This document shows, piece by piece, positions 1 to 64,000 of a stretch of DNA of 64,000 nt; within the stretch, counting starts at the first letter, position 1, and every line of letters starts with the position of its first letter. The notes under the pieces are model-generated. The model saw only the letters and a list, made by a program, of their open reading frames with translations, was not told the origin of the DNA and did not search any database. Made by a program: the position numbers and the translations under genes. The stretch is taken from the IMG/VR virus record IMGVR_UViG_3300047095_000752, positions 181,226 through 245,225 of that record; one strand, written 5' to 3'.

Positions 1-160
1 CAATGGCGTTTAGATCTGCCTTTAAACTCGATATATAAGATTCTACAGTTAAATTAAATGCATATGGAGTTTCAGTCTTAGATTCAATAAGTCGATCTAG
101 AGTCGAGGGCTGGTTTATTATTGGCTTAGGGTTTTTATTTATTACTATCGTGGTTGACAT
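1..160 (-). CDS. hypothetical protein, runs off the left edge (MSTTIVINKNPKP...)
   Basis: ATG at 160 overlaps the stop of the 145..615 ORF; frame open to position 1. Confidence 0.45.
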   Translation of the reverse strand, partial: MSTTIVINKNPKPIINQPSTLDRLIESKTETPYAFNLTVESYISSLKADLNAI

Positions 161-615
161 TGTTTAGACTTTTTAGTTTTCATATCATAAAAAATATTTA
201 AGCACTTTATTAAGTTGTCATACATATCAGTATAAACATGTGGTATCTCATATGCCATCCCGGATGTAATACCCTTTTCTTTAGTTATGATATGTCCGTA
301 TTCACCATATCTTAAATCTATATAATGATATTTATTATTATTTTTATTTTCTCTAAAAATTTTATTTAATAATTTGATATTTTCATTTTCGGCGGATTTA
401 TGTAAATAAAAAACAATTGGACAACAATGAAAATCTTCGGGATCGTTATAGTCATAATTTCGGCAAGATAATATAAATCTGGGAAATTTTTTATTAAATT
501 TATCTAAATCTTTTATAATATTTTCTAAGATTCTTTTATTTTCAGATAACTCTTTTATTTCATCTTCGAATTCTTGTATTACATCTATTATTTCTTTAAT
601 GGACTTACTTGGCAT
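145..615 (-). CDS. hypothetical protein
   Basis: 156-aa ORF, coupled to neighbours. Confidence 0.6.
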   Translation of the reverse strand: MPSKSIKEIIDVIQEFEDEIKELSENKRILENIIKDLDKFNKKFPRFILSCRNYDYNDPEDFHCCPIVFYLHKSAENENIKLLNKIFRENKNNNKYHYIDLRYGEYGHIITKEKGITSGMAYEIPHVYTDMYDNLIKCLNIFYDMKTKKSKQCQPR

Positions 616-856
616 ATATTAGTTCTTTCGGTTTTCCGTGAATACAACCAAAATCTGGACCTGTCTTAAAATGTGCGCTATATCCATCCGAATCACAATA
701 CATCAACGAATCTGGTTTAGATTCTTCGATGTTTGGATCATATAGGAATTTATCACCATCTAATAAACAATCGTAATAATAATCCGATCTATATCCTTCT
801 AGGTGGCTGTTATCATCATCGGAATACCAATATTTACATTCTTTACAAGTTATCAT
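605..856 (-). CDS. small Cys-containing hypothetical protein (CKECKYW...FGC)
   Basis: ATG at 856 follows AAAGGA and lies downstream of the terminator at 876-908. Confidence 0.6.
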   Translation of the reverse strand: MITCKECKYWYSDDDNSHLEGYRSDYYYDCLLDGDKFLYDPNIEESKPDSLMYCDSDGYSAHFKTGPDFGCIHGKPKELIYAK

Positions 857-875
857 TTTAACATCCTTTCTAAGT

Positions 876-908
876 AAAAAAAGACCCACCATATATTTTG
901 GTGGGTCT
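876..908 (-). terminator. intrinsic terminator
   Basis: AGACCCACCA/TGGTGGGTCT stem followed by T7 on the minus strand. Confidence 0.75.
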
Positions 909-1360
909 ACTAAATATACTACGCACGATAGGTTTTTCTTTTATTAAATGAAAATCTTGGTATGAAATTTTTAAAAGTAAATTGTCTACCAATCCAGTTT
1001 AAATTACATATTGAAAATATCAATGATCCAAGTATAGTAACAAGAGATTGAACAACACGAAGTCGGTATGGGTATACAACCCATTTTAGGGCGGCTAGGT
1101 GGGGTAGACCATAAGACATGACCCACCCTCTTCTCCAGTCTTTACAATTGAATTCTCTATTATAATGATTCCAACCATTTGCTATTGATATATCGGGAGA
1201 CTGATAATCCATCCAAACCGCGTCCCTGTGAACTCCACCCTTACGATGAACAGAGTGCAGACCGCGCCGACAATATAAATAACCACGAAATGGATAGAAT
1301 AGCACATGTGTTCTGAGTTTTGTTGTCAATTTTATATTGAACTCCAAATAAGGGTTTGAT

Positions 1361-2962
1361 TTATAATGTTTGGTTTATAAGGTAGCGACCACAATCCCAT
1401 ATTTTAACGGTATATTCTTTTGAGTACTTACTATATCTATTGCTAAAATTGTCATCTATATAATAAAAGTCTGGTTCAATGCTTGTAGAAATTTCGCATT
1501 GAGAATCTAATTTAAAATATCGCTTATTTATTAAAACTGGCATTCCAATACCCCAAATATAATCTATAACAGAATGGTCTAGTTTAGTTCCACACCTCAT
1601 GACAATATTATCCTTTATCAGTACCACAAATACAAGTTCATCATTATAATAATATCCAACATTAGTATCAGACTTAGTATATCCTTCTATGTGATTTTTA
1701 TTTAAGAATTTTCGGGATATTCTTTTATTAATATATCTCATGTCACACTCATTGAAATCTATAATTTTGTTTAGATTTAATTTTTCTTTTATTATTGACT
1801 GGATGATGTCGGATTTATATATCCATTCATCCTCAAATATATGTAATAAGTCAATACCTTTATTAAGACATAGATTCGTTTTGTTTAAGTGGTATTGAGA
1901 GTCTTTACCTTGGAGTTCAGAATGCCAATACAATCCGTTAAATTCTATAGCTAAGTTATAGTCGGGTAAATAGATATCAAGTTCGAGAGGTGATATTATA
2001 GATCGATTTGAAGTTGATATGTTATAATCTATAGGTAAAATGGATTTAATAAAATCAACAATTTCGTTTTCATATTTTGATGTATATGGTAGTGGATCGC
2101 ATACATAGCATCTTGGTATTCGACCATTATCTAAATGATCTTCGAAGGTTGTGTTACAATCGTTACATTGAAATCTATATTTCTCATTTTTGACTCCATT
2201 GTAATTATATAAATTAAATAATGGAGTCAAAGATTTAAACTTATGTGAATTTAATATTTTATTGAATTTACGAGCTAATGATTTTTTTCTAAGTTTAGTC
2301 TTTCCTAAATCCGTTTTTAAATAATGTATTTCACCATAACGTTTTATGTTTGTTTCCTTTATTTTTTGTTTTACCGTATCACTTTGAAAAGTATATTTTA
2401 CACCATACTTCTCTAAATTTGTTTTTTTGATATTATTTTGTATGGTTGGATTATTAAATGGGTTTTCAAATCCATGTTGCTTTAAATTGGTTTGTTTAAT
2501 TTGTTCTAAAATAATATCGGATTTGAGTGGGTTATCCACGCCATATTTTTTAAAGCACGTAGTTTTAATTTTCTCTCTACACTCATTATTTTCTTTCGAA
2601 AGAAATTCTTCAACCCCATATCTTTCTAAATTAGTTTTCTTTATTTTATCTCGTATTTGTTTAATTTGTGTTATATACTCAACTCCGTATTTTTCTAAAT
2701 TAGTTTTCTTTGTTTTTTCAGTTCTTTTTTGTATAAATTCTGGATCTTTAAACTTACACTTCGTCGAACAATAAATATAAAACCCCTTAGCTAGATTTTT
2801 AAATTTTAATTTGTTATTACAAACCCTACAGTTAAGTTTTACATTAGGATTTATATATTTTATATAGAATTCTTCTTTAGAAGCTTCAGGATGAATTTTT
2901 GATAAGTGTGTCGATAATTGATTTATATTTGAATACTTTTTATCACATAGGCTGCAATCCAT
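1361..2962 (-). CDS. homing-endonuclease-like protein: Zn fingers, tandem KxTNLxKYG repeats, C-terminal PD-(D/E)XK (Vsr/DUF559-like) domain
   Basis: about six K(K/Q/E)T(N/C)xx(K/R)YG repeats; ELDIYLPDYNLAIEFNGLYWH nuclease motif; adjacent to thyX. Confidence 0.75.
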   Translation of the reverse strand: MDCSLCDKKYSNINQLSTHLSKIHPEASKEEFYIKYINPNVKLNCRVCNNKLKFKNLAKGFYIYCSTKCKFKDPEFIQKRTEKTKKTNLEKYGVEYITQIKQIRDKIKKTNLERYGVEEFLSKENNECREKIKTTCFKKYGVDNPLKSDIILEQIKQTNLKQHGFENPFNNPTIQNNIKKTNLEKYGVKYTFQSDTVKQKIKETNIKRYGEIHYLKTDLGKTKLRKKSLARKFNKILNSHKFKSLTPLFNLYNYNGVKNEKYRFQCNDCNTTFEDHLDNGRIPRCYVCDPLPYTSKYENEIVDFIKSILPIDYNISTSNRSIISPLELDIYLPDYNLAIEFNGLYWHSELQGKDSQYHLNKTNLCLNKGIDLLHIFEDEWIYKSDIIQSIIKEKLNLNKIIDFNECDMRYINKRISRKFLNKNHIEGYTKSDTNVGYYYNDELVFVVLIKDNIVMRCGTKLDHSVIDYIWGIGMPVLINKRYFKLDSQCEISTSIEPDFYYIDDNFSNRYSKYSKEYTVKIWDCGRYLINQTL

Positions 2963-3030
2963 TTATAATCCTAAAAATAATTCGTTATATTAAAATTAAT
3001 ATAACGAATTATTACGTTGTTGGTTTCATA

Positions 3031-3810
3031 TTAGATCTTGTGGTTCTCGAAGGTCCATTCCCCGTCTTCATTCCGACTCATATCTTGATAAATGTTTGGA
3101 AACTCTTCCTTAAGTAAAGTAGCAATTTTATCAAATACAACTCGAATTTCTATCTCAGCGTGTTTGGATGTACGAAGCTCGATGACATGTCGTAGAGTCC
3201 GGTGATTGGCGGTGAAGACCATCTTACACATCTTACCTGTAGGGGCAATGCGTCGGAATGCGGAAGTTAAAATCTTCTTAGTATCAAAGTCTTTAATATT
3301 ATCAATGTCATATATTTTTTCGAGTTCTTTAATTGATTTTTCAACACTTAGAACCGCATCTTGAAATACTTTATATGCTTCTTCGTTATCTTTAATAATA
3401 TCTGGAGCATACATAGAAATATCGTCGCAACGAATGTATCGATCTGATGACTGTGCATAGGCGGTTCCTGCCCTATGCCGGACTAACTCATGAGTAGCTA
3501 CACGAGATAGCTCCAACAGAAATCCGACGTTACAATGCTCTAGAACTGAACCGTGCCCGGATTTAAGAATGTTATTGATATAGATATCATTACCTTCTCT
3601 TACACGAGAAATATTCTTATTTTCAAATGTACCATCTTCTTTAGACCACGATTCATAGCAATTTCTACCGGCAAATTCAATTAATGATTCGGCACAGGTA
3701 ACACCAAGTGCTGGTTTCCATGCGATTTCATTGTCGCTAAGATAATCCCACAGTCCTGATGTAATTTGAGTCTTTGAAATGATATACACTTTGGGGTCTG
3801 TAATTCTCAT
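3031..3810 (-). CDS. thyX: FAD-dependent thymidylate synthase
   Basis: GHGSVLEH and ELVRHR-x7-S-x-R ThyX signature; AEIEIR C-terminal motif. Confidence 0.95.
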   Translation of the reverse strand: MRITDPKVYIISKTQITSGLWDYLSDNEIAWKPALGVTCAESLIEFAGRNCYESWSKEDGTFENKNISRVREGNDIYINNILKSGHGSVLEHCNVGFLLELSRVATHELVRHRAGTAYAQSSDRYIRCDDISMYAPDIIKDNEEAYKVFQDAVLSVEKSIKELEKIYDIDNIKDFDTKKILTSAFRRIAPTGKMCKMVFTANHRTLRHVIELRTSKHAEIEIRVVFDKIATLLKEEFPNIYQDMSRNEDGEWTFENHKI

Positions 3811-3867
3811 TGAAATTCCTTTGTTGCGGTTTCGGTTGGATTATTATATCATACGAATTTCAAGGCA

Positions 3868-4290
3868 TCAATACTTCTTACCATAATATATAGACTGTTC
3901 ACGTTCATGCCGAATTTTAAAATCTATTAGAATGTTACTTATTATATTCCACATCATACTATGCAGATTTAAATCCTCTAATTCTTCATTCACAATATTA
4001 CCATCACTGACGCTTAGAAGATCTGTACCATCCAATGTAAACCTCACTGCTAGACCTAATAGTGTTGGAATACCATAAAATTTAATATGTTTAGTGGGAG
4101 CTTGAATATACACGTCCCCTAATTTCATGTTCATCTTATCATTTGGGCTGGTGTTATGTATTGGTACCGTCGCTGTATAAATATTAGGATAAACTTGAAC
4201 CTCATTAAAAGTACAATTTACAAATATATCACCTTCTTTATAATTTAATATATCATCATTTGTTAATATTTTATTCGTGGTTATATACAT
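3868..4290 (-). CDS. hypothetical protein
   Basis: 140-aa ORF with GGAGG RBS. Confidence 0.6.
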   Translation of the reverse strand: MYITTNKILTNDDILNYKEGDIFVNCTFNEVQVYPNIYTATVPIHNTSPNDKMNMKLGDVYIQAPTKHIKFYGIPTLLGLAVRFTLDGTDLLSVSDGNIVNEELEDLNLHSMMWNIISNILIDFKIRHEREQSIYYGKKY

Positions 4291-4303
4291 AACAAACCTC
4301 CAG

Positions 4304-4681
4304 TTAGGTGAAAGAGTAACTAAACTTTATAAGGTTTTTATCAAATTCTTCAGATCTATACAAATAAGCGAAGTTATCTAATTCATTCTTAAACTTATCA
4401 AATCCCATATCATCCAATATATAATCGAGTCTAGTACATATATCATACATATTTTGATTATATTTAACATTACCATCCCTTGGTTTATCTCTTGGTGATA
4501 GACCTCTCGGACCTAAAGTCATACGATAGGTTTGATCTTTAAATACATTTATAATATGACCGAGATTATCATCCTTTGTAATTTGGGAGGTTACCGAAAC
4601 CATTTCGATAGAATAATACCACGTGTATTCTAATTGGGTATATCCTAAATCATGTAAATTTTTTGGTTGAGCGCCTTGCAT
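4304..4681 (-). CDS. hypothetical protein
   Basis: 125-aa ORF overlapping the upstream gene. Confidence 0.55.
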   Translation of the reverse strand: MQGAQPKNLHDLGYTQLEYTWYYSIEMVSVTSQITKDDNLGHIINVFKDQTYRMTLGPRGLSPRDKPRDGNVKYNQNMYDICTRLDYILDDMGFDKFKNELDNFAYLYRSEEFDKNLIKFSYSFT

Positions 4682-5336
4682 TATTCAAGTCCTTTAGTTG
4701 TATATATCGACATACTGTTAGATTCCTGTTGAGAGCATAGGGTACAGTTAAACTACCCCTAGACTGCATAGCAACTAAATCTAAATTAATCATACCAGCA
4801 TTTCGAGTTGACGGCTTTTCATTTATAGCATATATACCTTGAAATTTAGATGTCAACTCACTCTTAGTTATAGCTAATGCTTGTTTATAAGACTGAGAGT
4901 TTATATCAACTCTAAAGTGATATCCAGTAGAACTAATTGTAACATAGCACTTATATCTATTATATAATTGAAATAGATCCGTTACACATTTCTTTAAATC
5001 TTTTTCTGTAATCTTATTAGATCTACTGTCTATGTCAATTATTTTTTGTCGGAGAGTCTGACCGGGATATTCACTTTCGACAGATATGGAAACTGTGTAG
5101 CCAGTTATAATATCTTCATAGTTATCTTTATTTAATATTATAGCCGAATCTTTATATTTACGAACTACGGTGAAGGAATCGTGTGTATCGTATTTATTAA
5201 ACAGTAAAACTTTTCTGTAATTACACTCCTTAAGTATTTTGTCTTTGTTTGAAATGTAATACTCGTACAACTCACCTGTAGTCGTACGAGTATTACCAAC
5301 TGTTATTGTCTTGTCTGGTTCCGATGGTTGCGGCAT
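4650..5336 (-). CDS. stand-alone AEP primase-polymerase resembling the LigD Pol domain
   Basis: LYEYY..N-terminal helix, IIDID (DxD), SSTGYH (cf. SGxKGxH), INLD..QSRGSLTVPYAL (cf. IFxD..N.RG.T.VAPYSL). Confidence 0.7.
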   Translation of the reverse strand: MPQPSEPDKTITVGNTRTTTGELYEYYISNKDKILKECNYRKVLLFNKYDTHDSFTVVRKYKDSAIILNKDNYEDIITGYTVSISVESEYPGQTLRQKIIDIDSRSNKITEKDLKKCVTDLFQLYNRYKCYVTISSTGYHFRVDINSQSYKQALAITKSELTSKFQGIYAINEKPSTRNAGMINLDLVAMQSRGSLTVPYALNRNLTVCRYIQLKDLNNARRSTKKFT

Positions 5337-5344
5337 AATATCTC

Positions 5345-5764
5345 CTAGCCTCTATAACGATGATAATGCATTTCTATATATTTACCGTTTTTCAATTCTC
5401 GTCTTGTTGATTGATGTAGAACACGAAGAGTATTCCCATTCAAGTTAGACTTTGTATGTAGTTTATGGTTTATTTTATTTTTAAACCCTATATTATACAT
5501 AAGTTTTTTAGACATGAATCTATTTTTAGTTTCTAAAAATCTTTTAATAACATAGGGGCTTATGGAATACATCCACTGGTCGGACATTGGTAGATACTCA
5601 CATGCACACCAATTATAAAGATTATCGTAAAAATATGACTTTAAACTTTTATTACATTTTATATATTGTAACATATTTAGACGTGGTCGATATAAGATTA
5701 AATTTGTAAGCAGAGAGTAATTTATCATAGATTTTACTAAATACATTCTGGTTAAGTCGGACAT
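5345..5764 (-). CDS. hypothetical basic, aromatic-rich protein
   Basis: 139-aa ORF, coupled in operon. Confidence 0.5.
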   Translation of the reverse strand: MSDLTRMYLVKSMINYSLLTNLILYRPRLNMLQYIKCNKSLKSYFYDNLYNWCACEYLPMSDQWMYSISPYVIKRFLETKNRFMSKKLMYNIGFKNKINHKLHTKSNLNGNTLRVLHQSTRRELKNGKYIEMHYHRYRG

Positions 5765-5766
5765 AT

Positions 5767-5970
5767 CTAAGGTTCAACCATCAAGAATTTTTTGAAATAT
5801 TTATTACCTCGATATAAGTCGAACCAATGCCCATTAACAAAGCCAAATATAGAAATGTATAGTAAATTAGTATAAAATGCGAATGTATTATATGTATCGT
5901 ATTCAAATATGAAAATTCTAAATATACGCCTAATGCCGGACCAACAACGTGTAATTTTATCTATAATCAT
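5767..5970 (-). CDS. small orphan protein, tandem paralogue of 5957..6187
   Basis: shares GI(I)RRIFxxFI...GFxNxxWxxLY...YFKKF; ATG at 5970. Confidence 0.6.
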   Translation of the reverse strand: MIIDKITRCWSGIRRIFRIFIFEYDTYNTFAFYTNLLYISIFGFVNGHWFDLYRGNKYFKKFLMVEP

Positions 5971-6187
5971 GACATTTAACCCAATCGTCTGAAAAGAATT
6001 TTTTGAAATACACAGTACTATCGTATAACTCTTTCCATTGGTCATTAATGAAACCATACAATGTGATGAAGGTCATATTTGCATATACTGTAAATGTATA
6101 AAATGAATTACGAATCTGGTTTCCTATAAAACATGTAAATATGCGTCTAATTATACCCATACATATTCGGATGTTCGTTTCAATCAT
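5957..6187 (-). CDS. small orphan protein, tandem paralogue of 5767..5970
   Basis: same shared motifs. Confidence 0.6.
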   Translation of the reverse strand: MIETNIRICMGIIRRIFTCFIGNQIRNSFYTFTVYANMTFITLYGFINDQWKELYDSTVYFKKFFSDDWVKCHDYR

Positions 6188-7044
6188 ACATTGAACCTAT
6201 CTATAACTTTTTGCATTTCAGATAATATGGATTCTGCTTTGGTGTTGCGAGGTACCATTTTATCTAAAGATCCATAGTGGGCTTCAAGGCAATTCAATAG
6301 AAGTTCCTTAATTGGTTCATACTGTATGTCGTGAGGGAGAGAAGTAGTTTCATATAGTGTCTGGAGTGTCTTTTCTTTTTCATAAAAATGATTTTCAACT
6401 TGATCTAAGTTCCACTCTCCCGCGCGTATTGACTTCCACCGTTCTCGATCCCGTTGCATGTCCATATCACCAAATTGTAATAATTGTTCAGCATAATCTA
6501 TTAGTCGAACGATGTGATATGCGAATTTAGTATCAAATCCGTATTTATCTATTAATTCTTTTCTTTTACCGGAATTTGGATCTTTATTTTTCAATTTTCG
6601 TAATTGAGAATACGCATAGCCTTTGTAAGTGTGCCAGAGCTTAGAACATAAGAACTTATGTCTATTATTACGAACCATCTCACCGATCTTGGTCATATGG
6701 CATATACAATTATCAGGAACAAATAAACTGTCGATCATATTTGGATTATTATTTACACATAAATCAAAATACTTTACAATATTAAATATAGAAAAATCTA
6801 CGTCGTCATAACACTTCTGAAACTGATCGAATCCTTGTGGTCTTCGTCCGAATCCTTCTATATGCCCTCCAATTTGATGAGGAAACAGGATCAATTTTGG
6901 GGGCATACAGAAGCCATACACATCTTTATCGGAATCTCGGTTATGGACTCCGTATGCGAAACTGCCCATGATCACCTCATATTGGACGCTATCGATCATC
7001 CACTTTGGACAATCCTTCTGGACTTGTTTGTGTTGTTTGAACAT
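6184..7044 (-). CDS. Pol-beta superfamily nucleotidyltransferase (RlaP/YcgL-like)
   Basis: GSFAYG...DSDKD motif, NNPNMIDSLF, GYAYSQL, KFAYHIVRL. Confidence 0.85.
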   Translation of the reverse strand: MFKQHKQVQKDCPKWMIDSVQYEVIMGSFAYGVHNRDSDKDVYGFCMPPKLILFPHQIGGHIEGFGRRPQGFDQFQKCYDDVDFSIFNIVKYFDLCVNNNPNMIDSLFVPDNCICHMTKIGEMVRNNRHKFLCSKLWHTYKGYAYSQLRKLKNKDPNSGKRKELIDKYGFDTKFAYHIVRLIDYAEQLLQFGDMDMQRDRERWKSIRAGEWNLDQVENHFYEKEKTLQTLYETTSLPHDIQYEPIKELLLNCLEAHYGSLDKMVPRNTKAESILSEMQKVIDRFNV

Positions 7045-7056
7045 CTAGTTTTTCTC

Positions 7057-7587
7057 CTATAAAACATGTTTCCATAATTTATAATTAATAATTCTTGATA
7101 TTGCGGTTAGAGATACATTAAATATTTTTGCTAATTCTTTTTGTTCAAAATATTTATTTTTATGGGATATTCTAATTATACTAACTATCTTATTATTTAA
7201 TTTAGATTTTCCAATTTTTTCACCTTTAGCAGTTAAGTTATTTTGCGCGGCGTGTTTCATATTTTGGGAATGAGTACACCATTCCAGATTATCTAATCTA
7301 TTATTTAACTTATTTCCATCAATATGATTGATAATAGCACCTTCAAAATATTTCTCAGGTCGAAAACTCAACAGTACTAATCTATGAATTGTACAAATTT
7401 TTTTATTTTTATTTTTAGATAATGTGACGTGTAAATATCTCTTACCATTTGGTTTTAATATCTTTTCAGGATCGTTAAATTTAGATCCACCGGCACCTAT
7501 AATAAAACTTTTAACTCTACCAAAATTACTAACTTGATACATACCCTCATATTCAGGTATATCTTTCCAAATTTCTTGTATATCCAT
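7057..7587 (-). CDS. NUMOD4-HNH homing endonuclease
   Basis: EIWKDIPEYEGMYQVSNFGRVKS (NUMOD4); HRLV...INHIDGNKLNNRLDNLEW (HNH); C-terminal HTH. Confidence 0.92.
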   Translation of the reverse strand: MDIQEIWKDIPEYEGMYQVSNFGRVKSFIIGAGGSKFNDPEKILKPNGKRYLHVTLSKNKNKKICTIHRLVLLSFRPEKYFEGAIINHIDGNKLNNRLDNLEWCTHSQNMKHAAQNNLTAKGEKIGKSKLNNKIVSIIRISHKNKYFEQKELAKIFNVSLTAISRIINYKLWKHVL

Positions 7588-7783
7588 ATTGTTGGTCCTT
7601 TAATTTAATGATTACTCTGCTGCCATTTAACATGATCATAAAATTGTTTTGAGAGTTCCGTGCAGTTAGGATTGTCTCTCGGTATAGATGTGAATAGGGT
7701 TAGAGAACCCACACTATAATAAAGAATAATATTATTTTCAGTGTTATATTCCAATACTTGTTTTAAGCTTTCTTCAAGTGGCA

Positions 7784-8419
7784 TCACATTACCTCTTTAG
7801 GAGTATAAGGAATAAATTCTGCATTCATAGACTTATATATTGGAGAACCGATGTTCTTATATCGTGTGAATATAAATTTTTGCTTTAAATAACAATCTTT
7901 ATGTTCAACTGTTAAATCCCCATCGACCGTTAACTGCCCGAGTATCTTACACTTTATATCAACTCCATTAACAAGATATGGATTAAAATATTCACCGCTA
8001 AATTTAGAACTTCCTTTATGATTTTGGAATAAATATACTTCAAGTTCTTTATCTGTGGTGTGTTTCAAATTGAGTTTCAATTTATATTCAATCATATCGT
8101 ATGGAATTTGATTAACGTCTAACCAATTCCAAAACATATCAATGCGTTTAATATTATTTTCACAATATTTAGAATGTAAGTTTAAATAATTTAAGTCTTC
8201 AATCTTAACATCCACATCCCACTTTTCTTGCATCTCCTTACGAAGAAGAGTTAGGAACCATTCTGATTTACTATATTGCCAATGGGACTCACCATACTCG
8301 CCGTCCATGTTATAAAAAAATGTATTAAATAATATCCCCAGTGGAGAATCGAAATTATTATCAAAATTATAAAATTTTTCCATCTTATATGGGATCATAA
8401 CTTTTACCATAGGACTCAC
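7784..8419 (-). CDS. hypothetical protein
   Basis: 211-aa ORF in coupled operon. Confidence 0.55.
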   Translation of the reverse strand: MSPMVKVMIPYKMEKFYNFDNNFDSPLGILFNTFFYNMDGEYGESHWQYSKSEWFLTLLRKEMQEKWDVDVKIEDLNYLNLHSKYCENNIKRIDMFWNWLDVNQIPYDMIEYKLKLNLKHTTDKELEVYLFQNHKGSSKFSGEYFNPYLVNGVDIKCKILGQLTVDGDLTVEHKDCYLKQKFIFTRYKNIGSPIYKSMNAEFIPYTPKEVM

Positions 8420-8601
8420 TTCAATACCGTAGTTGTTATTTTCAATACAGGCTCACTGAATACAATAAATTCATTATTACATGCTTTACATGTGCTTTTA
8501 AATTCATCCGCTATCATTTTAATGTTATCATTTAATTTATGGTCGGTAGTACAAAATGGACATACAACCATATCAATTGCAACTTCACTAACTCTAGACA
8601 T
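8416..8601 (-). CDS. small Zn-ribbon protein
   Basis: CPFC...CKAC. Confidence 0.6.
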   Translation of the reverse strand: MSRVSEVAIDMVVCPFCTTDHKLNDNIKMIADEFKSTCKACNNEFIVFSEPVLKITTTVLK

Positions 8602-8611
8602 TTCAGACCCT

Positions 8612-8917
8612 TTACTTTCCGGTGAAAAAATTCATTCCAAATTGAAATTGTTTGTGGTATTTTAGCTTACCACATAGTAGTAAAACACAATCCAAGTTAT
8701 GACTAACAAACGCATATACTTGAAATGAGTTTACAGTTTGACCGCAAATACCAAATGGGCTAGTACCACCAACCTGAGTCCACGCATAAAAATCTACATG
8801 ATCATCGATATAAGCATGATTATTGATGTCAGGTTCTTGCTTCTTTAGTGTGTTTAGTATATCATATTTATATGCCGCAAAGAAGTCCCAATTAATGGGG
8901 TCGTGTGGGTTACTCAT
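8612..8917 (-). CDS. hypothetical protein
   Basis: 101-aa ORF with AAAGG RBS. Confidence 0.55.
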   Translation of the reverse strand: MSNPHDPINWDFFAAYKYDILNTLKKQEPDINNHAYIDDHVDFYAWTQVGGTSPFGICGQTVNSFQVYAFVSHNLDCVLLLCGKLKYHKQFQFGMNFFTGK

Positions 8918-9067
8918 TTTTGATTACCTTTTGTTTTATTGATTGTATATAAACATTTATGATAAACTTTATTCACAGTTGACGTATTAATATACACCAT
9001 AAAATTAAAAACCGATCAAAATGCGGTAAACTATGCTCTAAAGTGGCAGAAAACTGTCAATTTTTTA

Positions 9068-9083
9068 TGGTATGTAACTTGCT
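9068..9083 (+). promoter_or_regulatory. sigma54 (-24/-12) promoter
   Basis: TGGTAT-GTAAC-TTGCT matches TGGCAC-N5-TTGCW with exact GG-N10-GC spacing, 27 nt before the PEP-CTERM start. Confidence 0.7.
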
Positions 9084-9110
9084 TAGTATATACAACGGAG
9101 AACAACAACA

Positions 9111-9917
9111 ATGTCAATTTTCAAAAAAATTATACTTAGTTTAGGTGTTACATTATGTAGTTTAAATTCATATGCAATTACAGTTGATGGAAACTGGGAC
9201 GATTGGTTTTCATATTCAGGTAACATTGGTTTTAACACATGGCGTGAAAATCTAGTAACAGTTAACAACCCCAACATTCGTTTTCAAAACGATGAAGAAG
9301 GACCCACACCCGGTGGTGGTGGTCAGTTATATGATATAGAGCAAATCTTCTATGCATTTTCAGATAATGATCCCAACGCTATAAGTGGTGGTAAACTTTA
9401 TATTGGACTTGTAACGGGATTTCCACCACAAGGTGTTCCCGCAGATGCTCTATATGCTGGTGATCTTTTCATTGACATCGGTGCTACTGGTAGTTATACA
9501 TTTGCTATTAACTTAAGTGAACGACAAGCCGACGCTTCTCGCTTCAATCAAGGTTGGATCAATGTTAACTGGGATACAATAGACACAACATTTTATCCAG
9601 CAGCAAACCCATATCGAGTTGATGAAAATGGACCCGGTGTATTCAATTATACAACTTCATTAAACCCCGTTGTAGAAACCAATCTACACGGAAAGCATTA
9701 TTTTTATGAAATTTCAATCGACCTAGACAGCATCATGGAAGAACAGTTAACAAATCCAAATGGTGGTATCGGTCTACATTGGACTATGGAGTGTGGTAAC
9801 GACGTTATCGATGTCGTGGATAACACCCCTTTAAATCCAGTGCCCGAACCTAGTACAATCGCTCTGCTAACAATGGGTTGTATTGGGGCTGCATTTCGTC
9901 GTAAATTCAGCGCATAA
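9111..9917 (+). CDS. PEP-CTERM (exosortase-sorted) surface protein
   Basis: signal peptide MSIFKKIILSLGVTLCSLNSYA; C-terminal VPEPST + hydrophobic helix + RRK. Confidence 0.92.
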   Translation: MSIFKKIILSLGVTLCSLNSYAITVDGNWDDWFSYSGNIGFNTWRENLVTVNNPNIRFQNDEEGPTPGGGGQLYDIEQIFYAFSDNDPNAISGGKLYIGLVTGFPPQGVPADALYAGDLFIDIGATGSYTFAINLSERQADASRFNQGWINVNWDTIDTTFYPAANPYRVDENGPGVFNYTTSLNPVVETNLHGKHYFYEISIDLDSIMEEQLTNPNGGIGLHWTMECGNDVIDVVDNTPLNPVPEPSTIALLTMGCIGAAFRRKFSA

Positions 9918-9929
9918 AAATAATTAATA

Positions 9930-9967
9930 AAAACATCCCCGTATATATCTTTATACGGGGGTGTTTT
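9930..9967. terminator. bidirectional intrinsic terminator
   Basis: AAAACATCCCCGTATA/TATACGGGGGTGTTTT between convergent genes. Confidence 0.75.
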
Positions 9968-10310
9968 CGTTTATAGGGGAAGTCTCATCCGGATATAATA
10001 TATTCTCAGCTATGCAAAAATAATCTATTAAATCACCACCACACACAGAACATACCACTTTATGATAACCCTGACCATTGCCATGCATAATATGTTTATG
10101 GTTTACAGGAGCTTTACACTCAATACAATAATCCAAATGCTTACCGTCTTCTTTCCAATATTTCTTTAACTCTTCAAGTTGAGCTTGATATGGTATTAAT
10201 TGTTCAATTAAGGCGATTAGATCTCTTATCTGATGTTGAGTATGTGGTGGAGCGGAATATAAATTATTATTAATTTCATTTATTCTATTCTTGATATCAT
10301 TCACTTCCAT
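9951..10310 (-). CDS. hypothetical protein with Zn ribbon
   Basis: CIEC...CSVC. Confidence 0.55.
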   Translation of the reverse strand: MEVNDIKNRINEINNNLYSAPPHTQHQIRDLIALIEQLIPYQAQLEELKKYWKEDGKHLDYCIECKAPVNHKHIMHGNGQGYHKVVCSVCGGDLIDYFCIAENILYPDETSPINENTPV

Positions 10311-10533
10311 CGTCTATATCCTTATCTTGAATATTATCTTTTTTAATTTCAAGTTTTTCGTCAGCATCATCTACTCCCATATTAATTGCAATTCCCCATA
10401 TAATAAATCCAACAATTCCGATGACATACCATAATTCGTTTTCGTTTCCCATTTAATTTCCTTTACGACCTATCTATTATTAGACAAAATGCTATAACCC
10501 AAATCAAAACTATACAAAATAAGTAAGTTGAAG

Positions 10534-10866
10534 TCATGGGAGTTTTGTACCGTTTATATAAATTGTATTGTTTGATCCTGTTATATGAATTTCTTGATGA
10601 AATGGTAAATTAGATTGTGAAGTTGGGATGGTGGTTGGATCTGGATTTATATTTATATCAATAGTTTGATTTGGTGGGATGGTGTAGGGTACAACAGGAG
10701 TTGTAGATTCGATTTGTATTACATCCGGTTCAGTTTCAATTTCATTGAAGGTCATGCAAACTCCGATGAACAATATTATACACCCAATTGATATACCCAA
10801 TAAAAAGTAATAATCAACAATATCCATATTCTTTATTTTTTCTTTAACTTGGTCTAAATTAAACAT
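10534..10866 (-). CDS. single-pass membrane protein
   Basis: hydrophobic stretch YYFLLGISIGCIILFIGVCM, Pro/Thr-rich tail. Confidence 0.6.
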   Translation of the reverse strand: MFNLDQVKEKIKNMDIVDYYFLLGISIGCIILFIGVCMTFNEIETEPDVIQIESTTPVVPYTIPPNQTIDININPDPTTIPTSQSNLPFHQEIHITGSNNTIYINGTKLP

Positions 10867-11043
10867 TCAACTTCCCTCTACAGTTTAGTTTCACCATTTA
10901 ATGCGCGTAATCTTTTATCTACACTGTATCTAAGTTCTTTTACTTCTCGCTCTAGTCGTTCTTCTTTAGTCTCTCCATACTCGTCTCGATCCACGGCTGC
11001 ATCCGCCACTTGTTCGGCTAATACCAACCTACGCAGTAACCGA

Positions 11044-11388
11044 TTATACTTCTTTCGACTTATCCATACCATCAAGCTTTTCCTTTAAGTGGTTTAGAGT
11101 TTGACCTAAATCCTCAATATATTCTTCTAATAATTCTATTCTGTGTTCGTCTGATATTGCTTGTCGTTGATATTTTGCCATCTCTTCATAATAGTTTAGA
11201 TTTAATTCAGATGGGATATAGTAAGGTGGGTTAATTCTAGGCGCAGACACTAAACGATCATTTAAACGCTTTTGTTCTACCTGCTCAATATTCTCCAACA
11301 ACTTTATATCTTCAGCAGACAACAAATCATATATAGTTTTAGTATTTGGATCGTTATGATACATGAAAGTCCCTCGTCTGACTGCCAT
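11044..11388 (-). CDS. hypothetical coiled-coil protein
   Basis: 114-aa ORF, coupled. Confidence 0.5.
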   Translation of the reverse strand: MAVRRGTFMYHNDPNTKTIYDLLSAEDIKLLENIEQVEQKRLNDRLVSAPRINPPYYIPSELNLNYYEEMAKYQRQAISDEHRIELLEEYIEDLGQTLNHLKEKLDGMDKSKEV

Positions 11389-11957
11389 TATTTTTGTTTA
11401 TTAAGACGATCTTCACAGATGCACCGAATAGATTTAGTATTAGCCTCAACTTGATTTATAAGGTGAGTTGTGCTGTATTGATTATAAAAAGGTAAAAATA
11501 AAGGCGTTATGTTATATTCCTTAAAAATATTCTTTTCATTTTGCGTCATAGATTCGTAACTGTACTGATCTGATTTAATAAAATAATCTGGACGTATCGC
11601 CTTAAGAACACCATCAATAACAGGCGCATCGAAAATAGTCACATAATCAACATAAGAAAGACTAGCTAAAAAGAAGGCGCGGTCGTCTTGATTTAGGATA
11701 GGTCTACTCTCACCTTTTAGAATCTTAACTGATATATCTGAGTTCAACGCAATAATAACAGTATCAATAAAAGATCCATCAACTTCAAAGTATTTGGCTC
11801 GGGAGATCAGATCCAAGTGACCGGGATGCGTAAGATCGAAGCAACCACCGAGCATGGCTACCTTGTGATCCGGATTTGTATTTTTAAGATTCTTTAGTAT
11901 TTCATCTGGGGATTTAACTTTTTCGATAAGAATATCATTTTTAGTTTGATTGTACAT
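11388..11957 (-). CDS. RfaE/HldE domain II-like nucleotidyltransferase (ADP-heptose synthase / cytidylyltransferase family)
   Basis: GCFDLTHPGH (HxGH), ALNSDISVKILKGESRPI, VDYVTIFD, IRPDYFIK, YSTT. Confidence 0.88.
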   Translation of the reverse strand: MYNQTKNDILIEKVKSPDEILKNLKNTNPDHKVAMLGGCFDLTHPGHLDLISRAKYFEVDGSFIDTVIIALNSDISVKILKGESRPILNQDDRAFFLASLSYVDYVTIFDAPVIDGVLKAIRPDYFIKSDQYSYESMTQNEKNIFKEYNITPLFLPFYNQYSTTHLINQVEANTKSIRCICEDRLNKQK

Positions 11958-11962
11958 TTATA

Positions 11963-12484
11963 TTATCCTTTATAGTTCCATGATTTATTGTGTACTACAT
12001 CGTATATACACGTATCCGAAACATTGTACTTAGCCGCCAATTCTCTTAGGCTGTATTCTTTATTCGAATATTGATATCGAATTTCTTCAGCCTTTTCATA
12101 ATTTAATTTCCGCTTTTTATATCCAATTTGAGGAACCATAAGTCCAGTTTCATAAGCATGATTTATATTTTCTTTTTGTGTCACCCATTCTAGATTGTCG
12201 ACGTTATTATCAGTCTTTACACCATTAATGTGATTGACTTGAGCGCCCTCGAAATAAGTATCCGATTTAAATGCTCTAATAACAAGCTGATGCACACAAT
12301 ATGTTTTTGATTTTTTATCTTTAGTTAAATCTAATTTTTTATAGCCATATGTATTTAAATTAGGTTTTAGAATTGTGCCTAGACCTTTAGATCCAGTACC
12401 GGTATGAAAACTCTTTATATTACCTAAATTACTAACTTGATATTTATTATCAAAATCTTCTATAGCTACCCAAATCTCTTCCAT
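11963..12484 (-). CDS. NUMOD4-HNH homing endonuclease
   Basis: EEIWVAIEDF..YQVSNLGNIKS; VNHINGVKTDNNVDNLEW. Confidence 0.92.
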   Translation of the reverse strand: MEEIWVAIEDFDNKYQVSNLGNIKSFHTGTGSKGLGTILKPNLNTYGYKKLDLTKDKKSKTYCVHQLVIRAFKSDTYFEGAQVNHINGVKTDNNVDNLEWVTQKENINHAYETGLMVPQIGYKKRKLNYEKAEEIRYQYSNKEYSLRELAAKYNVSDTCIYDVVHNKSWNYKG

Positions 12485-12485
12485 A

Positions 12486-13433
12486 TTATCCTTTATTCTT
12501 CAGCCATTGATAGATCTTACCGGGAATGTATGTCGCAATATCGATGTGGTCCATTGGCGTTGGAGAACTTATATAATTTGAGATCTTAAATTGACCTTGA
12601 ACACCAAAACAATTTTCAGATCCATAGACTCGGTTACATAAATGTAGCGGACCCGACAAAACACCAACACAATACTTAGATTTTTTCACAACATCCAGAA
12701 GTAAATCGGGGTGCATAGGTTTATTACGGATTGAATACTTCTCATCGATAAAAGATGGTAGCGGAACTTTACTAAACACGATATTCGACGAACTGTTGAT
12801 ATGCACATCAAACGGCTGATATCCAGCATCTACGATTTCTTTCCAAATTGCGGCTTGAATATTTTCATTTGGGATCTTGATCGATTTGTCCGTATGCCCG
12901 GCGAAGTGATAAACAACTTGCTTGGAATCTTTGTTATCGAGATCGAAATTAAATGTATGAGTCTTTAATTTTACATTATCCCAACCAATTTCAACAAAAG
13001 CACACATTTCATTTTTAGATCTGTTTATGATTTGATCTGGTTTGGTTGATGGGTGTCTAAAATCGCAGTACCGGATATTGGCTATAATTTTATACTTCTT
13101 AGAAAGTTCTTTCATATTGTAACGGAAGAATACATTATCAACTCCCTGTACAATACTAGATCCGTACGGGATAACAAATTCTTTATTAAGGTCTGAAATT
13201 TTAATAATATCAGGGTGTAAATTTGTATAGTCGAGAGATGGGTGGTGACCAATGTTGAAAGTCCATTTTGGATATGCTTCTTTTAAAGTTACATATAGAT
13301 CCAGAAATTCAACAATGTCACCAATGCCGTGGTCAAAGATCAACAGGACTTTACCCGGACTGTATGTATCTAAGTAATGAACTAATTTATTTTTTGAGTT
13401 TGCAATTAAATTTTCTAATTGAATCGATTTCAT
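12486..13433 (-). CDS. GT9-like (heptosyltransferase-fold) glycosyltransferase
   Basis: HGIGDIV N-terminal motif; VGVLSGPLHL (cf. DSGPxH); next to HldE-like gene. Confidence 0.65.
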   Translation of the reverse strand: MKSIQLENLIANSKNKLVHYLDTYSPGKVLLIFDHGIGDIVEFLDLYVTLKEAYPKWTFNIGHHPSLDYTNLHPDIIKISDLNKEFVIPYGSSIVQGVDNVFFRYNMKELSKKYKIIANIRYCDFRHPSTKPDQIINRSKNEMCAFVEIGWDNVKLKTHTFNFDLDNKDSKQVVYHFAGHTDKSIKIPNENIQAAIWKEIVDAGYQPFDVHINSSSNIVFSKVPLPSFIDEKYSIRNKPMHPDLLLDVVKKSKYCVGVLSGPLHLCNRVYGSENCFGVQGQFKISNYISSPTPMDHIDIATYIPGKIYQWLKNKG

Positions 13434-13528
13434 GTTATACTCCTTGTATCTATATTATAATATAACCGACTAAATGTATACAAGAAAAAACTACCCGACT
13501 CAGATTAGAGCCGGGTAGTATATTTTGG

Positions 13529-14803
13529 TTATCCGAGAATCTCGCCGATGAGATCCTTGGATATTAACGAATCCATGATGGCTTCGTTAAGGTTCGACTG
13601 TACAGTCGGGTTGAGTACACCCGCCCGCTGCAGAAGCTTAGCCGCCGCCTCAATACAATGAATTCTGTCTACAAGGCTTCCGGATTCCTCACTGGACAGA
13701 ATCTGGTACACTCGGTCGGCGAGTGTATTTTCTTGTTTCGTGCGGGTGGTATGAGTCGGCGTTCTGAGAACCGGTTCTTGGGAAACCGACTCTACAACCG
13801 ACTTTGTCGTGGGCATCTCGGGAGCCGGGTGAGGAAATCCCTTTTCCTTGTTGATGATCTCGATTGCCCGTTGCACCCGCAGGGCATTGGTCTCATCATT
13901 TGGTGAGAACTTAATCTCACCACTCGTGAGACTCCTCGGGCTGATCGCAGCCACCTCTCTCATGTTGGTCAGCCACCGACCTTTACCCCGGTGAGCGATC
14001 CCCTTGTCGCAGCCACTTGTAAACGCCATGTAATTAATGGCAGCAACCGTGGCTGTCCCGATTGAACCAACCTTGATGGAATCTCCCACCTTCGCCGCCT
14101 TCAGCAATCTTACAGACTCATCCACAAGGCTGTCACAGACAACCTTGCGCTTCATACCGTGCCTCGCGGCGCGGCGTTCCTCTATCATAACCACGTTTTC
14201 TTCTCCCTTCACTTCACCCAATATCTTTGGTGTATCAGCTTCCGCTGCAACCATATCCGGTATTTCAATTTCAACCGGTTCAGCGCCAACAGCGATATCT
14301 TTAATCTCATGTCCCTCAACATCGACAAGCGAATGGGAGGGGGTTAATACCACATGGATTGGCTTCTCCACCTTTTCAAGTTCCGCAGCGGAATTACCAC
14401 TCCAGATGTCCTTGATGTACGTATTCGAAGACTCCCCACACTCCAGTTTCAATATCTTCACCGCCGCCGCCGCCCGTGAACTGTTCGTGTCCACAAACGG
14501 TGAAAACCTGATGCGGCGCTTCTCGATATTGGTTATATCGATTGCGATCAGGTCTGCCCGCGTCAGGGACTCGCCTTGACGGTGAGCTTTAATACCAACC
14601 GAGCCACCGAGGCAAAAAGCAGCCCAATTGATATTACACACCAACTGGAAGCTCTCCTTTGTCGCCATGTTGAATTTCACGGTCGACCCCGGTCCTTTAC
14701 CTCCAGATTTTAGTTCTTCAACAATCGCTATAACAGTAGCATCATCGAAGAACTTCGGTCTTGTAGGACCGATTGAAACGGTCCTCATCTTCATATCAAT
14801 CAT
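13529..14803 (-). CDS. GC-rich orphan protein with two internally similar domains
   Basis: GAAGGAG RBS; INWAAF..GG..GIKAHRQG..LT / INYMAF..G..KGIAHRGKG..LT and I(R/K)FSP repeats; own promoter motif and terminator. Confidence 0.7.
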   Translation of the reverse strand: MIDMKMRTVSIGPTRPKFFDDATVIAIVEELKSGGKGPGSTVKFNMATKESFQLVCNINWAAFCLGGSVGIKAHRQGESLTRADLIAIDITNIEKRRIRFSPFVDTNSSRAAAAVKILKLECGESSNTYIKDIWSGNSAAELEKVEKPIHVVLTPSHSLVDVEGHEIKDIAVGAEPVEIEIPDMVAAEADTPKILGEVKGEENVVMIEERRAARHGMKRKVVCDSLVDESVRLLKAAKVGDSIKVGSIGTATVAAINYMAFTSGCDKGIAHRGKGRWLTNMREVAAISPRSLTSGEIKFSPNDETNALRVQRAIEIINKEKGFPHPAPEMPTTKSVVESVSQEPVLRTPTHTTRTKQENTLADRVYQILSSEESGSLVDRIHCIEAAAKLLQRAGVLNPTVQSNLNEAIMDSLISKDLIGEILG

Positions 14804-14857
14804 ACCATCTTTCACTCCTTCCACGAGTTAGTTGAAAACCACAATTAAGTTTGGATT

Positions 14858-14877
14858 CAATAATTAATATATATAGT
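14858..14877 (-). promoter_or_regulatory. phage promoter class A (AYTATATATAT-N7-YG)
   Basis: ACTATATATAT TAATTAT TG upstream of the GC-rich gene. Confidence 0.7.
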
Positions 14878-15002
14878 CTATATTTATAAGGGAAATTTTT
14901 TGTCAAATCGATTGGATCTTTTAGCAAAAGAGTGGTACAATGATGGTATCTATACAAACCATATAGACGGTTGTATTGGCAAAGTTTAGAATTCAAATTT
15001 TA

Positions 15003-15015
15003 AGACAAATGATTA
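15003..15015 (+). promoter_or_regulatory. phage promoter class B variant (AGACAAAT)
   Basis: GACA-N6-TA upstream of nrdJ. Confidence 0.4.
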
Positions 15016-15045
15016 TCATACAAAAAACACAGGAGTTTAATTTTT

Positions 15046-17031
15046 ATGAGTCGTGACGAAATGAATGAATGGATCTTCCCAATTAAAGAACGCTTTAAAC
15101 TAAGTGAAAAGTTTCTAGAAGATTTCATAGATAAAGAACCGAATTGGGGTCCACTGGGTAAATTAACATACAAGAGAACATATGCTGCCCGTGTAGAGGG
15201 CGAAGATCGCACCGAAGAATGGTTTGAAACCGTAAAGCGAGTCGTAGAGACATGTTACACGATTCAATTAAATCATTGTAAAAATTTAAGACTCCCTTGG
15301 AAAGCACATACAGCACAAAAGTCCGCCCAAGAAATGTATACTCGGATGTTTACTTTTAAGTTTATTCCTCCGGGGCGCGGACTTGCTAATATGGGTGATG
15401 TTATTTTTAAACGTGGATCTATGGGGTTATTCAATTGCTCTGCGGTATCCACTAACAGCACAAATTTCTCAGATCCATACGTTTTCATGATGGACGTTTC
15501 AATGTGTGGAGTGGGATGTGGATTTGATACAGAAGGATCCGGTAAATTCAAATTCGTAACACCAAAAACAACAGATAAGCCACATATAGTGGAAGACTCT
15601 CGTGAAGGGTGGTGTGAGATCCTCCGAGTTGTTCTTGAATCATATGTTGGTAAAGAACACTTACCTACTAATATTGATTATTCTCAGATCCGAAAGATTG
15701 GATCTCCTATCGTAACATCTGGCGGCACTGCTCCCGGTCCAGAACCTTTAATTAATTGTATAAATAAAATTCAAGAAATAATGAATAAACGAATTGACTA
15801 TGATATTTCATCTAGTGATATTGTTGATCTTATGAATATTATTGGAGTGTGTGTTGTAGCTGGCGGGAAAAGGCGCACAGCCCAGATAGCCTTTGGACAT
15901 TACAACGATCAAGAATATATTTCATTGAAGGATCCGGATCTGCACCAAGAAGAATTAATGACCCACCGTTGGGCGTCAAATAATAGCATCTATGCTCAAG
16001 ATGGAATGGATTACACCAATATTATTAATACAATTAAAAAGTCTGGCGAACCCGGAATTCTTTATAAACATCGTATGCAAAATTATGGTCGTTTGAAAGA
16101 TGGGTATCAAGAAGGCATTGATGGTAAGGCTACACTGCTTAATCCATGCGGTGAAATTTCGCTGGAGAGTGAAGAACTCTGCAATATAGCGGATGTCTTC
16201 CCGGCGCACCATAGTTCCTTCGAAGATTTTAAACGTAGTCTCAAATTTGCATTTCTATATTGCAAGTCGGTCACGCTCGTACCTACACATTTAACCACAA
16301 CAAATTCGAAAATCCTAAAGAACCGCAGAATTGGAATCTCTCAGTCTGGGATCGTGCAAGCAATCCAAAAGCACGGTACAACCGAATACTTCCGTTGGTG
16401 CGATGAAGGATATCAATACCTCAAAAACTTGGATAAAAAATATTCAGACTGGCTATGTATCCAGAAAAGCATTAAGATTAGCACGGTTAAGCCGAGCGGA
16501 ACGACATCACTTCTGTGTGGGTCTACGCCGGGGATTCATTTTGAACACTCCGAATATTATATCCGTCGAATTCGGATTGAAGAAACCAACGAACAATTGA
16601 TTCAATCGGTTAAAGATGCTGGCTATAAGTGGGAAGTATCCGCTTATGGTGATCGTTCCATAGTATTTGAAATACCCGTCAAGGCTGAGAACTTCTATAA
16701 AGGGAAGTCGGACGTTTCGGTTTGGGAACAAATGCAACTTGGATCTAAGATTCAATCAATTTGGGCGGATAATAGCGTTTCACAGACAGTGCACTTTACC
16801 AAAGACGAATCCCTCTATCTTAAAAATGTAATTGAAATGTACGAAGATCAGTTGAAGACCGTATCATTTCTACCCCTGTCGGATCACGGATATATACAAG
16901 CACCGTATGAGTCAATAACCAAGGATCAGTACGAAGAAATGAGCAAGAATATAATCGCAATAAACTTTAAGTTTAAGAATACACAAGACACCATCGAGAA
17001 ATTCTGTGATGGTGATAAGTGTATGATCTAA
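15046..17031 (+). CDS. nrdJ: class II (adenosylcobalamin-dependent) ribonucleotide reductase, monomeric RTPR type
   Basis: TYKRTY, PPGRGL, FNC, NPCGEI, RRIG, VKPSGT, C-terminal CDGDKC. Confidence 0.93.
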   Translation: MSRDEMNEWIFPIKERFKLSEKFLEDFIDKEPNWGPLGKLTYKRTYAARVEGEDRTEEWFETVKRVVETCYTIQLNHCKNLRLPWKAHTAQKSAQEMYTRMFTFKFIPPGRGLANMGDVIFKRGSMGLFNCSAVSTNSTNFSDPYVFMMDVSMCGVGCGFDTEGSGKFKFVTPKTTDKPHIVEDSREGWCEILRVVLESYVGKEHLPTNIDYSQIRKIGSPIVTSGGTAPGPEPLINCINKIQEIMNKRIDYDISSSDIVDLMNIIGVCVVAGGKRRTAQIAFGHYNDQEYISLKDPDLHQEELMTHRWASNNSIYAQDGMDYTNIINTIKKSGEPGILYKHRMQNYGRLKDGYQEGIDGKATLLNPCGEISLESEELCNIADVFPAHHSSFEDFKRSLKFAFLYCKSVTLVPTHLTTTNSKILKNRRIGISQSGIVQAIQKHGTTEYFRWCDEGYQYLKNLDKKYSDWLCIQKSIKISTVKPSGTTSLLCGSTPGIHFEHSEYYIRRIRIEETNEQLIQSVKDAGYKWEVSAYGDRSIVFEIPVKAENFYKGKSDVSVWEQMQLGSKIQSIWADNSVSQTVHFTKDESLYLKNVIEMYEDQLKTVSFLPLSDHGYIQAPYESITKDQYEEMSKNIIAINFKFKNTQDTIEKFCDGDKCMI

Positions 17032-17762
17032 CAAGAGTTAAACGAAATCCTTCGAAAGGGTTTAAAATGATATCAGATATTAACAACTGTCCAGAAGTTT
17101 ATTACCCAGAAAAAAATATATTTACGGGTATAATTGAAAATATATTTAATCAAATTGGAACCACCAATAAATATTACGTCGAATTTGGATTTACTGATGT
17201 TGATGAACTATATGATAATACAACATTTCTAAAAAGGCATCATGGTTGGAATGGCTTGTGGATGGATGTAAGTCCGAATACAAAGTATAATAAAAAGAAA
17301 AATCCAGCCGTAAAAATCCATAAAATAACTGCAGAAAATATTAATGATTTATTTGAGTTATATAATGTTCCTGAAATATTCGATTTGCTAATCATTGATG
17401 TTGATTTTAATGACTTATGGATTTGGAAAGCATTAAATGAAAAATATAAACCAAGAATGTTAATGATCGAATACAATTTATTCGTACCACCCGGAGAAAG
17501 TAAAGTTGTTGCGTACGACCCCGACTTTGTTATAACTACGTATGACCAATATTTTGGCGGAAGTTTTGACGCATTATTAAAATTATCAAAAGAAAAAAAT
17601 TATCAATTAATTGGATGTTCGGATGCAAATATGTTATTCGTACCAAATGATTTAGTGGATGGTAACTTTATAATACCAGATGACATATATACTTTATATA
17701 TCCCACCAAATCCAAATAAACACACACACCCAAAATCAAATATGACCATGATAGACTACTAA
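17019..17762 (+). CDS. FkbM-like SAM-dependent methyltransferase
   Basis: YYVEFG, GWNGLWMD, ITAENIN, FDLLIIDVDFNDLWIW, PRMLMIEYN. Confidence 0.8.
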   Translation: MYDLTRVKRNPSKGFKMISDINNCPEVYYPEKNIFTGIIENIFNQIGTTNKYYVEFGFTDVDELYDNTTFLKRHHGWNGLWMDVSPNTKYNKKKNPAVKIHKITAENINDLFELYNVPEIFDLLIIDVDFNDLWIWKALNEKYKPRMLMIEYNLFVPPGESKVVAYDPDFVITTYDQYFGGSFDALLKLSKEKNYQLIGCSDANMLFVPNDLVDGNFIIPDDIYTLYIPPNPNKHTHPKSNMTMIDY

Positions 17763-17775
17763 AAATCAATAAAAC

Positions 17776-17812
17776 GAACGCCAGACCATATAAATTGGTT
17801 TGGCGTTCTTTT
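17776..17812 (+). terminator. intrinsic terminator
   Basis: GAACGCCAGACCA/TGGTTTGGCGTTC followed by T-run. Confidence 0.7.
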
Positions 17813-17893
17813 TATCGGTATCGTTTGCATATATCCTTCATGTATGGTACACTTCATATACAATACTCACCACAACACAACGGGACCCAACCA

Positions 17894-18748
17894 ATGAGTT
17901 TTTTTCGTTACCCCGGCGGCAAGTCGAAGCTAAGAACCAAAATTGTATCTAAATTAAATGATATGGCTGGAGACTTAGATTTGGAGTACCGGGAACCTTT
18001 CTTTGGGGGTGGTAGTATAGGACTACAATACCTAGAAAAATCAAAAAATAATAAAGTGTGGATTAATGATTTAGACTTGGGTATTTATTGTCTATGGGTG
18101 TCAGTGTTTAGATATCCAGAGAAACTTAAAGAGAATGTTTTAAAATTTACTCCAACCGTAGATGCATTTTACTCATTCAAAAACGATTTAACTAGAGACT
18201 GTAAATTAATTGATATTGATACTGTTGTAAATTTTGGATTCAAAAAACTAGCGATACATCAAATATCATACTCTGGATTGGGTACAAAATCAGGTGGACC
18301 ATTAGGTGGGCAATCCCAACTTTCAGATTATAAGATTGACTGCCGATGGTCACCTAAATATATTTGTAAAAAAATAGATAAACTTAATAAACAGTTTAAA
18401 AGATATAGTTTAAGATTTTCAGGAGTAGATTTTTCCGAAGTTATACTGGAAGATACTAAGGATGCTATTATTTATCTAGATCCACCATATTTTGTAAAGG
18501 GCAATGATTTATATCAGCACGGATTCAACACTGAAGATCATATACGCCTAGCAAATTGTTTAAAGAATACAAAACATAAATGGTTATTGTCGTATGATGA
18601 TTGTGATGAAATACGAGATTTATATAGCTGGGCAACCATAGAAGAACTTGATGGTGTGAGTTATAGTATAACAGCACTTAAAGATAAAGACTCGGGTAAA
18701 AGAACTAGCAGACAAAAAACCGAATTATTAATATCGGCGGGTTATTAA
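17894..18748 (+). CDS. DNA adenine methyltransferase (Dam/D12 class)
   Basis: RYPGGKS, EPFFGGGS, IND, YLDPPY, WLLSYDD; likely start ATG 17894. Confidence 0.9.
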   Translation: MSFFRYPGGKSKLRTKIVSKLNDMAGDLDLEYREPFFGGGSIGLQYLEKSKNNKVWINDLDLGIYCLWVSVFRYPEKLKENVLKFTPTVDAFYSFKNDLTRDCKLIDIDTVVNFGFKKLAIHQISYSGLGTKSGGPLGGQSQLSDYKIDCRWSPKYICKKIDKLNKQFKRYSLRFSGVDFSEVILEDTKDAIIYLDPPYFVKGNDLYQHGFNTEDHIRLANCLKNTKHKWLLSYDDCDEIRDLYSWATIEELDGVSYSITALKDKDSGKRTSRQKTELLISAGY

Positions 18749-18749
18749 A

Positions 18750-19424
18750 ATGGATTTGTTAGAACAAATAAAAACAGAAGTTTTGATATATGATTGTACA
18801 TTTAAATTAGCAGAAGAGACACATAAAAAATCTTTGGATAAAATTATTTGTTTTTCTAATGCAATGAATTCAAAAGGTCAATCTAAAATACACTATGAAA
18901 ATGAACGAAATGCTGTAAATGCATTAAACAATATTAGAGTCGGTAAATATGGTGAATTAGCAGTTGCTGTATTTTTATATAAAAATGGATATCCAAAAAT
19001 AGTACCTGATATGACGGTTAGATATGGTGCGAGTAAAGGGTGGGATTGTGATCTACCATATAAAGAATTAGACCCCACTCTCCCGGATATACATGTAAAA
19101 ACATGCGACGTAAATACAACTAAGTATTTAAAATCAAATGGCAGGACAGACAATTATTCTTGGACATTTCAATTTGGTAATAAATCAGGCAAGGGTGGTA
19201 AAGATATTCTATTTACAACTCCGGATAGCACCGAAGTTATTTTTTTGTCTGTAGTATCAAATATAAATAACCCTAACGTTACAGTTTACGCTTCTGGTCC
19301 TTGGTGTAAGTTATATCCGATATTAAAAGATCCAATGTTAGATTATTTAATAGGATTTAAAAAATGTATATATTCAAATGATTTATTAGATATTGCTAAG
19401 ACTGTTAAATTAGAAATAAATTAA
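18750..19424 (+). CDS. putative PD-(D/E)XK nuclease coupled to the MTase
   Basis: GKYGE helix...PD...WDCDL...IHVKT; starts 1 nt after the MTase stop. Confidence 0.5.
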   Translation: MDLLEQIKTEVLIYDCTFKLAEETHKKSLDKIICFSNAMNSKGQSKIHYENERNAVNALNNIRVGKYGELAVAVFLYKNGYPKIVPDMTVRYGASKGWDCDLPYKELDPTLPDIHVKTCDVNTTKYLKSNGRTDNYSWTFQFGNKSGKGGKDILFTTPDSTEVIFLSVVSNINNPNVTVYASGPWCKLYPILKDPMLDYLIGFKKCIYSNDLLDIAKTVKLEIN

Positions 19425-19426
19425 AC

Positions 19427-19469
19427 AAAAAATCACCGTCCCTTAAATATTGGAGGCGGTGATTTTTTT
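19427..19469. terminator. bidirectional intrinsic terminator
   Basis: AAAAAATCACCGTC/GGCGGTGATTTTTTT between convergent genes. Confidence 0.75.
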
Positions 19470-19475
19470 GGGACA

Positions 19476-19772
19476 TCAAGTACATCCGACCCCCTGCGCC
19501 GGGATCTTATGGTCACCCGCCCGTAGGGTCGACCACCGCCCCTCTCCCTCCGGCCACTTCCATTCGCAGAACCCCGCCACCAACTCGAAGATGGATCCGT
19601 CTTCGAACTTGGCGGAAACATCACCCTTGTTTCCGCCACTCTCCACGAATTGTTTACAGTCTCCTTTTATGGAGGTAACCCGCTGATTAAACTCCGGGTT
19701 GGAGTTGAACTTCGTCTCAACTAATTTCATAGCCAAGACGTAGTCCCTTCCGAATGTTGATGATGTCCACAT
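19476..19772 (-). CDS. GC-rich orphan protein
   Basis: AAAGGG RBS, class A promoter upstream, terminator downstream. Confidence 0.65.
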   Translation of the reverse strand: MWTSSTFGRDYVLAMKLVETKFNSNPEFNQRVTSIKGDCKQFVESGGNKGDVSAKFEDGSIFELVAGFCEWKWPEGEGRWSTLRAGDHKIPAQGVGCT

Positions 19773-19842
19773 GTTATATCCCTTTTATGTGAAACTTTGA
19801 TATCCCCATCAAGTCACACAGAAGTTATGGGAATATAATTTA

Positions 19843-19862
19843 CAATTATTAATATATATAAT
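19843..19862 (-). promoter_or_regulatory. phage promoter class A
   Basis: ATTATATATAT TAATAAT TG. Confidence 0.7.
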
Positions 19863-19866
19863 TAAA

Positions 19867-20199
19867 TTAAAATACACAATTATGAATTCTATCCGCTTTT
19901 ACTTTATCCCCGACGATGTAGTAAAAGTTTTTTTGCTTTAACGCATTCGCGAATTTGTGTAGGCAGATGTGAACGGCACCTTCAATCCGTATCCCGGAAT
20001 TGAGATCTACTCGGGTACCGTCATTTAATTTCATGACCATCTTATCATCCGTCTTATCACGTAATGTTACTGTATATCCGTTGGACGAATCAAGCTCAAT
20101 ATTGGACCCGTACACCCATATGATCTCCCCTATCGAAGGAAGTATTTTTCCACCGATGGTGATATCACGCCCCGTAACATTAACTAACATTGGTACCAT
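19867..20199 (-). CDS. hypothetical protein
   Basis: AAGGAGG RBS before ATG 20199. Confidence 0.6.
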   Translation of the reverse strand: MVPMLVNVTGRDITIGGKILPSIGEIIWVYGSNIELDSSNGYTVTLRDKTDDKMVMKLNDGTRVDLNSGIRIEGAVHICLHKFANALKQKNFYYIVGDKVKADRIHNCVF

Positions 20200-20211
20200 A
20201 AAACCTCCTTG

Positions 20212-20250
20212 AAAAAGAAAAACCGGCGCTCCCCACAATGAGGAGCGCCG
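20212..20250 (-). terminator. intrinsic terminator
   Basis: CGGCGCTCC/GGAGCGCCG stem followed by T-run on the minus strand. Confidence 0.75.
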
Positions 20251-20256
20251 AACCTG

Positions 20257-20340
20257 TTACGCGAAGAAGTCGTTGCCATTCGACTTCTTCTTGAAGAGTT
20301 TGTTGAAAATATTAATGATATAATCAATTACCCCAGCCAT
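20257..20340 (-). CDS. 27-aa amphipathic peptide MAGVIDYIINIFNKLFKKKSNGNDFFA
   Basis: own class A promoter, AAAGGG RBS and terminator; below the ORF-track cutoff. Confidence 0.65.
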   Translation of the reverse strand: MAGVIDYIINIFNKLFKKKSNGNDFFA

Positions 20341-20395
20341 ACCGTTACCCTTTCGATGTTTAATGTTGTATTATAGAATATACATACTCTATCTT

Positions 20396-20415
20396 CGTTA
20401 GTTTATATATATAAT
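20396..20415 (-). promoter_or_regulatory. phage promoter class A
   Basis: ATTATATATAT AAACTAA CG. Confidence 0.65.
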
Positions 20416-20861
20416 CACTGTACAGTGGATGGTAGTTGCAATAATTGAGTCCCTCGTTGCCAAGAACTCTCCAATAACATAGGTCTATTCACTTTTGATG
20501 AATCGACACGAGATGTCGCTAATACCCAGCTTGCCGCCATTATCCCACTTCCCGATGATATGTTTATATATACTTTGCTTTTTCGGTGCATATGAATTAG
20601 TTGTTCACTTGCCATATAAATGGATTCCATATCATTAGGATGATCTATGATAACTTTTTTTGCTCGTATATATAATTTTGGGTGTTTAGCTCTTAGATTA
20701 TGAACAAACCCACCACTTCCTAATACCCGCTTGTATCGTATAGAATCATATAATATAAACAACTGATCTATTTCTATATCCCGCAGGATATCACATATCG
20801 CCCCTCGTTTCGTGTTTTCCTCAAGATCGGTAGTACCAACCCAACTCAATAAGACACTCAC
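20415..20861 (-). CDS. stand-alone CARF-domain protein (RtcR/PspF-type N-terminal domain)
   Basis: LLSWVGTTDL...P.D..SIY...INISSGS..MAASWVL...LLESS..RG pattern of CARF domains of sigma54 activators; no AAA+ or HTH. Confidence 0.7.
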   Translation of the reverse strand: MSVLLSWVGTTDLEENTKRGAICDILRDIEIDQLFILYDSIRYKRVLGSGGFVHNLRAKHPKLYIRAKKVIIDHPNDMESIYMASEQLIHMHRKSKVYINISSGSGIMAASWVLATSRVDSSKVNRPMLLESSWQRGTQLLQLPSTVQ

Positions 20862-20874
20862 ATAAACACTCCTT

Positions 20875-21300
20875 CTAAGTTTCGTTCAAAGGGTTATACA
20901 CAACACACGTGATTAAAGATTGTAAACAATAAGTATTATCAAAATCCGGATCCCTATATACAAATACGACATTGTTAAAACACATGAGATATAAATAATA
21001 CTTCGATAATCCGAATTCAACATAAAAACTACGATATACAGACATGTTATAAACAGATCCATAATAACGAAAGTTGTAATATTTTTTCTGTTTATTATTT
21101 AAATATTGTTTATTATGTGTTGTCTTAGTATGATGTGTTATATGTATATCCTTTGGTATGATATTTCGAAGATCCGATGTTTTACTATCTATGAAATAAG
21201 GTAAAACGAGTCTATAATCTTTTTTCAAAATTTTAAATATTAGTTCCATACATCGGATAATTATATTATCATAGGTGTCCGACAGATTTAATTTGTACAC
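20875..21300 (-). CDS. orphan protein (array member)
   Basis: 141 aa; CMELIFKILKKDYR N-terminal motif shared with other array genes. Confidence 0.5.
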   Translation of the reverse strand: MYKLNLSDTYDNIIIRCMELIFKILKKDYRLVLPYFIDSKTSDLRNIIPKDIHITHHTKTTHNKQYLNNKQKKYYNFRYYGSVYNMSVYRSFYVEFGLSKYYLYLMCFNNVVFVYRDPDFDNTYCLQSLITCVVYNPLNET

Positions 21301-21326
21301 ACGAAGCCCTCAAGTTAAATACCATA

Positions 21327-21725
21327 TCATAGACGATACTCAAATATATATTCTCCGAAATACGTCCCGGTTAAATCATAGTCCTCAAGTCTAACCAAAA
21401 AACTTAACAATACGAAATTTGTTTTAAAAGTAAATGCGGTCAATGTAGTAATTCCATCACAGTCGTATATTATGGTATCACTTAATATCACCGCATTCTT
21501 GTTGAATGTATAATTATGTTTAGGCTTATATTTCAAATCTGGTATATACAATTCCATTTCTTCACCATTTGGATAGGAGTCATATAAACCAATTAGTCTG
21601 TTGTTTACACTTTGGCTTGACCACAATTTCATGTAATTGAATATAGGGAATATTTTAACATTTAAGTTAGACACAAGAACATGGGTATAATATATACACT
21701 GTTGAATTCTATGTTGTATATCCAT
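21327..21725 (-). CDS. orphan paralogue (PIFN...KxNF family)
   Basis: FPIFNY...KTNFVLL. Confidence 0.55.
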   Translation of the reverse strand: MDIQHRIQQCIYYTHVLVSNLNVKIFPIFNYMKLWSSQSVNNRLIGLYDSYPNGEEMELYIPDLKYKPKHNYTFNKNAVILSDTIIYDCDGITTLTAFTFKTNFVLLSFLVRLEDYDLTGTYFGEYIFEYRL

Positions 21726-22114
21726 TATACGGGGAGTACCGAACTTCTAAATGGCAGTCTGTTATAATTAGATGATGGACATGCATATCTAGATGTTAGA
21801 ATTAAAAAATTGTACTTTGGAACTCTTAGAACTAATACGGTCGAGTCGTGTACACTAGATTTGGAGAACCCGCGACACACACTCAATTTAAATGTGTGAT
21901 CCGAATTAACTAATGGATAAGGAAAGTGAATGTCGATCCCATAGAAATTGAATTTTACTTTATCACTTTGTTTGGAATCTATACATATTATATCATGCAT
22001 CATAAAATTAAATATAGGAAATCGACATATTTTTAGGTCGTAGATCAATCTTAAAATTAAAGCCAAACTATTAGTTAACTTAGATTTATATACAAGACTT
22101 GGTCCCACCATCAC
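21725..22114 (-). CDS. orphan paralogue (PIFN...KxNF family)
   Basis: FPIFNF...KYNFLIL. Confidence 0.55.
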   Translation of the reverse strand: MMVGPSLVYKSKLTNSLALILRLIYDLKICRFPIFNFMMHDIICIDSKQSDKVKFNFYGIDIHFPYPLVNSDHTFKLSVCRGFSKSSVHDSTVLVLRVPKYNFLILTSRYACPSSNYNRLPFRSSVLPV

Positions 22115-22560
22115 ATCATCCTCCTTTTTTGCTTAACATTCATCATACTGTAGTTATATGGCCAGGTATCTCTATGGTATTCAGAATCCTCGTTGGACCC
22201 GTCTGTTACCCTTTTTAATAACATAAAATTATATTTACTGGTGAATAAGGATAGGGATACATCACAACATTTATCTCTTATTGGCGCAAACACATTCCTG
22301 AATATAATATTTGGGGAACCAACTGATATTTTAAAATTAGACATATAAAGAGACTCAGCAGACGACCTTCGTATTGGCGTAGTTTTGGTATAATTAGTTT
22401 GAAAGTTATTATAATCCCATGCTTTAACAAAATTAAATATAGGTATAATTGTAATATGTAACCCAAAGTCTATGAGCTTAAACAATTTATTTACTATACT
22501 ATATTGCATTCCTTTAATATAATGTATATACTTATATGAATTTTGATTCCATGGGTACAA
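22111..22560 (-). CDS. orphan paralogue (PIFN...KxNF family)
   Basis: IPIFNF...KYNFMLL. Confidence 0.55.
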   Translation of the reverse strand: MYPWNQNSYKYIHYIKGMQYSIVNKLFKLIDFGLHITIIPIFNFVKAWDYNNFQTNYTKTTPIRRSSAESLYMSNFKISVGSPNIIFRNVFAPIRDKCCDVSLSLFTSKYNFMLLKRVTDGSNEDSEYHRDTWPYNYSMMNVKQKRRMM

Positions 22561-22617
22561 GCTCTAACCTCCACTCGTCATAATTAACCGCAGAAAAATA
22601 AAACAGAAGTATAACTC

Positions 22618-22637
22618 CAATAATAAATATATATAGT
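22618..22637 (-). promoter_or_regulatory. phage promoter class A
   Basis: ACTATATATAT TTATTAT TG; heads the paralogue/CARF operon. Confidence 0.7.
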
Positions 22638-22650
22638 TAAATAAACGTCG

Positions 22651-22663
22651 GGACAAATGTGTA
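22651..22663 (+). promoter_or_regulatory. phage promoter class B (GGACAAAT)
   Basis: GGACAAATGTGTA upstream of the 22686 gene. Confidence 0.6.
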
Positions 22664-22685
22664 TATACTTAAAAGGAGATTTTAT

Positions 22686-22892
22686 ATGATTACTCATAAA
22701 GACATACACGTAGTTTTAGAATCATTTGTCAAAGAAACTACGCAAAAAAATAATGCCGTAAAGACCGAAGATAATTTTATGTTAGAGTCTAACTTACTTG
22801 AGTACGGTAGTGAAACCTATGATTTTGCTGGAAATATTAAAGTTGCTGACGAAGCTGCCTATATGGATTTCATCATCGAAAATAACCACTAA
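22686..22892 (+). CDS. small acidic protein with LxE motifs
   Basis: AAGGAG RBS, ATG 22686. Confidence 0.6.
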   Translation: MITHKDIHVVLESFVKETTQKNNAVKTEDNFMLESNLLEYGSETYDFAGNIKVADEAAYMDFIIENNH

Positions 22893-22972
22893 ATCCTAGT
22901 TTCGACTTTCTTTTTACCTCACTAGATGGTATACTGTAGTAACAACAGTTTCCAATTTAGTGAGGTTTTTTC

Positions 22973-24169
22973 ATGTCTAATAATCTTAAACCGATAATGT
23001 TCTGCACACAACCATGTATGGAGATATTCGATTATATAAATCCAAATACCATTGACACGATACATCTATATATAGATTTAAAAAATTCATCGACCAACTT
23101 ATTTATACCAGATGTAGTACAAGAAATAGTAGAGACAAGTCGCCGAATGGGTAAGTCAGTTGAAAGTTCTATTTTTCAATCTATTATATTGACTTGCTCG
23201 AACTGGATAAGTGCTGCTCGAAGCCGTGGGTTTAATTGTAAGATAATCATATGCAATGATAAAGGCAGGTCCGAATACCATACAAAACTAAATCCATTAT
23301 ATAAAAAGAATAGAAAAATCACAAATGTATTGATGGAACATTATAGTGAAGAAATGGATCAGATTAAGACCCGCAACTGGGATTTCGCTGAGAAGATATG
23401 TGCAAAATTAAATAATATACATTTTATTAATATTAATTTCTTAGAAAGTGATTTTTTACCTTATTATTTAATAACTCGATATTTCAACGAATCGCCAAAT
23501 GTATATCATATCGTATCATCATGTGATAAGGATCACTTTCAATTATTAAATAAACCCAATACAATAATGTTCTCACGCAAATCAGGCACTACAACCATAT
23601 TAGATAAACAATCGTATTTAAGTAAATTTTTAAAGATTAATAAAGCCAGCGTTAAATCACAATCCAAATGGATCGATATAATGTCTAAAGTAAATCCAGA
23701 ATATATTGTATTAATAATGGCTATGTGCGGGGACGTATCCGATAACGTATTTGGTATACCTAGAATTGGTGATAAAACTGCATTAAAAATGATATCAGAT
23801 CATGATGTTGTAAACGAACTAATTGGTACGGTGGATGAACTTGAAGATAGATTATATAATGGTGGAAAAGTAATTCTAGATAAGCCTGATTTATATGATA
23901 GTTTAGATAATAATTGGAAATTAGCTGTAGATAATAATGACTTACTCACCAAAGCATATAAACAAATAAGCTACGAATCGCTATCAAGATGGCTTGATAA
24001 AACTGACATGATTAATGTTAAAGTTCCTGCTCGTAAAGCGATTGATGATAATATTAATAAACCATTCTATGTTTATAACGAAACTCACAAAGAAAATTTT
24101 ATCAAAAAAATAAAAGAATTAATACACGACTTTCACTTGAACGATTCTGATATTTACAATTTATTTTAA
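22973..24169 (+). CDS. 5'-3' exonuclease / T4 RNase H-like (FEN family)
   Basis: YID, YKKNR, ESD, SCDKD, GDVSDNVFGIPRIGDKTA (H3TH). Confidence 0.85.
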   Translation: MSNNLKPIMFCTQPCMEIFDYINPNTIDTIHLYIDLKNSSTNLFIPDVVQEIVETSRRMGKSVESSIFQSIILTCSNWISAARSRGFNCKIIICNDKGRSEYHTKLNPLYKKNRKITNVLMEHYSEEMDQIKTRNWDFAEKICAKLNNIHFININFLESDFLPYYLITRYFNESPNVYHIVSSCDKDHFQLLNKPNTIMFSRKSGTTTILDKQSYLSKFLKINKASVKSQSKWIDIMSKVNPEYIVLIMAMCGDVSDNVFGIPRIGDKTALKMISDHDVVNELIGTVDELEDRLYNGGKVILDKPDLYDSLDNNWKLAVDNNDLLTKAYKQISYESLSRWLDKTDMINVKVPARKAIDDNINKPFYVYNETHKENFIKKIKELIHDFHLNDSDIYNLF

Positions 24170-24172
24170 TCT

Positions 24173-24218
24173 AAAAAACACGCTACCGGGATATCTGCCG
24201 GTAGCGTGTTCTTTTTTA
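24173..24218. terminator. bidirectional intrinsic terminator
   Basis: AACACGCTACCGG/CCGGTAGCGTGTT flanked by A- and T-runs. Confidence 0.8.
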
Positions 24219-24222
24219 GTTC

Positions 24223-24633
24223 TTATGCTTTCTTTCCTTTCTGGATTGCTTCGAGGACAATCCCGGTTGAAAGGACCGCGAACAATATCACGGTCTGCAC
24301 CATAGCCGCCCCAGCCACTGCAGTTAGGCAGTAGGGGGATTCGTTCAACTTGTAGGACATGGCGATGATCGCCAGTCCCGCTACGACGAGGGAAATAACC
24401 GCCCGGAGGCGGATGTGATTTTCCCACATGTAGCGCGTCCGCTCATGTGGCTCCGACCACCTCTGATTGATAATCAGTACCCAAAGCGCCGCTGTTGTTC
24501 CGGCGACACATGATACCACCGGGATGCTGATGTTGTTGAGTGGTGCGAAATACGCCGCCCCGTAGATTGCAGCCTCTCCAATGATAGCAGCGATTAGCAT
24601 AAAAGGCATTAAAGCCTTCCGATCTTCAAACAC
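24223..24633 (-). CDS. GC-rich multi-pass membrane protein
   Basis: about four hydrophobic helices; GAAGGAG RBS. Confidence 0.7.
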   Translation of the reverse strand: MFEDRKALMPFMLIAAIIGEAAIYGAAYFAPLNNISIPVVSCVAGTTAALWVLIINQRWSEPHERTRYMWENHIRLRAVISLVVAGLAIIAMSYKLNESPYCLTAVAGAAMVQTVILFAVLSTGIVLEAIQKGKKA

Positions 24634-24663
24634 GATTTTACTCTCCTTCCAAGAGGTATTATA

Positions 24664-24981
24664 CTATTTCCCGAACATCGCCCCCATCATCCGACCCGCC
24701 GTCGCCAATCCCATCACCGTATTTTTAATCTCCTCTATTTTGGGTCTAAGACCCGATGCCTTGAAGCGGAGCGCGTCAACAATGACGCCCACCACAATCA
24801 AGGTAACAACGCCACATATCAGATAGGTCGGGGCGGCGAGCGCCTTCATAGCACCCACCGCGAGGAAGCCCACCATGTAGGCTTCCTTGTTCCCCCCGGT
24901 CTGGATTCCTTTCCAGACCGGGGTAACGAATGCTCGGGTGAGGGACCCAATCCTTTTGAGTCCCTTTACGATGGGGTTCAT
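24664..24981 (-). CDS. GC-rich membrane protein
   Basis: ATG 24981 in ATGA overlap with the upstream gene; hydrophobic core. Confidence 0.65.
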   Translation of the reverse strand: MNPIVKGLKRIGSLTRAFVTPVWKGIQTGGNKEAYMVGFLAVGAMKALAAPTYLICGVVTLIVVGVIVDALRFKASGLRPKIEEIKNTVMGLATAGRMMGAMFGK

Positions 24982-25316
24982 GTGCAAGCCCCAACCCGTG
25001 CACCCACGGACTGGGCGAGGTACCATGCCGCGTAGACGGCGATGGCGGGGATGAACCACAAGAGGCTACACCCCGTCACCACGAGGTCTAGAATCTGACC
25101 GGCCTTGTGGTCTACGGTCCCCTTCCTCTCAATCGCGAGCATGATACCCATGCTCACGAAACTTCCCGTGATCGCCACAGCGGCAATCGTGGGGAAGATG
25201 GTGCCGACAGCACACCAACCAATAAGGCTGATGGCGTCGGCGGTGACTGGCGACCTCTCAAGGAAGTCAAGACACTTCCCGATGGTCACCTGAAGGTGAA
25301 GTTTGAGTTTACCCAT
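24978..25316 (-). CDS. GC-rich membrane protein
   Basis: AAAGGA RBS; hydrophobic helices. Confidence 0.65.
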   Translation of the reverse strand: MGKLKLHLQVTIGKCLDFLERSPVTADAISLIGWCAVGTIFPTIAAVAITGSFVSMGIMLAIERKGTVDHKAGQILDLVVTGCSLLWFIPAIAVYAAWYLAQSVGARVGACT

Positions 25317-25349
25317 AATATATCCTTTCTTGGAGATGTTTTTGTTCAG

Positions 25350-25796
25350 TTATACCGCCACACAACCGACGCGGGCGGGACGCTCACCCATAAAGCTATT
25401 ATTACGGATGGTGGATAAAATCTTCTCACCGATAATGTAAGTGGCGAGGGCGGTGATGACACGGAGTGTAAAACCGAGTAGCACACCCACCACCATAAGC
25501 TGCAACCCAACCAACCAGATGGTCAGTTTGCCTAGCACCGCATAACCGGCGAAGCGGGCAATACCCCCTTCGATGACGACCGTCAGTATCGTCTTCAACG
25601 AGGGCTTAGAGACGAGCTCAATCGCGGAGCATACAAGCACCACACCACCAATGGCGGTGAGAGCGACTGGGGCGGCGACGAGACCCATCGCCATCCCACC
25701 TACACCCACAACAACGGACGCCACAGGGGCGAACTTCACGCCGAAGTTGAGGGCGCGGACGATGATATTCTTGACATTGGATACGATGCTTTTCAT
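25350..25796 (-). CDS. GC-rich membrane protein
   Basis: first gene after class A promoter; very hydrophobic. Confidence 0.7.
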   Translation of the reverse strand: MKSIVSNVKNIIVRALNFGVKFAPVASVVVGVGGMAMGLVAAPVALTAIGGVVLVCSAIELVSKPSLKTILTVVIEGGIARFAGYAVLGKLTIWLVGLQLMVVGVLLGFTLRVITALATYIIGEKILSTIRNNSFMGERPARVGCVAV

Positions 25797-25869
25797 GGTA
25801 TTACCCTTTGATGTTTAGACTATATGAAACCACCATTCAATCCGCATAGATCGATGATAGTATTCTTTA

Positions 25870-25889
25870 CACTTCTTAATATATATAAT
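25870..25889 (-). promoter_or_regulatory. phage promoter class A
   Basis: ATTATATATAT TAAGAAG TG, immediately after terminator hairpin 25901-25928. Confidence 0.7.
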
Positions 25890-25938
25890 GAAAAATCAAC
25901 AAAAAAAGACCCCATAAATATGAGGTCAAAATGTTAAA

Positions 25939-27337
25939 TTATTTAAATTTTAATGACAATTTACCATGTCTTACCATATATACATCAAGCACAGATATAC
26001 CATCACGTTTAATTTTTATAGGGTATCTAAGTCTTGTGAACCAATTGCGATCAGTATCACCCATAAAAACATAAGATATAAGAATTAATTCGGATTTAAA
26101 AGATCTTAGTAATTTTGATACTTTATTTAAACATACAAAAACATTGTCTTTGAAGATATAGCGAAACCAAGAGAAGATGTCGATCATTACGTTCTACCAA
26201 CGACTAAATTTGTGAAATAAGGGTTTATGGTATATTTAATCATACGAGATGGATAAAAATATCCACTGGATGGTTTAAAAATAATTAACTCACACCCATA
26301 GGAATTACTTAAACCATACTTAAAATCTATAAAAGGGGAGACCCCCGGTATACGAAAACTTTTGACTAACTTATATGTATAAAATATACAATCTAAAATA
26401 GTAATACCCTTAGCCATAATGCATCTCGTATGATTTCTTTAATTTGGTATATCGAACAATAGGAGGACCGGTATGTAGTCGATATAAAATACCAGTTAAA
26501 TTAAAGGAACGATTTGCATATTTGCTCACCCCATAAAGAGTCCACATCGACATAAATTTGTTTTGATCGAAACCATATCCGGTATTAATATCAGATCCAC
26601 TAAATATCCACTTTATAATTGAATCAATTTTTTTGAATATTTTCATAATTAAAATTTTTATAACGTCATTGTAAAATTTCACCAGTTAAACTCCATTTCA
26701 AACAGTCGCCTAAATATTTATCATCGTAGGACTTTATATGATAATAAAACGTGTCAGTAGAATATTTAGTACATACTATTTTTAAAGCATGTCTACATAA
26801 AATACTAATCATTGCGCGGTAATCAAATTTAATTATACTAAATATAAGATTGACAAACATATTAAAATATTTATAAGGTGCGCTGATAGGCGTCAGTAAA
26901 CGCAAGTGCTAAACTCCCTCTGGTTCGTATATAATCTACGACGGTATATACCATAAAAGCCAACTGCTTAGATTTAAGGATTTGTGTTTCAGTCCAAGAA
27001 TGTAATTTAACAATAGTATTAAATGAAAATGTTAATATATGTCTATATGTTTTTTTGGTAATATAATAAATATATTTGAAAATTAAATCTACACACTTAC
27101 GAAATAGGTTTTCTAAAGCCATCGGAGTTTACTCACCGGATTCAATATTAAAGCAAATTTTCCAATACCATACCTATAAGCCTGTGAATACTCACAATAA
27201 AAATATTCTATTATACCTATTGAAAATGATATTAGCCAGACATATTTGAACTTATATTGAACTAATGCGTGTAGAAGTTTGTAATATGGGTTTATAGTAG
27301 CTAGTATATAAAAGTTGGAGTATGATAATGTCTTCAT
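25939..27337 (-). CDS. array of six translationally coupled 74-90 aa orphan genes (25939-26187, 26187-26417, 26410-26682, 26666-26905, 26871-27122, 27113-27337)
   Basis: head-to-tail overlaps; similar size and Y/F/I/K-rich composition. Confidence 0.55.
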
Positions 27338-27366
27338 TGTTTCTCCCGTGGTTTACCCTTTTAGCT

Positions 27367-27379
27367 GGACAAATTAATG
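27367..27379 (+). promoter_or_regulatory. phage promoter class B
   Basis: GGACAAATTAATG upstream of the neck gene. Confidence 0.6.
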
Positions 27380-27411
27380 AAAGTATATTAGTTTAAAGGA
27401 GATATATTAAA

Positions 27412-28134
27412 ATGCTTACTTGGGATAAAGTTTTAACCTACGTAAAGGCTAACTTAGCTTTACCGTCAACATTTATTGAACATGATGATACTCAGATCCA
27501 AGATTATTTGAAGATCACGGCGTTATCCGAATTTAGTACATACATACCTGATTGGGAACGTGTGCCGATATACCCCGGAATTGACACATACAAAGTACCT
27601 CAAAAATCAAATCAATTCTATTTTTTCGATGAAGAATGCTGCGATATAATTAATGTACTTTTTTGTTATTTTAATATGGAAAGTGAATTGTGGACGGGGC
27701 ATCCTGTAGTTGGTCCATACGGACTTGAACATTATAAATGGTGGAGTTTGTCCGTATTCAAGAGCAAGCTATTTAAGAAGTACTCGAACTACGATCAAGT
27801 CTATAGATTTATACAACCGAATATTATAGAGATCCTTCCCGGTAATCTTGGAGATGATCCGATTGTTGTTGAATACGAGCGAACTCAGCCAAAAGACTTA
27901 TCAAAAATGCCGCAACCATTTGAAATGTTATTCATGGATCTTTGTTTAGCTCACTACATGACTCGCCTCGGTAATTTGAGATCACATTACGGATCCGGTA
28001 ATATTCAAACTCCATTTGGCGACATACCTTTAAGTGGAGACGATCTAAGATCCAGAGGCGATGAACTTCGCCAGAGAGTTGTTGAAAAGCTTGAAAATAA
28101 TTCACAACCAGAAATCTATATAGAGATAGATTAA
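27412..28134 (+). CDS. neck / head-tail adaptor protein (T4 gp13-like)
   Basis: N-terminal YVKANL..P..FIE.DD.QI; C-terminal LCLAHYMTRLGNLRSHY..IQTPFG.IPLSGDDL. Confidence 0.7.
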   Translation: MLTWDKVLTYVKANLALPSTFIEHDDTQIQDYLKITALSEFSTYIPDWERVPIYPGIDTYKVPQKSNQFYFFDEECCDIINVLFCYFNMESELWTGHPVVGPYGLEHYKWWSLSVFKSKLFKKYSNYDQVYRFIQPNIIEILPGNLGDDPIVVEYERTQPKDLSKMPQPFEMLFMDLCLAHYMTRLGNLRSHYGSGNIQTPFGDIPLSGDDLRSRGDELRQRVVEKLENNSQPEIYIEID

Positions 28135-28154
28135 TGGATCGGATCCAAACATGA

Positions 28155-28190
28155 AACAAAAAATAAAGCCTGTATATAAACAGGCTTAAA
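28155..28190 (-). terminator. intrinsic terminator
   Basis: AAGCCTGT/ACAGGCTT followed by T-run on the minus strand. Confidence 0.7.
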
Positions 28191-28239
28191 ATTTATGGGT
28201 GTTAATTTACCTCACTTTAAGTTAAAGTTGAACTATATA

Positions 28240-28259
28240 CAATATTTAATATATATAAT
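28240..28259 (-). promoter_or_regulatory. phage promoter class A (no downstream ORF)
   Basis: ATTATATATAT TAAATAT TG. Confidence 0.65.
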
Positions 28260-28702
28260 TAAGTGGTAGTTTCACCATCGAAGTGTTCATCATCAGCCTT
28301 AGCTATTTCTTTAGTTTTATGAATTGTTCCGTCTTTGTGGTTTGGAGGGGAGTAAATACTGTATAATTTAAGTTTAGTAGTTCCAGTATTTACAATGTTG
28401 TGCTTAACTCCAGCCGGGATAATAATTCCTGCGCCGGGATATATTTCATATTCTTTACCATCAATAACACTTACACCGGTACCTTCTTCGATTCTAAAAA
28501 ATTGATCTAAGGTATGGGTTTCGGAACCGATATCTTCATTTTCATTAAGGGACATAGCGACTAACTGACAATTGTTAGCTGTATATATAACTTTTCTAAA
28601 ATTGTCATTATCTTCAGTTAGTTTTTCAATATTATCTATAAACCCATTTTGACTTGATAATGTGTTTTCATTTAATTTCTTTTTTGTTATAACTTTATAC
28701 AT
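28259..28702 (-). CDS. cupin-2 domain protein with N-terminal extension
   Basis: NFRKVIYT..CQLVAMSL...DIGSETH..DQFFRIEEG...IPAGVKHNIVN...LKLYSIYSPPNH. Confidence 0.88.
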   Translation of the reverse strand: MYKVITKKKLNENTLSSQNGFIDNIEKLTEDNDNFRKVIYTANNCQLVAMSLNENEDIGSETHTLDQFFRIEEGTGVSVIDGKEYEIYPGAGIIIPAGVKHNIVNTGTTKLKLYSIYSPPNHKDGTIHKTKEIAKADDEHFDGETTT

Positions 28703-28717
28703 AACTTAATCCTTTCA

Positions 28718-29017
28718 ATGTTGGAGGTATTCATGCTAAAATTTGTCATAAATATATCTAAACTAATTATAACATTAATTGTATGTGGATTCACGTATAA
28801 TTTGTTAGTTGACAGTTATAATAGAGTTACTAAAAAAGAAAATGTTATATATAACATATCAGTGTATTACGATCTATCTCTGGCCGATTCAGACTCCTCG
28901 TACAAGATGCCAATCATAAAGGATAATTATATACAATACACAAATATAAACGGAGACACTTTAATATACAGTAACTTTAGATATAAGATTGAAGTTAAGG
29001 AATTGGACAGCAAATAA
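28718..29017 (+). CDS. small membrane-anchored protein
   Basis: N-terminal hydrophobic helix. Confidence 0.5.
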   Translation: MLEVFMLKFVINISKLIITLIVCGFTYNLLVDSYNRVTKKENVIYNISVYYDLSLADSDSSYKMPIIKDNYIQYTNINGDTLIYSNFRYKIEVKELDSK

Positions 29018-29028
29018 GAATAGAATTG

Positions 29029-29036
29029 GGACAAAT
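29029..29036 (+). promoter_or_regulatory. phage promoter class B
   Basis: GGACAAAT upstream of 29073. Confidence 0.55.
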
Positions 29037-29072
29037 TTAAGTAAATTTAACTTTTAATGAAGGATTTTATAA

Positions 29073-29945
29073 ATGAGATTACACAACGCTAAAGATAATA
29101 TAGATGCGGTTCTATCTGAGTCACTACTCGGCACTGTGGGTGGAGCCGCCCTGAAATATGGTGGAAAAGCCCTCGCCGGTATGACTAAGGCAAATGCTGC
29201 TAAAGCCGCCAAACTTGGTGTGGGTGGTACTGCCGCATACACTGCCGGAAATGCAGTTGATAATAGAACTGGTGATAATGTAGGTAAAGCATGGCGCGGT
29301 GTAAAAAACGCTGCGTCTAATGTTAAAGCCGCAGGTTGGGATAACCCTCTTGATGCTGCAGGTAAGTGGTGGGCAAGTAACCCACAAGCTGATGCTGCTC
29401 GGGATGCTCATATCAAATCACTAACCAAATCAAGTGCTGAAAAAGTTGCCGCCCGCGAAGCCGCAGAGAAAGCAGCCCAAGCACAACGAGACGCTCAAGC
29501 CAAGAATGTACTTGCAAATTCAGGTACAAAGCCTACTCTTGCAACATCCCTTAAAGATGGTATGACTTCTGCCAAAAATTCAATTATGACTAATAGTAAA
29601 GCTGCTCTCGAAAAGGTGAAAAGGGTGGCAACCAACAAGACTGCAGAAGTTAAGAAGGGAATTGATAGCTATCAAGCAGGTCGCGCCAAAGCTGCCGAAC
29701 TAATGGCTAAGTTACCGAAGCCCGCACCAATCCGGCCCGTAGCCCCGGCTCAACCCGTACTACCACCCCCTCCACCTCCGATGCCACAAGCCGCCTATAT
29801 TCCACCTCCTAGACCAGTTCAAGCTCCCGTACAAGCACCTCAACCTGTACCCCAAGCTCCTCAACAAACACGGGTACAACGTGCACAGAATTTCTACGGT
29901 GTAGGTCGAAATCGCCAAGGTAGTGGTGGTGGTCCCAGAAGATAA
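29073..29945 (+). CDS. Ala/Lys-rich, Pro/Gln-tailed protein; candidate internal head (ejected) protein
   Basis: class B promoter, N-terminal VLSE putative cleavage site, low-complexity composition. Confidence 0.55.
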   Translation: MRLHNAKDNIDAVLSESLLGTVGGAALKYGGKALAGMTKANAAKAAKLGVGGTAAYTAGNAVDNRTGDNVGKAWRGVKNAASNVKAAGWDNPLDAAGKWWASNPQADAARDAHIKSLTKSSAEKVAAREAAEKAAQAQRDAQAKNVLANSGTKPTLATSLKDGMTSAKNSIMTNSKAALEKVKRVATNKTAEVKKGIDSYQAGRAKAAELMAKLPKPAPIRPVAPAQPVLPPPPPPMPQAAYIPPPRPVQAPVQAPQPVPQAPQQTRVQRAQNFYGVGRNRQGSGGGPRR

Positions 29946-30038
29946 TTATCTTATTAAAATATATATAATACACAATCCCATTTCAATTAATATTGGAATG
30001 GGATTCTTTTTATGATATCATATGGGTAGGAGAACACT

Positions 30039-30557
30039 ATGAATAGTAAAAATAAAGGATCATCGTTCGAGCGCAAGATTTGTAAGTTATTATCACAGTG
30101 GATTACAAGCGGTGAACGTGACGATATTTTGTGGCGCTCCATTTCATCTGGAGCTTGGAATACTATTAAAAAACGCACTACAAATACACAAATTGGGGAT
30201 CTTACCTATATAGATCCATTAGGGAAACCTTTTATTGATAAGTTTGCAATCGAATGTAAATCGTATAAAGATGTACAAATGATTAAATTGTTTAACGAAA
30301 ATAGTATTATAAATAAATGGTGGGATAAAATTAATGAAGAAGCCGGAGATAAATATCCAATTATAATATTCAAAGAAAATAGAAGTTGTGAGTTTGTGGT
30401 TATTCCGTATTCTATATTTGACGTATTGAATTCTGACATTGGATTTTCAAATACAAATTATATTAAAGTGGGTAGGGAAACTAATACATTTTATATAATT
30501 AAACTGTCGGATTTATTACAAAATGATTACAATAAATTTATAAATGACATAAGATAA
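30039..30557 (+). CDS. Holliday junction resolvase (Hjc-like PD-(D/E)XK)
   Basis: SKNKGSSFER...SSGA...GDL...IECK. Confidence 0.85.
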   Translation: MNSKNKGSSFERKICKLLSQWITSGERDDILWRSISSGAWNTIKKRTTNTQIGDLTYIDPLGKPFIDKFAIECKSYKDVQMIKLFNENSIINKWWDKINEEAGDKYPIIIFKENRSCEFVVIPYSIFDVLNSDIGFSNTNYIKVGRETNTFYIIKLSDLLQNDYNKFINDIR

Positions 30558-30569
30558 AGGATGATAACA

Positions 30570-30719
30570 ATGCGTAAATTTAATGAAGATTTTTCATCAC
30601 CCATGAGTTCAGTTAGTATGCCTTCATATGAGACATTTACTAAACCTTATCGCTTAGATAAAGCAAAAAAATTTATTAAAAAAATTGCTGCTAAAAAAAT
30701 AAACTCTACTAAAAAATAA
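30570..30719 (+). CDS. 49-aa basic protein (MRKFNEDF...KKINSTKK)
   Basis: AAAGGA RBS, followed by terminator. Confidence 0.5.
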   Translation: MRKFNEDFSSPMSSVSMPSYETFTKPYRLDKAKKFIKKIAAKKINSTKK

Positions 30720-30760
30720 CCCCCCAGTAGCGTCGTGTCAGCGCGGACTGGGGGATTTAA
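30711..30760. terminator. bidirectional terminator
   Basis: CCCCCAGT/ACTGGGGG stem with A/T flanks. Confidence 0.65.
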
Positions 30761-30954
30761 AATTTTATTCGGGTGGAGTTTAGGGACCAGCCCTTATAGC
30801 TATGTTCATTTTAATTACCCAATCATGGTGAAGCCCTAGCTGTGGTTGGCGCGGGCGTGGGAAACTTGTTCAACCACCTCGTCGACGGTGGCGTTCGGAT
30901 AGCGGACTACGACTTGCCAGATCGCTCTAACAAGTGTAGTCCGCTCAACTGGAC

Positions 30955-31239
30955 TTAGCGGGCGCACGCGGGGCACCCACCGAGCCTCGCCCGCAGCCGG
31001 GCGAACCGGCTGGGGGGCGGAAGCACAGGGGCTTTCTTCAGCCCCAGCTTCAGAGCGGCTGCCCCGACAATCGCCGGGTTCCTCAACACCATGGCACCGC
31101 CAATGGCGGCCACCATGATTACGCCCGCGACCGCGTAATCCCGCTTCGTAAGCGGGGTGTCGGTCGTCTTGGTTGTGGTCGTCTCTTCGGTAGTGGTGAT
31201 CTTTTCGTGGGTCTCTGCGTTATTGGTGTCTTGTTCCAT
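30955..31239 (-). CDS. GC-rich small membrane protein
   Basis: GGAAGG RBS; Thr-rich N-terminus, one TM helix, basic Cys tail. Confidence 0.65.
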   Translation of the reverse strand: MEQDTNNAETHEKITTTEETTTTKTTDTPLTKRDYAVAGVIMVAAIGGAMVLRNPAIVGAAALKLGLKKAPVLPPPSRFARLRARLGGCPACAR

Positions 31240-31295
31240 GACATACCTTCCATTATGCCACCTATTCTTAGAATTAGGGGCGTTAGTTGTAAATT

Positions 31296-31315
31296 CAATA
31301 GTTTATATATATAGT
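31296..31315 (-). promoter_or_regulatory. phage promoter class A
   Basis: ACTATATATAT AAACTAT TG. Confidence 0.7.
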
Positions 31316-31401
31316 CGTTTTTAGCCTATTTTGAAGGTAAAATATAAGCTGTTTTCTTACACAATTTTAGGGTATAATACCGCACATAATCATATTTTTT
31401 A

Positions 31402-31414
31402 GGACAAATGAGTG
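31402..31414 (+). promoter_or_regulatory. phage promoter class B
   Basis: GGACAAATGAGTG upstream of the LigD-PE/GT operon. Confidence 0.55.
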
Positions 31415-31484
31415 TAAAGAGGTTAAAATAAACAAGAAGATTTTATAAAATGGTTTAATTTAAAAATATTAAAGGAGAATAACT

Positions 31485-31910
31485 TTGTATTCGACTGAAC
31501 GATTTGTGATCCATGAACACGACGCTAAAACAGCAGGTTTACACTATGACCTGCGGATCTCTATCCCAAACCGAGATTCCCTAGCGAGTTTTGCGATCCC
31601 TAAGCATAAGATCCCACAAAAAGCAGGGGATAAGGTTTTGGCTGTAAAGACGCACGACCATGGTAGAATCTGGCTGTCCATAGATAATATGACGATCCCA
31701 GAAGGTCAGTACGGAGCAGGATCTATAAATATTTTTCAGGCAGGTGTATGTGAGATAGAAGGTTGGTCGTATAGTCACATAACATTTAGAGTAAATGGAT
31801 CCTCAGTAAAAGAAGGTCTGGATGGAAGATATGCTTTAATTAAGTTTAGAGGTGGTAAATCTGGAGACAGAGATAACCTATGGGTATTATTAAAAACTAA
31901 AACACAATAA
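31485..31910 (+). CDS. stand-alone LigD 3'-phosphoesterase (PE) domain protein
   Basis: RFVIHEHDA...LHYDLR...SFAIPK...LAVKTHDH...IPEGQYGAG. Confidence 0.9.
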   Translation: MYSTERFVIHEHDAKTAGLHYDLRISIPNRDSLASFAIPKHKIPQKAGDKVLAVKTHDHGRIWLSIDNMTIPEGQYGAGSINIFQAGVCEIEGWSYSHITFRVNGSSVKEGLDGRYALIKFRGGKSGDRDNLWVLLKTKTQ

Positions 31911-31944
31911 TAAATAAAATGCACAGCACACAAGGAATAATACA

Positions 31945-33111
31945 ATGAAATTGTTAGAACAACAAATATATAAGCAGTTACATGAACATAACGAGATCTG
32001 CTTTGGCCCCTTGGTGGGGGAACTGGGGTGGGAAGTAATTCTTTTATCTGGATTTATTAAAAAGTATAAGAAAGATTACCCCGAAAAGAAGATCTACGTT
32101 TGTACCAGAACAGATCGAAAAGAACTATATGAAAACTGTGGACTAGACGATATTCTAATTTTTGATATTCCGGGTGATTACGATAAATTTACTGCGCGTG
32201 GTAACACATTATGTATCGAGAATGCTGAAGGTATTCCGCTTATCGTAGATGTATCAAAACAATTTAAAAATTTAAAAGAGAGTGTCCACCAAATCCATCC
32301 CGGAACTGTATTTTTTTCATTCGAAACTCAGCAATTTAGTGCTGTCCCGCCTTATGAACTGTCCAATCTAGACTTTAGATTGCTACCAAATCCCGCCAAT
32401 AGTGATGTCATTAAAAATATACTATCCAAGAAAGAAAATCTTAATAAGAAGGTTGTCACTATATTTAGTAGGCACCGTATAGATCTAGCTCACAGAAATT
32501 GGAGTGAATCTAACTGGAAAAGTTTATTCAGAAAATTAAAGAAAAATGATGATTACATAGTCTTCATCTCTGGCATATCCCCTTCGTTCGTGAAGCCTAA
32601 AGCCTCTAAAAACATATATATACTGGAGGATATTCAGAAGAATTATAACGCAGATGTAACCACACTAGGATTATGTATAGAAGCTATACGTAATTCTACT
32701 TTTACGTTCGGTCCACAGACAAGTGGGATCCTCTTAGCAAATATATTAAATGTTCCATCATTATATTTTGGTAAAGAAAGAGATCTTGTATCAAAAAACT
32801 ATAATCCATTTAACGTCCCCCATCAATTCGTAGAAGTGGAATATGGATCTAATTTCTCGTATAATATAGCAGTGGATGAGGTATATAACTACATTTTAAA
32901 TTTTAATCCAAATTCTGATACCAATATAAATTCGGCTCCAAGCACATTAGCAGAAAATATGGAATATAAACTTCCTGTCTTACACCCAACATTATCTCAA
33001 ATCACAGATCCAAAAGTATTACGTGAAAAGGTTAGAGAATTTAATATGTATGGAGTTCGTAGAAATATTCCATTAGAGTTAAGACCAGTTAATACACATT
33101 CCGAGGGATAA
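31945..33111 (+). CDS. GT9-like glycosyltransferase
   Basis: GPLVGELGWE; RNW..NW; FGPQTSG; GT-B layout. Confidence 0.65.
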   Translation: MKLLEQQIYKQLHEHNEICFGPLVGELGWEVILLSGFIKKYKKDYPEKKIYVCTRTDRKELYENCGLDDILIFDIPGDYDKFTARGNTLCIENAEGIPLIVDVSKQFKNLKESVHQIHPGTVFFSFETQQFSAVPPYELSNLDFRLLPNPANSDVIKNILSKKENLNKKVVTIFSRHRIDLAHRNWSESNWKSLFRKLKKNDDYIVFISGISPSFVKPKASKNIYILEDIQKNYNADVTTLGLCIEAIRNSTFTFGPQTSGILLANILNVPSLYFGKERDLVSKNYNPFNVPHQFVEVEYGSNFSYNIAVDEVYNYILNFNPNSDTNINSAPSTLAENMEYKLPVLHPTLSQITDPKVLREKVREFNMYGVRRNIPLELRPVNTHSEG

Positions 33112-33116
33112 TATAA

Positions 33117-34286
33117 ATGAAAAATACTGAGAAAAAGATATACGAAGAATTAGAACCCCATAATACAATTTGTTTTGGTCCTGTTTTCTCCGATTTTGGA
33201 TGGGAGGTGTCATACATCTCAGGGTTTATCAAAAAGTATAAAAAAGATAATCCACACAAAATAGTATTTGTAGCAACTCGTGAAAACCGTAAAGAATTAT
33301 ATGAAAATGCAGGACTTAATGATGTCTTCACATTTAAAATCGACGGTGATTATGCGACAGTAACACCGAGATCTCACTCAGTATATAAAGTTGATTCAAA
33401 AAATGTAAATGTACCAATTCCAATAAAAGTTGAAGATGAGTTTAAATATGTAAAAGATAGAATTTCAGATACCCATAAAAATGTAAAATTCCATTCATTT
33501 GTAGATTTAGTTTTTAGTTTTCAACCGGACTTCTCACTACAGGAATTTGATTATAGTTTTAAAACCCATGATGACAATTCAAAATTAATTCAAGATATCA
33601 TTGAAAAGAATCCAAATAAAAAAGTAGTAACAATATTCAGCAGACAGAGAGTAGACCTAGACCACAGAAATCTAGGAGTTAATCATTGGAATCATTTATT
33701 AAGACGACTCAGTGATTTAGATTCGCATATATTCTTAATCGCAGGAGTAAGTCCAGCGTATGTAAAACCAGACCCTCACTATAAGAATATGTATAACCTT
33801 GAAGATATGTGTGGCGATAATCCAAATGTTACAATACTAGCATTAATGATTGAGGCTGTCCGGAGATCACATTTTACATTCGGACCTCAAACTGCAGGTA
33901 TATTATTATCAATGGTTATGCAAGTTCCTACATTATATTTTGGTACGGACTATAACCTCGTATCAATAAATTATAATCCATTTAAATCTCAATCTGATTT
34001 TATACAAGTTAAAGTTAAGCACCCATCTGGAGAATATGATATAAATCCGGATGAACTTTACCGTAGAATAACAGAACTTAAATTAAGAGATCCTAATCAG
34101 ATAATAGTTACACCCGGACCACACACAATTGATATTGAATATCGAATACCAGAACTACATCCTTTATTAGTAGGTTTAACGGGATATCAAAAAATACAAA
34201 AAATAAGAGAATTAAATAGAAATCCTTCTAAATCAATACCCCTCATCGAACCGGTACCCGCTGTTGATACCGTAATTACAAAATAG
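33117..34286 (+). CDS. GT9-like glycosyltransferase, tandem paralogue
   Basis: colinear similarity to 31945..33111 (ICFGP..GWE, RKELYEN.GL, KKVVTIFSR, FTFGPQT.GILL, NYNPF). Confidence 0.65.
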   Translation: MKNTEKKIYEELEPHNTICFGPVFSDFGWEVSYISGFIKKYKKDNPHKIVFVATRENRKELYENAGLNDVFTFKIDGDYATVTPRSHSVYKVDSKNVNVPIPIKVEDEFKYVKDRISDTHKNVKFHSFVDLVFSFQPDFSLQEFDYSFKTHDDNSKLIQDIIEKNPNKKVVTIFSRQRVDLDHRNLGVNHWNHLLRRLSDLDSHIFLIAGVSPAYVKPDPHYKNMYNLEDMCGDNPNVTILALMIEAVRRSHFTFGPQTAGILLSMVMQVPTLYFGTDYNLVSINYNPFKSQSDFIQVKVKHPSGEYDINPDELYRRITELKLRDPNQIIVTPGPHTIDIEYRIPELHPLLVGLTGYQKIQKIRELNRNPSKSIPLIEPVPAVDTVITK

Positions 34287-34297
34287 GAATATGAACA

Positions 34298-34900
34298 ATG
34301 AAGATATACAATCAAAAAAAAGATTTATGGTTAATGGCGTGGGCGGATTGGAATCCCGCTAAACGATATACAGAAGAATATCAAGTGAGAGCCGAGACTA
34401 CAAATTATTATAAACCCGAAGTTTTACAAATTAGAGATAGCTTTGTTAGATCTAAATGTGATCTTAAAACTGCGTTTGATTACGGGTGCGGTATGCGACC
34501 TTTCCATCTTAATCTCAAAACGAAAGAATCCGACTGTCTCGGTATGTGGGATAAATATATTGAACCTCACACAAAGTTCGACCGTGAAGCATATATGAAA
34601 AGTATAACTCTGCTGTTGTTTGATGTATTGGAGCATATGCACGATCCACATGCATTTTTAATGACGATCCCACAAAAACGATTGATAATGACAATTCCTG
34701 TATTTCCTGCAGCAACGATTAATACTTTAGAGGAGCTTGAAGGTTGGAAGCATACCCGTCCCGGTGAACATTTCATCTACGCTACAGAAGCTGGTATAAT
34801 TGATATAGTTACCGAGTCTGGATGGAATATAGAATACAAAGGATATCCAGAGTGCCCTCCCCGTGAAGATATTTTAACATTGGTTTTAACAAGGAATTAA
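34298..34900 (+). CDS. class I SAM-dependent methyltransferase
   Basis: FDYGCG, FDVLEHM.DP, WKHTRPGEH. Confidence 0.8.
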   Translation: MKIYNQKKDLWLMAWADWNPAKRYTEEYQVRAETTNYYKPEVLQIRDSFVRSKCDLKTAFDYGCGMRPFHLNLKTKESDCLGMWDKYIEPHTKFDREAYMKSITLLLFDVLEHMHDPHAFLMTIPQKRLIMTIPVFPAATINTLEELEGWKHTRPGEHFIYATEAGIIDIVTESGWNIEYKGYPECPPREDILTLVLTRN

Positions 34901-34902
34901 AA

Positions 34903-35415
34903 ATGGAAGAAGAAATTTGGAAACCTATTCCAGAATATGAAGATTCATATGAAGTTAGCAATCTAGGTAGAATAAAAAGTATAAAATTCAATAAAGAAAA
35001 AATACTAAAACTATCATTCGATAATTATGGCTATAATCATTTGAGTTTACGTAAAAATAAAATAGGTAAAACCAAAAAAGTACATAGATTAGTTATGTTA
35101 ACTTTTAAAAATGATTCTTATTTTGATGGCGCTCAAGTTAATCACATTAATGGTATAAAGACTGATAATAGATTAGATAATCTAGAATGGTGCGATCAAT
35201 TCCATAATATGCAACACGCATTTAAATTAGGGCTACAAATATCACTCAAGGGTGAAAATCATGGTGCCGCTAAATTAAATCAAAATCAAGTTAATAAGAT
35301 TAGATTTTACTATGAAAATAAAATATTTAATCAACGTCAATTAGCAAATATGTTTAATATAAAACGAGGAACCATTTCCGATATCACCACTAAAAAAATT
35401 TGGTCTCATTGTTAA
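34903..35415 (+). CDS. NUMOD4-HNH homing endonuclease
   Basis: EEIWKPIPEYEDSYEVSNLGRIKS; VNHINGIKTDNRLDNLEW. Confidence 0.92.
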   Translation: MEEEIWKPIPEYEDSYEVSNLGRIKSIKFNKEKILKLSFDNYGYNHLSLRKNKIGKTKKVHRLVMLTFKNDSYFDGAQVNHINGIKTDNRLDNLEWCDQFHNMQHAFKLGLQISLKGENHGAAKLNQNQVNKIRFYYENKIFNQRQLANMFNIKRGTISDITTKKIWSHC

Positions 35416-35450
35416 ATAAATTTAGAAGTAACCGTTCGAAAGCGAGTTTT

Positions 35451-37751
35451 ATGAAACATTATATCATCGATACAAATATCCTTATTACAGACCCAAATGC
35501 AATTACGAATCTACTGGATGGAGGTACGAATAAAGTTACAGTTCCAATTAATGTATTGATGGAATTGGATAAACTTAAAAATGATATTAAAGTTGGTTAT
35601 TTAGCGCGAAAAGCCACAAATGAATTAATAAAACTCAGAGAACAAAATAAGGTAACTATACTTGGTTCTGAATCTAGTGATTGGATTGATAATTATTTAG
35701 CTTCACCTGATGGTAAGATTTTAGATAATATATTAAAAAGTAAACTTAATGTTAAAGACGACAATATATTTTTGACTAATGATAATATATTTTCAATGAC
35801 ATCCGAACAGATATTTGCTGCTAAGAAGAGAAAGATTAAAGTTGAACCTTATAATACAAAAGGTGAGTATATATCAGATCCAGTTTTATTCAATGGATTT
35901 TTAAAGAGTAGTAACGTTGAAGATAACTTTATTAACGTAGCTAATTATTTTACTTGGAATGAAGGTAAATTAAATTTTAACAATAAAAAGAAGTCTCGTG
36001 CGGTCGCGGAACAAAAGGTGTGGACTCTAAGCCCTCGCCACTATACCCAAAAAATGATGATTGATCTTATTCTTAATGACGATATCAAACTTTTAAGCGT
36101 GCAGGGGCAGGCCGGGTTTGGGAAAGCTCAACCATTAGATTCGAAAGTGTTGACACCTAATGGGTGGATCCGAATGGGTGATATAAAAATTGGAGATGTG
36201 GTATCAACTCCAGATAGCACCACAGCATCTGTCGTTGGGGTGTACCCGCAAGGTGAAATTGACATATATCAAGTGACGTTTAATGACGGAACAAAAACCG
36301 AATGTTGTGGCGATCATTTGTGGAAAGTTCGAACTTATTGTGAAAAACATAAATACAAAGTAAAAACAACAAATGAACTTAAAGATGACTTATACGTTAA
36401 AACTAAAGTCGAAGGTAAGGGACAACGAATAAAATATTTTAACTTCCCATTAGAATGTGCCTACATGGATGAAAAACCAATCCCAATACACCCCTATGTA
36501 ATTGGTGTACTGTTGGGTGACGGAACTCTTTATTCTAGCTATACAAAATTAACTTCAAATGATCCAGAAATAATAGAAGAATGTAGAAGACTTATAGGTA
36601 ATGATATTATACTTGAAAAAACAAATGACGAAAATAATATGGAATACACATTTATAAAAAAGATCCGAAGTTCATCTTTTGTAAAAAATAGTTTTAATGA
36701 AATACTAAAGTCTTTAGACTTAGCCGGTAAAAAATCATATGAAAAGTACATACCGAAAGATTATTTATTCAATTCAAAACAAAATAGAATAGAACTACTC
36801 CAAGGATTGATGGACACCGATGGATTTGTGTCAGACGGTAAAGTGACAAAAGAAATATCATATTGTAGTACATCTTATCAGTTGTGTTTGGGTGTTATGG
36901 ATTTAGTCCGTTCACTTGGTGGAAAAGCCACTATAAACCAAAAGAAAACATTTTGTTATACGAAAGGTTATGAGAAAGAGGGTAGACCCGCATGGAATGT
37001 AAATATAAATTTTTCAAACGATGTAATTCCATTTAAATTAAAGAGAAAGGTCGATAGGTTTTTGAGTTTAAAAAAATATCCCGTCTCTAAAGGTATAAAA
37101 AGTATTGAATATATAGGTAAAAAAGAGGCACAATGTATTTCAATAGATCACAAAGATCATTTATATATAACGGACGATTTTATTTCTACACACAACACTG
37201 TGATCGCCTTAGCCTGTGCTCTTTATGAAACATTTGAAAAACATAAGTATAAAAAGATCGTATTCGTTAAACCTATGTTTGAAATTGGTAATTCTATGGG
37301 ATTCCTTCCGGGGGACGTGAATGATAAAATAGGTTGCTATTTCGAGTATGCGTTAGATCTACTTCTATTCCTGAGTGATCAGCGCAAAGCAACTAAGATA
37401 TTTGATGATCCACAGAATTATAAAAAGATTAATGAAAAGGCATTCAAATTTATGCCACTAAACTTTATTCGCGGCCAAAATTTAAACGAGACACTTCTTA
37501 TATGCGATGAGTTTCAAAACGCTAACAAACACGAACTGAAGTCGATCCTTACACGATGCGGCGAAGGTACTAAAGCGATCATCCTTGGTGACGTAGATCA
37601 AATCGACAATGCAGCAGTGAACAAACAAAATAATGCGATCAGTGCTCTGGTTAGAAATATGCTCCCGAATGATAAGTATGCTCATATTGTACTTAGTGGT
37701 AAACAGTCACGCGGACCTGTCTGCGATATGATCCTTAACTCTGGAATTTAA
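35451..37751 (+). CDS. phoH: PIN-PhoH ATPase (PhoH2-type) containing an intein
   Basis: IIDTN PIN start; GQAGFGK|T Walker A split by intein; GFLPGD, IRG, DEFQN, TRCGE, GD..QID. Confidence 0.9.
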   Translation: MKHYIIDTNILITDPNAITNLLDGGTNKVTVPINVLMELDKLKNDIKVGYLARKATNELIKLREQNKVTILGSESSDWIDNYLASPDGKILDNILKSKLNVKDDNIFLTNDNIFSMTSEQIFAAKKRKIKVEPYNTKGEYISDPVLFNGFLKSSNVEDNFINVANYFTWNEGKLNFNNKKKSRAVAEQKVWTLSPRHYTQKMMIDLILNDDIKLLSVQGQAGFGKAQPLDSKVLTPNGWIRMGDIKIGDVVSTPDSTTASVVGVYPQGEIDIYQVTFNDGTKTECCGDHLWKVRTYCEKHKYKVKTTNELKDDLYVKTKVEGKGQRIKYFNFPLECAYMDEKPIPIHPYVIGVLLGDGTLYSSYTKLTSNDPEIIEECRRLIGNDIILEKTNDENNMEYTFIKKIRSSSFVKNSFNEILKSLDLAGKKSYEKYIPKDYLFNSKQNRIELLQGLMDTDGFVSDGKVTKEISYCSTSYQLCLGVMDLVRSLGGKATINQKKTFCYTKGYEKEGRPAWNVNINFSNDVIPFKLKRKVDRFLSLKKYPVSKGIKSIEYIGKKEAQCISIDHKDHLYITDDFISTHNTVIALACALYETFEKHKYKKIVFVKPMFEIGNSMGFLPGDVNDKIGCYFEYALDLLLFLSDQRKATKIFDDPQNYKKINEKAFKFMPLNFIRGQNLNETLLICDEFQNANKHELKSILTRCGEGTKAIILGDVDQIDNAAVNKQNNAISALVRNMLPNDKYAHIVLSGKQSRGPVCDMILNSGI
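36126..37196 (+). mobile_element. class 3 intein with LAGLIDADG endonuclease (357 aa)
   Basis: starts AQPLD (Ala1), ends THN before Thr+1; DHLW, AQCI, THN give the W-C-T triplet; LLGDG and LQGLMDTDG motifs. Confidence 0.9.
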
Positions 37752-37772
37752 AATATACAAAAAAAGGGGGTC

Positions 37773-37934
37773 TCATTCCCCTTTTGGTTGGCGTTTCGGT
37801 TTGGGGCGCGGTACAGTGTACCGCGTCCCTTCAACCTTACCGCGCCCGTCACACTCTTCGCAGCGGACTCGGTAAGGGTCCTCCGGGTTGTCGAGGAGAT
37901 AATCCCCTTTCCCGTTGCATTTTTTGCAGTCCAT
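37773..37934 (-). CDS. 53-aa GC-rich Zn-finger protein (two CxxCxGxG motifs)
   Basis: MDCKKCNGKG...RCEECDGRG; GGAGGTG RBS. Confidence 0.7.
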   Translation of the reverse strand: MDCKKCNGKGDYLLDNPEDPYRVRCEECDGRGKVEGTRYTVPRPKPKRQPKGE

Positions 37935-37968
37935 AATATTCACCTCCTTTCTAGTGGTGGAGGCGGTC

Positions 37969-38208
37969 CTAGATGGACCACCTCCGTTTGAGGTCGGTGA
38001 CGTGATCGCGAATCACGTCGTATGGAAGTTCATCGCCCTCGGCTTTGAACTCCTGTTTGGCGAGCGCGGCGATGGCGGCGGCGCGCTGGGAAACCCGCTT
38101 GCGAGCGGGGGTGGGGGTGGCGACGGGGGCGAAAACGCTACGCAGCAACTGCGTAGCGTTACTCACCACCTCAAACTCCACCATGGACTGGGAACAGACA
38201 TCGCACAT
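37969..38208 (-). CDS. GC-rich orphan protein (MCDVCSQ...)
   Basis: AAGGAG RBS before ATG 38208. Confidence 0.6.
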   Translation of the reverse strand: MCDVCSQSMVEFEVVSNATQLLRSVFAPVATPTPARKRVSQRAAAIAALAKQEFKAEGDELPYDVIRDHVTDLKRRWSI

Positions 38209-38257
38209 GGTGCGTCTCCTTTTGTTGTTGTTGTTGTTTTTGTTGGTGAGAGCAGGG

Positions 38258-38551
38258 TCACAAGACCCCACTCCCGTCAAACAGGACACTCGCCTCCTCC
38301 TCATACTCATCCTCAACAGGCTCCTCCTTGCGGCTGATGAGTTCTTCATACTCAGCATCCGACAAGGCGGCGAGTTGGAGAGCATCCACCATCTCCTCGC
38401 GCAGCGGGTGGTTGCGGATCTCATCACAGAGATCGCTAGCGATGCACCGACCCTGTTCAAGCCGGTAAGTCCCGAGGCGGCGGGTCTTCGGTGCGCACGC
38501 GGCTTCCCATACGCTGGCGGCGGCGGCTTTGAGTTCTTCGACAGTTTTCAT
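38258..38551 (-). CDS. GC-rich orphan protein with acidic tail
   Basis: GGGAG RBS before ATG 38551; first gene after class A promoter. Confidence 0.65.
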   Translation of the reverse strand: MKTVEELKAAAASVWEAACAPKTRRLGTYRLEQGRCIASDLCDEIRNHPLREEMVDALQLAALSDAEYEELISRKEEPVEDEYEEEASVLFDGSGVL

Positions 38552-38620
38552 GGTATTTCTCCCTACCACGTTACACATCCCACCACCATTTCACAATGAA
38601 ATTGGCTAGTGGTTTGTTTA

Positions 38621-38640
38621 CACTTCTCTATATATATAAT
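38621..38640 (-). promoter_or_regulatory. phage promoter class A
   Basis: ATTATATATAT AGAGAAG TG. Confidence 0.7.
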
Positions 38641-38674
38641 GAAATTTACTATATTACGAACAGTGTGTTATAAT

Positions 38675-38687
38675 GGACAAATGTATA
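38675..38687 (+). promoter_or_regulatory. phage promoter class B
   Basis: GGACAAATGTATA upstream of 38702. Confidence 0.6.
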
Positions 38688-38701
38688 AAAGGACCTAAAT
38701 A

Positions 38702-39112
38702 ATGAGTGCAGATCTACACGCAGAAATAAAACAAACCGTAAATTCTATCATTGAAGAAAAAATGGAAGGTATAGCCACCATGAGCGACCTTAATAATAGC
38801 ACTCGGGTATATGATAAATTAGATGAAATTTCAAATAAATTGTCATTATTAGTCAATGAATTATCCCAATTAAATCTACAAACTGTGACGGTAAACAATT
38901 TAACGACGACAAATACACAGTATCAACCACAATATATACCAATGGTTGAGGTACCAAAATCAAGCTCAAAAACTAAATCCAAGCCAGATGCGATATTTAT
39001 TCCAACTATAGATTCATCGAATATTGAAATGGTTAATAAAAATAAAAAATCAGTCGAATTATCCGGAGATGACTTTTTAAATACTTTAAACGCTTTAGAT
39101 AAATTGAAATAA
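38702..39112 (+). CDS. hypothetical protein
   Basis: 136-aa ORF after class B promoter. Confidence 0.6.
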   Translation: MSADLHAEIKQTVNSIIEEKMEGIATMSDLNNSTRVYDKLDEISNKLSLLVNELSQLNLQTVTVNNLTTTNTQYQPQYIPMVEVPKSSSKTKSKPDAIFIPTIDSSNIEMVNKNKKSVELSGDDFLNTLNALDKLK

Positions 39113-39122
39113 AGGACATTTG

Positions 39123-41720
39123 ATGCCATCATTAACATTTACACCAACAAGTGCCGTAGTGTCGGGTTCTGTAACGGCTCCAAATTCATCATGGACTAAC
39201 TTGTCTTATTTATATGATTTATCCGGGAGCCACACCCAAACTTCAATCACACTAGCACCGAACGCTGAGACCAATTATCTAATTATTAGTGGATTTGGAT
39301 CCGAGATCCCTGCTGGTACGACATTAACCGGTGTTCGATTTAATTTTGATGTATCTCTCGATTCAGTATCGGATAGTGAAAACGTGGCGGCTACCGAACT
39401 CTACCTTCAGATCAATGGTTCGGATTACGGACCAAACTTGGTGGCAACTGAAGGTTATCTAAATGATTTCGGTTATGGTAATGGGTCAGTTGGTGGTGGA
39501 GTTGGGGATTATATTGTAGATGGACTTAATTTAACTTTGGTTGAAAATTCCACATTTGGTATAAAATTAAAAATTAGAAATACAAACACAATAGAATATT
39601 ACAGAGCCTATATAAACTCTGTGTCATTAGAATTATTCCACTCAGAAGAACGTCCGAAATTCTTATATGAAGGGGATTCTACATCAGAAGTTCATATACA
39701 ATTACCATTATCGGATACCACATCAACTACAGTATTTCAAATATTACATGGCGCGGAAGACACCACATCACCCGGTACAAACTATAACTACTTCTGGGGA
39801 TTTGGATTCTCCGCTCCTAACCCAAATGATCCAGCCGTTGGTTACACACCTATAACTCAGATTCCCGGACACGGTAGTTATGATACCAACTATTTAGTTC
39901 CGACCTATGGAACAAGTTTAGATTCAACTGAGTATTGTTGTTATAATATAACAGACCATACAATGGCGTATGACACAGCCGGTCTTGTTGTGGGTGAAAC
40001 TTATCGTAGATCCCTTGATTTGATAAATATTAGATTACCGATTATAACAATTTATGGTCAATTATACGATTCACTTTATTTTAACATCGAAATAATTCCA
40101 GAAGCAGATCAACTACCACACTTTATTTATAATGGCGACTCAACATCTGAAGTAACAGTTACATTAGATAAAAAAGTAGGAGCTACAAATCCAACTACAA
40201 ACTTTTTAATACACCACGGTCCAGATCCCGACATAATTACTCGTAATCCGGATTTAATATTATCTTATAAAACATATAGTATGTATACTGATGTAGATTC
40301 GACTTCACTGGAACCGGTATATGATTTTGATACTTCTTCAATTGGTTCTGGAATTGGTGTATATCCAAACAACTTCTTAAATACATCTCAGGTTAGTATT
40401 GTTAGAGGTGTAAGTGAATTATGGGGTTCAAGTACTGATACAACACACACAATGGCGTATAACGTATCAAGTTTAGTAGCGGGAAATACATATAGACGCG
40501 CACATGTTTTGTGGTATGAGGCAACGGATGCAAGTGGAGTCGTGTATGATTCTGGTATTTATGACACTCTGTATTTTAATGTAGATTTTGTTGATACCAC
40601 GGTTCCGCAATTAATTGAACCTTATATTATTTATAATGGGTTTACTAATTTAGATGCAAATATTGTAATTGACTTGAATCCAACTGCAACTATACCAACA
40701 ACTAACTTTGAAGTATATCATGGTGATATTGTAGAACCTTCAGATGGAGACGATTTAATATATTATCAGATAGGTGGATTTTATACTTCACCTTTAGGTA
40801 ATGATACAACATCCGTCTACACACCGTCTGATTACACAGGTAGTTATACAATTGGTACTTATAATGTCAATTACTTAGATTTAACCGGAGTAACATGGGA
40901 CCAAACTTCCGGGGTTTACCAAAGTCATACAACAACAAGTCATACTATGGGATATGACGTATCAGGTTTAATTGCAGGAGAAGTATATCGTCGAGGTGTT
41001 GCTCTAACTTATTATGATACCGATACAAGTGGTGATACTTCGTCTGGAGCTTTAAGAAAAAGTATTTATGATGTATTGTATTTTAACTTAAATGTAATCG
41101 ACACGAGTCCCGCTCCATTAGCATATCCATATTATGTGTACAGCGCAGATCCGTACCCAGACGGCGAACCCGTTGATCCTGATGGTCCCGACGGTCCTTT
41201 ACTTGAGCCAGATTATATTGGGGATTCGACATCTGAAATTAATATAAGCATGTATCCATACGATTCAACTACAATTACATTTGGTATTAAGCACGATATT
41301 GCTTCATTGCCTCCGGGTGTACATGATATGGTAGATATATTTTCTTATATTTACGATATTGGTAGAGACACAAGTGATGCTGTTATATCCCCAAGTTGGA
41401 CTTCACTTGATCCCACCCGAGAAGTTGAATCTGGTATTTACGATAATAGACCAAAAGATAATTATTTTGGTTCTGGCAATTTGGAATTAATTGAATTAAC
41501 AATATCACCATTTGTCTTGGGTGGGGAGTTATTAGAACCCGGAACTTATAGATTGTATTTATCATTAACTTTAATGGGTTATTCATATTCTATAGATCCC
41601 GAAGATTTAGTACCAGATGAAACAAATTCGTTTTACGAAATGGATAGATTGTATATTAACTTAACAATTCTTCCAAAAATATTTAGACACACAGGTACAT
41701 ATTCAAATTCAATTGTATAA
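39123..41720 (+). CDS. large acidic Thr/Ser/Tyr-rich protein with four ~160-aa repeats; probable virion surface protein
   Basis: repeats begin P.F.Y.GDSTSEV and end YD.LYFN. Confidence 0.65.
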   Translation: MPSLTFTPTSAVVSGSVTAPNSSWTNLSYLYDLSGSHTQTSITLAPNAETNYLIISGFGSEIPAGTTLTGVRFNFDVSLDSVSDSENVAATELYLQINGSDYGPNLVATEGYLNDFGYGNGSVGGGVGDYIVDGLNLTLVENSTFGIKLKIRNTNTIEYYRAYINSVSLELFHSEERPKFLYEGDSTSEVHIQLPLSDTTSTTVFQILHGAEDTTSPGTNYNYFWGFGFSAPNPNDPAVGYTPITQIPGHGSYDTNYLVPTYGTSLDSTEYCCYNITDHTMAYDTAGLVVGETYRRSLDLINIRLPIITIYGQLYDSLYFNIEIIPEADQLPHFIYNGDSTSEVTVTLDKKVGATNPTTNFLIHHGPDPDIITRNPDLILSYKTYSMYTDVDSTSLEPVYDFDTSSIGSGIGVYPNNFLNTSQVSIVRGVSELWGSSTDTTHTMAYNVSSLVAGNTYRRAHVLWYEATDASGVVYDSGIYDTLYFNVDFVDTTVPQLIEPYIIYNGFTNLDANIVIDLNPTATIPTTNFEVYHGDIVEPSDGDDLIYYQIGGFYTSPLGNDTTSVYTPSDYTGSYTIGTYNVNYLDLTGVTWDQTSGVYQSHTTTSHTMGYDVSGLIAGEVYRRGVALTYYDTDTSGDTSSGALRKSIYDVLYFNLNVIDTSPAPLAYPYYVYSADPYPDGEPVDPDGPDGPLLEPDYIGDSTSEINISMYPYDSTTITFGIKHDIASLPPGVHDMVDIFSYIYDIGRDTSDAVISPSWTSLDPTREVESGIYDNRPKDNYFGSGNLELIELTISPFVLGGELLEPGTYRLYLSLTLMGYSYSIDPEDLVPDETNSFYEMDRLYINLTILPKIFRHTGTYSNSIV

Positions 41721-41762
41721 TTAATAATGATATGGTACAATTGATGTAACGAGGATTCAATC

Positions 41763-41993
41763 ATGGCTTACACATTCGAACAAATTGTCAAAGGAACTAT
41801 AGGTATAATTTCAAGTTATATTCCGGGTAAACATAAAGTGGAGCCGGAAGTAGCAACGAGCCGCCTTAAGTTATGTTCGGATTGTGACCATATGAAAGAA
41901 AATCGTGGAAATTTTAAATGTGGTATTTGTGGATGTTATCTAAAATCTAAAGTTGTATTAAAAATAGAAAAGTGCCCTATAAATAAGTGGTGA
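41763..41993 (+). CDS. small Cys-rich protein (DUF6171-like)
   Basis: RLKLCSDC...CGICGCYL..K....EKCPINKW. Confidence 0.7.
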   Translation: MAYTFEQIVKGTIGIISSYIPGKHKVEPEVATSRLKLCSDCDHMKENRGNFKCGICGCYLKSKVVLKIEKCPINKW

Positions 41994-42037
41994 AAATTTT
42001 AGTTGACATCATAATTTAAATATGATATTATATTTTC

Positions 42038-42126
42038 GAAGTGAGCCGCGAGCCTAGTACTCATGGGACTTCGCCTCATAAACCCCGTTCCACTGTCTGC
42101 AGACCTTGTAACGGGGTTTATTTTTT
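42038..42126 (+). ncRNA. candidate ~90-nt small RNA or attenuator
   Basis: TTGACA-17-TATTAT promoter (42003-42031), GC-rich structured body, AAACCCCGTT/AACGGGGTTT terminator. Confidence 0.5.
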
Positions 42127-42146
42127 ATTATATATATTCAATATTG
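42127..42146 (+). promoter_or_regulatory. phage promoter class A
   Basis: ATTATATATAT TCAATAT TG directly after a terminator. Confidence 0.7.
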
Positions 42147-42185
42147 TATACGAAACCCTCAACCAGAACGGGAGTAAACAATATT

Positions 42186-42458
42186 ATGCCAACACCGAAT
42201 GAACAAGATCTGATCATATTTATGCATGAGTTCAACACCATTAACCATGAGATTATAAGCGCTATGGAACGGCGTACGTTTAGCATGGTTAAGATTACAG
42301 GTAACGGAGGAAACGTTACGGATCCCGCCACCCTAATCGTCGATGCTAAAAACATCGTCAAACAGACGGATCGCATCGGGGAATACAAACAAGAATTGGG
42401 AATCCTCAAAAATCGCTACGAGCGGTTCCTCACCGACAAAGGAATTGTAAATGCCTAG
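42186..42458 (+). CDS. hypothetical protein
   Basis: GGGAG RBS, ATG 42186. Confidence 0.6.
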   Translation: MPTPNEQDLIIFMHEFNTINHEIISAMERRTFSMVKITGNGGNVTDPATLIVDAKNIVKQTDRIGEYKQELGILKNRYERFLTDKGIVNA

Positions 42459-42648
42459 ACACTTGTCGCGGGAACAGCGAAAAGAAGTGGACCACATATT
42501 GGAACGGGTATACATTCTTAAATCGCTGACCGAGCAGGTGGATGAGTATACCCAACATATCAAGGAATTAAACCCGAGAAAGGTAGCCATAAGGGCTGAA
42601 CTCAAGGGTTTAATCAAATCATTACAAAACTTAGAATTCAACTTATAG
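42451..42648 (+). CDS. small coiled-coil protein
   Basis: coupled; terminator at 42645-42676. Confidence 0.55.
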   Translation: MPRHLSREQRKEVDHILERVYILKSLTEQVDEYTQHIKELNPRKVAIRAELKGLIKSLQNLEFNL

Positions 42649-42756
42649 GGGCTAACACCCCCTTTATTTTTTTTTGTTTAATTAATTTACGGTTGACAAA
42701 TTTATAGAATATATGGTAGTATTTATTATATATTTTAACTTGAAGGATACTAAATA

Positions 42757-43833
42757 ATGAGTAAAGAAAAGACTGAGAATAGCTATATGATCGCCGGATG
42801 CGATGTAGGTACCGGGAATCTTGTTTTTGCAAAAATAAATAAAGATAATAAAGTTGAAGTTAATTCAATTCGTGATATGTTTATTTACGTCGAAGATGAT
42901 CACATTTCTTCCTCGGAAATGGCTAGCTCAAAGCTGGACTATATCACCCAAAATGATGATAATGGCGATCCAGAATGGCACGCTGTAGTTGGGGACGATG
43001 CATTAAAACTTGCAAATATTTTTAATTCTAAGATTAATCGCCCAATGTCCAAGGGTATGCTTAGTCCACATGAAGTAAATGCGTCTCCTATTATTACAGC
43101 CATGCTTAAAAATATTATTGGAGAAGATGTTAATGGTGGACACGTTGTATTTAGTGTTCCTTCCCAGCCATGCGATACCGGTGAAGTTGCCCCATTGCAT
43201 TTCCACACGGAGGTATTTAAACAGATCTTTAAGAATATTGGATTTACCGAAGTTGTTCCGCTTAATGAAGCTCAGAGTGTGGTATTTTCAGAATGTGGAT
43301 CTGAGAATTTCACTGCATTGAGTGCCTCATGGGGCGCAGGGCAGGTTAATATAGCACTCACATTCAAAGGATCACTATTGTTTTCATTTAGTATTGGTCG
43401 TAGCGGTGATTGGATCGATGAGTATGCTGGATCTGCAACTGGATTGATCCCAAATAAAATTACATCGATTAAAGAAAAACCTGATATGAATATTAAAAAT
43501 CCAGTTACAGCGGCTACTCCCAAAAAGGAAAGAGTAGCGCGGCAAGCAATTGGATTCGCTTATCAACAACTGATTGCTTATGTTGTAGAACATATTGACG
43601 AGCAATTTAAAGCTCACGCTGATAATATTGATCTTGACGAACCAATTCCATTTGTACATGCAGGTGGTACTAGCCTTATTCCCGGATTTATTGATGCATT
43701 TACTGAGAAGTTTAATGAACTAAAAGAATTTCCAGTTGAGATCAGTGAAATTCGACAAGCTAAGGATCCCCTTAGCGCGATCAGTGTCGGATGTTTGACC
43801 TATTCACAATGGCTTCAAAATAAGAAGAGTTAA
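42757..43833 (+). CDS. actin-fold ATPase (MreB/FtsA/ParM superfamily)
   Basis: GCDVGTGN (phosphate 1), NEA (connect 1), SWGAGQVN (phosphate 2), AGGTSLIPGF (adenosine), DPLSAISVG (connect 2). Confidence 0.85.
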   Translation: MSKEKTENSYMIAGCDVGTGNLVFAKINKDNKVEVNSIRDMFIYVEDDHISSSEMASSKLDYITQNDDNGDPEWHAVVGDDALKLANIFNSKINRPMSKGMLSPHEVNASPIITAMLKNIIGEDVNGGHVVFSVPSQPCDTGEVAPLHFHTEVFKQIFKNIGFTEVVPLNEAQSVVFSECGSENFTALSASWGAGQVNIALTFKGSLLFSFSIGRSGDWIDEYAGSATGLIPNKITSIKEKPDMNIKNPVTAATPKKERVARQAIGFAYQQLIAYVVEHIDEQFKAHADNIDLDEPIPFVHAGGTSLIPGFIDAFTEKFNELKEFPVEISEIRQAKDPLSAISVGCLTYSQWLQNKKS

Positions 43834-43837
43834 TATT

Positions 43838-44782
43838 ATGCCCGCAAAATTAACTCATGACTTTGTGAACTCTTATTATAGAGATCATGGATATACATTA
43901 GATTCCACATATAATGGAAATAAGAATAAAGATGACCTGATATGCCAAGAGGGACATAAAACTAAAATATGTTTTGATAAATTTAAAAACCGTGGTGATC
44001 GATGTTCCGAATGTTCTGGTAACGAAAAATGGACATATGAAGAAGTATACAAAGCCTTCAAAGATAAAGGTTGTGAATTATTAGAAACAGAATATATTAA
44101 TAATCAAACAAAAATGAAATACAAATGTAAATGCGGGAATGGAAGTTCAATAACATTAGGTAATTTTAATTCAGGGCATAAATGCTCAAAATGTGGCGGC
44201 AACGAAAAATTAAAATATGAAACTGTCTACAAAGCCTTCAAAGATCAAGGTTGTGAATTGTTAGAAACAGAATATATTAATACACTTACTAAAATGAGAT
44301 ACAGGTGTGAATGTGGTAATGAATCCATCAGTTCGTATAATAATTTTCGGAGTGGTAATAGGTGTAAGGAATGTGGGTTATTAAAAAGGACTGGCGCGAA
44401 TCACCCAAGATTTAAAAAAGATAGAACTAGAATGGATCGAACTAAAATACTATCGTTTGATTATAGAAAACTCCACATCTTAAATGACGATCCCAATTAT
44501 GCAAATCACGTCCAATCCAAAAATGTCGCCAAGACATCGGGTAATAGATGGGATATATCTGATTATACCGTCGATCATATACAACCAAGAATTGCCTTTA
44601 TTGATAATGATCTTGACATTAAATACGATTTAAAAATAATTAAAGAAATCTGTAACCTACGAGAAAACTTAAGAATAATACCTCAAAAAGAAAATGGATC
44701 TAAAGCCGGTAAATACAACCAAGAAGAGTTCATGGCTTGGTTCAATGAAAAGATAAATGTATATAACTTAAAGGAAATATAA
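43838..44782 (+). CDS. Zn-ribbon-repeat HNH endonuclease
   Basis: three C.LLETEYIN...KM.Y.C.CG...G.(R/K)C..C repeats; VDHIQP...NL...N..K. Confidence 0.75.
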   Translation: MPAKLTHDFVNSYYRDHGYTLDSTYNGNKNKDDLICQEGHKTKICFDKFKNRGDRCSECSGNEKWTYEEVYKAFKDKGCELLETEYINNQTKMKYKCKCGNGSSITLGNFNSGHKCSKCGGNEKLKYETVYKAFKDQGCELLETEYINTLTKMRYRCECGNESISSYNNFRSGNRCKECGLLKRTGANHPRFKKDRTRMDRTKILSFDYRKLHILNDDPNYANHVQSKNVAKTSGNRWDISDYTVDHIQPRIAFIDNDLDIKYDLKIIKEICNLRENLRIIPQKENGSKAGKYNQEEFMAWFNEKINVYNLKEI

Positions 44783-47101
44783 ATGCAAATTGTAAAGACT
44801 ATGCAATTGACAAATCAGTGGGTTGTTGTGATAATCAACTCCATGCAGGATGTGGTTAATGAAATTGGTAGATTATCGGGTAGTTCAACATACCTGAATA
44901 ATGTTAATCTATGGGCAAGTACTAGATATACAGCGACACCAAACTACAATGCCCGTAACGCCTTCCGTACCGTCAGAGACCAATACATTGCCCAAGCCCG
45001 TATCAATGTAGGTGAACAAGCATTAGACGACGCCACATCATTCACACCAAATCCCCTAGAACAAGGCCGGGTACTCGTTGGAATCAATGAGGATATTACA
45101 ACTGGCGGCCCTCTTGTCGAATACGTACATTACTGTTACTTGAAGGTACCACTTGATACAACTTCAATCTCCGTATTCGGACAAACAACCTCCGTAATCC
45201 TGAATGATGACCAAATCTCCAGAGCAATCAAGATAAATCAGGTAGGCTATCTGCCCTCATCACCAAAGAAGTATGCCTATATAGGAGCGCACATTTATGA
45301 TCACGGTCCGCTTACCATCGATGCGACAAGTTTTACTATTCATGATAGTAGCTCAAACGCAACTGTGTATACCGGATCGGTCACACTAAGAGATTCAAAT
45401 ACAATTCTTGCAAGTGGAAAACCATTGACGGGTGAAAACGTCTATCAGATGGACCTCTCGGATTTTTCAGGTATTGGTGAATTTTACATTAAAGTTCCCG
45501 GCGTGGGAAGATCTTGGAATTTCAAACACACACTCGATGTTTATGGGGAAGTATTCTACACTACAACCCGTGGTCTTTATCATCAACGTTGTGGATTACC
45601 TCTAAAAGCTCCTTATACTAATTGGCTACGCCCAACCTGCCATACGAAACCAGTCAAGGAATCTAAATTCGTTTCGTTCCCAAGTCAATTTACAGATCGT
45701 CCCGCTAACTATGAACGGTTTGATGTTTACGGTGCGACCACAGATCATAGCTCATTCAACGTGACCGCAGCGGGCGGCTGGCATGACGCGGCAGACTGGG
45801 ATCGTAATACTCAGCACTACACTTGTGTTTTTGATCTTCTTTACGCTTATGAAATGGATCCTGATAAATTCACTTCAAATCAATTAAATATCCCGGAATC
45901 ACCAACCGCTTACCCAGATATATTGAAAGAGGCGGAATACGGTTTACAGTGTTGGAAGAGATCTATGGACTCGCGGGGCGGAGTTTCCGGGATGATCGAG
46001 ACGAATACGCATCCGACACGCGGAGTTGACGGCAATTACGCATACTCGGTTAGAACTCGCTGGGATTCACTACTATTAGCCGCCGCAGCAGCCATGATGG
46101 CGGAATTAATCGCGCCATTTGACATGGCTAAATCGAATACTTGGAAATGGTATGCTATTAAAAGTTATAACTTCGGAAACAATCCCGCTAATAGCTTAGG
46201 AACTGTGACAATCCCCGCGAAGACGAACCGAGGACTTGGTACATCTTACACCTATACCTTCACGGAAAAAGACACGCATATTGAACCGCTCCTTGCTCAC
46301 GCTAAATCCAGATTGTATAAGTTAACAAGCGATTCCACCTATCTAACTGGACTTGATACTTTAATTGGAAAATTAAGAGCACCATTTAAATGGCCATATA
46401 CAAATCGTGATTACAGCGGATGGATTAACTATAGTTGTCTCGATCACGTGTCAAATCCAACTACCAAAGCTAATTATATTAAACTTTGGTTTACAAATTA
46501 TGCTGATGCGTTACTACCCCACGTTGCAGCCCAGCCTTATAGATGTACTTGGCCAGTTACAAAAGACTTCTGGTTGGATTGGGGAGCGAGTTGCATGACC
46601 AATGAGAACAGATCCCTGCTACTTTCATACAAACTCACGACTCAATCCAAGTATTTAGAAGCTGCAATTTTAAACATGGACTATATGCTCGGCGCAAATC
46701 CACAGGGTATGGTATACACAACTGGTTTAGGGCAGTCGTATCCTGCAATTTTACAGCACGAAACGAGTCAGTTTGATGGCATCGATGATCCAGTACCCGG
46801 AATTGCCTTGTACGGTCAAACCGGCGGCTCACACAACACACTACGCACAACAGTCTGGCAATCCCCTTCTCCGACGGGACAGGTGGAATTCAAGACGCCC
46901 GTTGTTCCTTTATGGAGATCTTGGTCCGCTCACCCAACCTTAAATACAAGACAGTGTGAATTTACGATCCAAGAAACAATGTCCTGCAATATCTTCTCGG
47001 CTGCAGCCTTAATGTCGGAGGGGTGGAGTCCTTCAAATACACTTAAAACCAAGACTCCAAAGACACTGGCGAATTTACCCGGATATTATTACTTACCGTA
47101 A
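44783..47101 (+). CDS. glycoside hydrolase family 9 with Ig-like CelD_N domain
   Basis: INQVGYLP, LYHQRCG, GGWHDAAD, DYMLGANPQGMVYTTGLG, CEFTI catalytic Glu. Confidence 0.88.
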   Translation: MQIVKTMQLTNQWVVVIINSMQDVVNEIGRLSGSSTYLNNVNLWASTRYTATPNYNARNAFRTVRDQYIAQARINVGEQALDDATSFTPNPLEQGRVLVGINEDITTGGPLVEYVHYCYLKVPLDTTSISVFGQTTSVILNDDQISRAIKINQVGYLPSSPKKYAYIGAHIYDHGPLTIDATSFTIHDSSSNATVYTGSVTLRDSNTILASGKPLTGENVYQMDLSDFSGIGEFYIKVPGVGRSWNFKHTLDVYGEVFYTTTRGLYHQRCGLPLKAPYTNWLRPTCHTKPVKESKFVSFPSQFTDRPANYERFDVYGATTDHSSFNVTAAGGWHDAADWDRNTQHYTCVFDLLYAYEMDPDKFTSNQLNIPESPTAYPDILKEAEYGLQCWKRSMDSRGGVSGMIETNTHPTRGVDGNYAYSVRTRWDSLLLAAAAAMMAELIAPFDMAKSNTWKWYAIKSYNFGNNPANSLGTVTIPAKTNRGLGTSYTYTFTEKDTHIEPLLAHAKSRLYKLTSDSTYLTGLDTLIGKLRAPFKWPYTNRDYSGWINYSCLDHVSNPTTKANYIKLWFTNYADALLPHVAAQPYRCTWPVTKDFWLDWGASCMTNENRSLLLSYKLTTQSKYLEAAILNMDYMLGANPQGMVYTTGLGQSYPAILQHETSQFDGIDDPVPGIALYGQTGGSHNTLRTTVWQSPSPTGQVEFKTPVVPLWRSWSAHPTLNTRQCEFTIQETMSCNIFSAAALMSEGWSPSNTLKTKTPKTLANLPGYYYLP

Positions 47102-47130
47102 AGTTATTAAATTCAAGTGTTATCATACAT

Positions 47131-47159
47131 TTGCCTTAACTCAGTTTCAATGGTATAAT
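47131..47159 (+). promoter_or_regulatory. sigma70-type promoter
   Basis: TTGCCT-17-TATAAT with TG extension. Confidence 0.6.
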
Positions 47160-47191
47160 CAATGTGAACTTAAACCAAGGAGAGACCTATT

Positions 47192-47932
47192 ATGTTCAAG
47201 TTAATTCGCAAATATATTGACTTCATATTCAAGACCGACCTAAAAAATTATGACAAGGATTATCGAGATTATTGTGGCGATATCGATCTGTATGAAAGTT
47301 GTTCTCGTGATCCATTTGTATTTATGAAGAAATATTTTCAAGATAACTTATTAATTAATATCTCTCTTTTGGATATGGATCACCTGCAATTATTGATTTT
47401 AGACGCATTTGTGAATAAACAAAAAATCATTGTAAAAGCTAAAAATTATAACCACACGACGCAGGTTCAAATCATCCTCACAGCTTGGTTGATGATTTTC
47501 TATCCAAATACTAAAATTGGTGTAATTGTACCTAATCAAATATTAGCTAAAAAATACATTGCGGATTTACAAAATGCTTTTAATTATATTAAAAAGGAAT
47601 ATTATGGGGACGCTTTTTTTGAAGTGACCGCCCAATCAATAACACTCACTAACAATTCACATTGTACAGTAAAGTCTTCTCGCGATGTCGATCTCAATGG
47701 TTTATTTCGTGGTATTACCTTGGATTGTATTTTTTACAATGATGTAAACCGACTTCAGTGCGTTGAAGAAATATACGACCTCTTCAAGAAGCAATATAAC
47801 CCAGAATACGTATTTATGTTCAACACAGACTCTAAGGAAATGCCCTATCATATTAATCCTAAGTCTAATGTATGGTTTGATGCTAAATTTAATTCAAATT
47901 CAGAATTATATCCTACAACCATACAAAAATAA
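47192..47932 (+). CDS. degenerate large-terminase (gp17-like) ATPase domain, catalytic motifs lost
   Basis: C.RDP..F.K.Y, IIVK, AWLMIFYPN.KI, I.L.N.S, RG.TLDCIF; Walker A reads AKNYNHTT and Walker B reads YND. Confidence 0.65.
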   Translation: MFKLIRKYIDFIFKTDLKNYDKDYRDYCGDIDLYESCSRDPFVFMKKYFQDNLLINISLLDMDHLQLLILDAFVNKQKIIVKAKNYNHTTQVQIILTAWLMIFYPNTKIGVIVPNQILAKKYIADLQNAFNYIKKEYYGDAFFEVTAQSITLTNNSHCTVKSSRDVDLNGLFRGITLDCIFYNDVNRLQCVEEIYDLFKKQYNPEYVFMFNTDSKEMPYHINPKSNVWFDAKFNSNSELYPTTIQK

Positions 47933-47972
47933 TATTATCGACAAATATGTATAAACATTAGGATTTGATATT

Positions 47973-48467
47973 ATGAACCAATTGAATAAAAATATTAAGC
48001 AACTTCGAGAAGATATAATCGAATTTGTAATTGATAAATCTGTAGACCTCGGGCTTGATGCTGCTCGTAAGGCGAAGGATAAAACCGTTGAAGTTATCAA
48101 GAAACAAGACTACACGGCAATTAAATTATCAATACAAGATATAATAAATGATGCGTTATGGAGGCATAAATCTAAGACTCAGCAATGTAATGATTTAAAA
48201 GACGACATCCAATATTATGTTTGTAAGAAAAGTATAGCTTATATGCAAATTAAGGAACTCCAGAACTCCGTGGGTAATTGTCGGAGAAATGAAAATCCGG
48301 TATTATGCCGTACAAGAGTATTAGAAAAAATTGTAGAAAAAAAGAATTTCATACTAAAATGCGAACAGCAAATAAATGAAATTAAAGTTGAAAATATAAA
48401 ATTAGACAATGCTCGTAGTCCGGGTAAAACATACTGGGGAAATGAGTACAAATCACTGGACGATTAA
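47973..48467 (+). CDS. hypothetical protein
   Basis: class B-like CGACAAAT at 47939. Confidence 0.55.
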   Translation: MNQLNKNIKQLREDIIEFVIDKSVDLGLDAARKAKDKTVEVIKKQDYTAIKLSIQDIINDALWRHKSKTQQCNDLKDDIQYYVCKKSIAYMQIKELQNSVGNCRRNENPVLCRTRVLEKIVEKKNFILKCEQQINEIKVENIKLDNARSPGKTYWGNEYKSLDD

Positions 48468-48484
48468 GACAATCGTATGGTATA

Positions 48485-48868
48485 ATGGATATAACAATGG
48501 ATAACGAACGTAAAAGTAAAATAATTGAGGAACTATCAAGCAATAGAGAAAATCTATATGAATTGCTTAATAGTAACATCACAGATCGTAAATCATTAGA
48601 AAAATTTAAAGTAACAGACGATGACTTTAAGAATCGACGTAGTAATATGACGTTGGCGGTGGAATTAACCAAGACTAAGTCGGAACTAATAAATGCCGAA
48701 CTTAACATTAGAAAATCTATTGACAGTTCAATAAAAACTGAGTACGAACTATTATCTAAGTTTGAAAAAGACTCGGCTAATAAAAAAGAAGCAAATATAG
48801 ATATTGCCGCCCTCGCCGCGCAGATATTGAAGTACCGTTCCAATGAAGAGCACACTAACAAAGGATAA
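48485..48868 (+). CDS. hypothetical helical protein
   Basis: 127-aa ORF preceding recA. Confidence 0.55.
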   Translation: MDITMDNERKSKIIEELSSNRENLYELLNSNITDRKSLEKFKVTDDDFKNRRSNMTLAVELTKTKSELINAELNIRKSIDSSIKTEYELLSKFEKDSANKKEANIDIAALAAQILKYRSNEEHTNKG

Positions 48869-48871
48869 AAC

Positions 48872-50095
48872 ATGGCTTCAAAGCTTAAAAAACAAAAAGT
48901 TGTAGACCTCACTGAAGATAACTCGGATTCGTTTCAAAATGCGTTTTCGAGTTTTCTATCCTCTACCCAAGGAATTGAAAATAAACTAACTGATGATATT
49001 AAGAAAATTCCAACTGGTATTGATTTTCTAGATGCCATTACGGGCGGTGGTATTCCTTGTAAGTTCTCAGTATTCGTGGGTAAGCCCGGCGGCGGTAAAA
49101 GCTCACTCCTTGCCAGTATTATTAAAGCCGGTCAGAAGAAATGGGGTAAGAAGTTTATTGCGGTATATGCAGACTCAGAAGAGTCCATGTCTCAGCAACG
49201 CCTAAAGGATTTGGGTTGTATATACCCAGTAAGTATTATTAATGGACTCACCGTAGAAAAGCTATTCAAATGTGTAGAGTCGGTATGTGCTTTTAAAGAA
49301 TCCAATCCCGAAAGTCTAGAGATCCCATCCATCATTGTTTGGGATTCAATTGCAAATACTCAAACTGAAGATTTAATGAATTCCGAAGAGTTATCGAATA
49401 CAGATGGCATGCGCCGCGCAAATATTCTATCCAAATATATACCAAAGTATGTCGACCGCCTAGCCAAGTACAACATCGCACTTGCCGCCGTAAATCAGTA
49501 CAGAGACAAGCCAAACGTCGGCGGTGGACCACAGGCTGCTGATATGCGAAACATGGGACAAGACGTTACAACCCCCGGCGGACACGCAGTCCAATATAAT
49601 GCATACTTAATGTTAGATATCGCTCAGGGTCCTATGCATAAAAATGATCCTTATGGGTACCCAATGGCACCAGTTACAATAAAAGCGATAAAAAACAAAT
49701 CATTCACATCAAACGTACCTATAGTATTAAATTTTAATCACACCAAAGGATTTTCTAACTTCTGGACGAATTATGAATTTCTAAAGACCCGCAAGTATAT
49801 TAAAGCTGGTGCCCGATGCTCATTAAATTCATATCCAACAGTAACATTTTTTCAAAAGAATGTCGCAAATCTCTATAATACAAATCCAGAATTTAAGGAA
49901 GCATTTAACGCTGACCTTAAATCTGCATTTGAAGAATTTATTAAAGAACACTCCGCCGAAAATATGGATAAAGATTCTTGGGATCCTAGTTCAGACATTA
50001 GCAATTCAACCGAACCTGTGATACAATATGATAGTCCTGATATGCACCCCGAAACCTTAGAAGAAGAGTCTGTGGAGTTATTCGATGTTGACTAA
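48872..50095 (+). CDS. RecA/UvsX-like recombinase
   Basis: IPTGIDFLDAITGGGIP, GKPGGGKS, DSE, IVWDSIA, VNQYRD, TPGG.A, IKNK. Confidence 0.9.
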   Translation: MASKLKKQKVVDLTEDNSDSFQNAFSSFLSSTQGIENKLTDDIKKIPTGIDFLDAITGGGIPCKFSVFVGKPGGGKSSLLASIIKAGQKKWGKKFIAVYADSEESMSQQRLKDLGCIYPVSIINGLTVEKLFKCVESVCAFKESNPESLEIPSIIVWDSIANTQTEDLMNSEELSNTDGMRRANILSKYIPKYVDRLAKYNIALAAVNQYRDKPNVGGGPQAADMRNMGQDVTTPGGHAVQYNAYLMLDIAQGPMHKNDPYGYPMAPVTIKAIKNKSFTSNVPIVLNFNHTKGFSNFWTNYEFLKTRKYIKAGARCSLNSYPTVTFFQKNVANLYNTNPEFKEAFNADLKSAFEEFIKEHSAENMDKDSWDPSSDISNSTEPVIQYDSPDMHPETLEEESVELFDVD

Positions 50096-50657
50096 TACTT
50101 CCGATGTAGATTTTATTATACCACTATTAAAACAAGAAAATAATTCAATTAAAAAGATAGCTTATAGTGGAACCCATGGTACTGGTAAAACTACATCGTG
50201 CTTCAATTTAGCTACACAGTGTAAATTAAATTGTCATAGTAAATCCATCCATCTATTAACTGAAGTTGCTAGTGAATCTCCATTTAAAATTAATAAAGAG
50301 ACTACAGTTGAAAGTCAGATGTGGATATTCGTAAATCAAATTTCAAGAGAATTAGAAAATTCACTTCGGTATAAAATATTAATATCAGATCGAACTATTG
50401 TTGATAATATTGCTTATACTATGGTAGCTGGATTCAAAGATTTGGCTAAAAATCAGTATGAATTCGCGAAGTCATTTATTTCAACATATGATTATATTTT
50501 TGTTAAAAAGAACGCTAACAACGATTTTCACTATGAAGATGGTATTCGGGACTCAAAGGATTCCCAGTACCGACAAGATGTAGAAGATGCGCTACTTAAT
50601 ATTTACATAAAACTGGAATCTTACATGGTAGCTCGAAATCGTATAATTTTTATTTAA
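50085..50657 (+). CDS. P-loop kinase (AAA_28 / NadR-like, possible dNMP kinase)
   Basis: YSGTHGTGKTT, EVA, SDRTIVDNIAY, DGIR. Confidence 0.8.
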   Translation: MLTNTSDVDFIIPLLKQENNSIKKIAYSGTHGTGKTTSCFNLATQCKLNCHSKSIHLLTEVASESPFKINKETTVESQMWIFVNQISRELENSLRYKILISDRTIVDNIAYTMVAGFKDLAKNQYEFAKSFISTYDYIFVKKNANNDFHYEDGIRDSKDSQYRQDVEDALLNIYIKLESYMVARNRIIFI

Positions 50658-50671
50658 CAAATATTTAACAA

Positions 50672-50712
50672 AAAAATAAATCCCCCACAATTAAGTTTGT
50701 GGGGGATTTTTT
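50672..50712. terminator. bidirectional terminator
   Basis: AAATCCCCCACAA/TTGTGGGGGATTT. Confidence 0.8.
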
Positions 50713-51172
50713 AGTCGAACGCTTGATAGGTCGGGTTATAAACAAAACACGCGGACTCCACGCAATTCCAACTTGCCGTGGATATTATTACTTTTTTAAT
50801 ATATAACCCAATACTATTAAATCGACCGTACGGAATTATTTTATTATAAACATTTCCATTTATATCACCACATCCAATCATTACAAAACTTGGGATTAAT
50901 TTTGGAGTATATACAATATCACTATCTTTCGGTTCGTATATCGGTAAAATTTGCTGGACCGTTGATAATCGATCACACCTATATGATCGAACCGTCGAAT
51001 CTATAAAACAATGTCTAATAAGTGATATGTATTCAAACGTAGTTCTTCCTCTAATTGTAATTGTATTAATCATTTTAAATATTAGATATATTGATCTTAC
51101 AGCATAAACTTTATAATTGAATTTTATATTCTCTGTGATCTTATCAAATTTATAAAGCACAAAAAAATCCAA
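50711..51172 (-). CDS. orphan protein resembling the array genes
   Basis: RSIYLIFKMI motif. Confidence 0.45.
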   Translation of the reverse strand: MDFFVLYKFDKITENIKFNYKVYAVRSIYLIFKMINTITIRGRTTFEYISLIRHCFIDSTVRSYRCDRLSTVQQILPIYEPKDSDIVYTPKLIPSFVMIGCGDINGNVYNKIIPYGRFNSIGLYIKKVIISTASWNCVESACFVYNPTYQAFD

Positions 51173-51308
51173 AAAGAGCTACCGACAGTCCTCCCCAGAG
51201 GGAGATACCATCAGTAGCAGGGAAATGGGGTAGTATAATATTCGTTGTATGGATGTCTCTCAGAGAAGAGACGCGGTATGCGTACAACTTTTGCCGTCCT
51301 TCGGACAT
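51150..51308 (-). CDS. 52-aa protein with hydrophobic C-terminus
   Basis: AAAGGAGG RBS, class A promoter upstream. Confidence 0.5.
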   Translation of the reverse strand: MSEGRQKLYAYRVSSLRDIHTTNIILPHFPATDGISLWGGLSVALFGFFCAL

Positions 51309-51391
51309 TCGTCCTCCTTTCGTTGATGCGGCTATAACTATCTTTGATGCTATATAGGTCCCGATATATTTTTCCTTTATAGTGTACCTAC

Positions 51392-51411
51392 CAATATTAA
51401 ATATATATAGT
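51392..51411 (-). promoter_or_regulatory. phage promoter class A
   Basis: ACTATATATAT TTAATAT TG. Confidence 0.7.
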
Positions 51412-51497
51412 GTTTGTCCGAAATTCGATTTGCATATCCCCGGATCTCGTGGTATAATTTGAGTACTAAAGAACATGGACACACCGGAGATTTAAAG

Positions 51498-53042
51498 ATG
51501 CTCTCAGAAAAAGTTATTAATACATGCTTTGATGTATGTGTTGCGACTCCCACCGATTACCCAAAATGTCGTGAATTATTTTCAGCAATATTTTCTATTT
51601 TCAATCATTATATTAAAAATACTCCTGTAGAAGAACGTCCTCTCAACTCCCGTATAAAAATTGAGTTCGTACATTATATTGCACGATTCCGGTTTAAAAC
51701 ACCTGAACAATTCTCAATTGAACGGATAAAGGAGATGACGGCAAAGGGTAAATACTCCGATTTATCTTGCTTGCTTCAGGTTAATCCCACTTATACATCA
51801 AGTGAAATAATTGATGAATTTCTGACAAAAACTATTATCCCCAAAAGAAAAGGATCCCACCTTGGGTCTAATATAATTGACCTTAAGCAAGCAATTGAAC
51901 ATTATGAAAATGATTCTTTTGAAGATTTGAATGATCTATTAGATACATTCGAGAATATCATCTCTCGTACCCACGTTGGGTTAAAAGAATTAAACCGCAT
52001 TGAATCAATATCTAAATCATCATGCTTAGATCTACTGAATGATGACTACAATAACGTCTTAGAACGATTTAGGATGCAGTGCACGAATAATATTATTAAG
52101 TCCGGGTTTGATATTATCGATGAAACGCTCCCATTCGGTGGATTTGAATCTGGTCGTGTTTATATCTTCGGCGGCGAAACTGGTGTTGGTAAATCCGTTA
52201 TGCTTCTCAATATTCTGGCAAATACAGTTAAAATGTATGCGGAATATATCAAGGATTGTATTGATGAAGACGAGATCAAAGCTTTAAAATCCAAGAAGAA
52301 ACAAGTACACTTATACATAACCGCAGAAAACTTAATTGATGAAAGCCTTATCCGGTATTATTGTGCCAGTACAGGTCGCTCCCATAATGAAGTCGTATTT
52401 GATATTAAGAATGTACCTAACTTCAATCCTAAAAAAGAAATTACTGAGGATTTAGTACGGACGAACTCCAATATCTTATTTTATTATGTACCCGCCCGTT
52501 TAGTTAAGTTGTCTGAAATTGAAGCTATTATCGATGAGACTATTCAAAAGTATGAATTAAAGTCTGTTTACATAGATTATCTAGATCTTATCCGTAGCGG
52601 CACTGAAACTGAACTCCGTCACGAACTGGGCGAAGTTACCTCCGGGTTTAAACGGTTCGCTATCCTCAATAATGTACCTGTGATTACAGCCACCCAGTTG
52701 AATCGCTCAGGGTATAATAACAGCAAGGCATCATTCACAAGCATGTCAGAATCCATGGAGAAGGCAAACGACACGGACTTTCTGGCATACTTACAACGGA
52801 CAGATAAAGATGAAACCCGATTTATGAATGAGTTCGGGGCTATTATAACTGGTACAAAAGTAAGACTTTCCATCCTAAAAAATCGTGGTGGTCCTACCGG
52901 GAAGTCAACTGAACTGCTATTAGAAAAGACCTTAAATGGTAAAAATATATTCAATTACCAGTTTAAAGAAGTTCCTGACTATAAAGAAATTGATGCTGAA
53001 ACCGACCACATAGCATTAGCAGATTATGGTATGGATGTTTAA
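51498..53042 (+). CDS. replicative helicase (DnaB / T4 gp41 family)
   Basis: SGFDIID, GETGVGKS, YITAE, YIDYLDLI, TATQLNR, SES, LKNRGG. Confidence 0.92.
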   Translation: MLSEKVINTCFDVCVATPTDYPKCRELFSAIFSIFNHYIKNTPVEERPLNSRIKIEFVHYIARFRFKTPEQFSIERIKEMTAKGKYSDLSCLLQVNPTYTSSEIIDEFLTKTIIPKRKGSHLGSNIIDLKQAIEHYENDSFEDLNDLLDTFENIISRTHVGLKELNRIESISKSSCLDLLNDDYNNVLERFRMQCTNNIIKSGFDIIDETLPFGGFESGRVYIFGGETGVGKSVMLLNILANTVKMYAEYIKDCIDEDEIKALKSKKKQVHLYITAENLIDESLIRYYCASTGRSHNEVVFDIKNVPNFNPKKEITEDLVRTNSNILFYYVPARLVKLSEIEAIIDETIQKYELKSVYIDYLDLIRSGTETELRHELGEVTSGFKRFAILNNVPVITATQLNRSGYNNSKASFTSMSESMEKANDTDFLAYLQRTDKDETRFMNEFGAIITGTKVRLSILKNRGGPTGKSTELLLEKTLNGKNIFNYQFKEVPDYKEIDAETDHIALADYGMDV

Positions 53043-53053
53043 TTTAATAATTA

Positions 53054-53066
53054 GGACAAATAATCG
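53054..53066 (+). promoter_or_regulatory. phage promoter class B
   Basis: GGACAAATAATCG. Confidence 0.6.
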
Positions 53067-53134
53067 TAAAGCCATCCATAGGCTTGTATACCAACCCCAA
53101 CATATAAATTTAATTAATTTTAAGGAGAATTAAT

Positions 53135-54025
53135 ATGTATAGAAATAGTAAGAAAGATCGCACCGAATTCTTTCGCCAGTTGAATGAATCCTTCATCGAA
53201 GATGAAATTTTTACCGAAGATAATGTAGACCTTAAGAGTCTCAGTAATTACAGTAACCCCGGTCTAGACATCATCACTTGGCGTGGCGAAGGCGAAATGC
53301 CCACCACAGTCAAGGGTGCCGACATGGACGATATCGCCAAGAAGATTGCTGCCCCCTACGGTGAAGATCTTAAGGCTACCGAAGTGTTCGAAGCTGTATT
53401 TGATGAAGTTTTTGGTAAGGGTGAAAAGAGTTACCGCCCCTTTGAAGTACTTGAAGATGATTTTGACATGGCTTCTGTTATTCAACGTGATAACGATTAC
53501 CATGAATTCATCCGCGAGGAAGCCGACGAAGACAAGGAAGAAGACTCTAAAGACGATAAGTCATTTTCCGCTGATATGGATAAATTGAAGCAGACCAACG
53601 ACGAATCATCCTATGATGAAGATGACGACGATGATGACGATGACGATGAGGAGGACTCCCTCAATGAAAGTTTTTTAGGGCTGAACTTAGACGAAGATTA
53701 TCAAGACGATTATCAAGACGCTCTTAATGAAGATGCTAACGACTATGATATGGGTGATGTAGCTCCTTTATCATTACTTGAAAACAACGAACTTGATATC
53801 GTAAATCTCGACACTCTGCTTGAACAAACTCAATTAATTGAAGATGAGTTAGACCAAGTATCCAATTATGACAGCGTTTTAGAAAATGATTCTGATTTTT
53901 CCGACGTTTTTGATTCCGATAACGAAATGATTTCTGAAGATACATTTGATGAATCCTTCGATATGGAAGACCTGTTAGAAGATGGTACCGACTACTCCGA
54001 GTATTTAGACGAAGATATCCTTTAA
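53135..54025 (+). CDS. extremely acidic protein, probable prohead core/internal protein
   Basis: poly-Asp tract, many L/I-x-E motifs, class B promoter, near portal. Confidence 0.6.
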   Translation: MYRNSKKDRTEFFRQLNESFIEDEIFTEDNVDLKSLSNYSNPGLDIITWRGEGEMPTTVKGADMDDIAKKIAAPYGEDLKATEVFEAVFDEVFGKGEKSYRPFEVLEDDFDMASVIQRDNDYHEFIREEADEDKEEDSKDDKSFSADMDKLKQTNDESSYDEDDDDDDDDDEEDSLNESFLGLNLDEDYQDDYQDALNEDANDYDMGDVAPLSLLENNELDIVNLDTLLEQTQLIEDELDQVSNYDSVLENDSDFSDVFDSDNEMISEDTFDESFDMEDLLEDGTDYSEYLDEDIL

Positions 54026-54050
54026 TTTAAAAAAGTTGTACGTTAAACCT

Positions 54051-54090
54051 GAAATTCCAGATCATTTAAAAATGGTCTGGAATTTTTATT
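54051..54090 (+). terminator. intrinsic terminator
   Basis: AAATTCCAGATCAT/ATGGTCTGGAATTT plus T-run. Confidence 0.7.
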
Positions 54091-54105
54091 AGATAGGGAT
54101 CTACT

Positions 54106-55576
54106 ATGTTACTATATAACGCTAAACAATTTATACAAGAATTTGTAATGGGTAGTCACTTTTCTGGTACTATGTTTAGTACAATACCTGAATCTAAGCA
54201 GGGTAAAAAGATTAATTTAAAGAACAATTTAACTGAATATAAACCGGTCAAGAAAAGACTCACCCATGATAAAAAGACATTACCTACCAAATCTATAGAT
54301 AAGGAAAGTTTTTCAAATCATGAGGTAGATGTTAAAGGAAATAAATAAATGGACTCTGACCATGACAACGATTATTTAGTAGATATAAAATCCAAAAACT
54401 TTACATTACAAACGAAATATGGTAAAATCATCCGAACACCAATAAAGTTCTATATTAAAGCTGGAGATAAACTATACTGGGACATGCAAATAACCATGTC
54501 TGGTATAAAGGACTTTAATATAGTGAAGTTGGTTAAGAATGTAATTGAACCGACCCAAACCGTGGAAACAAAGGTTGTTGAGGAGTTAGTGCGCCCCTCA
54601 ACAAAACATAAAAGGGAATAAATAATGAAGACTAAGTATACGTTTGTATTGAATAACAACTCTAAAATCGTTTTGACTGAGGAAGGTGGACCTAAGCTAT
54701 CATCGGATGACATTGATAAAATAATGAATTCTGAAAATATTATTGTGGTATCAACAGCCACAGATTCTTTGAAGATAAGACCCTCCCAAATTAGCGCAAT
54801 TCATGTAACAACTGCTGATGGAAATAATAAAAAGAATTCCACCCAGAATGAAGAACACTTATATCATAATGAACACGATGCTGAAAATGATGCGACTACT
54901 GATGCTTTTTATGATATTAAGGATGATTCGTCAGATCTATATGAAGATGATATTATTGTTGAGAATGACGACGTAAGCAATGATAACATTGAGCTTGTAT
55001 CAAATATTGAGTTTGATGATAATGATGATTTGGACTCAATTTTAACGATGTCCCATGAAGAAGATTTAGATGAATCTACAACTTAATACACTTATTGAAA
55101 ATATTGATGTTATATTAATATTATTCTTTTTAGCAATATTTTTTAAATATATAACAAATTTAATAGAAGATATAAAAAATGAATATAGGCGTAAGTTATT
55201 ATTTTCTCGTGCAGAATATGTAATTACAATATATGAGAATAAAAGACATATAGCATTCAACTCTTTATATAAAAGAAAACTTTCCGTCCTATATACAAGT
55301 AACACTACCACAAATAAATCAGAACAAATTTTAAAGTATGAGAAGACTTTTATTCATATTGTTCGAGAATTATGTGGACCCACCATATTTGAAGATCTAA
55401 GGGATATATATGGTGACACCAATTCAATCGTACGAGATTTAAGTGAGTATTATTCCACAAAGATAATCACAATTGAAGCTGGTAACTTTGAAATGGAACT
55501 TAAAGAAAAATTCGCAAATGATCTAATAGACGATGATGATCCGGATTCAAAACCCCAAACTATCTTTATAAGATAA
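54106..55576 (+). CDS. four hypothetical genes (54106-54348, 54349-54621, 54625-55086, 55070-55576; last has an N-terminal TM helix)
   Basis: coupled ORFs upstream of portal. Confidence 0.55.
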
Positions 55577-55588
55577 AGGCTTTTATAA

Positions 55589-57703
55589 ATGGCAACTAAC
55601 AATAGTGGTATTAAAAGAATAAGCAAAGCATTAGCTGATATTCGATTAAACTTAATATCAAGTCGTGATTATAGTAAAATCGACTCTGAAATTGATAGAT
55701 CTATCGATAAGCTCACGGTTAGTGACTTAAATGTAAATACTATTAATTACGCAGAAACTATGAAGCAGTACATGACTAAAAGTATTGATACTAACTCTAT
55801 CAATAAAGAAGTAACCGCTAATATCTTAAATACACCTGAGACATTAGCTCGTTTTGGTCGTTATTCTAATGCTGAAGAAGTTATTTATAATATACCACAA
55901 TGTTCCCGCGCCCTAAAGGTATTAGCATCCGGTATTCTGTCTCCTGACAATGTAACTAAGACTAGCTTAAGTATTCTAGCTAGCGAAGATTCTGATGCGG
56001 ATAATGTCAAAGAAATTTTAAATAATATTAAATTAATTAATAAAGAAATAAAATTTGAAGATTTCTTGGATACAGCCATTACCGAAACTCTAAAGTATGG
56101 TGATAAGTTTATCGAAATTTGCTCATATAAGTCTAAAGAAATCCCAATCACACAATCCATGTACCTTCAAGAAAGAATCATATATGAAAGCACAGGACGT
56201 GTAGGGGAGCCGCCTCAAAAAATGAGGACAAAGATCCATAACGTCCAATATGATGAACCAACCCAGTTCTTAAATGAAGATGATGTACAGTATTTTAATA
56301 AATTCAATAAAAAGGTTTATTTGAATATTGTTGAAGATGGTAGTCCAAATGAACTTAATTTCTCACAGTCTTTACTTCATGAAAAACGGTCTCGTCGTAA
56401 TAGAAAGGCTAAAGAAGAAAAGCTTTTCGAGAATATTGAAGAAGTACGTCTAATTCAACACGATCCCCGTAGAGTAGTAAAACTCCAGACCGAAAGATTT
56501 AAGGTTAACCTTGGATATTTAATTCTACCCGAAGGTTCCGAGGATATGGCGGGACTTGGTATGGTAGGCATGAGTTCGACTGCTGGCGGTGGATATTCTT
56601 CTGGTGGTGCGACTCCAATTGCAAGTGGACTTCAAAATGATGTATTTAAGGGTGTCGAAGGTCTTTATGTAGATCTTATTAAAATGATTAAGCGCCACGT
56701 TAATTCAAATGACCTTAAAGTTAATAAAAAAGAAATGAAGGAAATGTTAGCTCGTCTTGTAAAGGACCTTGAAACTGACTCTGATAAGTCTGAAATCAAG
56801 ATTCGATATGTACCACCAGAACGGATGGAGCATTTCATGATTAATGATCGAATCCACTTTCCTTATGGTGAAGGTATATTTGAAAAGACGATGCACGCCG
56901 CCAAGGAATTAATCGCCCTTAAAACTGCAGTAACAGTACGTAGAATTACAGATGCTGTAGATAAGAGAGTTATTTATATTGAATCTACAATGGCGAGAAA
57001 TTCAAGAAATATTATGACCTCATTTAGAGAGGCTCTTCGTAAGCGTAAGTTTACAATGAACAGTTTATCTAATATTAGTACTATCCCATCTCAAATGACT
57101 AACTTTGAAGATTATATTTTAACTCAGAAGAATGGTAAGAGATCTGTTGAATTCGATACTATTCCAACTACAAGTAGCATTAGAGATATTGCCGAAGAAC
57201 TTAAATTCTTCCGTGATGAATTGGTATCAAGCTTGGACGTACCTCCAGCATTTATTGGTATTGAAGAAAATGTAAATGGTAAGAGTACCCTTGCCCACGA
57301 ATCCGCTTTATTTGCCGAGACAATTTTAAGTTATCAAAAAGTATTTAATATACACATTTTTAGATTTTTTAATAACTTACATAAATTATTATATGGTCGC
57401 TCCGTCCCCGATACAATCAACATTACATTACAGCCTCCTAAGATGTTAGCAATTAGTACAGAATTAGAACATCTTGAAACTGTATCTCGTATTATGGAAC
57501 TTTCTACTTCTCTTGGTATTGAGAAAGAAACCCTCCGTAAGCGTTATGTCCCCGTCGATTGGGAAGAGGAAGAAGACGTTAAGGTTAAAGATCAGCTTAA
57601 TAAGCGTGGTGAAGCCTCTAAGAAATCAGACGATGATATATTTGGCGGCGGTATGATGGGTGGAATGGGTGGAATGGGTATGGGTGGTGCACCAATGATG
57701 TAA
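55589..57703 (+). CDS. portal protein (T4 gp20-like)
   Basis: LKYGD.F, PYGEGIFE, RRIT.A.DKRVIYIE, EDYIL, ELKFFRDEL.SSLDVP. Confidence 0.88.
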   Translation: MATNNSGIKRISKALADIRLNLISSRDYSKIDSEIDRSIDKLTVSDLNVNTINYAETMKQYMTKSIDTNSINKEVTANILNTPETLARFGRYSNAEEVIYNIPQCSRALKVLASGILSPDNVTKTSLSILASEDSDADNVKEILNNIKLINKEIKFEDFLDTAITETLKYGDKFIEICSYKSKEIPITQSMYLQERIIYESTGRVGEPPQKMRTKIHNVQYDEPTQFLNEDDVQYFNKFNKKVYLNIVEDGSPNELNFSQSLLHEKRSRRNRKAKEEKLFENIEEVRLIQHDPRRVVKLQTERFKVNLGYLILPEGSEDMAGLGMVGMSSTAGGGYSSGGATPIASGLQNDVFKGVEGLYVDLIKMIKRHVNSNDLKVNKKEMKEMLARLVKDLETDSDKSEIKIRYVPPERMEHFMINDRIHFPYGEGIFEKTMHAAKELIALKTAVTVRRITDAVDKRVIYIESTMARNSRNIMTSFREALRKRKFTMNSLSNISTIPSQMTNFEDYILTQKNGKRSVEFDTIPTTSSIRDIAEELKFFRDELVSSLDVPPAFIGIEENVNGKSTLAHESALFAETILSYQKVFNIHIFRFFNNLHKLLYGRSVPDTINITLQPPKMLAISTELEHLETVSRIMELSTSLGIEKETLRKRYVPVDWEEEEDVKVKDQLNKRGEASKKSDDDIFGGGMMGGMGGMGMGGAPMM

Positions 57704-57740
57704 CATTTGGGCTTTATTATAATAACGATATAATGTGCAA

Positions 57741-57753
57741 GGACAAATAAATG
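57741..57753 (+). promoter_or_regulatory. phage promoter class B
   Basis: GGACAAATAAATG. Confidence 0.6.
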
Positions 57754-57764
57754 AGGAAATTATA

Positions 57765-59069
57765 ATGCAATTTGACAAACTTATTTATGAAGATGAAGAT
57801 TTAGTGGGAGAGAATTCTGTTCCACAATCTATTGTTATAAATAATACTTCCGGTGGGACTGTTGTTATTCATCAAGCCCCCGGTATGTTACCAACGGTGT
57901 CAACTATTCCGCCTACGGGAGTTCCACCCGAAGGAATTGCTGATGCTCCCCAACAGCCATATTATGACGATGAGAATGAAATTCAACCATCTATCGACCC
58001 GCCTGTACCGGATGCACAACAGATGCCCGAGGCACCACAATATGATCCCCAAGCTTCACAAGAATTTCCTCAACCCTATGACGATGAAGAATTTAACCCC
58101 CAGACAGATTTGCCTAATGGAAATGGTAACGAACTCCCTTATTACGATGATGATGCTGAAGAATATAATGAAGAACCTTTACCACCTCAAGAAGTAGCCC
58201 AAGCTGAAACTCCCCCATCAGATCCGATGGCTGGAGTTCCTGTTGATCCTAATGTTCAACCTCAATTTGCTACATATGATGATTTTGCTCCACCTCAAGA
58301 ACAAACGGAAATGCCTCAAGAAGGTCAGCCCGCACAAACTCCATATTACGAGGATGACCCCCAGATTGATCCCGCCACCGGACAACCAATGGAGCCACAG
58401 ATTGACCCAGCAACCGGACAAGCTGTAGCTCCCCAAGAATCAGGTGTAGACCCTGCTACAGGTCAGCCGGTAGCTCCCCAGATTGATCCCGCTACGGGGC
58501 AGCCTATGGATCCTGCAACCCAAGGCGGAATAGACCCAGCGACAGGTCAACCGATGGCTCCTCAAATCGACCCAGCCACGGGTATGCCTATGGATCCTGC
58601 CGCTCAAGGTGGAATCGACCCTGCTACAGGTCAGCCGATTCCCCCCGCTGGTGGACAAATCGACCCAATGACTGGTATGCCAGTGGATCCAATGGCTGCA
58701 GCGTCCGACCCGTACACATCATCTTGGACTGACGAAAAGCAACCCGACGGTCGTGTCGGTAACTCATCTGAAGTTACAACAGGTAGACCAATCCCAGTTG
58801 AAGATATTTCTAAAATAACAGAACTTAAAAAAATCAATTCTCAATTAATGCGTATTAGAGGAATTCTTGAAAAAGAACTTGATAAATCATATAACGCAGT
58901 AGAAGAAAAATTAACCGAAGCCATTGATTATTTTAGAACTATTATTGCAAACTTAGATTCATACGTAAATCAAATCGACGATATAATCACAAAATACAAG
59001 AGATTTATTGTTACGGTTTTAACTCAAATTAATATATTGAAGAAACAAGAAATGGAAGATAAAAAGTAA
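57765..59069 (+). CDS. Pro/Gln/Asp-rich putative prohead scaffold/core protein
   Basis: between portal and protease; IDPATGQP repeats; helical C-terminus. Confidence 0.6.
   Translation: MQFDKLIYEDEDLVGENSVPQSIVINNTSGGTVVIHQAPGMLPTVSTIPPTGVPPEGIADAPQQPYYDDENEIQPSIDPPVPDAQQMPEAPQYDPQASQEFPQPYDDEEFNPQTDLPNGNGNELPYYDDDAEEYNEEPLPPQEVAQAETPPSDPMAGVPVDPNVQPQFATYDDFAPPQEQTEMPQEGQPAQTPYYEDDPQIDPATGQPMEPQIDPATGQAVAPQESGVDPATGQPVAPQIDPATGQPMDPATQGGIDPATGQPMAPQIDPATGMPMDPAAQGGIDPATGQPIPPAGGQIDPMTGMPVDPMAAASDPYTSSWTDEKQPDGRVGNSSEVTTGRPIPVEDISKITELKKINSQLMRIRGILEKELDKSYNAVEEKLTEAIDYFRTIIANLDSYVNQIDDIITKYKRFIVTVLTQINILKKQEMEDKK
58364..58695 (+). repeat. coding tandem repeat (Q/G)IDPATGQP(M/V), about eight copies
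   Basis: visible in translation; codons degenerate. Confidence 0.85.
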
Positions 59070-59099
59070 TTTTAATATTATACTTATAGGAGTATATAA

Positions 59100-59858
59100 A
59101 TGTATATTTTACAAGATGATACAAACATTAGAGCGATTCCACGTCGAATCAAATCATTTAAGTCAAAACCCTACATTCAAATGGAATGTATTTTACAAAC
59201 TGCAAATGAACTTAATAGAAATAAGAGAAGTTACGATAAACAGACCTTACAAGAATCTATTAATAAAATCATGCCCAGAATTAAAGGTAAAGAATTCGTA
59301 GGTGAACTCGACCACCCCGTAAGTAAAGACCCCGGTCGTCAGCTAACCGTTCTTTATAAAGAATGTTCACACGTAATTACAGAACTTGGTTGGGACGGCA
59401 ATTCCCTAATCGGCGTGCTGGAAACTACAAACACACCAAATGGTCAAATTTTAAAAGGATTAGCTGAACAGGGGATTCCGGTTGGATTCTCATACCGAGG
59501 CATGGGTGATTTACGTCCTACCTTAGAAAATGGTCAACAGACTTTTAAAGTTGTAGGTCCTTTACATACAGTGACTTGGGATAGTGTTTCATTTCCTTCC
59601 CACCCAACTGCAAGAATGACTAGAATTTCAGAAGGTGTTGGTTATAACAATAACAATTTTGATAAAAATGCAAGTGCTGACCCAATTAAAGTTACAGATC
59701 AAATTTCAAAGATGATTTTCGAATCAATCGACTTAAGTACTATTACAGAAAATAGAAATAATTATATTTGTACTGAGAATGGTGTTTGTTACCTTCCAAA
59801 CGATTTTGACAAATTAGTAGAATTAAGAAAAAAACATCTTTTAGGATTATTTAGATAA
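59100..59858 (+). CDS. prohead core protease (T4 gp21-like)
   Basis: NRNKRSY, GELDHP, TPNG.IL, GFSYRGMG, TWDSVSFPSH. Confidence 0.92.
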   Translation: MYILQDDTNIRAIPRRIKSFKSKPYIQMECILQTANELNRNKRSYDKQTLQESINKIMPRIKGKEFVGELDHPVSKDPGRQLTVLYKECSHVITELGWDGNSLIGVLETTNTPNGQILKGLAEQGIPVGFSYRGMGDLRPTLENGQQTFKVVGPLHTVTWDSVSFPSHPTARMTRISEGVGYNNNNFDKNASADPIKVTDQISKMIFESIDLSTITENRNNYICTENGVCYLPNDFDKLVELRKKHLLGLFR

Positions 59859-60481
59859 TGGCAATTACAATCCCAACCCAAATTAGATCCGTTGATCCAT
59901 ACGCAGATCATAGATTTTCAAACACCATAAATAGATTCAATAGAATCTTTACGGCTGGTTTGGATACTATCATGCCGTTTGATGATCAAGAATTCACCTT
60001 AACTAAAATGACCTCCGGAGGTACCGCCACACCCGGTGGGTCCGGTTATCCAACTTATACTTGGAATGCTAATAAAGCTGTTAAGATTGGACCGGGATTG
60101 TGTATTAAAGATGATACCTTAATTCATATTAGACATGATGCGTATCTTGATTTTGAAGATACTGATAATTATGTTGGAACTGATGTTGGCTTTAATCAAT
60201 TCAATGCAACTGGTAAATATTTTATTCTTTTACATTATGTTTATTCCAGATCCATTCCAGCACCTCAAGCTACATATGTAATTGCAAAACAGAGATTAGA
60301 GTTTTTAAATAATAGAGATAAGTATATTTATCTTGGTACAGCAAATGTTATTTCAAGTGCTGGATATTCTATTGATACTATCGATTTAACTGATATTGAT
60401 GAAAGTATTAATAATGATGTTATATCAAGACCTAATTATAAATTTGTATTACCACTTGTAGATGGTGGAGAAATTGTCTAA
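59858..60481 (+). CDS. probable structural protein ending VDGGEIV
   Basis: follows protease; paralogue of next gene. Confidence 0.6.
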   Translation: MAITIPTQIRSVDPYADHRFSNTINRFNRIFTAGLDTIMPFDDQEFTLTKMTSGGTATPGGSGYPTYTWNANKAVKIGPGLCIKDDTLIHIRHDAYLDFEDTDNYVGTDVGFNQFNATGKYFILLHYVYSRSIPAPQATYVIAKQRLEFLNNRDKYIYLGTANVISSAGYSIDTIDLTDIDESINNDVISRPNYKFVLPLVDGGEIV

Positions 60482-61134
60482 TGAGCGTCATTCCGATTCA
60501 AGATACGTATTTATCACCTTTTTGTGATGATAGTCCAGAAGGACTTGGTCAATGGATTTCAGTTTATAATCTATTTGTTAGAAGAGGTAATTACACTTAT
60601 GTCGGACAAAACTCTATTAGATTTAGTACATTAGACCACCTGTCCGCTCCATTACCTAATGTAAGTGCCAGAGTTTATGATAATTCCGGATACGATTTCG
60701 AAATGACAGCATCAACAGCGTCCACCGTTACACTTAGAGGTGGGATTGTTGTAGTAAATAATACTGTTATTGAACTTGAAGGATTTACTACAAACTTTAG
60801 CGAACTAGCTGGACACTGGGCACCGGGTAACTTATATGGTACTTGGAATTTTTCAAACAATTCCACCGACTCAGCATTTATGTGTGTTTTATACGATCCA
60901 TATATGCCAGACGGAACCATAAACCCAACCGAACCCGGCGCTAGAATAGTATATGTAACGGTCGGTGATTTAGACTATAGTGTTATGGCTCCAATTTGGT
61001 TAATTAAAGTAACTAAAACAGGATCCACAGTTACAAATGTGCAGTTATTATTAGAAACTGTTGGTGTAACCCCAAAAGTAGAACAAATTGGCTATTGGAA
61101 AAATTTTATAGTAGATGGTGGAAATTTTGTATAA
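60481..61134 (+). CDS. probable structural protein ending VDGGNFV
   Basis: paralogue of previous gene. Confidence 0.6.
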   Translation: MSVIPIQDTYLSPFCDDSPEGLGQWISVYNLFVRRGNYTYVGQNSIRFSTLDHLSAPLPNVSARVYDNSGYDFEMTASTASTVTLRGGIVVVNNTVIELEGFTTNFSELAGHWAPGNLYGTWNFSNNSTDSAFMCVLYDPYMPDGTINPTEPGARIVYVTVGDLDYSVMAPIWLIKVTKTGSTVTNVQLLLETVGVTPKVEQIGYWKNFIVDGGNFV

Positions 61135-61171
61135 GAATATTATATAATAAATAGGAGTTATAAATAACGAT

Positions 61172-64000
61172 ATGAGTAATACTACAATTAAATTAAAACG
61201 TACAGACTTCGCCGCCTCTATAGATGCTATAGTTCTACAACGCGGCGAACCTGCAATCGATTTTGATAGACAAATTCTATGGGTTGGTGATGGTGATGTG
61301 AATTTACAATTCGCCGCCGTTAATTCCGATGCCGCCTCTCATTCTGTTACATCAGCGGGTGAGTCTGGTGATGTACATACAGTAACAGTTACCAAATATG
61401 GTTCTGTTCTTAAAGGGACTGCTACAACCAAGGCTTCTTTCCAACGACTTGGATTCTACGATCTTGGTGATATTGCAGTTTTACCTTCAACCAATGCTTC
61501 CTTCCCTTCGCAAGATGTATCTGATACAACTGGTATATTAAGTCGTTGGCACTGGATTGAAAAGACGCATGCTGGTCCCCGTAGATCTTTATTTATGACC
61601 AATACCTCTATTAGCGGTGTTGGTACGGGATCTAATGGATCTGGTATGGGTAATATGCGTCACGCTGGTGGTGCTAGTGCCGCAGACCTAACTGGTTATC
61701 GGGTTGAAGCTCTGTCTTACGAATATGCCGGTGATATGTTAATGACAAATCCGGAATTTGATGGCGGCGGCTCTCACGTCCTTGTAGTAGATTATACAAG
61801 TAGCTTATCAAACAATGTATTAAAATTCCGTAGACTACTCGCTGCTGATATTGAAGGTGGATCTCCTGTACATGAAATGACATCGGATTCACACAGTTGT
61901 TCCGCATCACTGATATATTATTCTCGCGGGGTTAATGACATGACCTCTTTAAGTTTCTTAAGCGGTACTGTTGCCGGTAAAGTTATTAAAAGAGCTAGTT
62001 CAACAGCGCTTGAATGGAGTACTGTTGATTGGTCTGAAATTACAGGTAATTTTAATCCCGACCTTGGTTCCGTGGCTGCAAATAATAATACAATGCGATT
62101 TGATGCTACACTTAGTCGTTGGGTTATAAATCCGTATGTAAACAGTATTAACGACTCAGCCGCCGGTTGGAATGGTCACGAGATTATAAATACCGGGTTC
62201 ACAGGTAGAACGATTGGTACTACGTATAAAGCGTATTCCGGTTCAACAGTTATAAGTACGGTTGAAATGTGTTTACCCGGATCTACTAAAAAGGTCAATC
62301 AATATTATATCGGAAGTAATGACGGTGGGTTTGTATTTAATATTAAAGGTAACCACGACCAATTTCTATTTTATGCTGGTAACAATCCTGATGCTGGAGA
62401 TGTTCCGAACTTCTGGATTCGTAAAACAGGCGGGGTTAGAATTCAAGCGACAACTAGACATGACAATCTTTTTGCATTAACAAATTCCGGGACTCCAGCA
62501 AAATCAGCCGATCTTGAAATTGGTAGTAAAACCAACACCCGGCAAATTGTATTTGATTCCGCGTCTCGCCCATCATTACCCGAATACTCTGGTATATTAA
62601 TAAGTGAAACCAGTATTAGACAAGACCACGCCACCGCCGTAGCAACTGCCGAGGTTGCAGGTCTGAGAATAGATAATATAACATACACATCCGGAAGCGG
62701 CGCTCCAGACTACACAAATCCATGCCAACCTACATATATGCTCCGACTTGGAAATGTATCATCAACCAATACAACAATTGGTGCACGATTTGGCAGTGTA
62801 ACTGTAACCGAACGTGTAATAGATCCAACAATTACAGGTAGAACTGCGTGTGGTCTATATTTCGATAGTATTCGTAATGCTAGAGACGAGACTGGTAGTA
62901 ATGCGTTTGGGATTCGGTTTGATCAAATTGTTGCAGGTTATGGGAGCACCACTGCCGGTGGGTCCGCTTATGGGGTTAACATTGGTGGTGTTTCTGGGTT
63001 CATTGACGCATATGGTTTCAATTTCAGTACATCTATTACAGGTAAGCGAAATGCATATGGTATTAATATCAATGCCATATCAAATGACACCGGGGTCGCC
63101 CCATCAACTACAGCATCAAATACAATCGGTCTAAACATTGGTTCTATTAGAAATGGTGCTAATGTTGCTGGTATTTCAATTACCGATATAACTTCGGGCG
63201 ATACTACTAAAAAGACAGTTGGATTATTTATAAATCTTGGTGCAAATACTAGTTTACAGTCTACTTCTGTAGCGACCAACGATCCCCATGTAATTTATGC
63301 TATAGGTGGTAAAACGTATTTAGGTGGAGCGACAACACTAGGATGGACCGGCGTCGGAACTACCCTAACTGTATTAGGGCAAACCGTACTACAATCATCA
63401 TTGGCAGTTTGGACTAGTGTAACTATATCACAAGCCCTAGCAGTCGGTAACAGTAGTATACCGGATACAAACTACGTATCTAATTTTTATGGTGATGTTA
63501 AAATTAGACGAATCGGAGCACAAGGGGTTGGGCGTCGACTCTCAATTGACGGTAACGGGACGGATGAAGTGTTCGGCGGCGGTCAATTAATATCATCCGT
63601 AATTTCTATTGAGCGGGGTCATATTGATGTAACATCTGGTGACTTGAGGTTATATAGTGGTATTGTTCGGGATAATACGTTTGATAGTACCATTTTAGAT
63701 CAAGGTACCAGTACCGACGAGTACTTAAAAGCTGGTAATGGCACTGTAATCGATGTATCTAAATATCGTACCTTAATATTAACTACTTCAACCGCAGGAT
63801 CTCCTGTCGGGAACACTCCACATTCTATATGGAGAATAAAGCCCGGATATAATGGGCAAAGATTAACATTAGTTGCTAGAATTGCTGCTACATCCGCCAC
63901 CAAACGATATATAGAATTACAGGGCGCTGATACAGACAATATAAACGACTCAAATAGACAATCGAATATAGTCATTGAGAAGAGTGATTATTTTGACGAT
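61172..64000 (+). CDS. fibre/spike-like protein with Mtd_N-type N-terminus, runs off the right edge
   Basis: MSNTTIKLKR...LQRGEPAIDFD..ILWVGDG; Gly/Ser/Thr-rich beta-repeat region; same frame open at the window end and no stop reported by the ORF track. Confidence 0.8.
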   Translation, partial: MSNTTIKLKRTDFAASIDAIVLQRGEPAIDFDRQILWVGDGDVNLQFAAVNSDAASHSVTSAGESGDVHTVTVTKYGSVLKGTATTKASFQRLGFYDLGDIAVLPSTNASFPSQDVSDTTGILSRWHWIEKTHAGPRRSLFMTNTSISGVGTGSNGSGMGNMRHAGGASAADLTGYRVEALSYEYAGDMLMTNPEFDGGGSHVLVVDYTSSLSNNVLKFRRLLAADIEGGSPVHEMTSDSHSCSASLIYYSRGVNDMTSLSFLSGTVAGKVIKRASSTALEWSTVDWSEITGNFNPDLGSVAANNNTMRFDATLSRWVINPYVNSINDSAAGWNGHEIINTGFTGRTIGTTYKAYSGSTVISTVEMCLPGSTKKVNQYYIGSNDGGFVFNIKGNHDQFLFYAGNNPDAGDVPNFWIRKTGGVRIQATTRHDNLFALTNSGTPAKSADLEIGSKTNTRQIVFDSASRPSLPEYSGILISETSIRQDHATAVATAEVAGLRIDNITYTSGSGAPDYTNPCQPTYMLRLGNVSSTNTTIGARFGSVTVTERVIDPTITGRTACGLYFDSIRNARDETGSNAFGIRFDQIVAGYGSTTAGGSAYGVNIGGVSGFIDAYGFNFSTSITGKRNAYGININAISNDTGVAPSTTASNTIGLNIGSIRNGANVAGISITDITSGDTTKKTVGLFINLGANTSLQSTSVATNDPHVIYAIGGKTYLGGATTLGWTGVGTTLTVLGQTVLQSSLAVWTSVTISQALAVGNSSIPDTNYVSNFYGDVKIRRIGAQGVGRRLSIDGNGTDEVFGGGQLISSVISIERGHIDVTSGDLRLYSGIVRDNTFDSTILDQGTSTDEYLKAGNGTVIDVSKYRTLILTTSTAGSPVGNTPHSIWRIKPGYNGQRLTLVARIAATSATKRYIELQGADTDNINDSNRQSNIVIEKSDYFDD

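What the first reader, a model, noticed from the sequence alone, without database searches (positions are those of the whole stretch)
14858..51411. Family of promoter-hairpin expression cassettes (AYTATATATAT-N7-YG) carrying GC-rich orphan genes
Seen: a 20-nt motif with fixed spacing occurs at 14858, 19843, 20396, 22618, 25870, 28240, 31296, 38621 and 51392 (minus strand) and at 42127 (plus), with a weaker copy at 29959. The 10 strong copies lie between genes (or overlap the neighbouring stop) and point into a short transcription unit. Several are followed by a 5' leader hairpin (19772, 25796, 31239, 38551). Two sit directly behind a terminator (25870, 42127), and most units end in a terminator. 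Pairs share extra sequence: AGAAGTGTAAA at 25870 and 38621, and TAAACATC(G)AAAGGGTAA leaders at 20340 and 25796. The markedly GC-rich islands (13.5-14.8, 19.5-19.8, 24.2-25.8, 30.8-31.2, 37.8-38.6 kb) all lie behind this motif. Established: phiKZ-type virion RNAPs use short AT-rich early promoters, and T4-type phages have mobile promoter/stem-loop (PeSL) cassettes. Inference: this is an early, phage-RNAP-driven cassette system that captures and shuffles host-takeover or anti-defence genes.
Basis: partly seen in the sequence, partly recalled or inferred. Interest (0 to 1): 0.85.

Follow-up and report, generated by a model that had tools for sequence, protein, structure and literature searches.

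The report
Jumbo-phage early promoters with GC-rich cargo
The repeated 20-base AT-rich motif is almost certainly the early promoter read by the virus-carried RNA polymerase of an uncultured AR9/phiKZ-like giant phage from lake water. A subset of these promoters drives small, unusually GC-rich orphan gene units that are present, absent or replaced in related phages.

Summary
All 10 motif copies are at the stated coordinates (0.06 expected by chance). The 245-kb virus record holds 32 copies, all between genes, and 31 point into a same-strand gene (the copy at 28240 runs only into a terminator). The full consensus, AYTATATATAT-T-A-A-W-T-A-T-T-G, has no -35 element. It is nearly the published early promoter of Bacillus phage AR9 (AAATATATATTAT-N6-G+1), which the virion RNA polymerase reads. 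The genome encodes two sets of multisubunit RNAP beta/beta' homologues, and its portal is closest to AR9/PBS1. So this is a known kind of promoter in a new freshwater jumbo-phage clade.

Three things go beyond that:
- The strongest GC-rich islands lie directly behind the motif (9 of 32 versus 1.6 expected), unlike in AR9.
- Their third-codon-position GC (GC3) is 0.56-0.78 against about 0.25 in core genes, and it stays high in orthologues only 43-52% identical.
- Whole promoter-to-terminator units are present, absent, emptied or re-loaded in relatives.

Metatranscriptome contigs cover only one such GC-rich unit in a 6-kb test stretch. The cargo are mostly orphan genes.

A shuffling mechanism, early timing and host-takeover or anti-defence function are not shown. 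The leader hairpin belongs to a subfamily, not the whole family, and the "weak copy" at 29959 is not supported.

The parts
14858..14877 (-). Promoter P14858 (predicted TSS at G 14858), divergent from the ribonucleotide reductase gene 15046-17031(+)
   Evidence: The motif and about 25 nt upstream are conserved in relatives REL and L062.
13490..14803 (-). Cargo of P14858: 424-aa two-repeat ORFan (13529-14803; GC 0.51, GC3 0.56) and terminator 13519-13490
   Evidence: Only 3 homologues, all in related phage contigs. Same slot and same high GC3 at 48-78% identity. Replaced by two unrelated ORFs in G001.
19430..19862 (-). Unit P19843: promoter 19843-19862, structured 71-nt leader, 98-aa PKD-like single-domain protein 19476-19772 (GC3 0.66), shared bidirectional terminator about 19430-19470
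   Evidence: The whole unit is absent from REL, which has a 29-bp gap there. A 43%-identical GC-rich orthologue sits behind the motif in L098.
20215..20415 (-). Unit P20396: promoter overlapping the upstream stop codon, conserved 27-aa micro-ORF 20257-20340, terminator 20251-20223. The 110-aa ORF 19867-20199 follows.
   Evidence: The micro-ORF (24/27 aa) and the terminator are conserved in L098.
20415..22637 (-). Unit P22618: promoter 22618-22637, T-run at +16 to +23, five AT-rich small ORFs (22111-22560, 21725-22114, 21327-21725, 20875-21300, 20415-20861). The last ORF is CARF-like.
   Evidence: The promoter and a 5-ORF operon are conserved in REL with partly different ORFs.
24177..25927 (-). 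Unit P25870: upstream terminator 25927-25908, promoter 25870-25889, leader hairpin about 25826-25865, four small membrane proteins (25350-25796, 24978-25316, 24664-24981, 24223-24633; GC3 0.62-0.72), palindromic terminator 24177-24210
   Evidence: RNA contigs of two metatranscriptome runs cover 24211-25398 only. The leader is about 90% identical in REL while the proteins are 37-52% identical. Absent from G001.
28160..28259 (-). Unit P28240: promoter overlapping the stop of the cupin gene, then about 75 nt and terminator 28187-28166, with no ORF ('empty' unit)
   Evidence: In REL the same promoter carries 87-aa and 167-aa ORFs.
30712..31315 (-). Unit P31296: promoter 31296-31315, 94-aa TM protein 30955-31239 (GC 0.64, GC3 0.78), small ORF 30836-30976, terminator about 30712-30756
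   Evidence: The slot and the GC-rich cargo are conserved in REL.
37755..38640 (-). Unit P38621: promoter 38621-38640, leader hairpin about 38580-38612, three ORFs with strong SD sites (38258-38551, 97 aa; 37969-38208, 79 aa; 37773-37934, 53-aa DnaJ-type zinc finger), terminator about 37755-37780. GC 0.58, lying between plus-strand genes.
   Evidence: ORF1 has no homologue in 5.8e9 proteins. The unit is absent from REL and G001.
42095..42458 (+). Unit P42127: terminator, promoter 42127-42146, 90-aa ORF 42186-42458, upstream of the volactin-like gene
   Evidence: G001 has a motif at the same slot with a different leader and cargo.
50675..51411 (-). Unit P51392: promoter 51392-51411 divergent from the DnaB-like helicase gene, ORFs 51150-51308 and 50711-51172, bidirectional terminator about 50675-50715
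   Evidence: The unit is absent from G001, where only the terminator remains.

Best explanation
The motif is the early-class promoter of an uncultured freshwater jumbo phage distantly related to AR9/PBS1 and phiKZ. Transcription is carried out by the phage's own multisubunit virion RNA polymerase, starts at or next to the invariant G at motif position 20, and needs no -35 element or host sigma factor. Each copy heads a short transcription unit: promoter, 34-84-nt leader, one to five small genes with Shine-Dalgarno sites, and usually an intrinsic terminator.

The units fall into two visible sub-classes:
- (a) Units whose transcript has a small hairpin and a T-run within the first 30 nt, with AT-rich cargo.
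- (b) Units with a longer, often structured and conserved leader (typically starting GTAAA) and compositionally foreign, GC-rich ORFan cargo.

Over the divergence of the clade, whole units are gained, lost, emptied or re-loaded at fixed slots, usually next to existing terminators. They therefore behave like morons or T4 PeSL-bounded modules. Recombination at the shared promoter and terminator sequences is the inferred cause.

Shown here: the motif statistics, its position and orientation, the phage RNAP genes, the match to the AR9 consensus, the compositional anomaly, the presence/absence pattern in relatives, and in-situ RNA over one unit.

Inferred: the identity of the polymerase, the exact TSS, early timing, and the recombination mechanism.
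For: - Motif counts: 10 against 0.06 expected in the window and 32 genome-wide. The weight-matrix scores are cleanly separated from background.
- The conserved block is 20-26 nt with no -35 element. All copies are intergenic and 31 of 32 are co-oriented with a downstream gene (P28240 has no ORF).
- Sigma70-like sites are not enriched (80 against 77 expected).
- The genome has two beta and two beta' multisubunit RNAP homologues. The portal is closest to AR9/PBS1.
- The AR9 virion-RNAP early consensus AAATATATATTAT-N6-G+1 was mapped by dRNA-seq and primer extension and is chloramphenicol-independent (PMC5312081). As a general rule, every RNAP-encoding jumbo phage has such an AT-rich early motif (PMC7598289).
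- The same motif heads orthologous units in four related contigs.
- First genes behind the motif are ORFans, a methyltransferase and a pentapeptide-repeat protein. None is a recognisable structural gene.
- RNA contigs cover only the P25870 cargo within a 6-kb stretch.
- Module gain and loss is seen.
- Paralogous leaders stand in front of different cargo.
Against: - No transcription start site has been mapped. The RNA evidence consists of low-depth assembled contigs without strand or 5' ends, and GC bias in assembly cannot be fully excluded.
- The AT core is shifted by 1 nt relative to the G compared with AR9, so the start could be at position 21.
- Which RNAP set is virion-borne is unknown, and the record is only about 78% complete.
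- No near-identical cassette copies, hybrid junctions or circular forms were found. Recombination at promoters is therefore only inferred.
- Several GC-rich cargoes are stably inherited rather than shuffled.
Confidence: 0.78

Rival explanations
1. The motif is read by host RNA polymerase, either as an extended -10 promoter or via a phage-encoded sigma-like factor, as with T4 late promoters.
For: The motif is AT-rich and contains TATA-like hexamers. T4-type late promoters also lack a -35 element. The portal has a T4-like Pfam match.
Against: - The conserved block is 20-26 nt and contiguous, far longer than a -10 element.
- No sigma70 region 2 was found in the record, although 11 of 14 control genomes gave a match.
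- Sigma70-like sites are at background frequency.
- The phage has its own two RNAPs.
- The motif matches the AR9 virion-RNAP consensus almost base for base.
- No downstream gene is a recognisable structural (late) gene.
Confidence: 0.06
2. It is a phage-RNAP promoter of the middle or late class, read by the non-virion RNAP, rather than the early class.
For: Timing was not measured. The two RNAP sets cannot be assigned from sequence.
Against: - Known non-virion RNAP promoters are short and different: AACA-N6-TA/G in AR9 and TATG in phiKZ. They cannot be found bioinformatically, whereas early motifs are long, AT-rich and conspicuous.
- The cargo are small ORFans and accessory genes, not recognisable virion genes.
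Confidence: 0.1
3. On the GC-rich cargo: the islands are recent horizontal acquisitions from a GC-rich donor that have not yet drifted to the phage's composition. The link to the promoter exists only because new genes survive where a promoter is available.
For: - GC3 is 0.56-0.78 against about 0.25 in core genes.
- The P38621 and P19843 units are missing from the closest long relative.
- The PKD-like cargo resembles repeats of large bacterial surface proteins.
- The composition changes sharply at the promoter and at the terminator.
Against: - Three independent cargo families keep GC3 at 0.51-0.67 in orthologues only 43-52% identical, at the same slot, in 33%-GC genomes. That argues for a maintained state rather than a transient one.
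- The largest cargoes have no bacterial homologues at all.
- The cargo avoid exactly the codons served by the phage's own tRNAs.
Confidence: 0.3
4. The repeat is not a promoter but a protein-binding or recombination site (replication, packaging or homing target).
For: It is a conserved 20-mer found at module boundaries.
Against: - Orientation follows the downstream genes strictly, with fixed geometry to the ribosome-binding site and start codon.
- Copies are spread over the whole genome.
- The motif is equivalent to an experimentally proven promoter.
Confidence: 0.03

Closest known systems
Early (virion-RNAP) promoters of Bacillus phage AR9/PBS1: AAATATATATTAT-N6-G+1 (PMC5312081)
   Same: - About 20 nt long, with an alternating-TA core followed by TTA and an invariant terminal G.
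- No -35 element.
- About 30-40 copies per roughly 250-kb genome, intergenic, heading small early operons.
- The genome encodes two multisubunit RNAPs.
- The portal is the closest match, at 23% identity.
   Different: - The AT core lies 1 nt closer to the G, and positions -6 to -1 are also conserved here (AWTATT).
- Leaders are longer (34-84 nt against about 20-40 nt).
- AR9 shows no GC-rich cargo behind its early promoters (1 of 22 above the 95th percentile).
- The phages are only distantly related, and this one encodes ThyX, so it probably has thymine DNA.
phiKZ-type early promoters and the general rule for RNAP-encoding jumbo phages (PMC7598289)
   Same: An AT-rich, highly conserved element of about 10 nt or more centred near -10, with a conserved start about 6 nt downstream, found bioinformatically upstream of early operons.
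   Different: The sequence differs from phiKZ's own motif. Whether this phage forms a phage nucleus or packages the RNAP was not examined.
PeSLs: composite terminator/early-promoter cassettes that mediate modular shuffling in T4-type phages (PMC2839356, PMC4122927)
   Same: - Conserved early promoters bound small, non-essential, mostly ORFan modules that differ between relatives by insertion, deletion and replacement.
- A quarter of the copies (7-8 of 32) are composite terminator-plus-promoter junctions.
- Indel boundaries coincide with promoter and terminator.
   Different: - The promoter is for a phage RNAP, not host sigma70.
- The stem-loop is not a conserved part of the repeat.
- The copies share only about 20-26 nt, apart from some leader pairs.
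- No recombinant junctions or circular intermediates were observed.
Morons of lambdoid phages (own promoter + gene + terminator, deviant base composition); from my own knowledge
   Same: Autonomous transcription units inserted between neighbouring genes, often on the opposite strand, with sharply different GC content.
   Different: They use the phage's own early promoter rather than a host promoter active in the prophage. This phage is lytic-type. The deviant composition persists in diverged orthologues.

Membership tests
Jumbo-phage virion-RNAP early promoter (AR9/phiKZ type) | The genome encodes two sets of multisubunit RNAP beta/beta' homologues (virion and non-virion) | tested here: met
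   PF00562 matches at C1:51491-52723 and 78061-79203. PF00623 matches at 56779-57198 and 122499-123800. All are above the curated cut-offs.
Jumbo-phage virion-RNAP early promoter (AR9/phiKZ type) | A long, highly conserved AT-rich element centred near -10, with a conserved start about 6 nt downstream and no -35 element | tested here: met
   Information profile of the 32 copies. Base-by-base similarity to the AR9 consensus and to 22 AR9 copies. The start site itself is inferred.
Jumbo-phage virion-RNAP early promoter (AR9/phiKZ type) | Over-represented, intergenic, and co-oriented with small operons | tested here: met
Jumbo-phage virion-RNAP early promoter (AR9/phiKZ type) | Primary 5' ends at the conserved G, with transcripts present minutes after infection and without new protein synthesis or host RNAP | not testable with these tools
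   The only evidence is unstranded, low-depth metatranscriptome contigs over the P25870 cargo.
Jumbo-phage virion-RNAP early promoter (AR9/phiKZ type) | RNAP subunits packaged in the virion | not testable with these tools
   The phage is uncultured and no virion proteome exists.
PeSL-type mobile regulatory cassette (T4-type phages) | Composite unit of stem-loop terminator plus conserved early promoter | tested here: inconclusive
   Seven of 32 copies (8 with a borderline one) have a terminator within about 15 nt upstream. The rest do not.
PeSL-type mobile regulatory cassette (T4-type phages) | Indels and replacements between relatives bounded by the cassettes | tested here: met
   P19843, P38621 and P51392 units are present in one genome and absent in another. 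The P28240 unit is empty here and loaded in REL. The P14858 and P42127 slots are re-loaded in G001.
PeSL-type mobile regulatory cassette (T4-type phages) | Direct evidence of recombination between cassettes (hybrid junctions, excised circles) | tested here: not met
   No joints were found in four runs. The loose ends at the motif were traced to other promoter loci of the same genome.
PeSL-type mobile regulatory cassette (T4-type phages) | Sigma70-type early promoter of a T4-like phage | tested here: not met
   There is no -35 element, and the phage has its own RNAPs.

The most novel reading that the evidence does not exclude
A subset of the virion-RNAP units forms a distinct 'immediate-early' module class. 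Its marks are a conserved structured 5' leader and cargo whose GC-rich codon usage is actively maintained. That codon usage is possibly host-like, and it avoids AUA, UUA and AGA, the codons served by the phage's own tRNAs. The proposed benefit is that these proteins can be made from the host tRNA pool at the very start of infection. These promoter-to-terminator modules would be exchanged within the clade by recombination at the 20-nt promoter, which would make them an analogue of T4 PeSLs in RNAP-encoding jumbo phages.
Probability: 0.3. Interest if true: 0.6.

Novelty: new variant of a known kind. Interest (0 to 1): 0.45.

Why it matters
- It extends the AR9/phiKZ rule to an uncultured, widespread lake-water clade. 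That rule is that each RNAP-encoding jumbo phage has one long AT-rich early motif. The near-identity of the motif between phages whose portals share only 23% identity suggests strong conservation of virion-RNAP promoter recognition.
- The motif gives a ready map of the early regulon (32 units) for a phage that cannot yet be grown.
- The GC-rich cargo that stays GC-rich in diverged orthologues points to selection on composition or codon usage in a subset of early genes. This was not seen in AR9.
- The present/absent/re-loaded units show how accessory genes turn over in these genomes. The cargo are candidates for the first proteins a jumbo phage makes in its host.

Tried and rejected
- Megablast of 20 kb against the phage collection: no match.
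- Rfam on the window: nothing. The GC islands are therefore not known structured RNAs. Outside the window, some GC-richer stretches near other motif copies are tRNA genes.
- T7-type RNAP and sigma70 region 2: none found.
- The search for related loci with the 866-aa neighbour: no relatives. Relatives were instead found through the motif itself and through cargo homologues.
- Pfam and PHROGs on 10 GC-rich cargo proteins: only a weak DnaJ-type zinc finger.
- Protein atlas on the 424-aa cargo: no lead. AlphaFold2 on its 4-sequence alignment gave pLDDT 40, which is unusable, so no fold search was run.
- tblastn of the two beta' homologues could not tell virion from non-virion RNAP.
- DNA-run loose ends at 22618, 25866 and 25898 first looked like cassette recombination. 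They are other promoter loci (P84823, P19843, P85472) laid on the shared motif. Two loose ends in run X8 match nothing in this genome and stay unexplained.
- All-against-all search for long shared sequence between cassettes: only 13-18-nt matches, marginal against the null.
- I rejected the idea that the GC islands are non-coding. They have SD sites and GC3 > GC1 > GC2 periodicity, and they are conserved at protein level in relatives.

Full report

The pattern AYTATATATAT-N7-YG occurs 10 times in the window, at exactly the coordinates and strands given. Shuffles give 0.06 on average, and none of 100 reached 10. The window is the last 64 kb of a 245,225-bp IMG/VR virus record that is about 78% complete and 34.8% GC. 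The whole record holds 32 copies, 30 on the minus and 2 on the plus strand.

The strand bias mirrors gene orientation. Almost all genes from 0 to 165 kb are on the minus strand. A weight matrix built from the copies finds the same 32 sites with scores of 20-33. It finds one further weak site inside a gene, and the best score in shuffled genomes is 16.7.

There is no information upstream of position 1, so there is no -35 element.

In the window every copy lies between genes or overlaps the upstream stop codon. Nine copies are followed at 34-84 nt by a Shine-Dalgarno site and a start codon. The tenth (28240) runs straight into a terminator.

The 'weaker copy' at 29959 keeps only the TA core and the final G. 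It fails five conserved positions and points antisense into a gene. AR9 data show that one deviation can abolish such a promoter, so I do not count it.

**2. What the motif is**

The record encodes two homologues of the RNAP beta subunit and two of beta', all above Pfam cut-offs. No T7-type RNAP and no sigma70 region 2 were found. The portal's best matches are the Bacillus jumbo phages AR9, PBS1 and BpSp, at 23% identity over 73% of its length. These are RNAP-encoding relatives of phiKZ.

In AR9, 41 early promoters were mapped by dRNA-seq and primer extension. They are used without new protein synthesis, so they are read by the virion RNAP. Their consensus is AAATATATATTAT-N6-G(+1) (PMC5312081). 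A review states that every RNAP-encoding jumbo phage has such a conspicuous AT-rich early motif. It adds that middle and late promoters are short and cannot be found by sequence alone (PMC7598289).

The present consensus is ATTATATATATTAAWTATTG. It has the same length, the same TA core followed by TTA, and the same terminal G. The core is shifted by one base. Twenty-two AR9 copies fetched for comparison look alike. Sigma70-like sites are at background frequency.

The motif is therefore best read as the virion-RNAP early promoter of a new freshwater member of this group, with the start at G20, or possibly position 21. The polymerase, the start site and the timing are inferred by analogy, not shown.

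**3. Anatomy of the units**

The units are compact:
- P38621 is the clearest. It has a promoter, a 70-nt leader with a stable hairpin (z -2.8), three ORFs of 97, 79 and 53 aa each behind an AGGAG-type site, and a terminator. It spans 886 bp at 58% GC, on the minus strand between two plus-strand genes.
- P25870 follows a terminator. It carries a hairpin leader and four small membrane proteins, and ends at a palindromic terminator.
- P14858 carries a 424-aa two-repeat protein and a terminator.
- P19843 carries a 98-aa protein that turns out to be a single PKD-like domain. It matches the repeats of large bacterial surface proteins with E-values as low as 2e-13.
- P20396 carries a 27-aa micro-ORF and a terminator. 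Both are conserved in a relative.
- P22618 carries five AT-rich small ORFs.
- P28240 carries nothing: about 75 nt and then a terminator.

Eight of the 10 units end in a terminator. Genome-wide, 7-8 of 32 copies sit directly behind a terminator.

Leader hairpins are significant for only three window units, so they mark a subfamily. A different early-transcript feature marks another subfamily. Ten of the 32 copies have a T-run beginning at +15 to +22, mostly preceded by a short AT hairpin at the 5' end of the transcript. Nine of these 10 carry AT-rich cargo (downstream GC 0.27-0.34), and the feature recurs in relatives.

**4. The GC-rich islands**

The five strongest islands of the whole record (GC 0.50 or higher) all begin at a motif copy. 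Nine of 32 downstream 300-nt windows exceed the genome's 95th percentile, against 1.6 expected (p = 2e-5). Upstream windows show no enrichment.

The excess sits at third codon positions. GC3 is 0.56-0.78 in these ORFs against 0.25-0.36 in core genes. Other GC-richer genes of the window (29073-29945, 57735-59069) owe their GC to amino-acid composition, with GC3 of 0.28-0.30.

The islands are coding. They have SD sites and the expected GC3 > GC1 > GC2 pattern, and they are conserved at protein level in relatives. They match no Pfam, PHROG or Rfam family apart from a DnaJ-type zinc finger. Three were searched against billions of proteins. The 424-aa protein has three homologues, all in related phage contigs. 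A 340-aa cargo outside the window and the 97-aa ORF1 of P38621 have none.

AR9 shows no such association: 1 of 22 downstream windows exceeds the 95th percentile, and the maximum GC is 0.37.

**5. Relatives and turnover**

I found relatives in two ways. Searching the virus collection for the motif itself found IMG/VR contigs with 4-11 copies. Walking from cargo homologues found Logan contigs.

G001 is 46 kb with proteins 45-93% identical, and is syntenic with window 11-61 kb. REL is 30 kb of a 137.7-kb Logan contig with core proteins 63-91% identical, and is collinear with window 13.5-39 kb.

| Unit | What relatives show |
|---|---|
| P14858 (424 aa) | At the same slot in REL and L062, still GC 0.50. 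G001 has the promoter there with two unrelated ORFs. |
| P19843 | Absent from REL (29-bp gap). Present with a 43%-identical GC-rich orthologue in L098. |
| P25870 with its four membrane proteins | Present in REL, absent from G001. |
| P28240 | Empty here. In REL it carries 87-aa and 167-aa ORFs. |
| P38621 | Absent from REL and G001. |
| P51392 | Absent from G001, where only the shared terminator remains. |
| P42127 slot | G001 has a different leader and cargo. |

So units come and go as promoter-to-terminator modules, usually next to an existing terminator. This is how morons and T4 PeSL-bounded modules behave (PMC2839356; PMC4122927).

Direct signs of recombination were not found. Cassettes share only 13-18 nt beyond the motif. 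The loose ends at the motif in DNA runs are simply other promoter loci. There are hints of duplicated promoter-leader modules in front of different cargo. These are the P25870/P19843/P38621 leaders and a roughly 50-nt shared leader at two G001 promoters.

**6. Two further observations**

First, high GC3 persists in orthologues that are only 43-52% identical, in genomes of about 33% GC. This holds for three independent cargo families: 0.56/0.56/0.51, 0.62-0.72 against 0.57-0.67, and 0.66 against 0.60. Meanwhile the P25870 leader stays about 90% identical. This argues against simple un-ameliorated recent transfer and for a maintained state.

The phage carries tRNAs for AUA (two copies), UUA, AAY and AGA. 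The GC-rich cargo use AUA, UUA and AGA at 10%, 5% and 6% of their codon families, against 37%, 38% and 37% in long core genes. This is compatible with translation from the host's tRNA pool. It does not prove it, because low use of A-ending codons follows from high GC3 anyway.

Second, the phage is found in many lake-water metagenomes. Two metatranscriptome runs hold contigs that cover only 24211-25398 of the 6-kb test stretch. That is the cargo of P25870, with the left edge at its terminator, while 4.3 kb of neighbouring AT-rich genes have zero depth. This is weak evidence (assembled, unstranded, depth 1-4) that this unit is transcribed in situ well above its neighbours.

**7. Verdict**

The motif family is real and is a known kind of element: the early promoter of an RNAP-encoding jumbo phage. 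It is found here in a new, uncultured clade. The 'cassette' reading is supported as a pattern of modular gain, loss and replacement, but not as a demonstrated mechanism. 'Host-takeover or anti-defence' remains a guess.

The part that goes beyond the literature I could check is the tight and evolutionarily persistent link between a subset of these promoters, conserved leaders and GC-rich ORFan cargo.

Noticed in passing
genome-wide; window 22618 (for example C1:49783, 63010, 77548, 103944, 116924, 128020, 130074, 152253, 167739): Ten of 32 promoters have a T-run (at least 7 of 8 T) starting at +15 to +22, mostly preceded by a short AT-rich hairpin at the 5' end of the transcript. The arrangement looks like a promoter-proximal attenuator or a downstream promoter element. 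Nine of the 10 units carry AT-rich cargo, and the feature recurs in G001, G002 and REL.
   Followed up: partly
window 28160-28259: A promoter followed only by about 75 nt and a terminator. It is either a short non-coding RNA or an emptied cassette. The same promoter in REL carries two ORFs.
   Followed up: partly
window 43838-44782 and at least 14 paralogues across the record: A multi-copy 250-330-aa family with a CapR homology domain (E 2e-9). It sits at different positions in this genome, G001, G002 and REL, sometimes between a promoter and its cargo (C1:129286-130059). This suggests a mobile or diversifying element.
   Followed up: partly
window 35400-37751: The PIN-PhoH gene is interrupted by a LAGLIDADG intein. 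The orthologues in G001 and REL (409-414 aa) lack it.
   Followed up: partly
window 42757-43833: An actin-like protein matches Pfam Volactin (E 4e-52). It is 75% identical in G001 and sits just downstream of the P42127 unit.
   Followed up: no
window 44783-47101: A glycoside hydrolase family 9 (cellulase-like) gene with a CelD N-terminal domain. G001 has two tandem copies.
   Followed up: no
window 20415-20861: The last gene of the P22618 operon has weak CARF-like matches (HFX_2341_N at E 3e-5, below the cut-off, and RtcR). It is conserved in REL (75%) and G001 (44%). It could bind cyclic-oligonucleotide signals.
   Followed up: no
G000:C1:13572-16862 (outside the window): tRNA genes Ile-TAT (two copies), Leu-TAA, Asn-GTT and Arg-TCT, plus one odd tRNA. 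All are on the promoter strand downstream of motif copies and serve A/U-ending codons common in core genes.
   Followed up: partly
window 23052-23070: In DNA run X5, contigs leave the flap-endonuclease gene at 23052 and re-enter at 23070 with 255 nt of unrelated sequence. This points to a strain variant with an insertion in this gene.
   Followed up: no
window 24501 and 24690; 25858 and 25893: Run X8 has contigs that match the GC-rich cargo or the P25870 promoter and then continue into sequence absent from this genome. These could be variant cargo in co-occurring strains.
   Followed up: partly
window 1361-2962: A large homing-endonuclease-like gene (DUF7487; PHROG homing/HNH endonuclease, E 7e-84).
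   Followed up: no
G000:C1:95280-95885 and 99902-100627 (outside the window): The first genes behind two other motif copies are a pentapeptide-repeat protein and a class I methyltransferase, both moderately GC-rich.
   Followed up: no

What the first reader, a model, noticed from the sequence alone, without database searches (positions are those of the whole stretch)
15003..57753. Second phage promoter class GGACAAAT (GACA-N6-YR) in front of structural/late genes
Seen: GGACAAAT lies 16-75 nt upstream of starts at 22651, 27367 (neck), 29029, 31402, 38675, 53054 and 57741 (scaffold), with variants at 15003 and 47939. Eight of nine have Y-R exactly 6 nt after GACA. At 22618-22663, 31296-31414 and 38621-38687 class A and class B motifs are arranged back-to-back as divergent pairs. 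Established: the AR9 non-virion RNAP late promoter is AACA-N6-TR, whereas T4 late promoters are TATAAATA. Inference: a T4-like head module is transcribed by a non-T4 late machinery.
Basis: partly seen in the sequence, partly recalled or inferred. Interest (0 to 1): 0.7.

Follow-up and report, generated by a model that had tools for sequence, protein, structure and literature searches.

The report
Late promoter of phage-encoded RNA polymerase
GGACAAAT followed four bases later by a purine is a real, conserved promoter of an uncultivated lake jumbo phage, most likely read by the phage's own non-virion RNA polymerase and a sigma-like subunit like those of Bacillus phage AR9, but in a phage that probably has ordinary thymine DNA.

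Summary
GGACAAAT is the most over-represented 8-mer in the intergenic DNA of the 245-kb phage contig. Of 22 exact copies, 19 are intergenic (P about 6e-15), and all 19 point at a same-strand gene 16-139 nt downstream. The full element is GGACAAAT-N3-T-R-T-A. Position 13 is always a purine, which fits a start site. This matches the published AR9 late promoter, A(-11)ACA-N6-T-R(+1), base for base. The core sits at orthologous gene junctions in metagenomic relatives whose portals are 92% to 36% identical, while the flanks diverge; relatives near 30% carry AGAACA there.

The contig encodes two multisubunit RNA polymerases and no gp55 or sigma-70 homologue. One early gene folds as a full-length structural homologue of AR9 gp226, the sigma-like specificity subunit (Z 20.4). 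Class B precedes the virion-polymerase genes, the portal-scaffold-protease module, baseplate and virion-protein homologues, and also some DNA-metabolism genes.

A ThyX gene suggests thymine DNA, unlike uracil-containing AR9.

Verdict: a new, information-rich variant of the AR9-type late promoter. Start sites and the enzyme-promoter pairing remain untested.

The parts
57741..57757 (+). Class B promoter between the portal and the scaffold-like gene. Core is GGACAAAT; the predicted +1 is G at 57753.
   Evidence: The element and everything downstream of it are 100% conserved in the relative with a 92% identical portal (L031), while the upstream TATAAT-like stretch is not. GGACAAAT or GGACAAAC sits at the same junction in L021, L023 and L028.
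53054..53070 (+). Class B promoter between DnaB and a conserved 296-aa gene that heads the operon ending in the portal. Predicted +1 is G at 53066.
   Evidence: The orthologous junction carries GGACAAAT, GGACAAAA, GGACAAAG or GGACAAAC in L031, L021, L022, L023 and L028, and AGAACA in L029 and L030.
38675..38691 (+). Class B promoter before the 136-aa and 865-aa genes. Predicted +1 is A at 38687. A TGTTATAAT (class C-like) abuts it at 38666-38674.
31402..31418 (+). Class B promoter before the operon 31485-37751. Predicted +1 is G at 31414.
29029..29045 (+). Class B promoter before the 290-aa gene at 29073. This is the one window site with A-G instead of Y-R at positions 12-13.
27367..27383 (+). 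Class B promoter before the virion-protein gene 27412-28134. Predicted +1 is G at 27379.
   Evidence: The gene matches phrog_18911, a virion structural protein family, and AR9 virion protein g112.
22651..22667 (+). Class B promoter before a 68-aa gene and a 5'-3' exonuclease gene (22973-24169). Predicted +1 is A at 22663.
47939..47955 (+). Class B variant CGACAAAT-N3-TATAAA before the operon that contains the UvsX-like recombinase.
   Evidence: PWM score 14.8. CGACAAAT is conserved in L031.
15003..15019 (+). Class B variant AGACAAAT, 36 nt before the RNR large-subunit gene. A sigma-70-like TGGTACAAT lies 70 nt further upstream at 14933.
   Evidence: The same AGACAAAT variant, with TATATAAA downstream, precedes the capsid operon in L031.
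42694..42710 (+). Weak candidate class B variant, TGACAAAT-N3-TAGA, 55 nt before the 358-aa gene.
   Evidence: PWM score 12.3. Uncertain.
12884..12891 (-). Exact GGACAAAT inside a gene, without Y-R at positions 12-13. Probably not a promoter.
58653..58660 (+). Exact GGACAAAT inside the scaffold-like gene, without Y-R. Probably not a promoter.
22614..22635 (-). Class A (early-type) promoter, the divergent partner of the class B site at 22651.
   Evidence: It resembles AR9's annotated early promoter.
31292..31313 (-). Class A promoter, the divergent partner of the class B site at 31402.
38617..38638 (-). Class A promoter (subtype ending AGAAGTGTAAA), the divergent partner of the class B site at 38675.
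55589..57703 (+). Portal gene (T4 gp20 type) in the operon that starts at the 53054 promoter.
   Evidence: Pfam PF07230.
57765..59858 (+). Scaffold-like 434-aa gene (labelled by position only) and the prohead protease gene, downstream of the 57741 promoter.
   Evidence: phrog_207; AR9 g114.
3031..3810 (-). ThyX thymidylate synthase gene, the basis for inferring thymine-containing DNA.
   Evidence: PF02511, E 4e-40.

Best explanation
GGACAAAT-N3-T-R(-T-A) is the middle/late promoter of this jumbo phage. It is most likely recognised by the phage's non-virion multisubunit RNA polymerase. That enzyme would consist of beta (contig 51248-54286), beta' (55285-57993) and a gp226-like sigma-like subunit (126498-127976); all three genes lie outside the window. 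By analogy with AR9, the G-A-C-A at motif positions 2-5 corresponds to promoter positions -11 to -8. There it would be read as the template strand 3'-CTGT-5' in a cleft formed by the sigma-like subunit and beta. Transcription would then start at the purine at motif position 13. The polymerase and its sigma-like subunit are made early, from class A (AR9 early-like) and sigma-70-like promoters. They would then switch on virion genes, the virion-polymerase genes and some DNA-metabolism genes. Shown here: the motif, its enrichment, orientation and conservation, the two polymerases, and the gp226 fold. Inferred: which enzyme reads the motif, the start site, the timing, and template-strand reading.
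For: Enrichment, intergenic placement and co-orientation are established. The logo has eight invariant bases, then T12 in 15 of 19 sites, a purine at 13 in 19 of 19, T14 and A15, and nothing conserved upstream, so there is no -35 element. Y-R at positions 12-13 occurs in 16 of 19 sites against a background of 0.25 (P 1e-7). The register is identical to the AR9 late consensus (PMC7598289), and AR9 virion genes show [A/G]AACA-N6-T[A/G] upstream in 10 of 11 cases checked. The motif is conserved at orthologous junctions in six relatives and shifts to AGAACA in the most distant pair. In four cases on this contig, and in one relative, a hairpin plus U-run sits directly upstream, so the downstream gene needs a new start. 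The contig encodes two RNA polymerase sets. Set 1 beta' is closer to AR9 non-virion beta'N (1e-18 against 3e-10), and set 2 beta'N is closer to AR9 virion beta'N (2e-26 against 1e-13). Class B precedes both set 2 genes, and does so again in a relative whose sigma-like homologue is 45% identical. The early gene at 126498-127976 gives a model with pLDDT 82. Its best PDB matches are AR9 gp226 (Foldseek E 5e-8; Z 20.4 over 407 residues), phiKZ gp68 (Z 8.5), then bacterial sigma region 2 (Z 5-6). A strict class A promoter lies 61 nt upstream of that gene. Class A closely resembles AR9's annotated early promoter. Genes downstream of class B include homologues of AR9 virion proteins g213 and g112, baseplate wedge g232, the portal and the protease.
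Against: No transcription start site or timing data exist; the only RNA evidence is one 170-nt metatranscriptome contig inside a gene. Position -11 is G, whereas AR9 strictly needs A (template U). ThyX suggests thymine DNA, which the AR9 enzyme cannot use (PMC9209446). The valine that AR9 uses to tell U from T is not conserved in the sigma-like homologue. The contig also carries 27 intergenic sigma-70-like promoters, so host polymerase probably takes part in the programme. Several downstream genes are not structural. Gene calls are my own heuristic. The contig is about 78% complete.
Confidence: 0.78

Rival explanations
1. The motif is a promoter for the host RNA polymerase, redirected by an unrecognised phage late factor as in T4 (gp55, gp33 and the clamp).
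For: The element occupies about -12 to -5, close to where T4's TATAAATA sits (my own knowledge). The best sites continue into TATATAAA. The phage has a T4-like clamp loader and many sigma-70-like promoters, which implies the host polymerase is used.
Against: No gp55 family match and no Sigma70_r2 match. The TATAAA-like part is degenerate while GGACAAAT is invariant. TATAAATA itself is not placed before head genes. A gp226-type subunit and a dedicated polymerase are encoded, and the register matches AR9.
Confidence: 0.07
2. The motif is not a core promoter. It is a site acting on DNA or RNA: an operator for a phage regulator, or an RNA processing or stability signal in the 5' leaders.
For: Twelve of the 19 sites lie between co-oriented genes, some only 2-12 nt after a stop codon, so they could be transcribed from upstream. 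The distance to the start codon varies.
Against: Seven sites lie in divergent regions that have no other shared element. Four sites, plus one in a relative, sit just after terminator-like hairpins. No consistent promoter lies upstream, and the TATAAT near 57741 is not conserved at 92% portal identity. The invariant purine at position 13 and the AR9 register are not expected for an operator.
Confidence: 0.08
3. The polymerase assignments are swapped: class B is read by the injected virion polymerase, and class A by the non-virion enzyme.
For: Nothing here measures timing or which enzyme reads which motif. Both beta homologues score better against AR9's non-virion beta than against its virion beta.
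Against: Class A closely resembles AR9's early promoter, and class B matches its late one. The virion-type beta' and beta genes carry class B, while the sigma-like gene carries class A. Virion-protein genes carry class B.
Confidence: 0.04
4. The pattern is a chance or compositional artefact.
For: Within the window alone, 1 of 100 shuffles reached 9 copies.
Against: Genome-wide P is about 6e-15, orientation is consistent in 19 of 19 sites, the motif is depleted in coding DNA, and it is conserved across relatives.
Confidence: 0.01

Closest known systems
AR9 (PBS1-group) late promoter, A(-11)ACA-N6-T-A/G(+1), read by the non-virion polymerase with gp226
   Same: It has the same register (purine-A-C-A, six bases, T, then a purine) and no -35 element. 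It lies before virion and virion-polymerase genes. The genome encodes two multisubunit polymerases and a full-length gp226-fold protein expressed from an AR9-like early promoter.
   Different: Position -11 is G, not A. Four more bases are fixed (G at -12, AAT at -7 to -5), so information content is much higher, and T-A follows the start. The DNA is probably thymine-containing (ThyX present). The beta and beta' genes are unsplit and much closer to bacterial ones. The U-discriminating valine is not conserved. Sequence identity to gp226 is about 13%.
phiKZ late promoter, T(-3)ATG(+1), read by the non-virion polymerase with gp68
   Same: Thymine-DNA jumbo phage with virion and non-virion polymerases and a sigma-like fifth subunit. 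The C-terminal domain of the protein found here matches gp68 (Z 8.5).
   Different: phiKZ has only a 4-nt motif at the start site and no -10-like element. Here a strong 8-nt element lies at about -12 to -5.
T4 late promoter TATAAATA with gp55, gp33 and gp45
   Same: A single -10-region element without a -35, placed before a T4-like head module.
   Different: No gp55 homologue, a different sequence, and the phage encodes its own polymerases.
Bacterial sigma-70 extended -10 promoters
   Same: The sigma-like subunit shares the sigma region 2 fold (Z 5-6). The contig separately carries genuine TTGc-N14-TGnTAYAAT promoters (class C).
   Different: Class B has no -35 and no TATAAT. By analogy with AR9 it would be read on the template strand.

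Membership tests
AR9-type non-virion polymerase late promoter | A-C-A at -10 to -8, six bases, then T(-1) and a purine at +1 | tested here: met
   ACA is present in 19 of 19 sites. Position 12 is T in 15 and C in 1 of 19. Position 13 is a purine in 19 of 19. The numbering assumes the start is at position 13.
AR9-type non-virion polymerase late promoter | A at -11 (an obligatory template-strand deoxyuridine) | tested here: not met
   G in all 19 strong sites; A, C or T only in the weaker variants.
AR9-type non-virion polymerase late promoter | Uracil-containing genomic DNA | tested here: inconclusive
   ThyX is present and ThyA absent, which suggests thymine DNA. The base composition of virion DNA cannot be read from sequence.
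AR9-type non-virion polymerase late promoter | No conserved -35 element | tested here: met
   Information content is near zero from -24 to 0 relative to the motif start.
AR9-type non-virion polymerase late promoter | Genome encodes non-virion beta and beta' plus a gp226-family specificity subunit | tested here: met
   polymerases; gp226 fold, Z 20.4.
AR9-type non-virion polymerase late promoter | Experimentally mapped late start sites, and initiation by the purified holoenzyme on the template strand | not testable with these tools
   Only one 170-nt RNA contig was found, inside a gene.
gp226/gp68 sigma-like subunit family (protein at contig 126498-127976) | Full-length two-domain fold of gp226, including the sigma region 2-like core | tested here: met
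   Z 20.4 over 407 of 463 residues. The next unrelated Foldseek hit has E 0.19. Bacterial sigma region 2 matches at Z 5-6.
gp226/gp68 sigma-like subunit family (protein at contig 126498-127976) | Conserved 2.1bis helix with the U-discriminating valine | tested here: not met
   The segment is alignable (SRxF...D..xW..xK) and is the most conserved part of the family, but V206 aligns with Y or F. That alignment rests on about 13% identity.
gp226/gp68 sigma-like subunit family (protein at contig 126498-127976) | Physical association with the non-virion polymerase core | not testable with these tools
   The complex prediction returned no verdict.
T4-type late promoter | TATAAATA at -10 and a gp55 late sigma factor | tested here: not met
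   No phrog_234 match. TATAAATA is not positioned before head genes.
Sigma-70 promoter | -35 and -10 hexamers, or an extended -10 | tested here: not met
   Class B has neither. A separate class C on this contig does.
phiKZ late promoter | TATG overlapping the start site as the only conserved element | tested here: not met
   Positions 10-13 are not TATG in most sites; the conserved block lies upstream of them.

The most novel reading that the evidence does not exclude
A clade of uncultivated freshwater jumbo phages uses an AR9-type, template-strand-reading sigma-like subunit on thymine DNA. The promoter would have adapted in two ways. The -11 template base, for which AR9 leaves no room for a 5-methyl group, has become cytosine. 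The element has also grown to eight fixed bases, replacing the specificity that uracil gives AR9. Transcription would then be shared among three polymerases, each with its own promoter class: host sigma-70 type, virion and non-virion.
Probability: 0.4. Interest if true: 0.75.

Novelty: new variant of a known kind. Interest (0 to 1): 0.6.

Why it matters
A 2020 review states that middle and late promoters of polymerase-encoding jumbo phages cannot be predicted by bioinformatics, and that it is unclear what gives phiKZ's 4-nt late motif its specificity (PMC7598289). This phage clade has a late promoter strong enough to be read straight from the sequence, a gp226-like subunit, and probably thymine DNA. 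That makes a testable natural counterpart to the engineered V206G AR9 enzyme: how does template-strand -10 recognition work without uracil? It also gives a ready rule for annotating transcription units in a widespread group of uncultivated lake phages.

Tried and rejected
- **Close relatives among isolates:** a megablast of the portal region against isolated phages found none. A single-protein scan of IMG/VR also found none.
- **RNA evidence:** two RNA runs held only a 170-nt contig inside the 296-aa gene, plus unrelated low-identity pieces. This gives no start-site information.
- **Sequence searches for a specificity factor:** AR9 gp226 by phmmer and tblastn and its PHROG family found nothing. 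That is expected, because gp226 and gp68 themselves share only 8-11% identity.
- **Other candidate sigma-like genes:**
  - Contig 61200-62492 looked DUF932-like.
  - Window 13529-14803 has only four homologues, and its model was unusable (pLDDT 43).
  - Pfam and PHROGs gave nothing for several others.
- **Complex prediction:** the beta' N-terminal half with the sigma-like protein returned no verdict. This is not evidence either way.
- **AR9 beta residues R363 and K375:** these could not be aligned reliably to the phage's beta.
- **Exact 17-mer consensus scan of IMG/VR:** 21 single hits, consistent with chance.
- **Literature search for the 8-mer:** returned only primers.
- **An upstream TATAAT as the real promoter:** rejected, because its spacing varies and it is not conserved in the 92% relative.
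- **PHROGs and Pfam on downstream genes:** no annotation for most genes after class B sites, so 'structural' rests on a minority of them.


Full report
**What the window is.** The window is the last 64 kb of a 245,225-bp virus contig from lake-water metagenomes, estimated about 78% complete. No isolated phage is close. The portal's best matches in the phage collection are the AR9/PBS1 group of Bacillus jumbo phages, at about 23% identity. Many uncultivated relatives exist in metagenomes.

**The observation.**
- The window holds 9 exact GGACAAAT copies against 3.2 expected. Seven are intergenic on the + strand, and two lie inside genes.
- On the whole contig, 19 of 22 exact copies are intergenic, although intergenic DNA is only 12.4% of the contig by my own gene calls (P about 6e-15).
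- GGACAAAT is the single most over-represented 8-mer in intergenic DNA (19 seen, 1.7 expected). Inside genes it is rarer than expected (3 seen, 8.7 expected).
- All 19 intergenic copies point at a same-strand gene. The implied leaders are 12-135 nt long.

**The full element.** Aligning the 19 sites gives G-G-A-C-A-A-A-T, three weakly T/A-rich bases, T (15 of 19), a purine (19 of 19; 11 A and 8 G), T, A, then A-rich sequence. Nothing is conserved upstream. Y-R at positions 12-13 occurs in 16 of 19 sites, against 0.25 in background intergenic DNA. An invariant purine at a fixed distance is what a transcription start looks like. The intragenic copies lack it. Weaker sites carry AGACAAAT (15003), CGACAAAT (47939), GAACAAAT or TGACAAAT.

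**Conservation in relatives.**
- Contigs with portals 92%, 65%, 42%, 42% and 36% identical keep the same gene order: RecA-like, DnaB, a roughly 300-aa gene, portal, scaffold-like gene, protease, then a Gp23-type capsid gene.
- These contigs carry GGACAAAT or GGACAAA[A/C/G] at the same two junctions, while the surrounding intergenic sequence differs.
- In the 92% relative, the stretch from the motif to the start codon of the scaffold-like gene is identical, whereas the TATAAT-like sequence just upstream has changed. In that relative, AGACAAAT followed by TATATAAA precedes the capsid operon, which lies beyond the end of our contig.
- Two relatives with about 30% identical portals have TTAGAACA[T/A]A at three such junctions, including the one before the capsid gene.
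- In four cases on this contig, and in one relative, a hairpin plus U-run lies directly upstream of the motif. Transcription would therefore have to restart there.

**The transcription machinery.**
- The contig has two sets of multisubunit polymerase genes. Both are much closer to bacterial beta and beta' (E 1e-60 to 1e-86) than to AR9's.
- Set 1 has unsplit beta and beta' genes separated by homing-endonuclease genes. Its beta' N-terminal part matches AR9 non-virion beta'N better than the virion one (1e-18 against 3e-10).
- Set 2 has beta plus a split beta'. Its beta'N matches AR9 virion beta'N better (2e-26 against 1e-13).
- Class B sits directly before both set 2 genes, and does so again in a distant relative.
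- No gp55, Sigma70_r2 or gp226 homologue is detectable by sequence.
- A conserved 479-aa early gene (contig 126498-127976, 35 homologues, no Pfam family) gave a confident model (pLDDT 82). Its best structural matches are AR9 gp226 (Foldseek E 5e-8; Z 20.4 over 407 residues), then phiKZ gp68 (Z 8.5), then bacterial sigma region 2 (Z 5-6).
- A strict class A promoter lies 61 nt upstream of this gene.

**Class A.** All 17 strict copies on the contig, and all 10 loose copies in the window, are on the minus strand. It closely resembles the early promoter annotated in the AR9 record, AAATATATATTAT followed by TTGA.

**Comparison with what is known.**
- The AR9 late consensus is A(-11)ACA-N6-T-A/G(+1). 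It is read on the template strand by the non-virion polymerase with gp226 (PMC7598289; PMC9209446).
- Class B matches this base for base if motif position 13 is +1.
- In AR9, the template G at -9 is required, and -8 tolerates T. The pockets for -10 and -11 exclude the 5-methyl group of thymine.
- In this phage, -9 and -8 are unchanged. The -11 template base would be cytosine, which has no 5-methyl. The -10 base would be thymine if the DNA contains thymine, as the ThyX gene suggests.
- The segment equivalent to AR9's 2.1bis helix is the most conserved part of the new family, but it has Y or F where AR9 has the discriminating valine.
- These last points are inference. They are what makes the case interesting.

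**What class B drives.** In the window it precedes the following:
- a small gene plus a 5'-3' exonuclease gene;
- a virion protein gene (homologous to AR9 g112);
- several operons of unknown genes, one ending in a PIN-PhoH gene and one in a GH9 hydrolase gene;
- the operon ending in the portal;
- the scaffold-like and protease module.

Variants precede the RNR and UvsX operons. Elsewhere on the contig it precedes homologues of AR9 virion protein g213 and of baseplate wedge g232, a virion structural protein operon, and the virion-polymerase genes. 'Middle/late' describes this set better than 'structural'.

**Rivals and limits.** The main alternatives are a T4-like redirection of host polymerase, an operator or RNA-processing site, and swapped polymerase assignments. 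Each is possible but poorly supported (see the rival entries). The real gap is experimental. No start sites, timing or enzyme assays exist, most downstream genes are unannotated, gene calls are heuristic, and the contig is incomplete.

Noticed in passing
window 51450-51458(+), 47151-47159(+), 14933-14941(+), 41733-41741(+), 38666-38674(+), 3843-3851(-): A third promoter class that looks like a canonical sigma-70 promoter: TTGc, about 14 nt, then TGnTAYAAT. There are 27 intergenic copies on the contig. They lie before DnaB, ThyX, RNR, the gene at 47192 and the non-virion beta' gene, and are conserved before DnaB and RecA in relatives. This suggests the host polymerase is used as well, unlike what is reported for AR9 and phiKZ.
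   Followed up: partly
window 14854-14875, 19839-19860, 20392-20413, 22614-22635, 25866-25887, 28236-28257, 29946-29967, 31292-31313, 38617-38638, 51388-51409 (all minus strand): Class A promoters occur only on the minus strand and closely resemble AR9's annotated early promoter. There are two subtypes, one ending ATTATTGAA and one ending AGAAGTGTAAA.
   Followed up: partly
contig 51248-57993 (outside the window): The non-virion beta (1012 aa) and beta' (902 aa) genes are unsplit and far closer to bacterial subunits than AR9's four-piece enzyme. Homing-endonuclease genes sit beside and between them.
   Followed up: partly
contig 152262-152301 (outside the window): One gene has a class B promoter followed 22 nt later by a class A promoter on the same strand, like AR9's continuously expressed genes that carry both early and late promoters.
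   Followed up: no
window 44783-47101: A 772-aa protein with a cellulase N-terminal Ig-like domain and a glycosyl hydrolase family 9 domain, in an operon downstream of a class B site. It may be a polysaccharide-degrading virion or lysis enzyme.
   Followed up: partly
window 17840-18748: A D12-class N6-adenine DNA methyltransferase gene, in the operon with RNR.
   Followed up: no
window 35451-37751: A PIN-PhoH fusion protein with a LAGLIDADG-like segment in the middle, which may be an intein or a homing-endonuclease insertion.
   Followed up: no
window 1361-2962, 7057-7587, 11963-12484, 34903-35415, 43838-44782: Many HNH or Hef-like homing-endonuclease genes, matching AR9's intron and free-standing endonucleases. 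More than a dozen occur across the contig.
   Followed up: no
window 24000-26000: A GC-rich island (0.49, against about 0.31-0.38 nearby) of small minus-strand ORFs. It has no family match, no tRNA and no Rfam hit.
   Followed up: partly
window 61172-64000: The contig ends inside a 942+ aa ORF. In relatives the Gp23-type capsid gene lies about 1 kb beyond this ORF, so the capsid gene is missing from this record.
   Followed up: yes
contig 86724-90781 (outside the window): In the class B operon that starts at contig position 90819, a 525-aa protein has a weak match to a phage RNA polymerase beta family (E 3e-4). It may be a further virion-polymerase piece.
   Followed up: no
window 53652-53821: A 170-nt contig from a freshwater metatranscriptome matches the 296-aa gene exactly. 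This is the only trace of RNA for this phage in the runs offered.
   Followed up: yes
contig 169098-170087 (outside the window): A T4 gp44-type clamp-loader gene lies beside the primase homologue, so the replication module is T4-like even though late transcription is not.
   Followed up: no

Follow-up and report, generated by a model that had tools for sequence, protein, structure and literature searches.

The gene under study occupies positions 20415-20861 on the minus strand of the window, by which we mean the whole stretch of 64,000 nucleotides that was analysed, corresponding to the last 64 kb (positions 181,226 to 245,225) of the 245-kb IMG/VR virus record IMGVR_UViG_3300047095_000752. 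CheckV estimates this record to be 78% complete; it is AT-rich (GC mostly 0.30-0.42), and its sequence is held by many lake-water metagenomes. The gene encodes 148 aa, with a GTG start at 20861 and a TGA stop at 20415-20417. A Shine-Dalgarno sequence, AAGGAG, lies at 20869-20874 (-), 7 nt upstream of the start and directly after the stop codon of the preceding gene (TAG at 20875-20877). Orthologues at 85% and 75% identity were found, and these as well as more distant ones at 35-44% identity are all 141-162 aa long. When compared with the 75% identical orthologue from a relative phage locus (designated L002), dN/dS was about 0.08, with synonymous sites near saturation (dS > 2), indicating that the frame is under strong purifying selection. 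The observation made in a preliminary description, namely that only the CARF-like module of the RtcR-type CARF-AAA-HTH sigma-54 activators is encoded here, was confirmed.

Organisation of the locus and its surroundings

The same description placed the gene last in an early, "class A" operon starting at 22637. In agreement with an operon, five minus-strand genes run from 22560 to 20415 with overlaps or gaps of at most 26 nt. The four small ORFs ahead of the CARF gene (20875-21300, 21327-21725, 21725-22114 and 22111-22560; 141, 132, 129 and 149 aa) are weak paralogues at 20-27% identity that share PIFNF and KYNFxLL motifs. No function could be suggested for them, as they gave no Pfam or PHROG match, and an ESM Atlas search with the first of them returned only noise (model pLDDT 0.36). 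The same layout of four small ORFs followed by the CARF gene occurs in L002. Upstream of the putative operon, in the divergent intergenic region, lies a promoter-like motif of the TATATATA type, ACTATATATATTTATTATTGGAG, at 22607-22637 (-), and the same motif family (D9) is found upstream of the minus-strand genes starting at 14824 and 31239. In the window as a whole, two families of TATATATA-centred motifs recur in intergenic regions (14847-14877, 22607-22637 and 31285-31315; also 19836-19866, 25863-25893, 28233-28263 and 38614-38644), and these are probably phage promoters. Their spacing does not fit the sigma-70 consensus, and a scan for sigma-70 promoters showed no enrichment (15 sites found against 21 expected). 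The labels "early" and "class A" are best regarded as unverified designations, given that no RNA data were listed for this sequence.

Downstream of the CARF gene, a strong intrinsic terminator is present at 20213-20251 (-), with a 13-bp stem containing 9 GC pairs (20223-20251) followed by TTTTTCTTTT. It should be underlined, however, that the CARF gene may not be the last one before this terminator. The intergenic element directly after its stop codon (20345-20414 (-), ATTATATATATAAACTA...ATAGAGTATG...CATTAAACAT; repeat family D11), which comprises a TATATATA box plus ATAGAGTATG, is conserved with the 75% identical relative far better than synonymous sites are, and is probably an internal promoter or regulatory site. 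It is followed by a possible ORF of 27 aa (20257-20340 (-)), whose ATG is conserved in L002, where a 57-aa gene is called at this place.

A megablast search of positions 19000-23000 against 50,697 phage records gave no match, PHROGs contained no family for the CARF gene or for six of its neighbours, an Rfam search of the whole window returned nothing, and no tRNA was detected. Other features were seen within the window. A Dam-type N6-adenine methyltransferase (17795-18748 (+)) is followed by a conserved 224-aa protein for which no function could be given (18750-19424 (+)), both being syntenic in relative phages next to the class II ribonucleotide reductase (RNR). A GC-rich island at 24200-25800 (0.49 against about 0.30-0.34 in the flanks) carries four small, hydrophobic, membrane-like ORFs on the minus strand without Pfam matches. 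A 783-aa protein (35400-37751 (+)) combines PIN_4, a LAGLIDADG domain (possibly an intein or homing endonuclease insertion) and PhoH, whereas a 772-aa protein (44783-47101 (+)) contains a glycoside hydrolase family 9 (cellulase) domain and a CelD_N Ig-like domain. Tandem units spaced 36-81 nt apart lie at 58359-58690 (+) inside the 57735-59069 ORF. A 268-aa ORF (9111-9917 (+)) ends in a PEP-CTERM sorting motif, which is unusual for a phage gene and possibly a hint to the type of host; the class II RNR was uninformative in this respect.

Subfamily, predicted fold and distribution of the CARF protein

To determine which type of CARF domain the gene encodes, we first compared the protein with profile collections. 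Pfam alone gave only sub-threshold hits (HFX_2341_N, 3e-5; RtcR, 0.0097), although one solo relative (P0009) passed the RtcR threshold with 39 bits against a cut-off of 23.1. Among the PADLOC-DB profiles named after CARF families, residues 1-144 matched positions 1-136 of the 481-position profile RtcR_PspF2--CARF_AAA_HTH (PDLC01995) at E 1.3e-15, followed by RtcR_PspF1 at 8.8e-7 and the CARF1 (Csm6-type) profiles at about 1e-5, whereas the canonical RtcR profile was not hit at E <= 0.001. All 11 members of the family alignment (A1) matched RtcR_PspF2, and hhalign of the family against the N-terminus of E. coli RtcR gave a probability of 95% and E 2.2e-8, despite a sequence identity of only about 18-19%. 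The sigma-54-interacting AAA+ domain, the C-terminal HTH and the conserved linker of these regulators are absent: the protein ends at residue 148, the motif following P144 is missing, and no AAA+ ORF lies downstream. It is therefore the detached domain and not a regulator. A fragment of a broken regulator gene was also considered, but was rejected since all phage orthologues are solo domains of the same length, under purifying selection and followed by a terminator.

Next we examined the predicted fold. The AF2 model (pLDDT 89.2, pTM 0.86) shows a Rossmann-like beta-alpha core with strands at residues 2-7, 33-39, 64-70, 96-100, 128-133 and 137-141, the last two forming the C-terminal hairpin. 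All top-50 Foldseek hits in the PDB were CARF proteins, and a generic Rossmann or SLOG protein was rejected on this ground. The best of them was Enterococcus italicus Csm6 (EiCsm6; 6TUG) bound to a cA6 mimic (TM 0.72-0.74), and S. thermophilus Csm6' (StCsm6'; 8PCW/8PE3) also matched. Among the Swiss-Prot AFDB models the best hit was E. coli RtcR residues 4-160 (E 7e-8, TM 0.74), followed by EiCsm6. Crn1 (Sso2081), which like the phage protein is small and stand-alone and is a dimeric CARF protein, gave a clear structural match (E about 1.5e-5, TM 0.56), but no sequence similarity to it was detected, and Crn1 is cellular, CRISPR-linked and cA4-specific and belongs to other CARF families (CARF7/m13). 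A structure prediction of the dimer, which had been named beforehand as a check, supported a homodimer with an ipSAE of 0.60 against 0.02 for the best control. This mark was reached by 20 of 30 proteins solved as pairs of one chain and by 1 of 23 solved as single chains, although these counts hold only roughly here because our own alignment was used, and the result may reflect likeness to solved CARF dimers. The predicted interface covers residues 74-83, 101-118 and 131-146.

The family is rare. An exhaustive phmmer search of 1.8 billion representative proteins found only ten: the window's own protein, five other solo proteins of 141-162 aa, one 97-aa fragment and three proteins of about 500 aa. 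The latter, the only cellular hits, are CARF-Sigma54_activat-AAA_lid-HTH_8 regulators. A search with a narrower alignment (A2) added one IMG/VR contig and four distant cellular loci. The solo homologues fall into six protein clusters, and in the four clusters whose contigs were inspected every one is phage-borne, lying on phage-like contigs. Three groups occupy the same slot as here, between a 5'-3' exonuclease gene and the class II RNR/Dam methylase block, while a more distant group lies next to a phage lysozyme on a 112-kb contig. In contrast, a tblastn search of the 50,697 deposited phage records gave no match, and a fold search of BFVD gave no convincing viral CARF (best E 8.5e-4 with TM below 0.5). 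A published search of 28,000 phage genomes (the Millard database) for short CARF or SAVED proteins found only one SAVED protein (PMC12751052). No such viral protein appears in the literature or databases searched here. Solo CARFs of this broad type are nevertheless not unique to phages, as the ESM Atlas lists clusters of short Csm6-CARF and RtcR-domain proteins in bacteria. In a maximum-likelihood tree of CARF regions, the 11 phage solo sequences formed one clade (UFboot 95, SH-aLRT 89) beside or within 28 cellular RtcR_PspF2 CARFs, with E. coli RtcR as a very long outgroup branch (length 3.9). The rows were a hand-picked sample of the hits and the tree was midpoint-rooted, so that the direction of transfer is not proven.

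The cellular relatives were then inspected at five loci, of which four showed defence-type neighbours and one (L010) showed none. The regulators closest to the phage protein sit next to defence genes. P0010 is followed by DUF2130, DruH (E 7e-279) and a YprA/MZB helicase, a Druantia III-like pair. P0011/P0014 is flanked by a DUF4258 gene and a VWA gene, and faces a DUF2357 (McrC-like) protein, PDC-M26A-like and MkoB-like proteins and a UPF1-like helicase. Locus L012 pairs the regulator with DUF2130, and locus L013 with an N6 DNA methylase. The DUF2130 gene, which lies next to the RtcR_PspF2-type regulator in two unrelated cellular loci (L008 and L012), matches LmuB (SMC-like) profiles weakly and may be a regular partner or target of these regulators. 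The defence context of the regulators agrees with the literature (PMC11090510, PMC4012209): Makarova et al. 2014 describe RtcR-like CARF-AAA-HTH proteins that are not linked to rtc but are often associated with R-M systems (PMC4012209), and RtcR homologues head the CoCoNuT, Druantia III and R-M superoperons of Bell et al. 2024.

Sequence features bearing on the mechanism

The loops that form the CARF pocket are conserved between the phage solo proteins and 120 cellular CARFs, namely W7, G9 and D12 after strand 1, G104, S/T105 and M108 after strand 4, and S133 and G137 in the hairpin. Expressed as motifs, the phage protein shares WxGxxD after strand 1, IY in helix 3, GS/TxxM and W after strand 4 and SxxxG in the hairpin with the RtcR_PspF2 regulators. 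This argues that ligand binding, which is inferred here from sequence alone, is still under selection. Of the general CARF signature (polar S/T at the end of strand 1 and [DN]x[ST]xxx[RK] after strand 4; PMC4012209), T10/T11 follow strand 1 and N100-I-S102 is present, but the basic position is G106; RtcR families mostly lack this basic residue according to the same paper, so the deviation fits the RtcR type. The strand-4 loop also differs between the groups, being SSGSGIM in phages and SPGTPAM in cells. Moreover, the solo proteins are unusually basic, with pI 9.1-9.6 (one at 8.4) against a median of 5.8 for cellular CARF domains and 6.7 for the ORFs of the window. Like the conserved pocket loops, this gives only indirect support for the binding of a nucleotide-derived ligand.

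These features leave room for an action against type III CRISPR, in which a CARF dimer would bind cyclic hexa-adenylate or another cyclic oligoadenylate (cOA) and either sponge it or cleave it to A3>P as Csm6 CARF domains do, so that Csm6-type effectors stay off. In its favour, EiCsm6 is the nearest solved structure both by fold and by profile search of PDB sequences (E 4.5e-10; StCsm6' at 1.9e-5), and the GxTD and SG[ST]xxM loops are shared, as is a dimeric CARF, which for the phage protein is predicted. Thr11, which stabilises the scissile phosphate in EiCsm6 and on which its self-cleavage depends (PMC7101355), aligns with T11, and an equivalent is present in 7 of the 8 solo sequences aligned (Cys in the solo protein P0005), while Thr114 aligns with S105. 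The basic charge also speaks for this reading. All studied cA6-activated Csm6 CARFs are ring nucleases, and known stand-alone CARF and SAVED ring nucleases are cA4-specific (PMC12409355, PMC12830947). On the other hand, the EiCsm6 cA6 contacts N10 and Q116 are T10 and I107 here, profile scores favour RtcR_PspF2 by ten orders of magnitude over the CARF1/Csm6 profiles, and no Csm6 appeared among the single-sequence hits in 1.8 billion proteins. The NCBIfam model cas_csm6 was matched sub-threshold by 8 of the 11 family members, for the window protein only over positions 2-119 of 433 and at 14.4 bits against a cut-off of 150, and the HEPN ribonuclease domain of Csm6 is lacking. In addition, E. coli RtcR was not activated by cA4 or cA6 in vitro (PMC9650030). 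We therefore consider this possibility a live rival, but an unlikely one.

A second alternative is that the solo CARF acts as a dominant negative, docking on the host regulator itself, either on its AAA+ domain as the regulator's own CARF does or on its CARF to form dead heterodimers, and thereby locking the regulator off whatever the ligand level. RtcR of E. coli / Salmonella is the activator of the rtcBA RNA repair operon, and its CARF domain binds tRNA halves with a 2',3'-cyclic phosphate. An isolated E. coli RtcR CARF domain represses constitutively active RtcR-deltaCARF in vitro when added in trans (PMC9650030). The phage protein belongs to the same regulator subfamily, and several predicted dimer-interface residues (Y82, M108, W112, S133, P144) are shared with cellular CARFs. 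However, identity to cellular CARFs is only about 22-33%, residues strongly conserved in cells differ in the phage proteins (W55, T98, P103, P106, A107, L115 and K117), and strict conservation of the pocket loops would not be needed for a purely protein-protein mechanism. Such a mechanism on its own is thus also doubtful, although it may act together with ligand sequestration.

The phage record further encodes an RNA ligase (PF09414 plus a PHA02142 OB fold, 437 aa) and a 206-aa protein matching the ligase domain of bacterial Pnkp (record positions 1740-5429, outside the window), which points to an RNA repair capacity and suggests that RNA damage matters in the infections of this phage, although the link to the CARF gene is circumstantial. 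Since E. coli RtcR binds RtcA and RtcB through its CARF domain (PMC9650030), the solo CARF could conceivably bind host RtcA/RtcB or the phage's own ligases, either recruiting them to damaged tRNA or blocking host RNA repair, rather than intercepting a signal. This seems very improbable, as the ligase genes lie about 195 kb away and not in the operon, RtcB was not found in the phage record, and RtcR_PspF2 is not linked to rtcBA (PMC4012209). Searches of the record for T4 Rnl1 and 2H/LigT families were likewise negative, but the Rnl1 control gave no signal anywhere, so that result is uninformative.

A putative decoy of defence regulators

Our preferred, though tentative, explanation is that the gene encodes a minimal homodimeric CARF sensor domain of the RtcR_PspF2 type, which phages took, apparently once, from sigma-54 enhancer-binding regulators encoded beside inducible defence gene clusters. 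Expressed alone during infection, it would act as a decoy receptor that retains the ligand pocket of the cellular sensors and binds, and so withholds, the small anionic signal they read, most likely RNA or oligonucleotide ends carrying a 2',3'-cyclic phosphate, or a related (cyclic) oligoadenylate. The host regulator would then not be activated and the defence or RNA-damage response would not be induced; the protein might also hold the regulator off in trans. The analysis itself establishes the gene and its purifying selection, the CARF fold of the model and the predicted dimer, the subfamily, the phage-borne distribution of the solo homologues whose contigs were inspected, the conserved pocket loops and the basic charge, whereas ligand binding, the identity of the ligand, any cOA cleavage and the anti-defence effect are inferred.

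The interpretation given in the preliminary description was only partly supported. Its structural part, a stand-alone CARF domain of the RtcR type, was right. The functions that it proposed, a signal sponge or ring nuclease against type III CRISPR/CBASS-like signalling or a dominant-negative partner of a host CARF regulator, all remain possible, but the weight shifts from type III CRISPR/CBASS towards host RtcR_PspF2-type regulators, given the subfamily membership by profile and tree, the defence genes beside such regulators in the loci inspected and in the literature, the repression in trans by an isolated RtcR CARF domain, and the RNA-ligase-type repair genes of the phage.

Viral counter-measures against nucleotide signalling are already known as ring nucleases (AcrIII-1 (DUF1874), AcrIII-2 (viral SAVED), Crn4b) and as sponges (Tad1, Tad2, Acb2, Acb4). 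The logic would be the same here, in that a small virus-encoded protein, in the case of AcrIII-2 scavenged from a host sensor domain, removes a defence signal, but the folds or subfamilies differ. None of those found in the literature searched is a CARF domain of the RtcR type, a subfamily not seen before in viruses, and none is known to target the sigma-54 regulators predicted to head large inducible defence superoperons. If the protein instead binds or cleaves cA6, it would be the first stand-alone CARF, and the first viral one, directed at that messenger; in a 2025 survey, cA6-activated Csm6 effectors were not found with any known ring nuclease, and all dedicated ring nucleases characterised up to then prefer cA4 (PMC12409355), the one known exception, the non-Rossmann Crn4, having first been found next to Csm6-2 (PMC12830947).

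In its furthest-reaching form, which at present must be regarded as unlikely though not excluded, the decoy reading would make the protein the first viral inhibitor aimed at the transcriptional alarm of bacterial defence islands, stopping sigma-54-dependent induction of Druantia III, CoCoNuT and R-M superoperons either by soaking up their still-unknown ligand or by repressing the regulator in trans. If the protein is a decoy, it would be in-vivo evidence that RtcR-like regulators matter for phage defence, and, as a small, soluble, stand-alone sensor, it could provide a compact tool to fish out and identify their ligand, an open question since 2014. It would also add a class of anti-defence protein made by detaching a host sensor domain.

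What the first reader, a model, noticed from the sequence alone, without database searches (positions are those of the whole stretch)
42757..43833. Phage-encoded actin-fold ATPase
Seen: all five actin-superfamily motifs, with the phosphate-2 Asp replaced (SWGAG), and a sigma70-like promoter (TTGACA at about 42693). No ParR-like partner or centromere repeat is evident nearby. Established: some jumbo phages use the tubulin PhuZ to position DNA and capsids. Inference: an actin-based equivalent, or an inhibitor of host MreB/FtsA.
Basis: partly seen in the sequence, partly recalled or inferred. Interest (0 to 1): 0.6.

Follow-up and report, generated by a model that had tools for sequence, protein, structure and literature searches.

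The report
Actin homologue encoded by huge phages
A roughly 245-kb lake-water phage encodes a complete actin-fold protein of the recently named Volactin family; it belongs to a large, almost purely viral and experimentally unstudied branch found in hundreds of big phages that lack the tubulin PhuZ, so it probably builds the phage's own filaments inside the infected cell.

Summary

The window is the end of a 245-kb IMG/VR tailed-phage record from lake water. The "missing" phosphate-2 Asp is real but not peculiar to this gene. Ser191, with Asn198, is present in 364 of 368 relatives, while the founding H. volcanii volactin keeps Asp. All other nucleotide-site residues are invariant.

At least 569 IMG/VR contigs encode relatives, no cultured phage does, and no paper describes them. 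On a tree, viral copies separate from the Planctomycetota/Omnitrophota copies.

This phage and 23 other large carriers have no tubulin, whereas phiKZ's PhuZ is found by the same search. In the window's sub-clade the gene always lies just upstream of a UvsX-type recombinase. Cellular relatives are repeatedly fused to ParB-HTH or HU DNA-binding domains.

Best reading: a polymerising, probably slow-turnover actin that organises phage DNA or replication. This is inferred, not shown. No ParR/parC-type partner was found. I rate it a new variant of a known kind, interest about 0.6.

The parts
42647..42674 (+). Terminator-like hairpin plus T-run. It ends the upstream transcription unit (the 65-aa coiled-coil ORF 42451-42648).
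   Evidence: 5-bp GC-rich stem, loop, then a T-run. Consensus match only.
42693..42722 (+). Sigma-70-like promoter candidate: TTGACA, 18-nt spacer, TAGTAT, with TG before the -10.
   Evidence: 10 of 12 matches. Not enriched over shuffles. Plausible from its position only.
42742..42747 (+). Ribosome-binding site GAAGGA, 9 nt upstream of the ATG.
   Evidence: Read directly from the sequence.
42757..43833 (+). Volactin-family actin homologue, 358 aa (P0001).
42787..42828 (+). Phosphate-1 motif (residues 11-24). D16, G18 and T19 are invariant in the family.
43249..43293 (+). Connect-1 region (residues 165-179). N170 is nearly invariant. E171 is the catalytic-Glu position and is invariant but for a few relatives; it aligns to MamK E143.
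43312..43359 (+). Phosphate-2 motif (residues 186-201) of the variant form S191-x-G193-x-G195-x-x-N198. S191 (nt 43327-43329) takes the place of the canonical Asp.
   Evidence: H. volcanii volactin has Asp at this position.
43402..43419 (+). S-G-D-W-I-D motif (residues 216-221). G217 and D218 are invariant and D221 nearly so; the motif corresponds to the G-x-x-x-D-E stretch of MamK.
   Evidence: It is also an intein insertion site in a relative.
43642..43686 (+). Adenosine motif (residues 296-310). It contains G303-G304-T305-S, the same GGTS as in H. volcanii volactin.
43765..43830 (+). Connect-2 helix (G345), followed by a clade-specific aromatic-basic C-terminal tail (Y-S-Q-W-L-Q-N-K-K-S).
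43838..44782 (+). Context, not part of the system as far as shown: HNH/CapR-domain endonuclease-like gene (314 aa) at position +1. It has homologues at +1 in two relatives and paralogues elsewhere.
48872..50095 (+). Context: UvsX/RecA-type recombinase. It is the gene most persistently linked to the actin gene in this sub-clade (0.4-6.7 kb downstream, same strand, in 8 of 8 contexts).

Best explanation
The gene encodes a nucleotide-binding, filament-forming actin homologue of the Volactin family. It belongs to a virus-specific branch of a "Ser-type" sub-family, in which phosphate-2 reads S-x-G-x-G-x-x-N instead of D-x-G-x-G-T-x-D/E.

Proposed mechanism:
1. The gene is expressed from its own promoter during infection.
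2. The protein binds ATP or GTP through its fully conserved phosphate-1, connect-1, adenosine and G-D-W-I-D residues.
3. It polymerises into cytoplasmic filaments.
4. Both acidic residues of phosphate-2 are neutralised, so hydrolysis-driven turnover is probably slow or partner-gated. The filaments would then act more as a stable track or scaffold than as a dynamically unstable spindle.
5. The most likely cargo is replicating or recombining phage DNA (the replication factory), held through an adaptor that has not been identified.

Shown here: phage origin, family membership, fold, motif conservation, distribution, absence of tubulin, genomic linkage, and DNA-binding fusions in cellular kin.

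Inferred: polymerisation, slow turnover, and the cargo.
For: Family and fold:
- PF25216 at 178 bits, full length.
- AF2 pLDDT 92.5.
- The best structural matches are all filament-forming actins and cover residues 8-358.
- The founding volactin forms dynamic filaments in vivo (PMC10869688).

Active site under selection:
- D16, G18, T19, H150, G193, G195, G217, D218, K239, E240, G303 and G304 are invariant across the 368 aligned relatives, apart from a few sequences in the most distant set. E171 varies in 3 of them and D221 in 5.
- Inteins sit at four or more different sites inside or abutting the phosphate-2 and G-D-W-I-D motifs in relatives. This is the classic preference of inteins for indispensable catalytic motifs.

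Slow turnover:
- S191 aligns to MamK D161.
- MamK D161A loses ATPase-driven dynamics but still forms stabilised filaments (PMC5059902).
- ParM D170A and AlfA D168A likewise give static filaments (PMC5539076).

Self-association hints:
- A natural tandem fusion of two Volactin domains exists (P0115).
- Paired paralogues occur in cellular genomes.

DNA link:
- Cellular members of the same Ser-type sub-family are fused to ParB-HTH (4 of 13 N-terminal extensions, best E 2.3e-7).
- Others are fused to HU (P0176, 37.7 bits; Atlas cluster of 69 members with 96% HU).
- In all 8 contexts of the window's sub-clade the gene lies 0.4-6.7 kb upstream of UvsX in a replication/recombination module. This holds at only 40-78% protein identity and with the intervening genes turning over.

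Niche:
- G000 and 23 other carrier phages of 200-530 kb have no tubulin. phiKZ's PhuZ is found by the same search, and phiKZ has no Volactin.
- Precedent for a phage actin serving phage DNA replication: AlpC/AlpA of prophage CGP3 (PMC4446434).
Against: - No experiment exists on any Ser-type member, and no solved structure has the Ser-type site. BeeR, MamK and MreB all keep Asp.
- Polymerisation was not supported computationally. The homodimer job gave no verdict, which is not evidence either way.
- No adaptor or centromere was found.
- The immediate upstream ORFs are not conserved even in close relatives.
- Linkage to UvsX could simply be inherited synteny within one phage lineage.
- In the other, larger viral clade the gene sits in a different conserved block of DUF2460-like, Zn-ribbon, ferritin/Dps-like and coiled-coil genes. 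That block points as much to virion or other functions as to DNA.
- The DNA-binding fusions are in cellular relatives, not in phage ones.
- Expression is not shown. The one RNA contig lies in the upstream ORF only.
Confidence: 0.45

Rival explanations
1. The protein forms filaments, but they move or organise capsids or virion parts (assembly-site organisation, capsid delivery) rather than DNA.
For: In the largest viral clade the gene is embedded in a conserved block. The block holds two DUF2460-like proteins (about 397 and about 1430 aa; DUF2460 is a phage-tail-associated family to my knowledge), a Zn-ribbon protein, a ferritin/Dps-like protein and coiled-coil proteins. In the window, an 866-aa repeat protein and a GH9 hydrolase lie nearby. 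PhuZ filaments are reported to deliver capsids (reviews cited).
Against: The DUF2460 hits are below the Pfam cut-off. That block is absent from the window's clade. In the window's clade the persistent neighbour is UvsX. Cellular kin are fused to DNA-binding domains, not structural ones.
Confidence: 0.15
2. The protein targets the host: it co-polymerises with or caps a host actin homologue (MreB, FtsA or a host Volactin-like protein), or otherwise remodels host shape or division to favour the phage.
For: Cellular members of the same sub-family exist in Planctomycetota and Omnitrophota, so some hosts may have a cognate polymer. A natural hydrolysis-impaired site resembles the dominant-negative MamK D161A.
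Against: Viral copies form their own deep clade, apart from the cellular ones (96% SH-aLRT support). They do not look like recent host copies. The Ser-type site is shared with the cellular proteins, so it is not a phage "poison" adaptation. The MreB model does not recognise the protein. The host is unknown: the phage is 34.8% GC and from lake water.
Confidence: 0.12
3. It is a ParM-like partition motor that segregates the phage genome as a plasmid-like, pseudolysogenic or carrier-state replicon.
For: An actin-fold NTPase on a mobile element is the classic type II partition layout. Cellular kin fused to ParB-HTH or HU suggest segregation-type roles. Some carrier records are flagged as provirus by IMG/VR.
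Against: There are no centromere-like repeats within 1 kb on either side. No ParR/RHH/HTH neighbour was found. The 245 kb held has no ParB, ParA or integrase. There is no ParM-family hit. The gene sits in a lytic-type replication/recombination module.
Confidence: 0.1
4. It is a non-polymerising ASKHA-fold enzyme or chaperone (an Hsp70-NBD-like or EutJ-like ATPase, or a kinase) that merely shares the fold.
For: The fold superfamily includes many non-filament ATPases. EutJ and viral Hsp70s appear among the structural matches. The altered phosphate-2 could signal a different chemistry.
Against: The protein is the minimal four-subdomain actin with no substrate-binding or lid domain. The best sequence-profile and structural matches are MamK, BeeR, MreB and actin, not Hsp70 or kinases. 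The family's founding member forms filaments. Tandem and paired paralogues also occur.
Confidence: 0.08

Closest known systems
Volactin (VolA, HVO_2015) of Haloferax volcanii; Pfam PF25216
   Same: Same Pfam family, well above the gathering score and over its full length. Same four-subdomain actin fold. Same D-x-G phosphate-1 logic and the same G-G-T-S adenosine motif. VolA forms dynamic, cytoplasm-spanning filaments.
   Different: VolA keeps the canonical phosphate-2 Asp (V-D-F-G-A-G-T). This protein and 364 of 368 relatives have Ser191 and Asn198. VolA is a chromosomal archaeal cell-shape factor, whereas this is a bacteriophage gene in a replication/recombination module. The two sequences were not aligned directly here, because only the three motif stretches of VolA printed in the paper were at hand.
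MamK (magnetosome actin; PDB 5ljv, 5jyg)
   Different: MamK has D161 and D168 where this family has S191 and N198. MamK D161A is ATPase-dead with stabilised filaments. The cargo and the partners (MamJ, MamY) are unrelated.
BeeR (Verrucomicrobiota actin; PDB 8r2n)
   Different: BeeR keeps the phosphate-2 Asp and forms a three-stranded tube. It is not in the Volactin Pfam family as far as tested, and it is not viral.
MreB
   Different: The MreB/Mbl model does not match this protein. Phosphate-2 differs, and no elongasome context is present.
AlpC/AlpA of Corynebacterium prophage CGP3
   Same: The one characterised phage-encoded actin. It is an early gene that forms filaments and is needed for efficient phage DNA replication. 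It is the closest functional precedent for the explanation proposed here.
   Different: AlpC works with a co-transcribed DNA-binding adaptor (AlpA) and alpS sites, and nothing equivalent was found here. CGP3 is a temperate prophage of an actinobacterium, not a huge lytic-type phage. Sequence kinship was not tested.
PhuZ (tubulin of nucleus-forming jumbo phages)
   Same: It is a phage-encoded cytoskeletal NTPase of jumbo phages that positions the replication compartment, so it is a functional analogue. The two appear in different phages. 24 of 24 Volactin carriers lack tubulin, and phiKZ has PhuZ but no Volactin.
   Different: It has a tubulin fold and is a GTPase, so it is an unrelated protein. 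Whether Volactin-carrying phages build a phage nucleus was not tested.
ParM / type II (ParMRC) plasmid partition
   Same: An actin-fold NTPase on a mobile genetic element, Z in the same range, and ParM among the Foldseek matches.
   Different: No ParM-family HMM hit, no ParR, and no parC-like repeats.
Bacillus phage G Gp506
   Same: The best match among predicted viral structures (E 2.2e-12). It is another jumbo-phage actin-fold protein.
   Different: It is not detectably related by sequence: tblastn of the phage collection found only two uncultured huge phages. Its function is unknown.

Membership tests
Volactin family (Pfam PF25216) | Match to the family HMM above the curated gathering score, over the whole domain. 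| tested here: met
   178.2 bits against a cut-off of 35, E 3.7e-52, residues 11-347 on profile positions 1-318 of 321. Confirmed on the genome.
Volactin family (Pfam PF25216) | Complete actin (ASKHA) fold with four subdomains. | tested here: met
Volactin family (Pfam PF25216) | Phosphate-1 (D/E-x-G) and adenosine (G-G) nucleotide motifs, as listed for VolA by Schiller et al. | tested here: met
   D16-V-G-T and G303-G304-T-S, invariant in the family.
Volactin family (Pfam PF25216) | Phosphate-2 motif with the conserved Asp (D-x-G), as in VolA. | tested here: not met
   S191-W-G-A-G, with Ser in 364 of 368 relatives. VolA has V-D-F-G-A-G-T. This defines a distinct Ser-type sub-family inside the Pfam family.
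Volactin family (Pfam PF25216) | Dynamic filaments in vivo, and a role in the rod-to-disk shape transition. | not testable with these tools
   This needs microscopy and genetics. The homo-oligomer prediction gave no verdict.
MreB/Mbl (PF06723) | Match to the MreB/Mbl HMM. | tested here: not met
   No hit at E<=1 in hmmscan and none at E<=0.01 on the genome. Resemblance is at the fold level only.
ParMRC type II partition system | ParM-family ATPase. | tested here: not met
   The Pfam scan at E<=1 returns only Volactin.
ParMRC type II partition system | Adjacent small DNA-binding adaptor (ParR). | tested here: inconclusive
   No RHH/HTH/ParB domain was found in neighbouring ORFs or anywhere in the 245 kb held. 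Uncharacterised small ORFs do lie upstream (76, 131 and 65 aa). Only the 76-aa DUF6171 Zn-ribbon protein is conserved in relatives.
ParMRC type II partition system | Centromere-like array of direct repeats next to the operon. | tested here: not met
   No repeat array in 41700-44900. The only sizeable repeat lies inside the HNH/CapR gene.
AlpAC-type phage actin system | Co-transcribed adaptor that binds phage DNA and the actin; sequence kinship to AlpC. | not tested
The comparison is functional only.
PhuZ/TubZ phage tubulins | Tubulin/FtsZ GTPase fold. | tested here: not met
   The fold is actin. There is no PF00091 match in the phage. The positive control, phiKZ, matched at E 2.6e-8.

The most novel reading that the evidence does not exclude
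Many huge phages that lack PhuZ run an actin-based cytoskeleton of their own. It would be a deep, virus-specific clade of "Ser-type" Volactins whose neutralised phosphate-2 site gives slow-turnover filaments that position phage DNA or replication factories. Their cellular sisters in Planctomycetota, Omnitrophota and Acidobacteriota occur as a plain copy paired with a copy fused to a ParB-HTH or HU domain. Those pairs would form a previously unrecognised actin-driven DNA-organising or segregating machine.
Probability: 0.3. Interest if true: 0.85.

Novelty: new variant of a known kind. Interest (0 to 1): 0.62.

Why it matters
Phage cell biology currently knows one widespread phage cytoskeleton, the tubulin PhuZ of nucleus-forming jumbo phages, and one studied phage actin, AlpC of a Corynebacterium prophage. 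A 2026 review of jumbo-phage biology does not mention actin homologues at all. None of the 17 papers that mention volactin concerns phages, judging by their titles.

This family is present on at least 569 IMG/VR contigs, many of them 200-530 kb. It forms a virus-specific clade, and the tubulin-free phages examined all carry it. If it polymerises, it is a second, independent and probably much more widespread way for large phages to organise the infected cell.

The family-wide replacement of the phosphate-2 Asp is also of interest. That is the residue whose mutation freezes MamK, ParM and AlfA filaments. The replacement is therefore a natural experiment on how actin-fold polymers couple hydrolysis to dynamics.

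The DNA-binding fusions in PVC-group and Acidobacteriota relatives suggest an unstudied cellular system as well.

Tried and rejected
- Homo-oligomer prediction (two copies, alignment A1) gave no verdict, with scores 0.00 and 0.00. It counts neither for nor against binding.
- PHROGs gave no meaningful hit.
- phmmer of the single sequence against PDB found nothing real.
- Megablast of 8 kb against deposited phages found no match.
- The single-protein scan of IMG/VR found only one close relative. The alignment-based scan was needed.
A smaller alignment worked.
- Expression: one freshwater metatranscriptome held a 232-nt contig at 42201-42432, in the upstream ORF, and nothing on the actin gene. 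Nothing can be concluded.
- Promoter significance: the match is not above chance.
- Partner search: the ORFs immediately upstream (131 and 65 aa) have no homologue next to the actin gene in any fetched locus and no Pfam domain above threshold. The conserved neighbourhood of the large viral clade is absent from the window.
- The Gp23 capsid HMM search was uninformative, because nothing matched anywhere.
- Literature searches for phage actins of this kind returned only AlpC and unrelated papers.
- I considered and rejected the idea that the Ser at phosphate-2 marks a decayed or pseudo-enzyme copy. It is invariant across hundreds of sequences, together with all other active-site residues.
- I considered and rejected the idea that the MAG copies are all misbinned phage. 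The Omnitrophota and Planctomycetota contexts are cellular. One "Altiarchaeales" contig, however, does look like phage.
Full report
**1. The observation**

It sits in a 108-nt intergenic gap. The gap holds a terminator-like hairpin (42647-42664 plus a T-run). It also holds a TTGACA / 18 nt / TAGTAT site with an extended-minus-10 TG (42693-42722) and a GAAGGA ribosome site 9 nt before the ATG.

The promoter is a good consensus match in the right place, but statistically it is no more than chance. There are 16 promoter-like sites in 3.5 kb against 16.3 in shuffles. The strict pattern occurs three times in 64 kb against 1.46 expected.

All five actin-superfamily motifs are present and fall on the expected strands and helices of the predicted fold. 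Phosphate-2 does read S-W-G-A-G. No repeat array or recognisable DNA-binding neighbour lies nearby.

**2. The genome**

The window is the last 64 kb of a 245,225-bp IMG/VR virus record. The record is linear and about 78% complete by CheckV. It is 34.8% GC and carries six tRNA genes.

It is a tailed phage. It has a portal and a UvsX-like recombinase, a terminase large subunit, RNR and a DnaB-type helicase, and a PIN-PhoH protein.

Near-identical DNA occurs in many lake-water metagenomes. Eight runs hold at least half of the sampled words, and contigs from three further samples match the gene without a difference.

The 245 kb held contains no tubulin, ParA-type ATPase, tyrosine integrase, ParB or MreB-type gene.

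**3. Identity of the protein**

Pfam gives a single, full-length hit: Volactin (PF25216), 178.2 bits against a gathering score of 35. AlphaFold2 with a 40-sequence alignment gives pLDDT 92.5 and pTM 0.90.

A family profile reaches MamK (E 9e-8), BeeR (1.7e-6) and MreB (4e-5) by sequence. The ESM Atlas places the protein among clusters automatically named "Volactin domain-containing protein", which are 70-100% viral (Uroviricota).

Volactin was named in 2024 for HVO_2015 of Haloferax volcanii. It forms dynamic filaments that span the cytoplasm and is needed for the timely rod-to-disk transition (PMC10869688).

**4. The phosphate-2 site**

The profile alignment puts Ser191 on MamK Asp161 and Asn198 on MamK Asp168. 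Across the 368 relatives I aligned, position 191 is Ser in 364:

| Group | Ser at position 191 |
|---|---|
| IMG/VR loci | 80 of 80 |
| Planctomycetota / other bacterial MAG copies | 17 of 17 |
| Omnitrophota copies | 2 of 2 |
| Metagenome proteins | 110 of 111 |
| Cluster representatives | 147 of 150 |

Position 198 is Asn in nearly all of them. By contrast, the founding H. volcanii volactin has V-D-F-G-A-G-T (Supplementary Fig. 8b of PMC10869688). BeeR, MamK and MreB also keep the Asp.

There is a "Ser-type" branch of the Volactin family in which both acidic residues of phosphate-2 are neutralised.

This is not decay. Nearly every other nucleotide-site residue is invariant in all groups, with a handful of exceptions in the most distant set. 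These residues are D16, G18, T19, E171, G193, G195, G217, D218, D221, G303 and G304. The same holds for the family-specific R39, R95, H150 and K239-E240.

Independent support comes from inteins. Several 700-800-aa relatives carry inteins with LAGLIDADG or HNH endonuclease domains. The inteins are inserted at four or more different points:
- directly after the Ser;
- after S-F-G-A-G-M;
- after M-V-N-V;
- directly before G-D-W-V-D.

Inteins characteristically home into indispensable catalytic motifs (established knowledge).

What the substitution does can only be inferred. MamK D161A abolishes ATPase-driven dynamics, slows FRAP recovery about ten-fold and yields stabilised filaments (PMC5059902). 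ParM D170A and AlfA D168A also give static filaments (PMC5539076). A natural Ser/Asn site therefore suggests polymerisation with slow or partner-gated turnover. An invariant hydroxyl could still coordinate the metal or a water molecule, so hydrolysis may be retained.

**5. Distribution and phylogeny**

- The exhaustive representative search finds 767 clusters at E<=1e-3, of which 216 are at E<=1e-30.
- The 5.8-billion-protein search finds 111 hits, all PF25216 and all unnamed or "hypothetical".
Of the 80 best, 23 lie on contigs of 200-529 kb.
- Among deposited phage genomes, only two unannotated uncultured huge phages (485 and 595 kb) match. No cultured phage does.
- In species-representative genomes the family appears mainly in Planctomycetota MAGs, plus Omnitrophota. 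Those contexts are cellular, with HEAT-repeat proteins, a hybrid histidine kinase, and TPR and esterase genes.
- A 123-row maximum-likelihood tree (quick search, LG+G4, midpoint root for drawing only) has a branch with 96% SH-aLRT support. It separates 21 Planctomycetota/Omnitrophota and unlabelled rows from 102 rows that are almost all viral.
- The window's protein sits in an 8-row clade (100%) within a 20-row (98%) and a 33-row (99%) viral clade.
- Of the two MAG rows inside the viral set, at least one is probably a misbinned phage contig. This is the "Altiarchaeales" row, whose neighbours are the phage-clade genes.

I make no claim about the direction of transfer, because the tree is unrooted and lacks the Asp-type archaeal members.

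**6. Genomic context and partners**

In close relatives (78% and 65% identity) the order of genes is conserved. It runs PIN-PhoH, a large repeat protein, the DUF6171 Zn-ribbon protein, the actin gene, a CapR/HNH-like gene, GH9, three small genes, UvsX, AAA_28 and DnaB.

Across all eight contexts of the 20-row sub-clade, a UvsX-type recombinase lies 0.4-6.7 kb downstream on the same strand. The eight contexts are the window, L105, L106, L003, L004, L005, L031 and L108. This holds at 40-78% protein identity, while the genes in between turn over. This places the gene in the replication/recombination module, but it may be inherited synteny.

The ORFs immediately upstream (131 and 65 aa; the latter is a coiled coil) are not conserved.

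In the larger viral clade the gene lies in a different conserved block. That block holds a protein of about 170 aa, a coiled-coil protein and a ferritin/Dps-like protein upstream of the actin gene. Downstream it holds a DUF2460-like protein, a Zn-ribbon protein and a DUF2460-like protein of about 1430 aa.

No universal partner emerges.

**7. Hints from fusions in relatives**

Members of the same Ser-type sub-family occur as:
- a natural tandem of two Volactin domains (P0115);
- N-terminal ParB-type HTH fusions (4 of 13 extensions, best E 2.3e-7);
- N-terminal HU-type fusions (P0176, Bac_DNA_binding 37.7 bits; an Atlas cluster of 69 Acidobacteriota proteins, 96% with HU);
- one fusion to a Wzz/GNVR/ParA-type module (P0169).

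The ParB-HTH fusions sit in cellular contigs. They always sit directly after a plain 336-338-aa paralogue. Omnitrophota show the same two-gene layout (347 aa plus 465 aa).

Two independent fusions to DNA-binding domains are Rosetta-stone-type evidence that polymers of this sub-family are coupled to DNA. The tandem and paired copies hint at self- or co-assembly. Both are inferences, and both come from cellular relatives.

**8. Relation to PhuZ**

The phage itself has no tubulin-family match at E<=0.01. Neither do 23 other carrier records of 200-529 kb at E<=0.001, eight of which are at least 90% complete. The same search finds phiKZ's PhuZ at E 2.6e-8, and phiKZ has no Volactin.

In this sample the actin-type and tubulin-type genes are carried by different huge phages. 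Chimallin was not tested.

**9. Verdict**

It is a member of the known Volactin Pfam family. It belongs to a virus-specific clade of a Ser-type sub-family that no paper in the searchable library describes and that no structure or experiment covers.

The most likely mechanism (confidence about 0.45) is a nucleotide-dependent, probably slow-turnover filament that organises phage DNA or replication. AlpC/AlpA is the functional precedent and PhuZ the analogue.

The rivals and my confidence in each:
- capsid or virion trafficking, 0.15;
- interference with a host cytoskeleton, 0.12;
- ParM-like partition of a carrier state, 0.10;
- a non-polymerising ASKHA enzyme, 0.08.

Polymerisation, turnover, cargo and expression remain untested here. 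The homo-oligomer prediction returned no verdict, and the metatranscriptome contig does not cover the gene.

Novelty: a new variant of a known kind. Interest: about 0.6.

Noticed in passing
window 35400-37751 (+): The PIN-PhoH gene is 783 aa here against 409-412 aa in the close relatives L105 and L106. It matches them in two separate segments and carries LAGLIDADG/homing-endonuclease domains in between. This is an intein (or intein-like insertion) in the phage PhoH ATPase.
   Followed up: partly
relatives P0118, P0120, P0121, P0122, P0133 (and other 680-800-aa hits): Inteins with LAGLIDADG or HNH domains are inserted at four or more different sites of the Volactin fold. All lie inside or next to the S-x-G-x-G-x-x-N and G-D-W-I-D motifs.
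   Followed up: yes
L109 2206-5196; L110 6860-10676; L089 5989-8553: Cellular genomes carry a two-gene cassette. A plain Volactin-like gene (336-347 aa) is followed directly by a paralogue with an N-terminal extension, which in several cases is a ParB-type HTH. A separate Acidobacteriota cluster has HU fused instead (P0176). This may be an unstudied actin-based DNA-organising system.
   Followed up: partly
L006-L082 (for example L010 5862-15092): In the largest viral clade the actin gene sits in a conserved same-strand block. Upstream are a protein of about 170 aa, a coiled-coil protein and a ferritin/Dps-like protein. Downstream are a DUF2460-like protein (about 397 aa), a Zn-ribbon protein (about 144 aa) and a DUF2460-like giant (about 1430 aa). 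The block is absent from the window.
   Followed up: partly
window 43838-44782 (+): The +1 gene is an HNH/CapR-domain endonuclease-like protein with an internal 140-nt duplication (44002-44141 and 44182-44321). It has homologues at +1 in relatives and paralogues after PhoH. Metagenome contigs break, and show loose ends and joints, mostly inside it, as expected of a multi-copy mobile gene.
   Followed up: partly
window 44783-47101 (+): This is a 772-aa GH9 glycoside hydrolase with a CelD_N Ig-like domain, encoded by a phage. It is conserved at 69-75% identity in relatives and duplicated in tandem in L003. It may be a depolymerase. The substrate and any clue to the host were not pursued.
   Followed up: no
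window 43774-43830 (C-terminus of the protein): The window's 20-row sub-clade has a conserved aromatic-basic tail after connect-2 (Y-[AS]-x-W, then two or three residues, then K/R-K/R). The other viral clades and most cellular copies lack it. It could contact membrane, DNA or a partner.
   Followed up: no
L085 (contig WJJK01000382.1, labelled Candidatus Altiarchaeales MAG): Its Volactin-like gene nests inside the viral clade and is flanked by the phage-clade neighbour families. The contig is probably a misbinned phage fragment rather than archaeal DNA.
   Followed up: partly
window 39120-41720 (+): This 866-aa protein has no Pfam or PHROG hit and is built of about three internal repeats (multiple offset BLAST segments against its homologues). 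Its length varies between relatives (828-1060 aa).
   Followed up: no
window 42201-42432: The only piece of a freshwater metatranscriptome run that lies on the 4.5-kb stretch is a 232-nt contig inside the upstream 131-aa ORF. DNA carry-over cannot be excluded.
   Followed up: no
relative P0169 (1160 aa): A Volactin domain is fused to a Wzz / GNVR / ParA-type (bacterial tyrosine-kinase-like) polysaccharide co-polymerase module.
   Followed up: no
G000:C1:13572-16862 (outside the window): A cluster of six tRNA genes: Ile-TAT twice, Leu-TAA, Asn-GTT, Arg-TCT, and one with an irregular anticodon loop.
   Followed up: no
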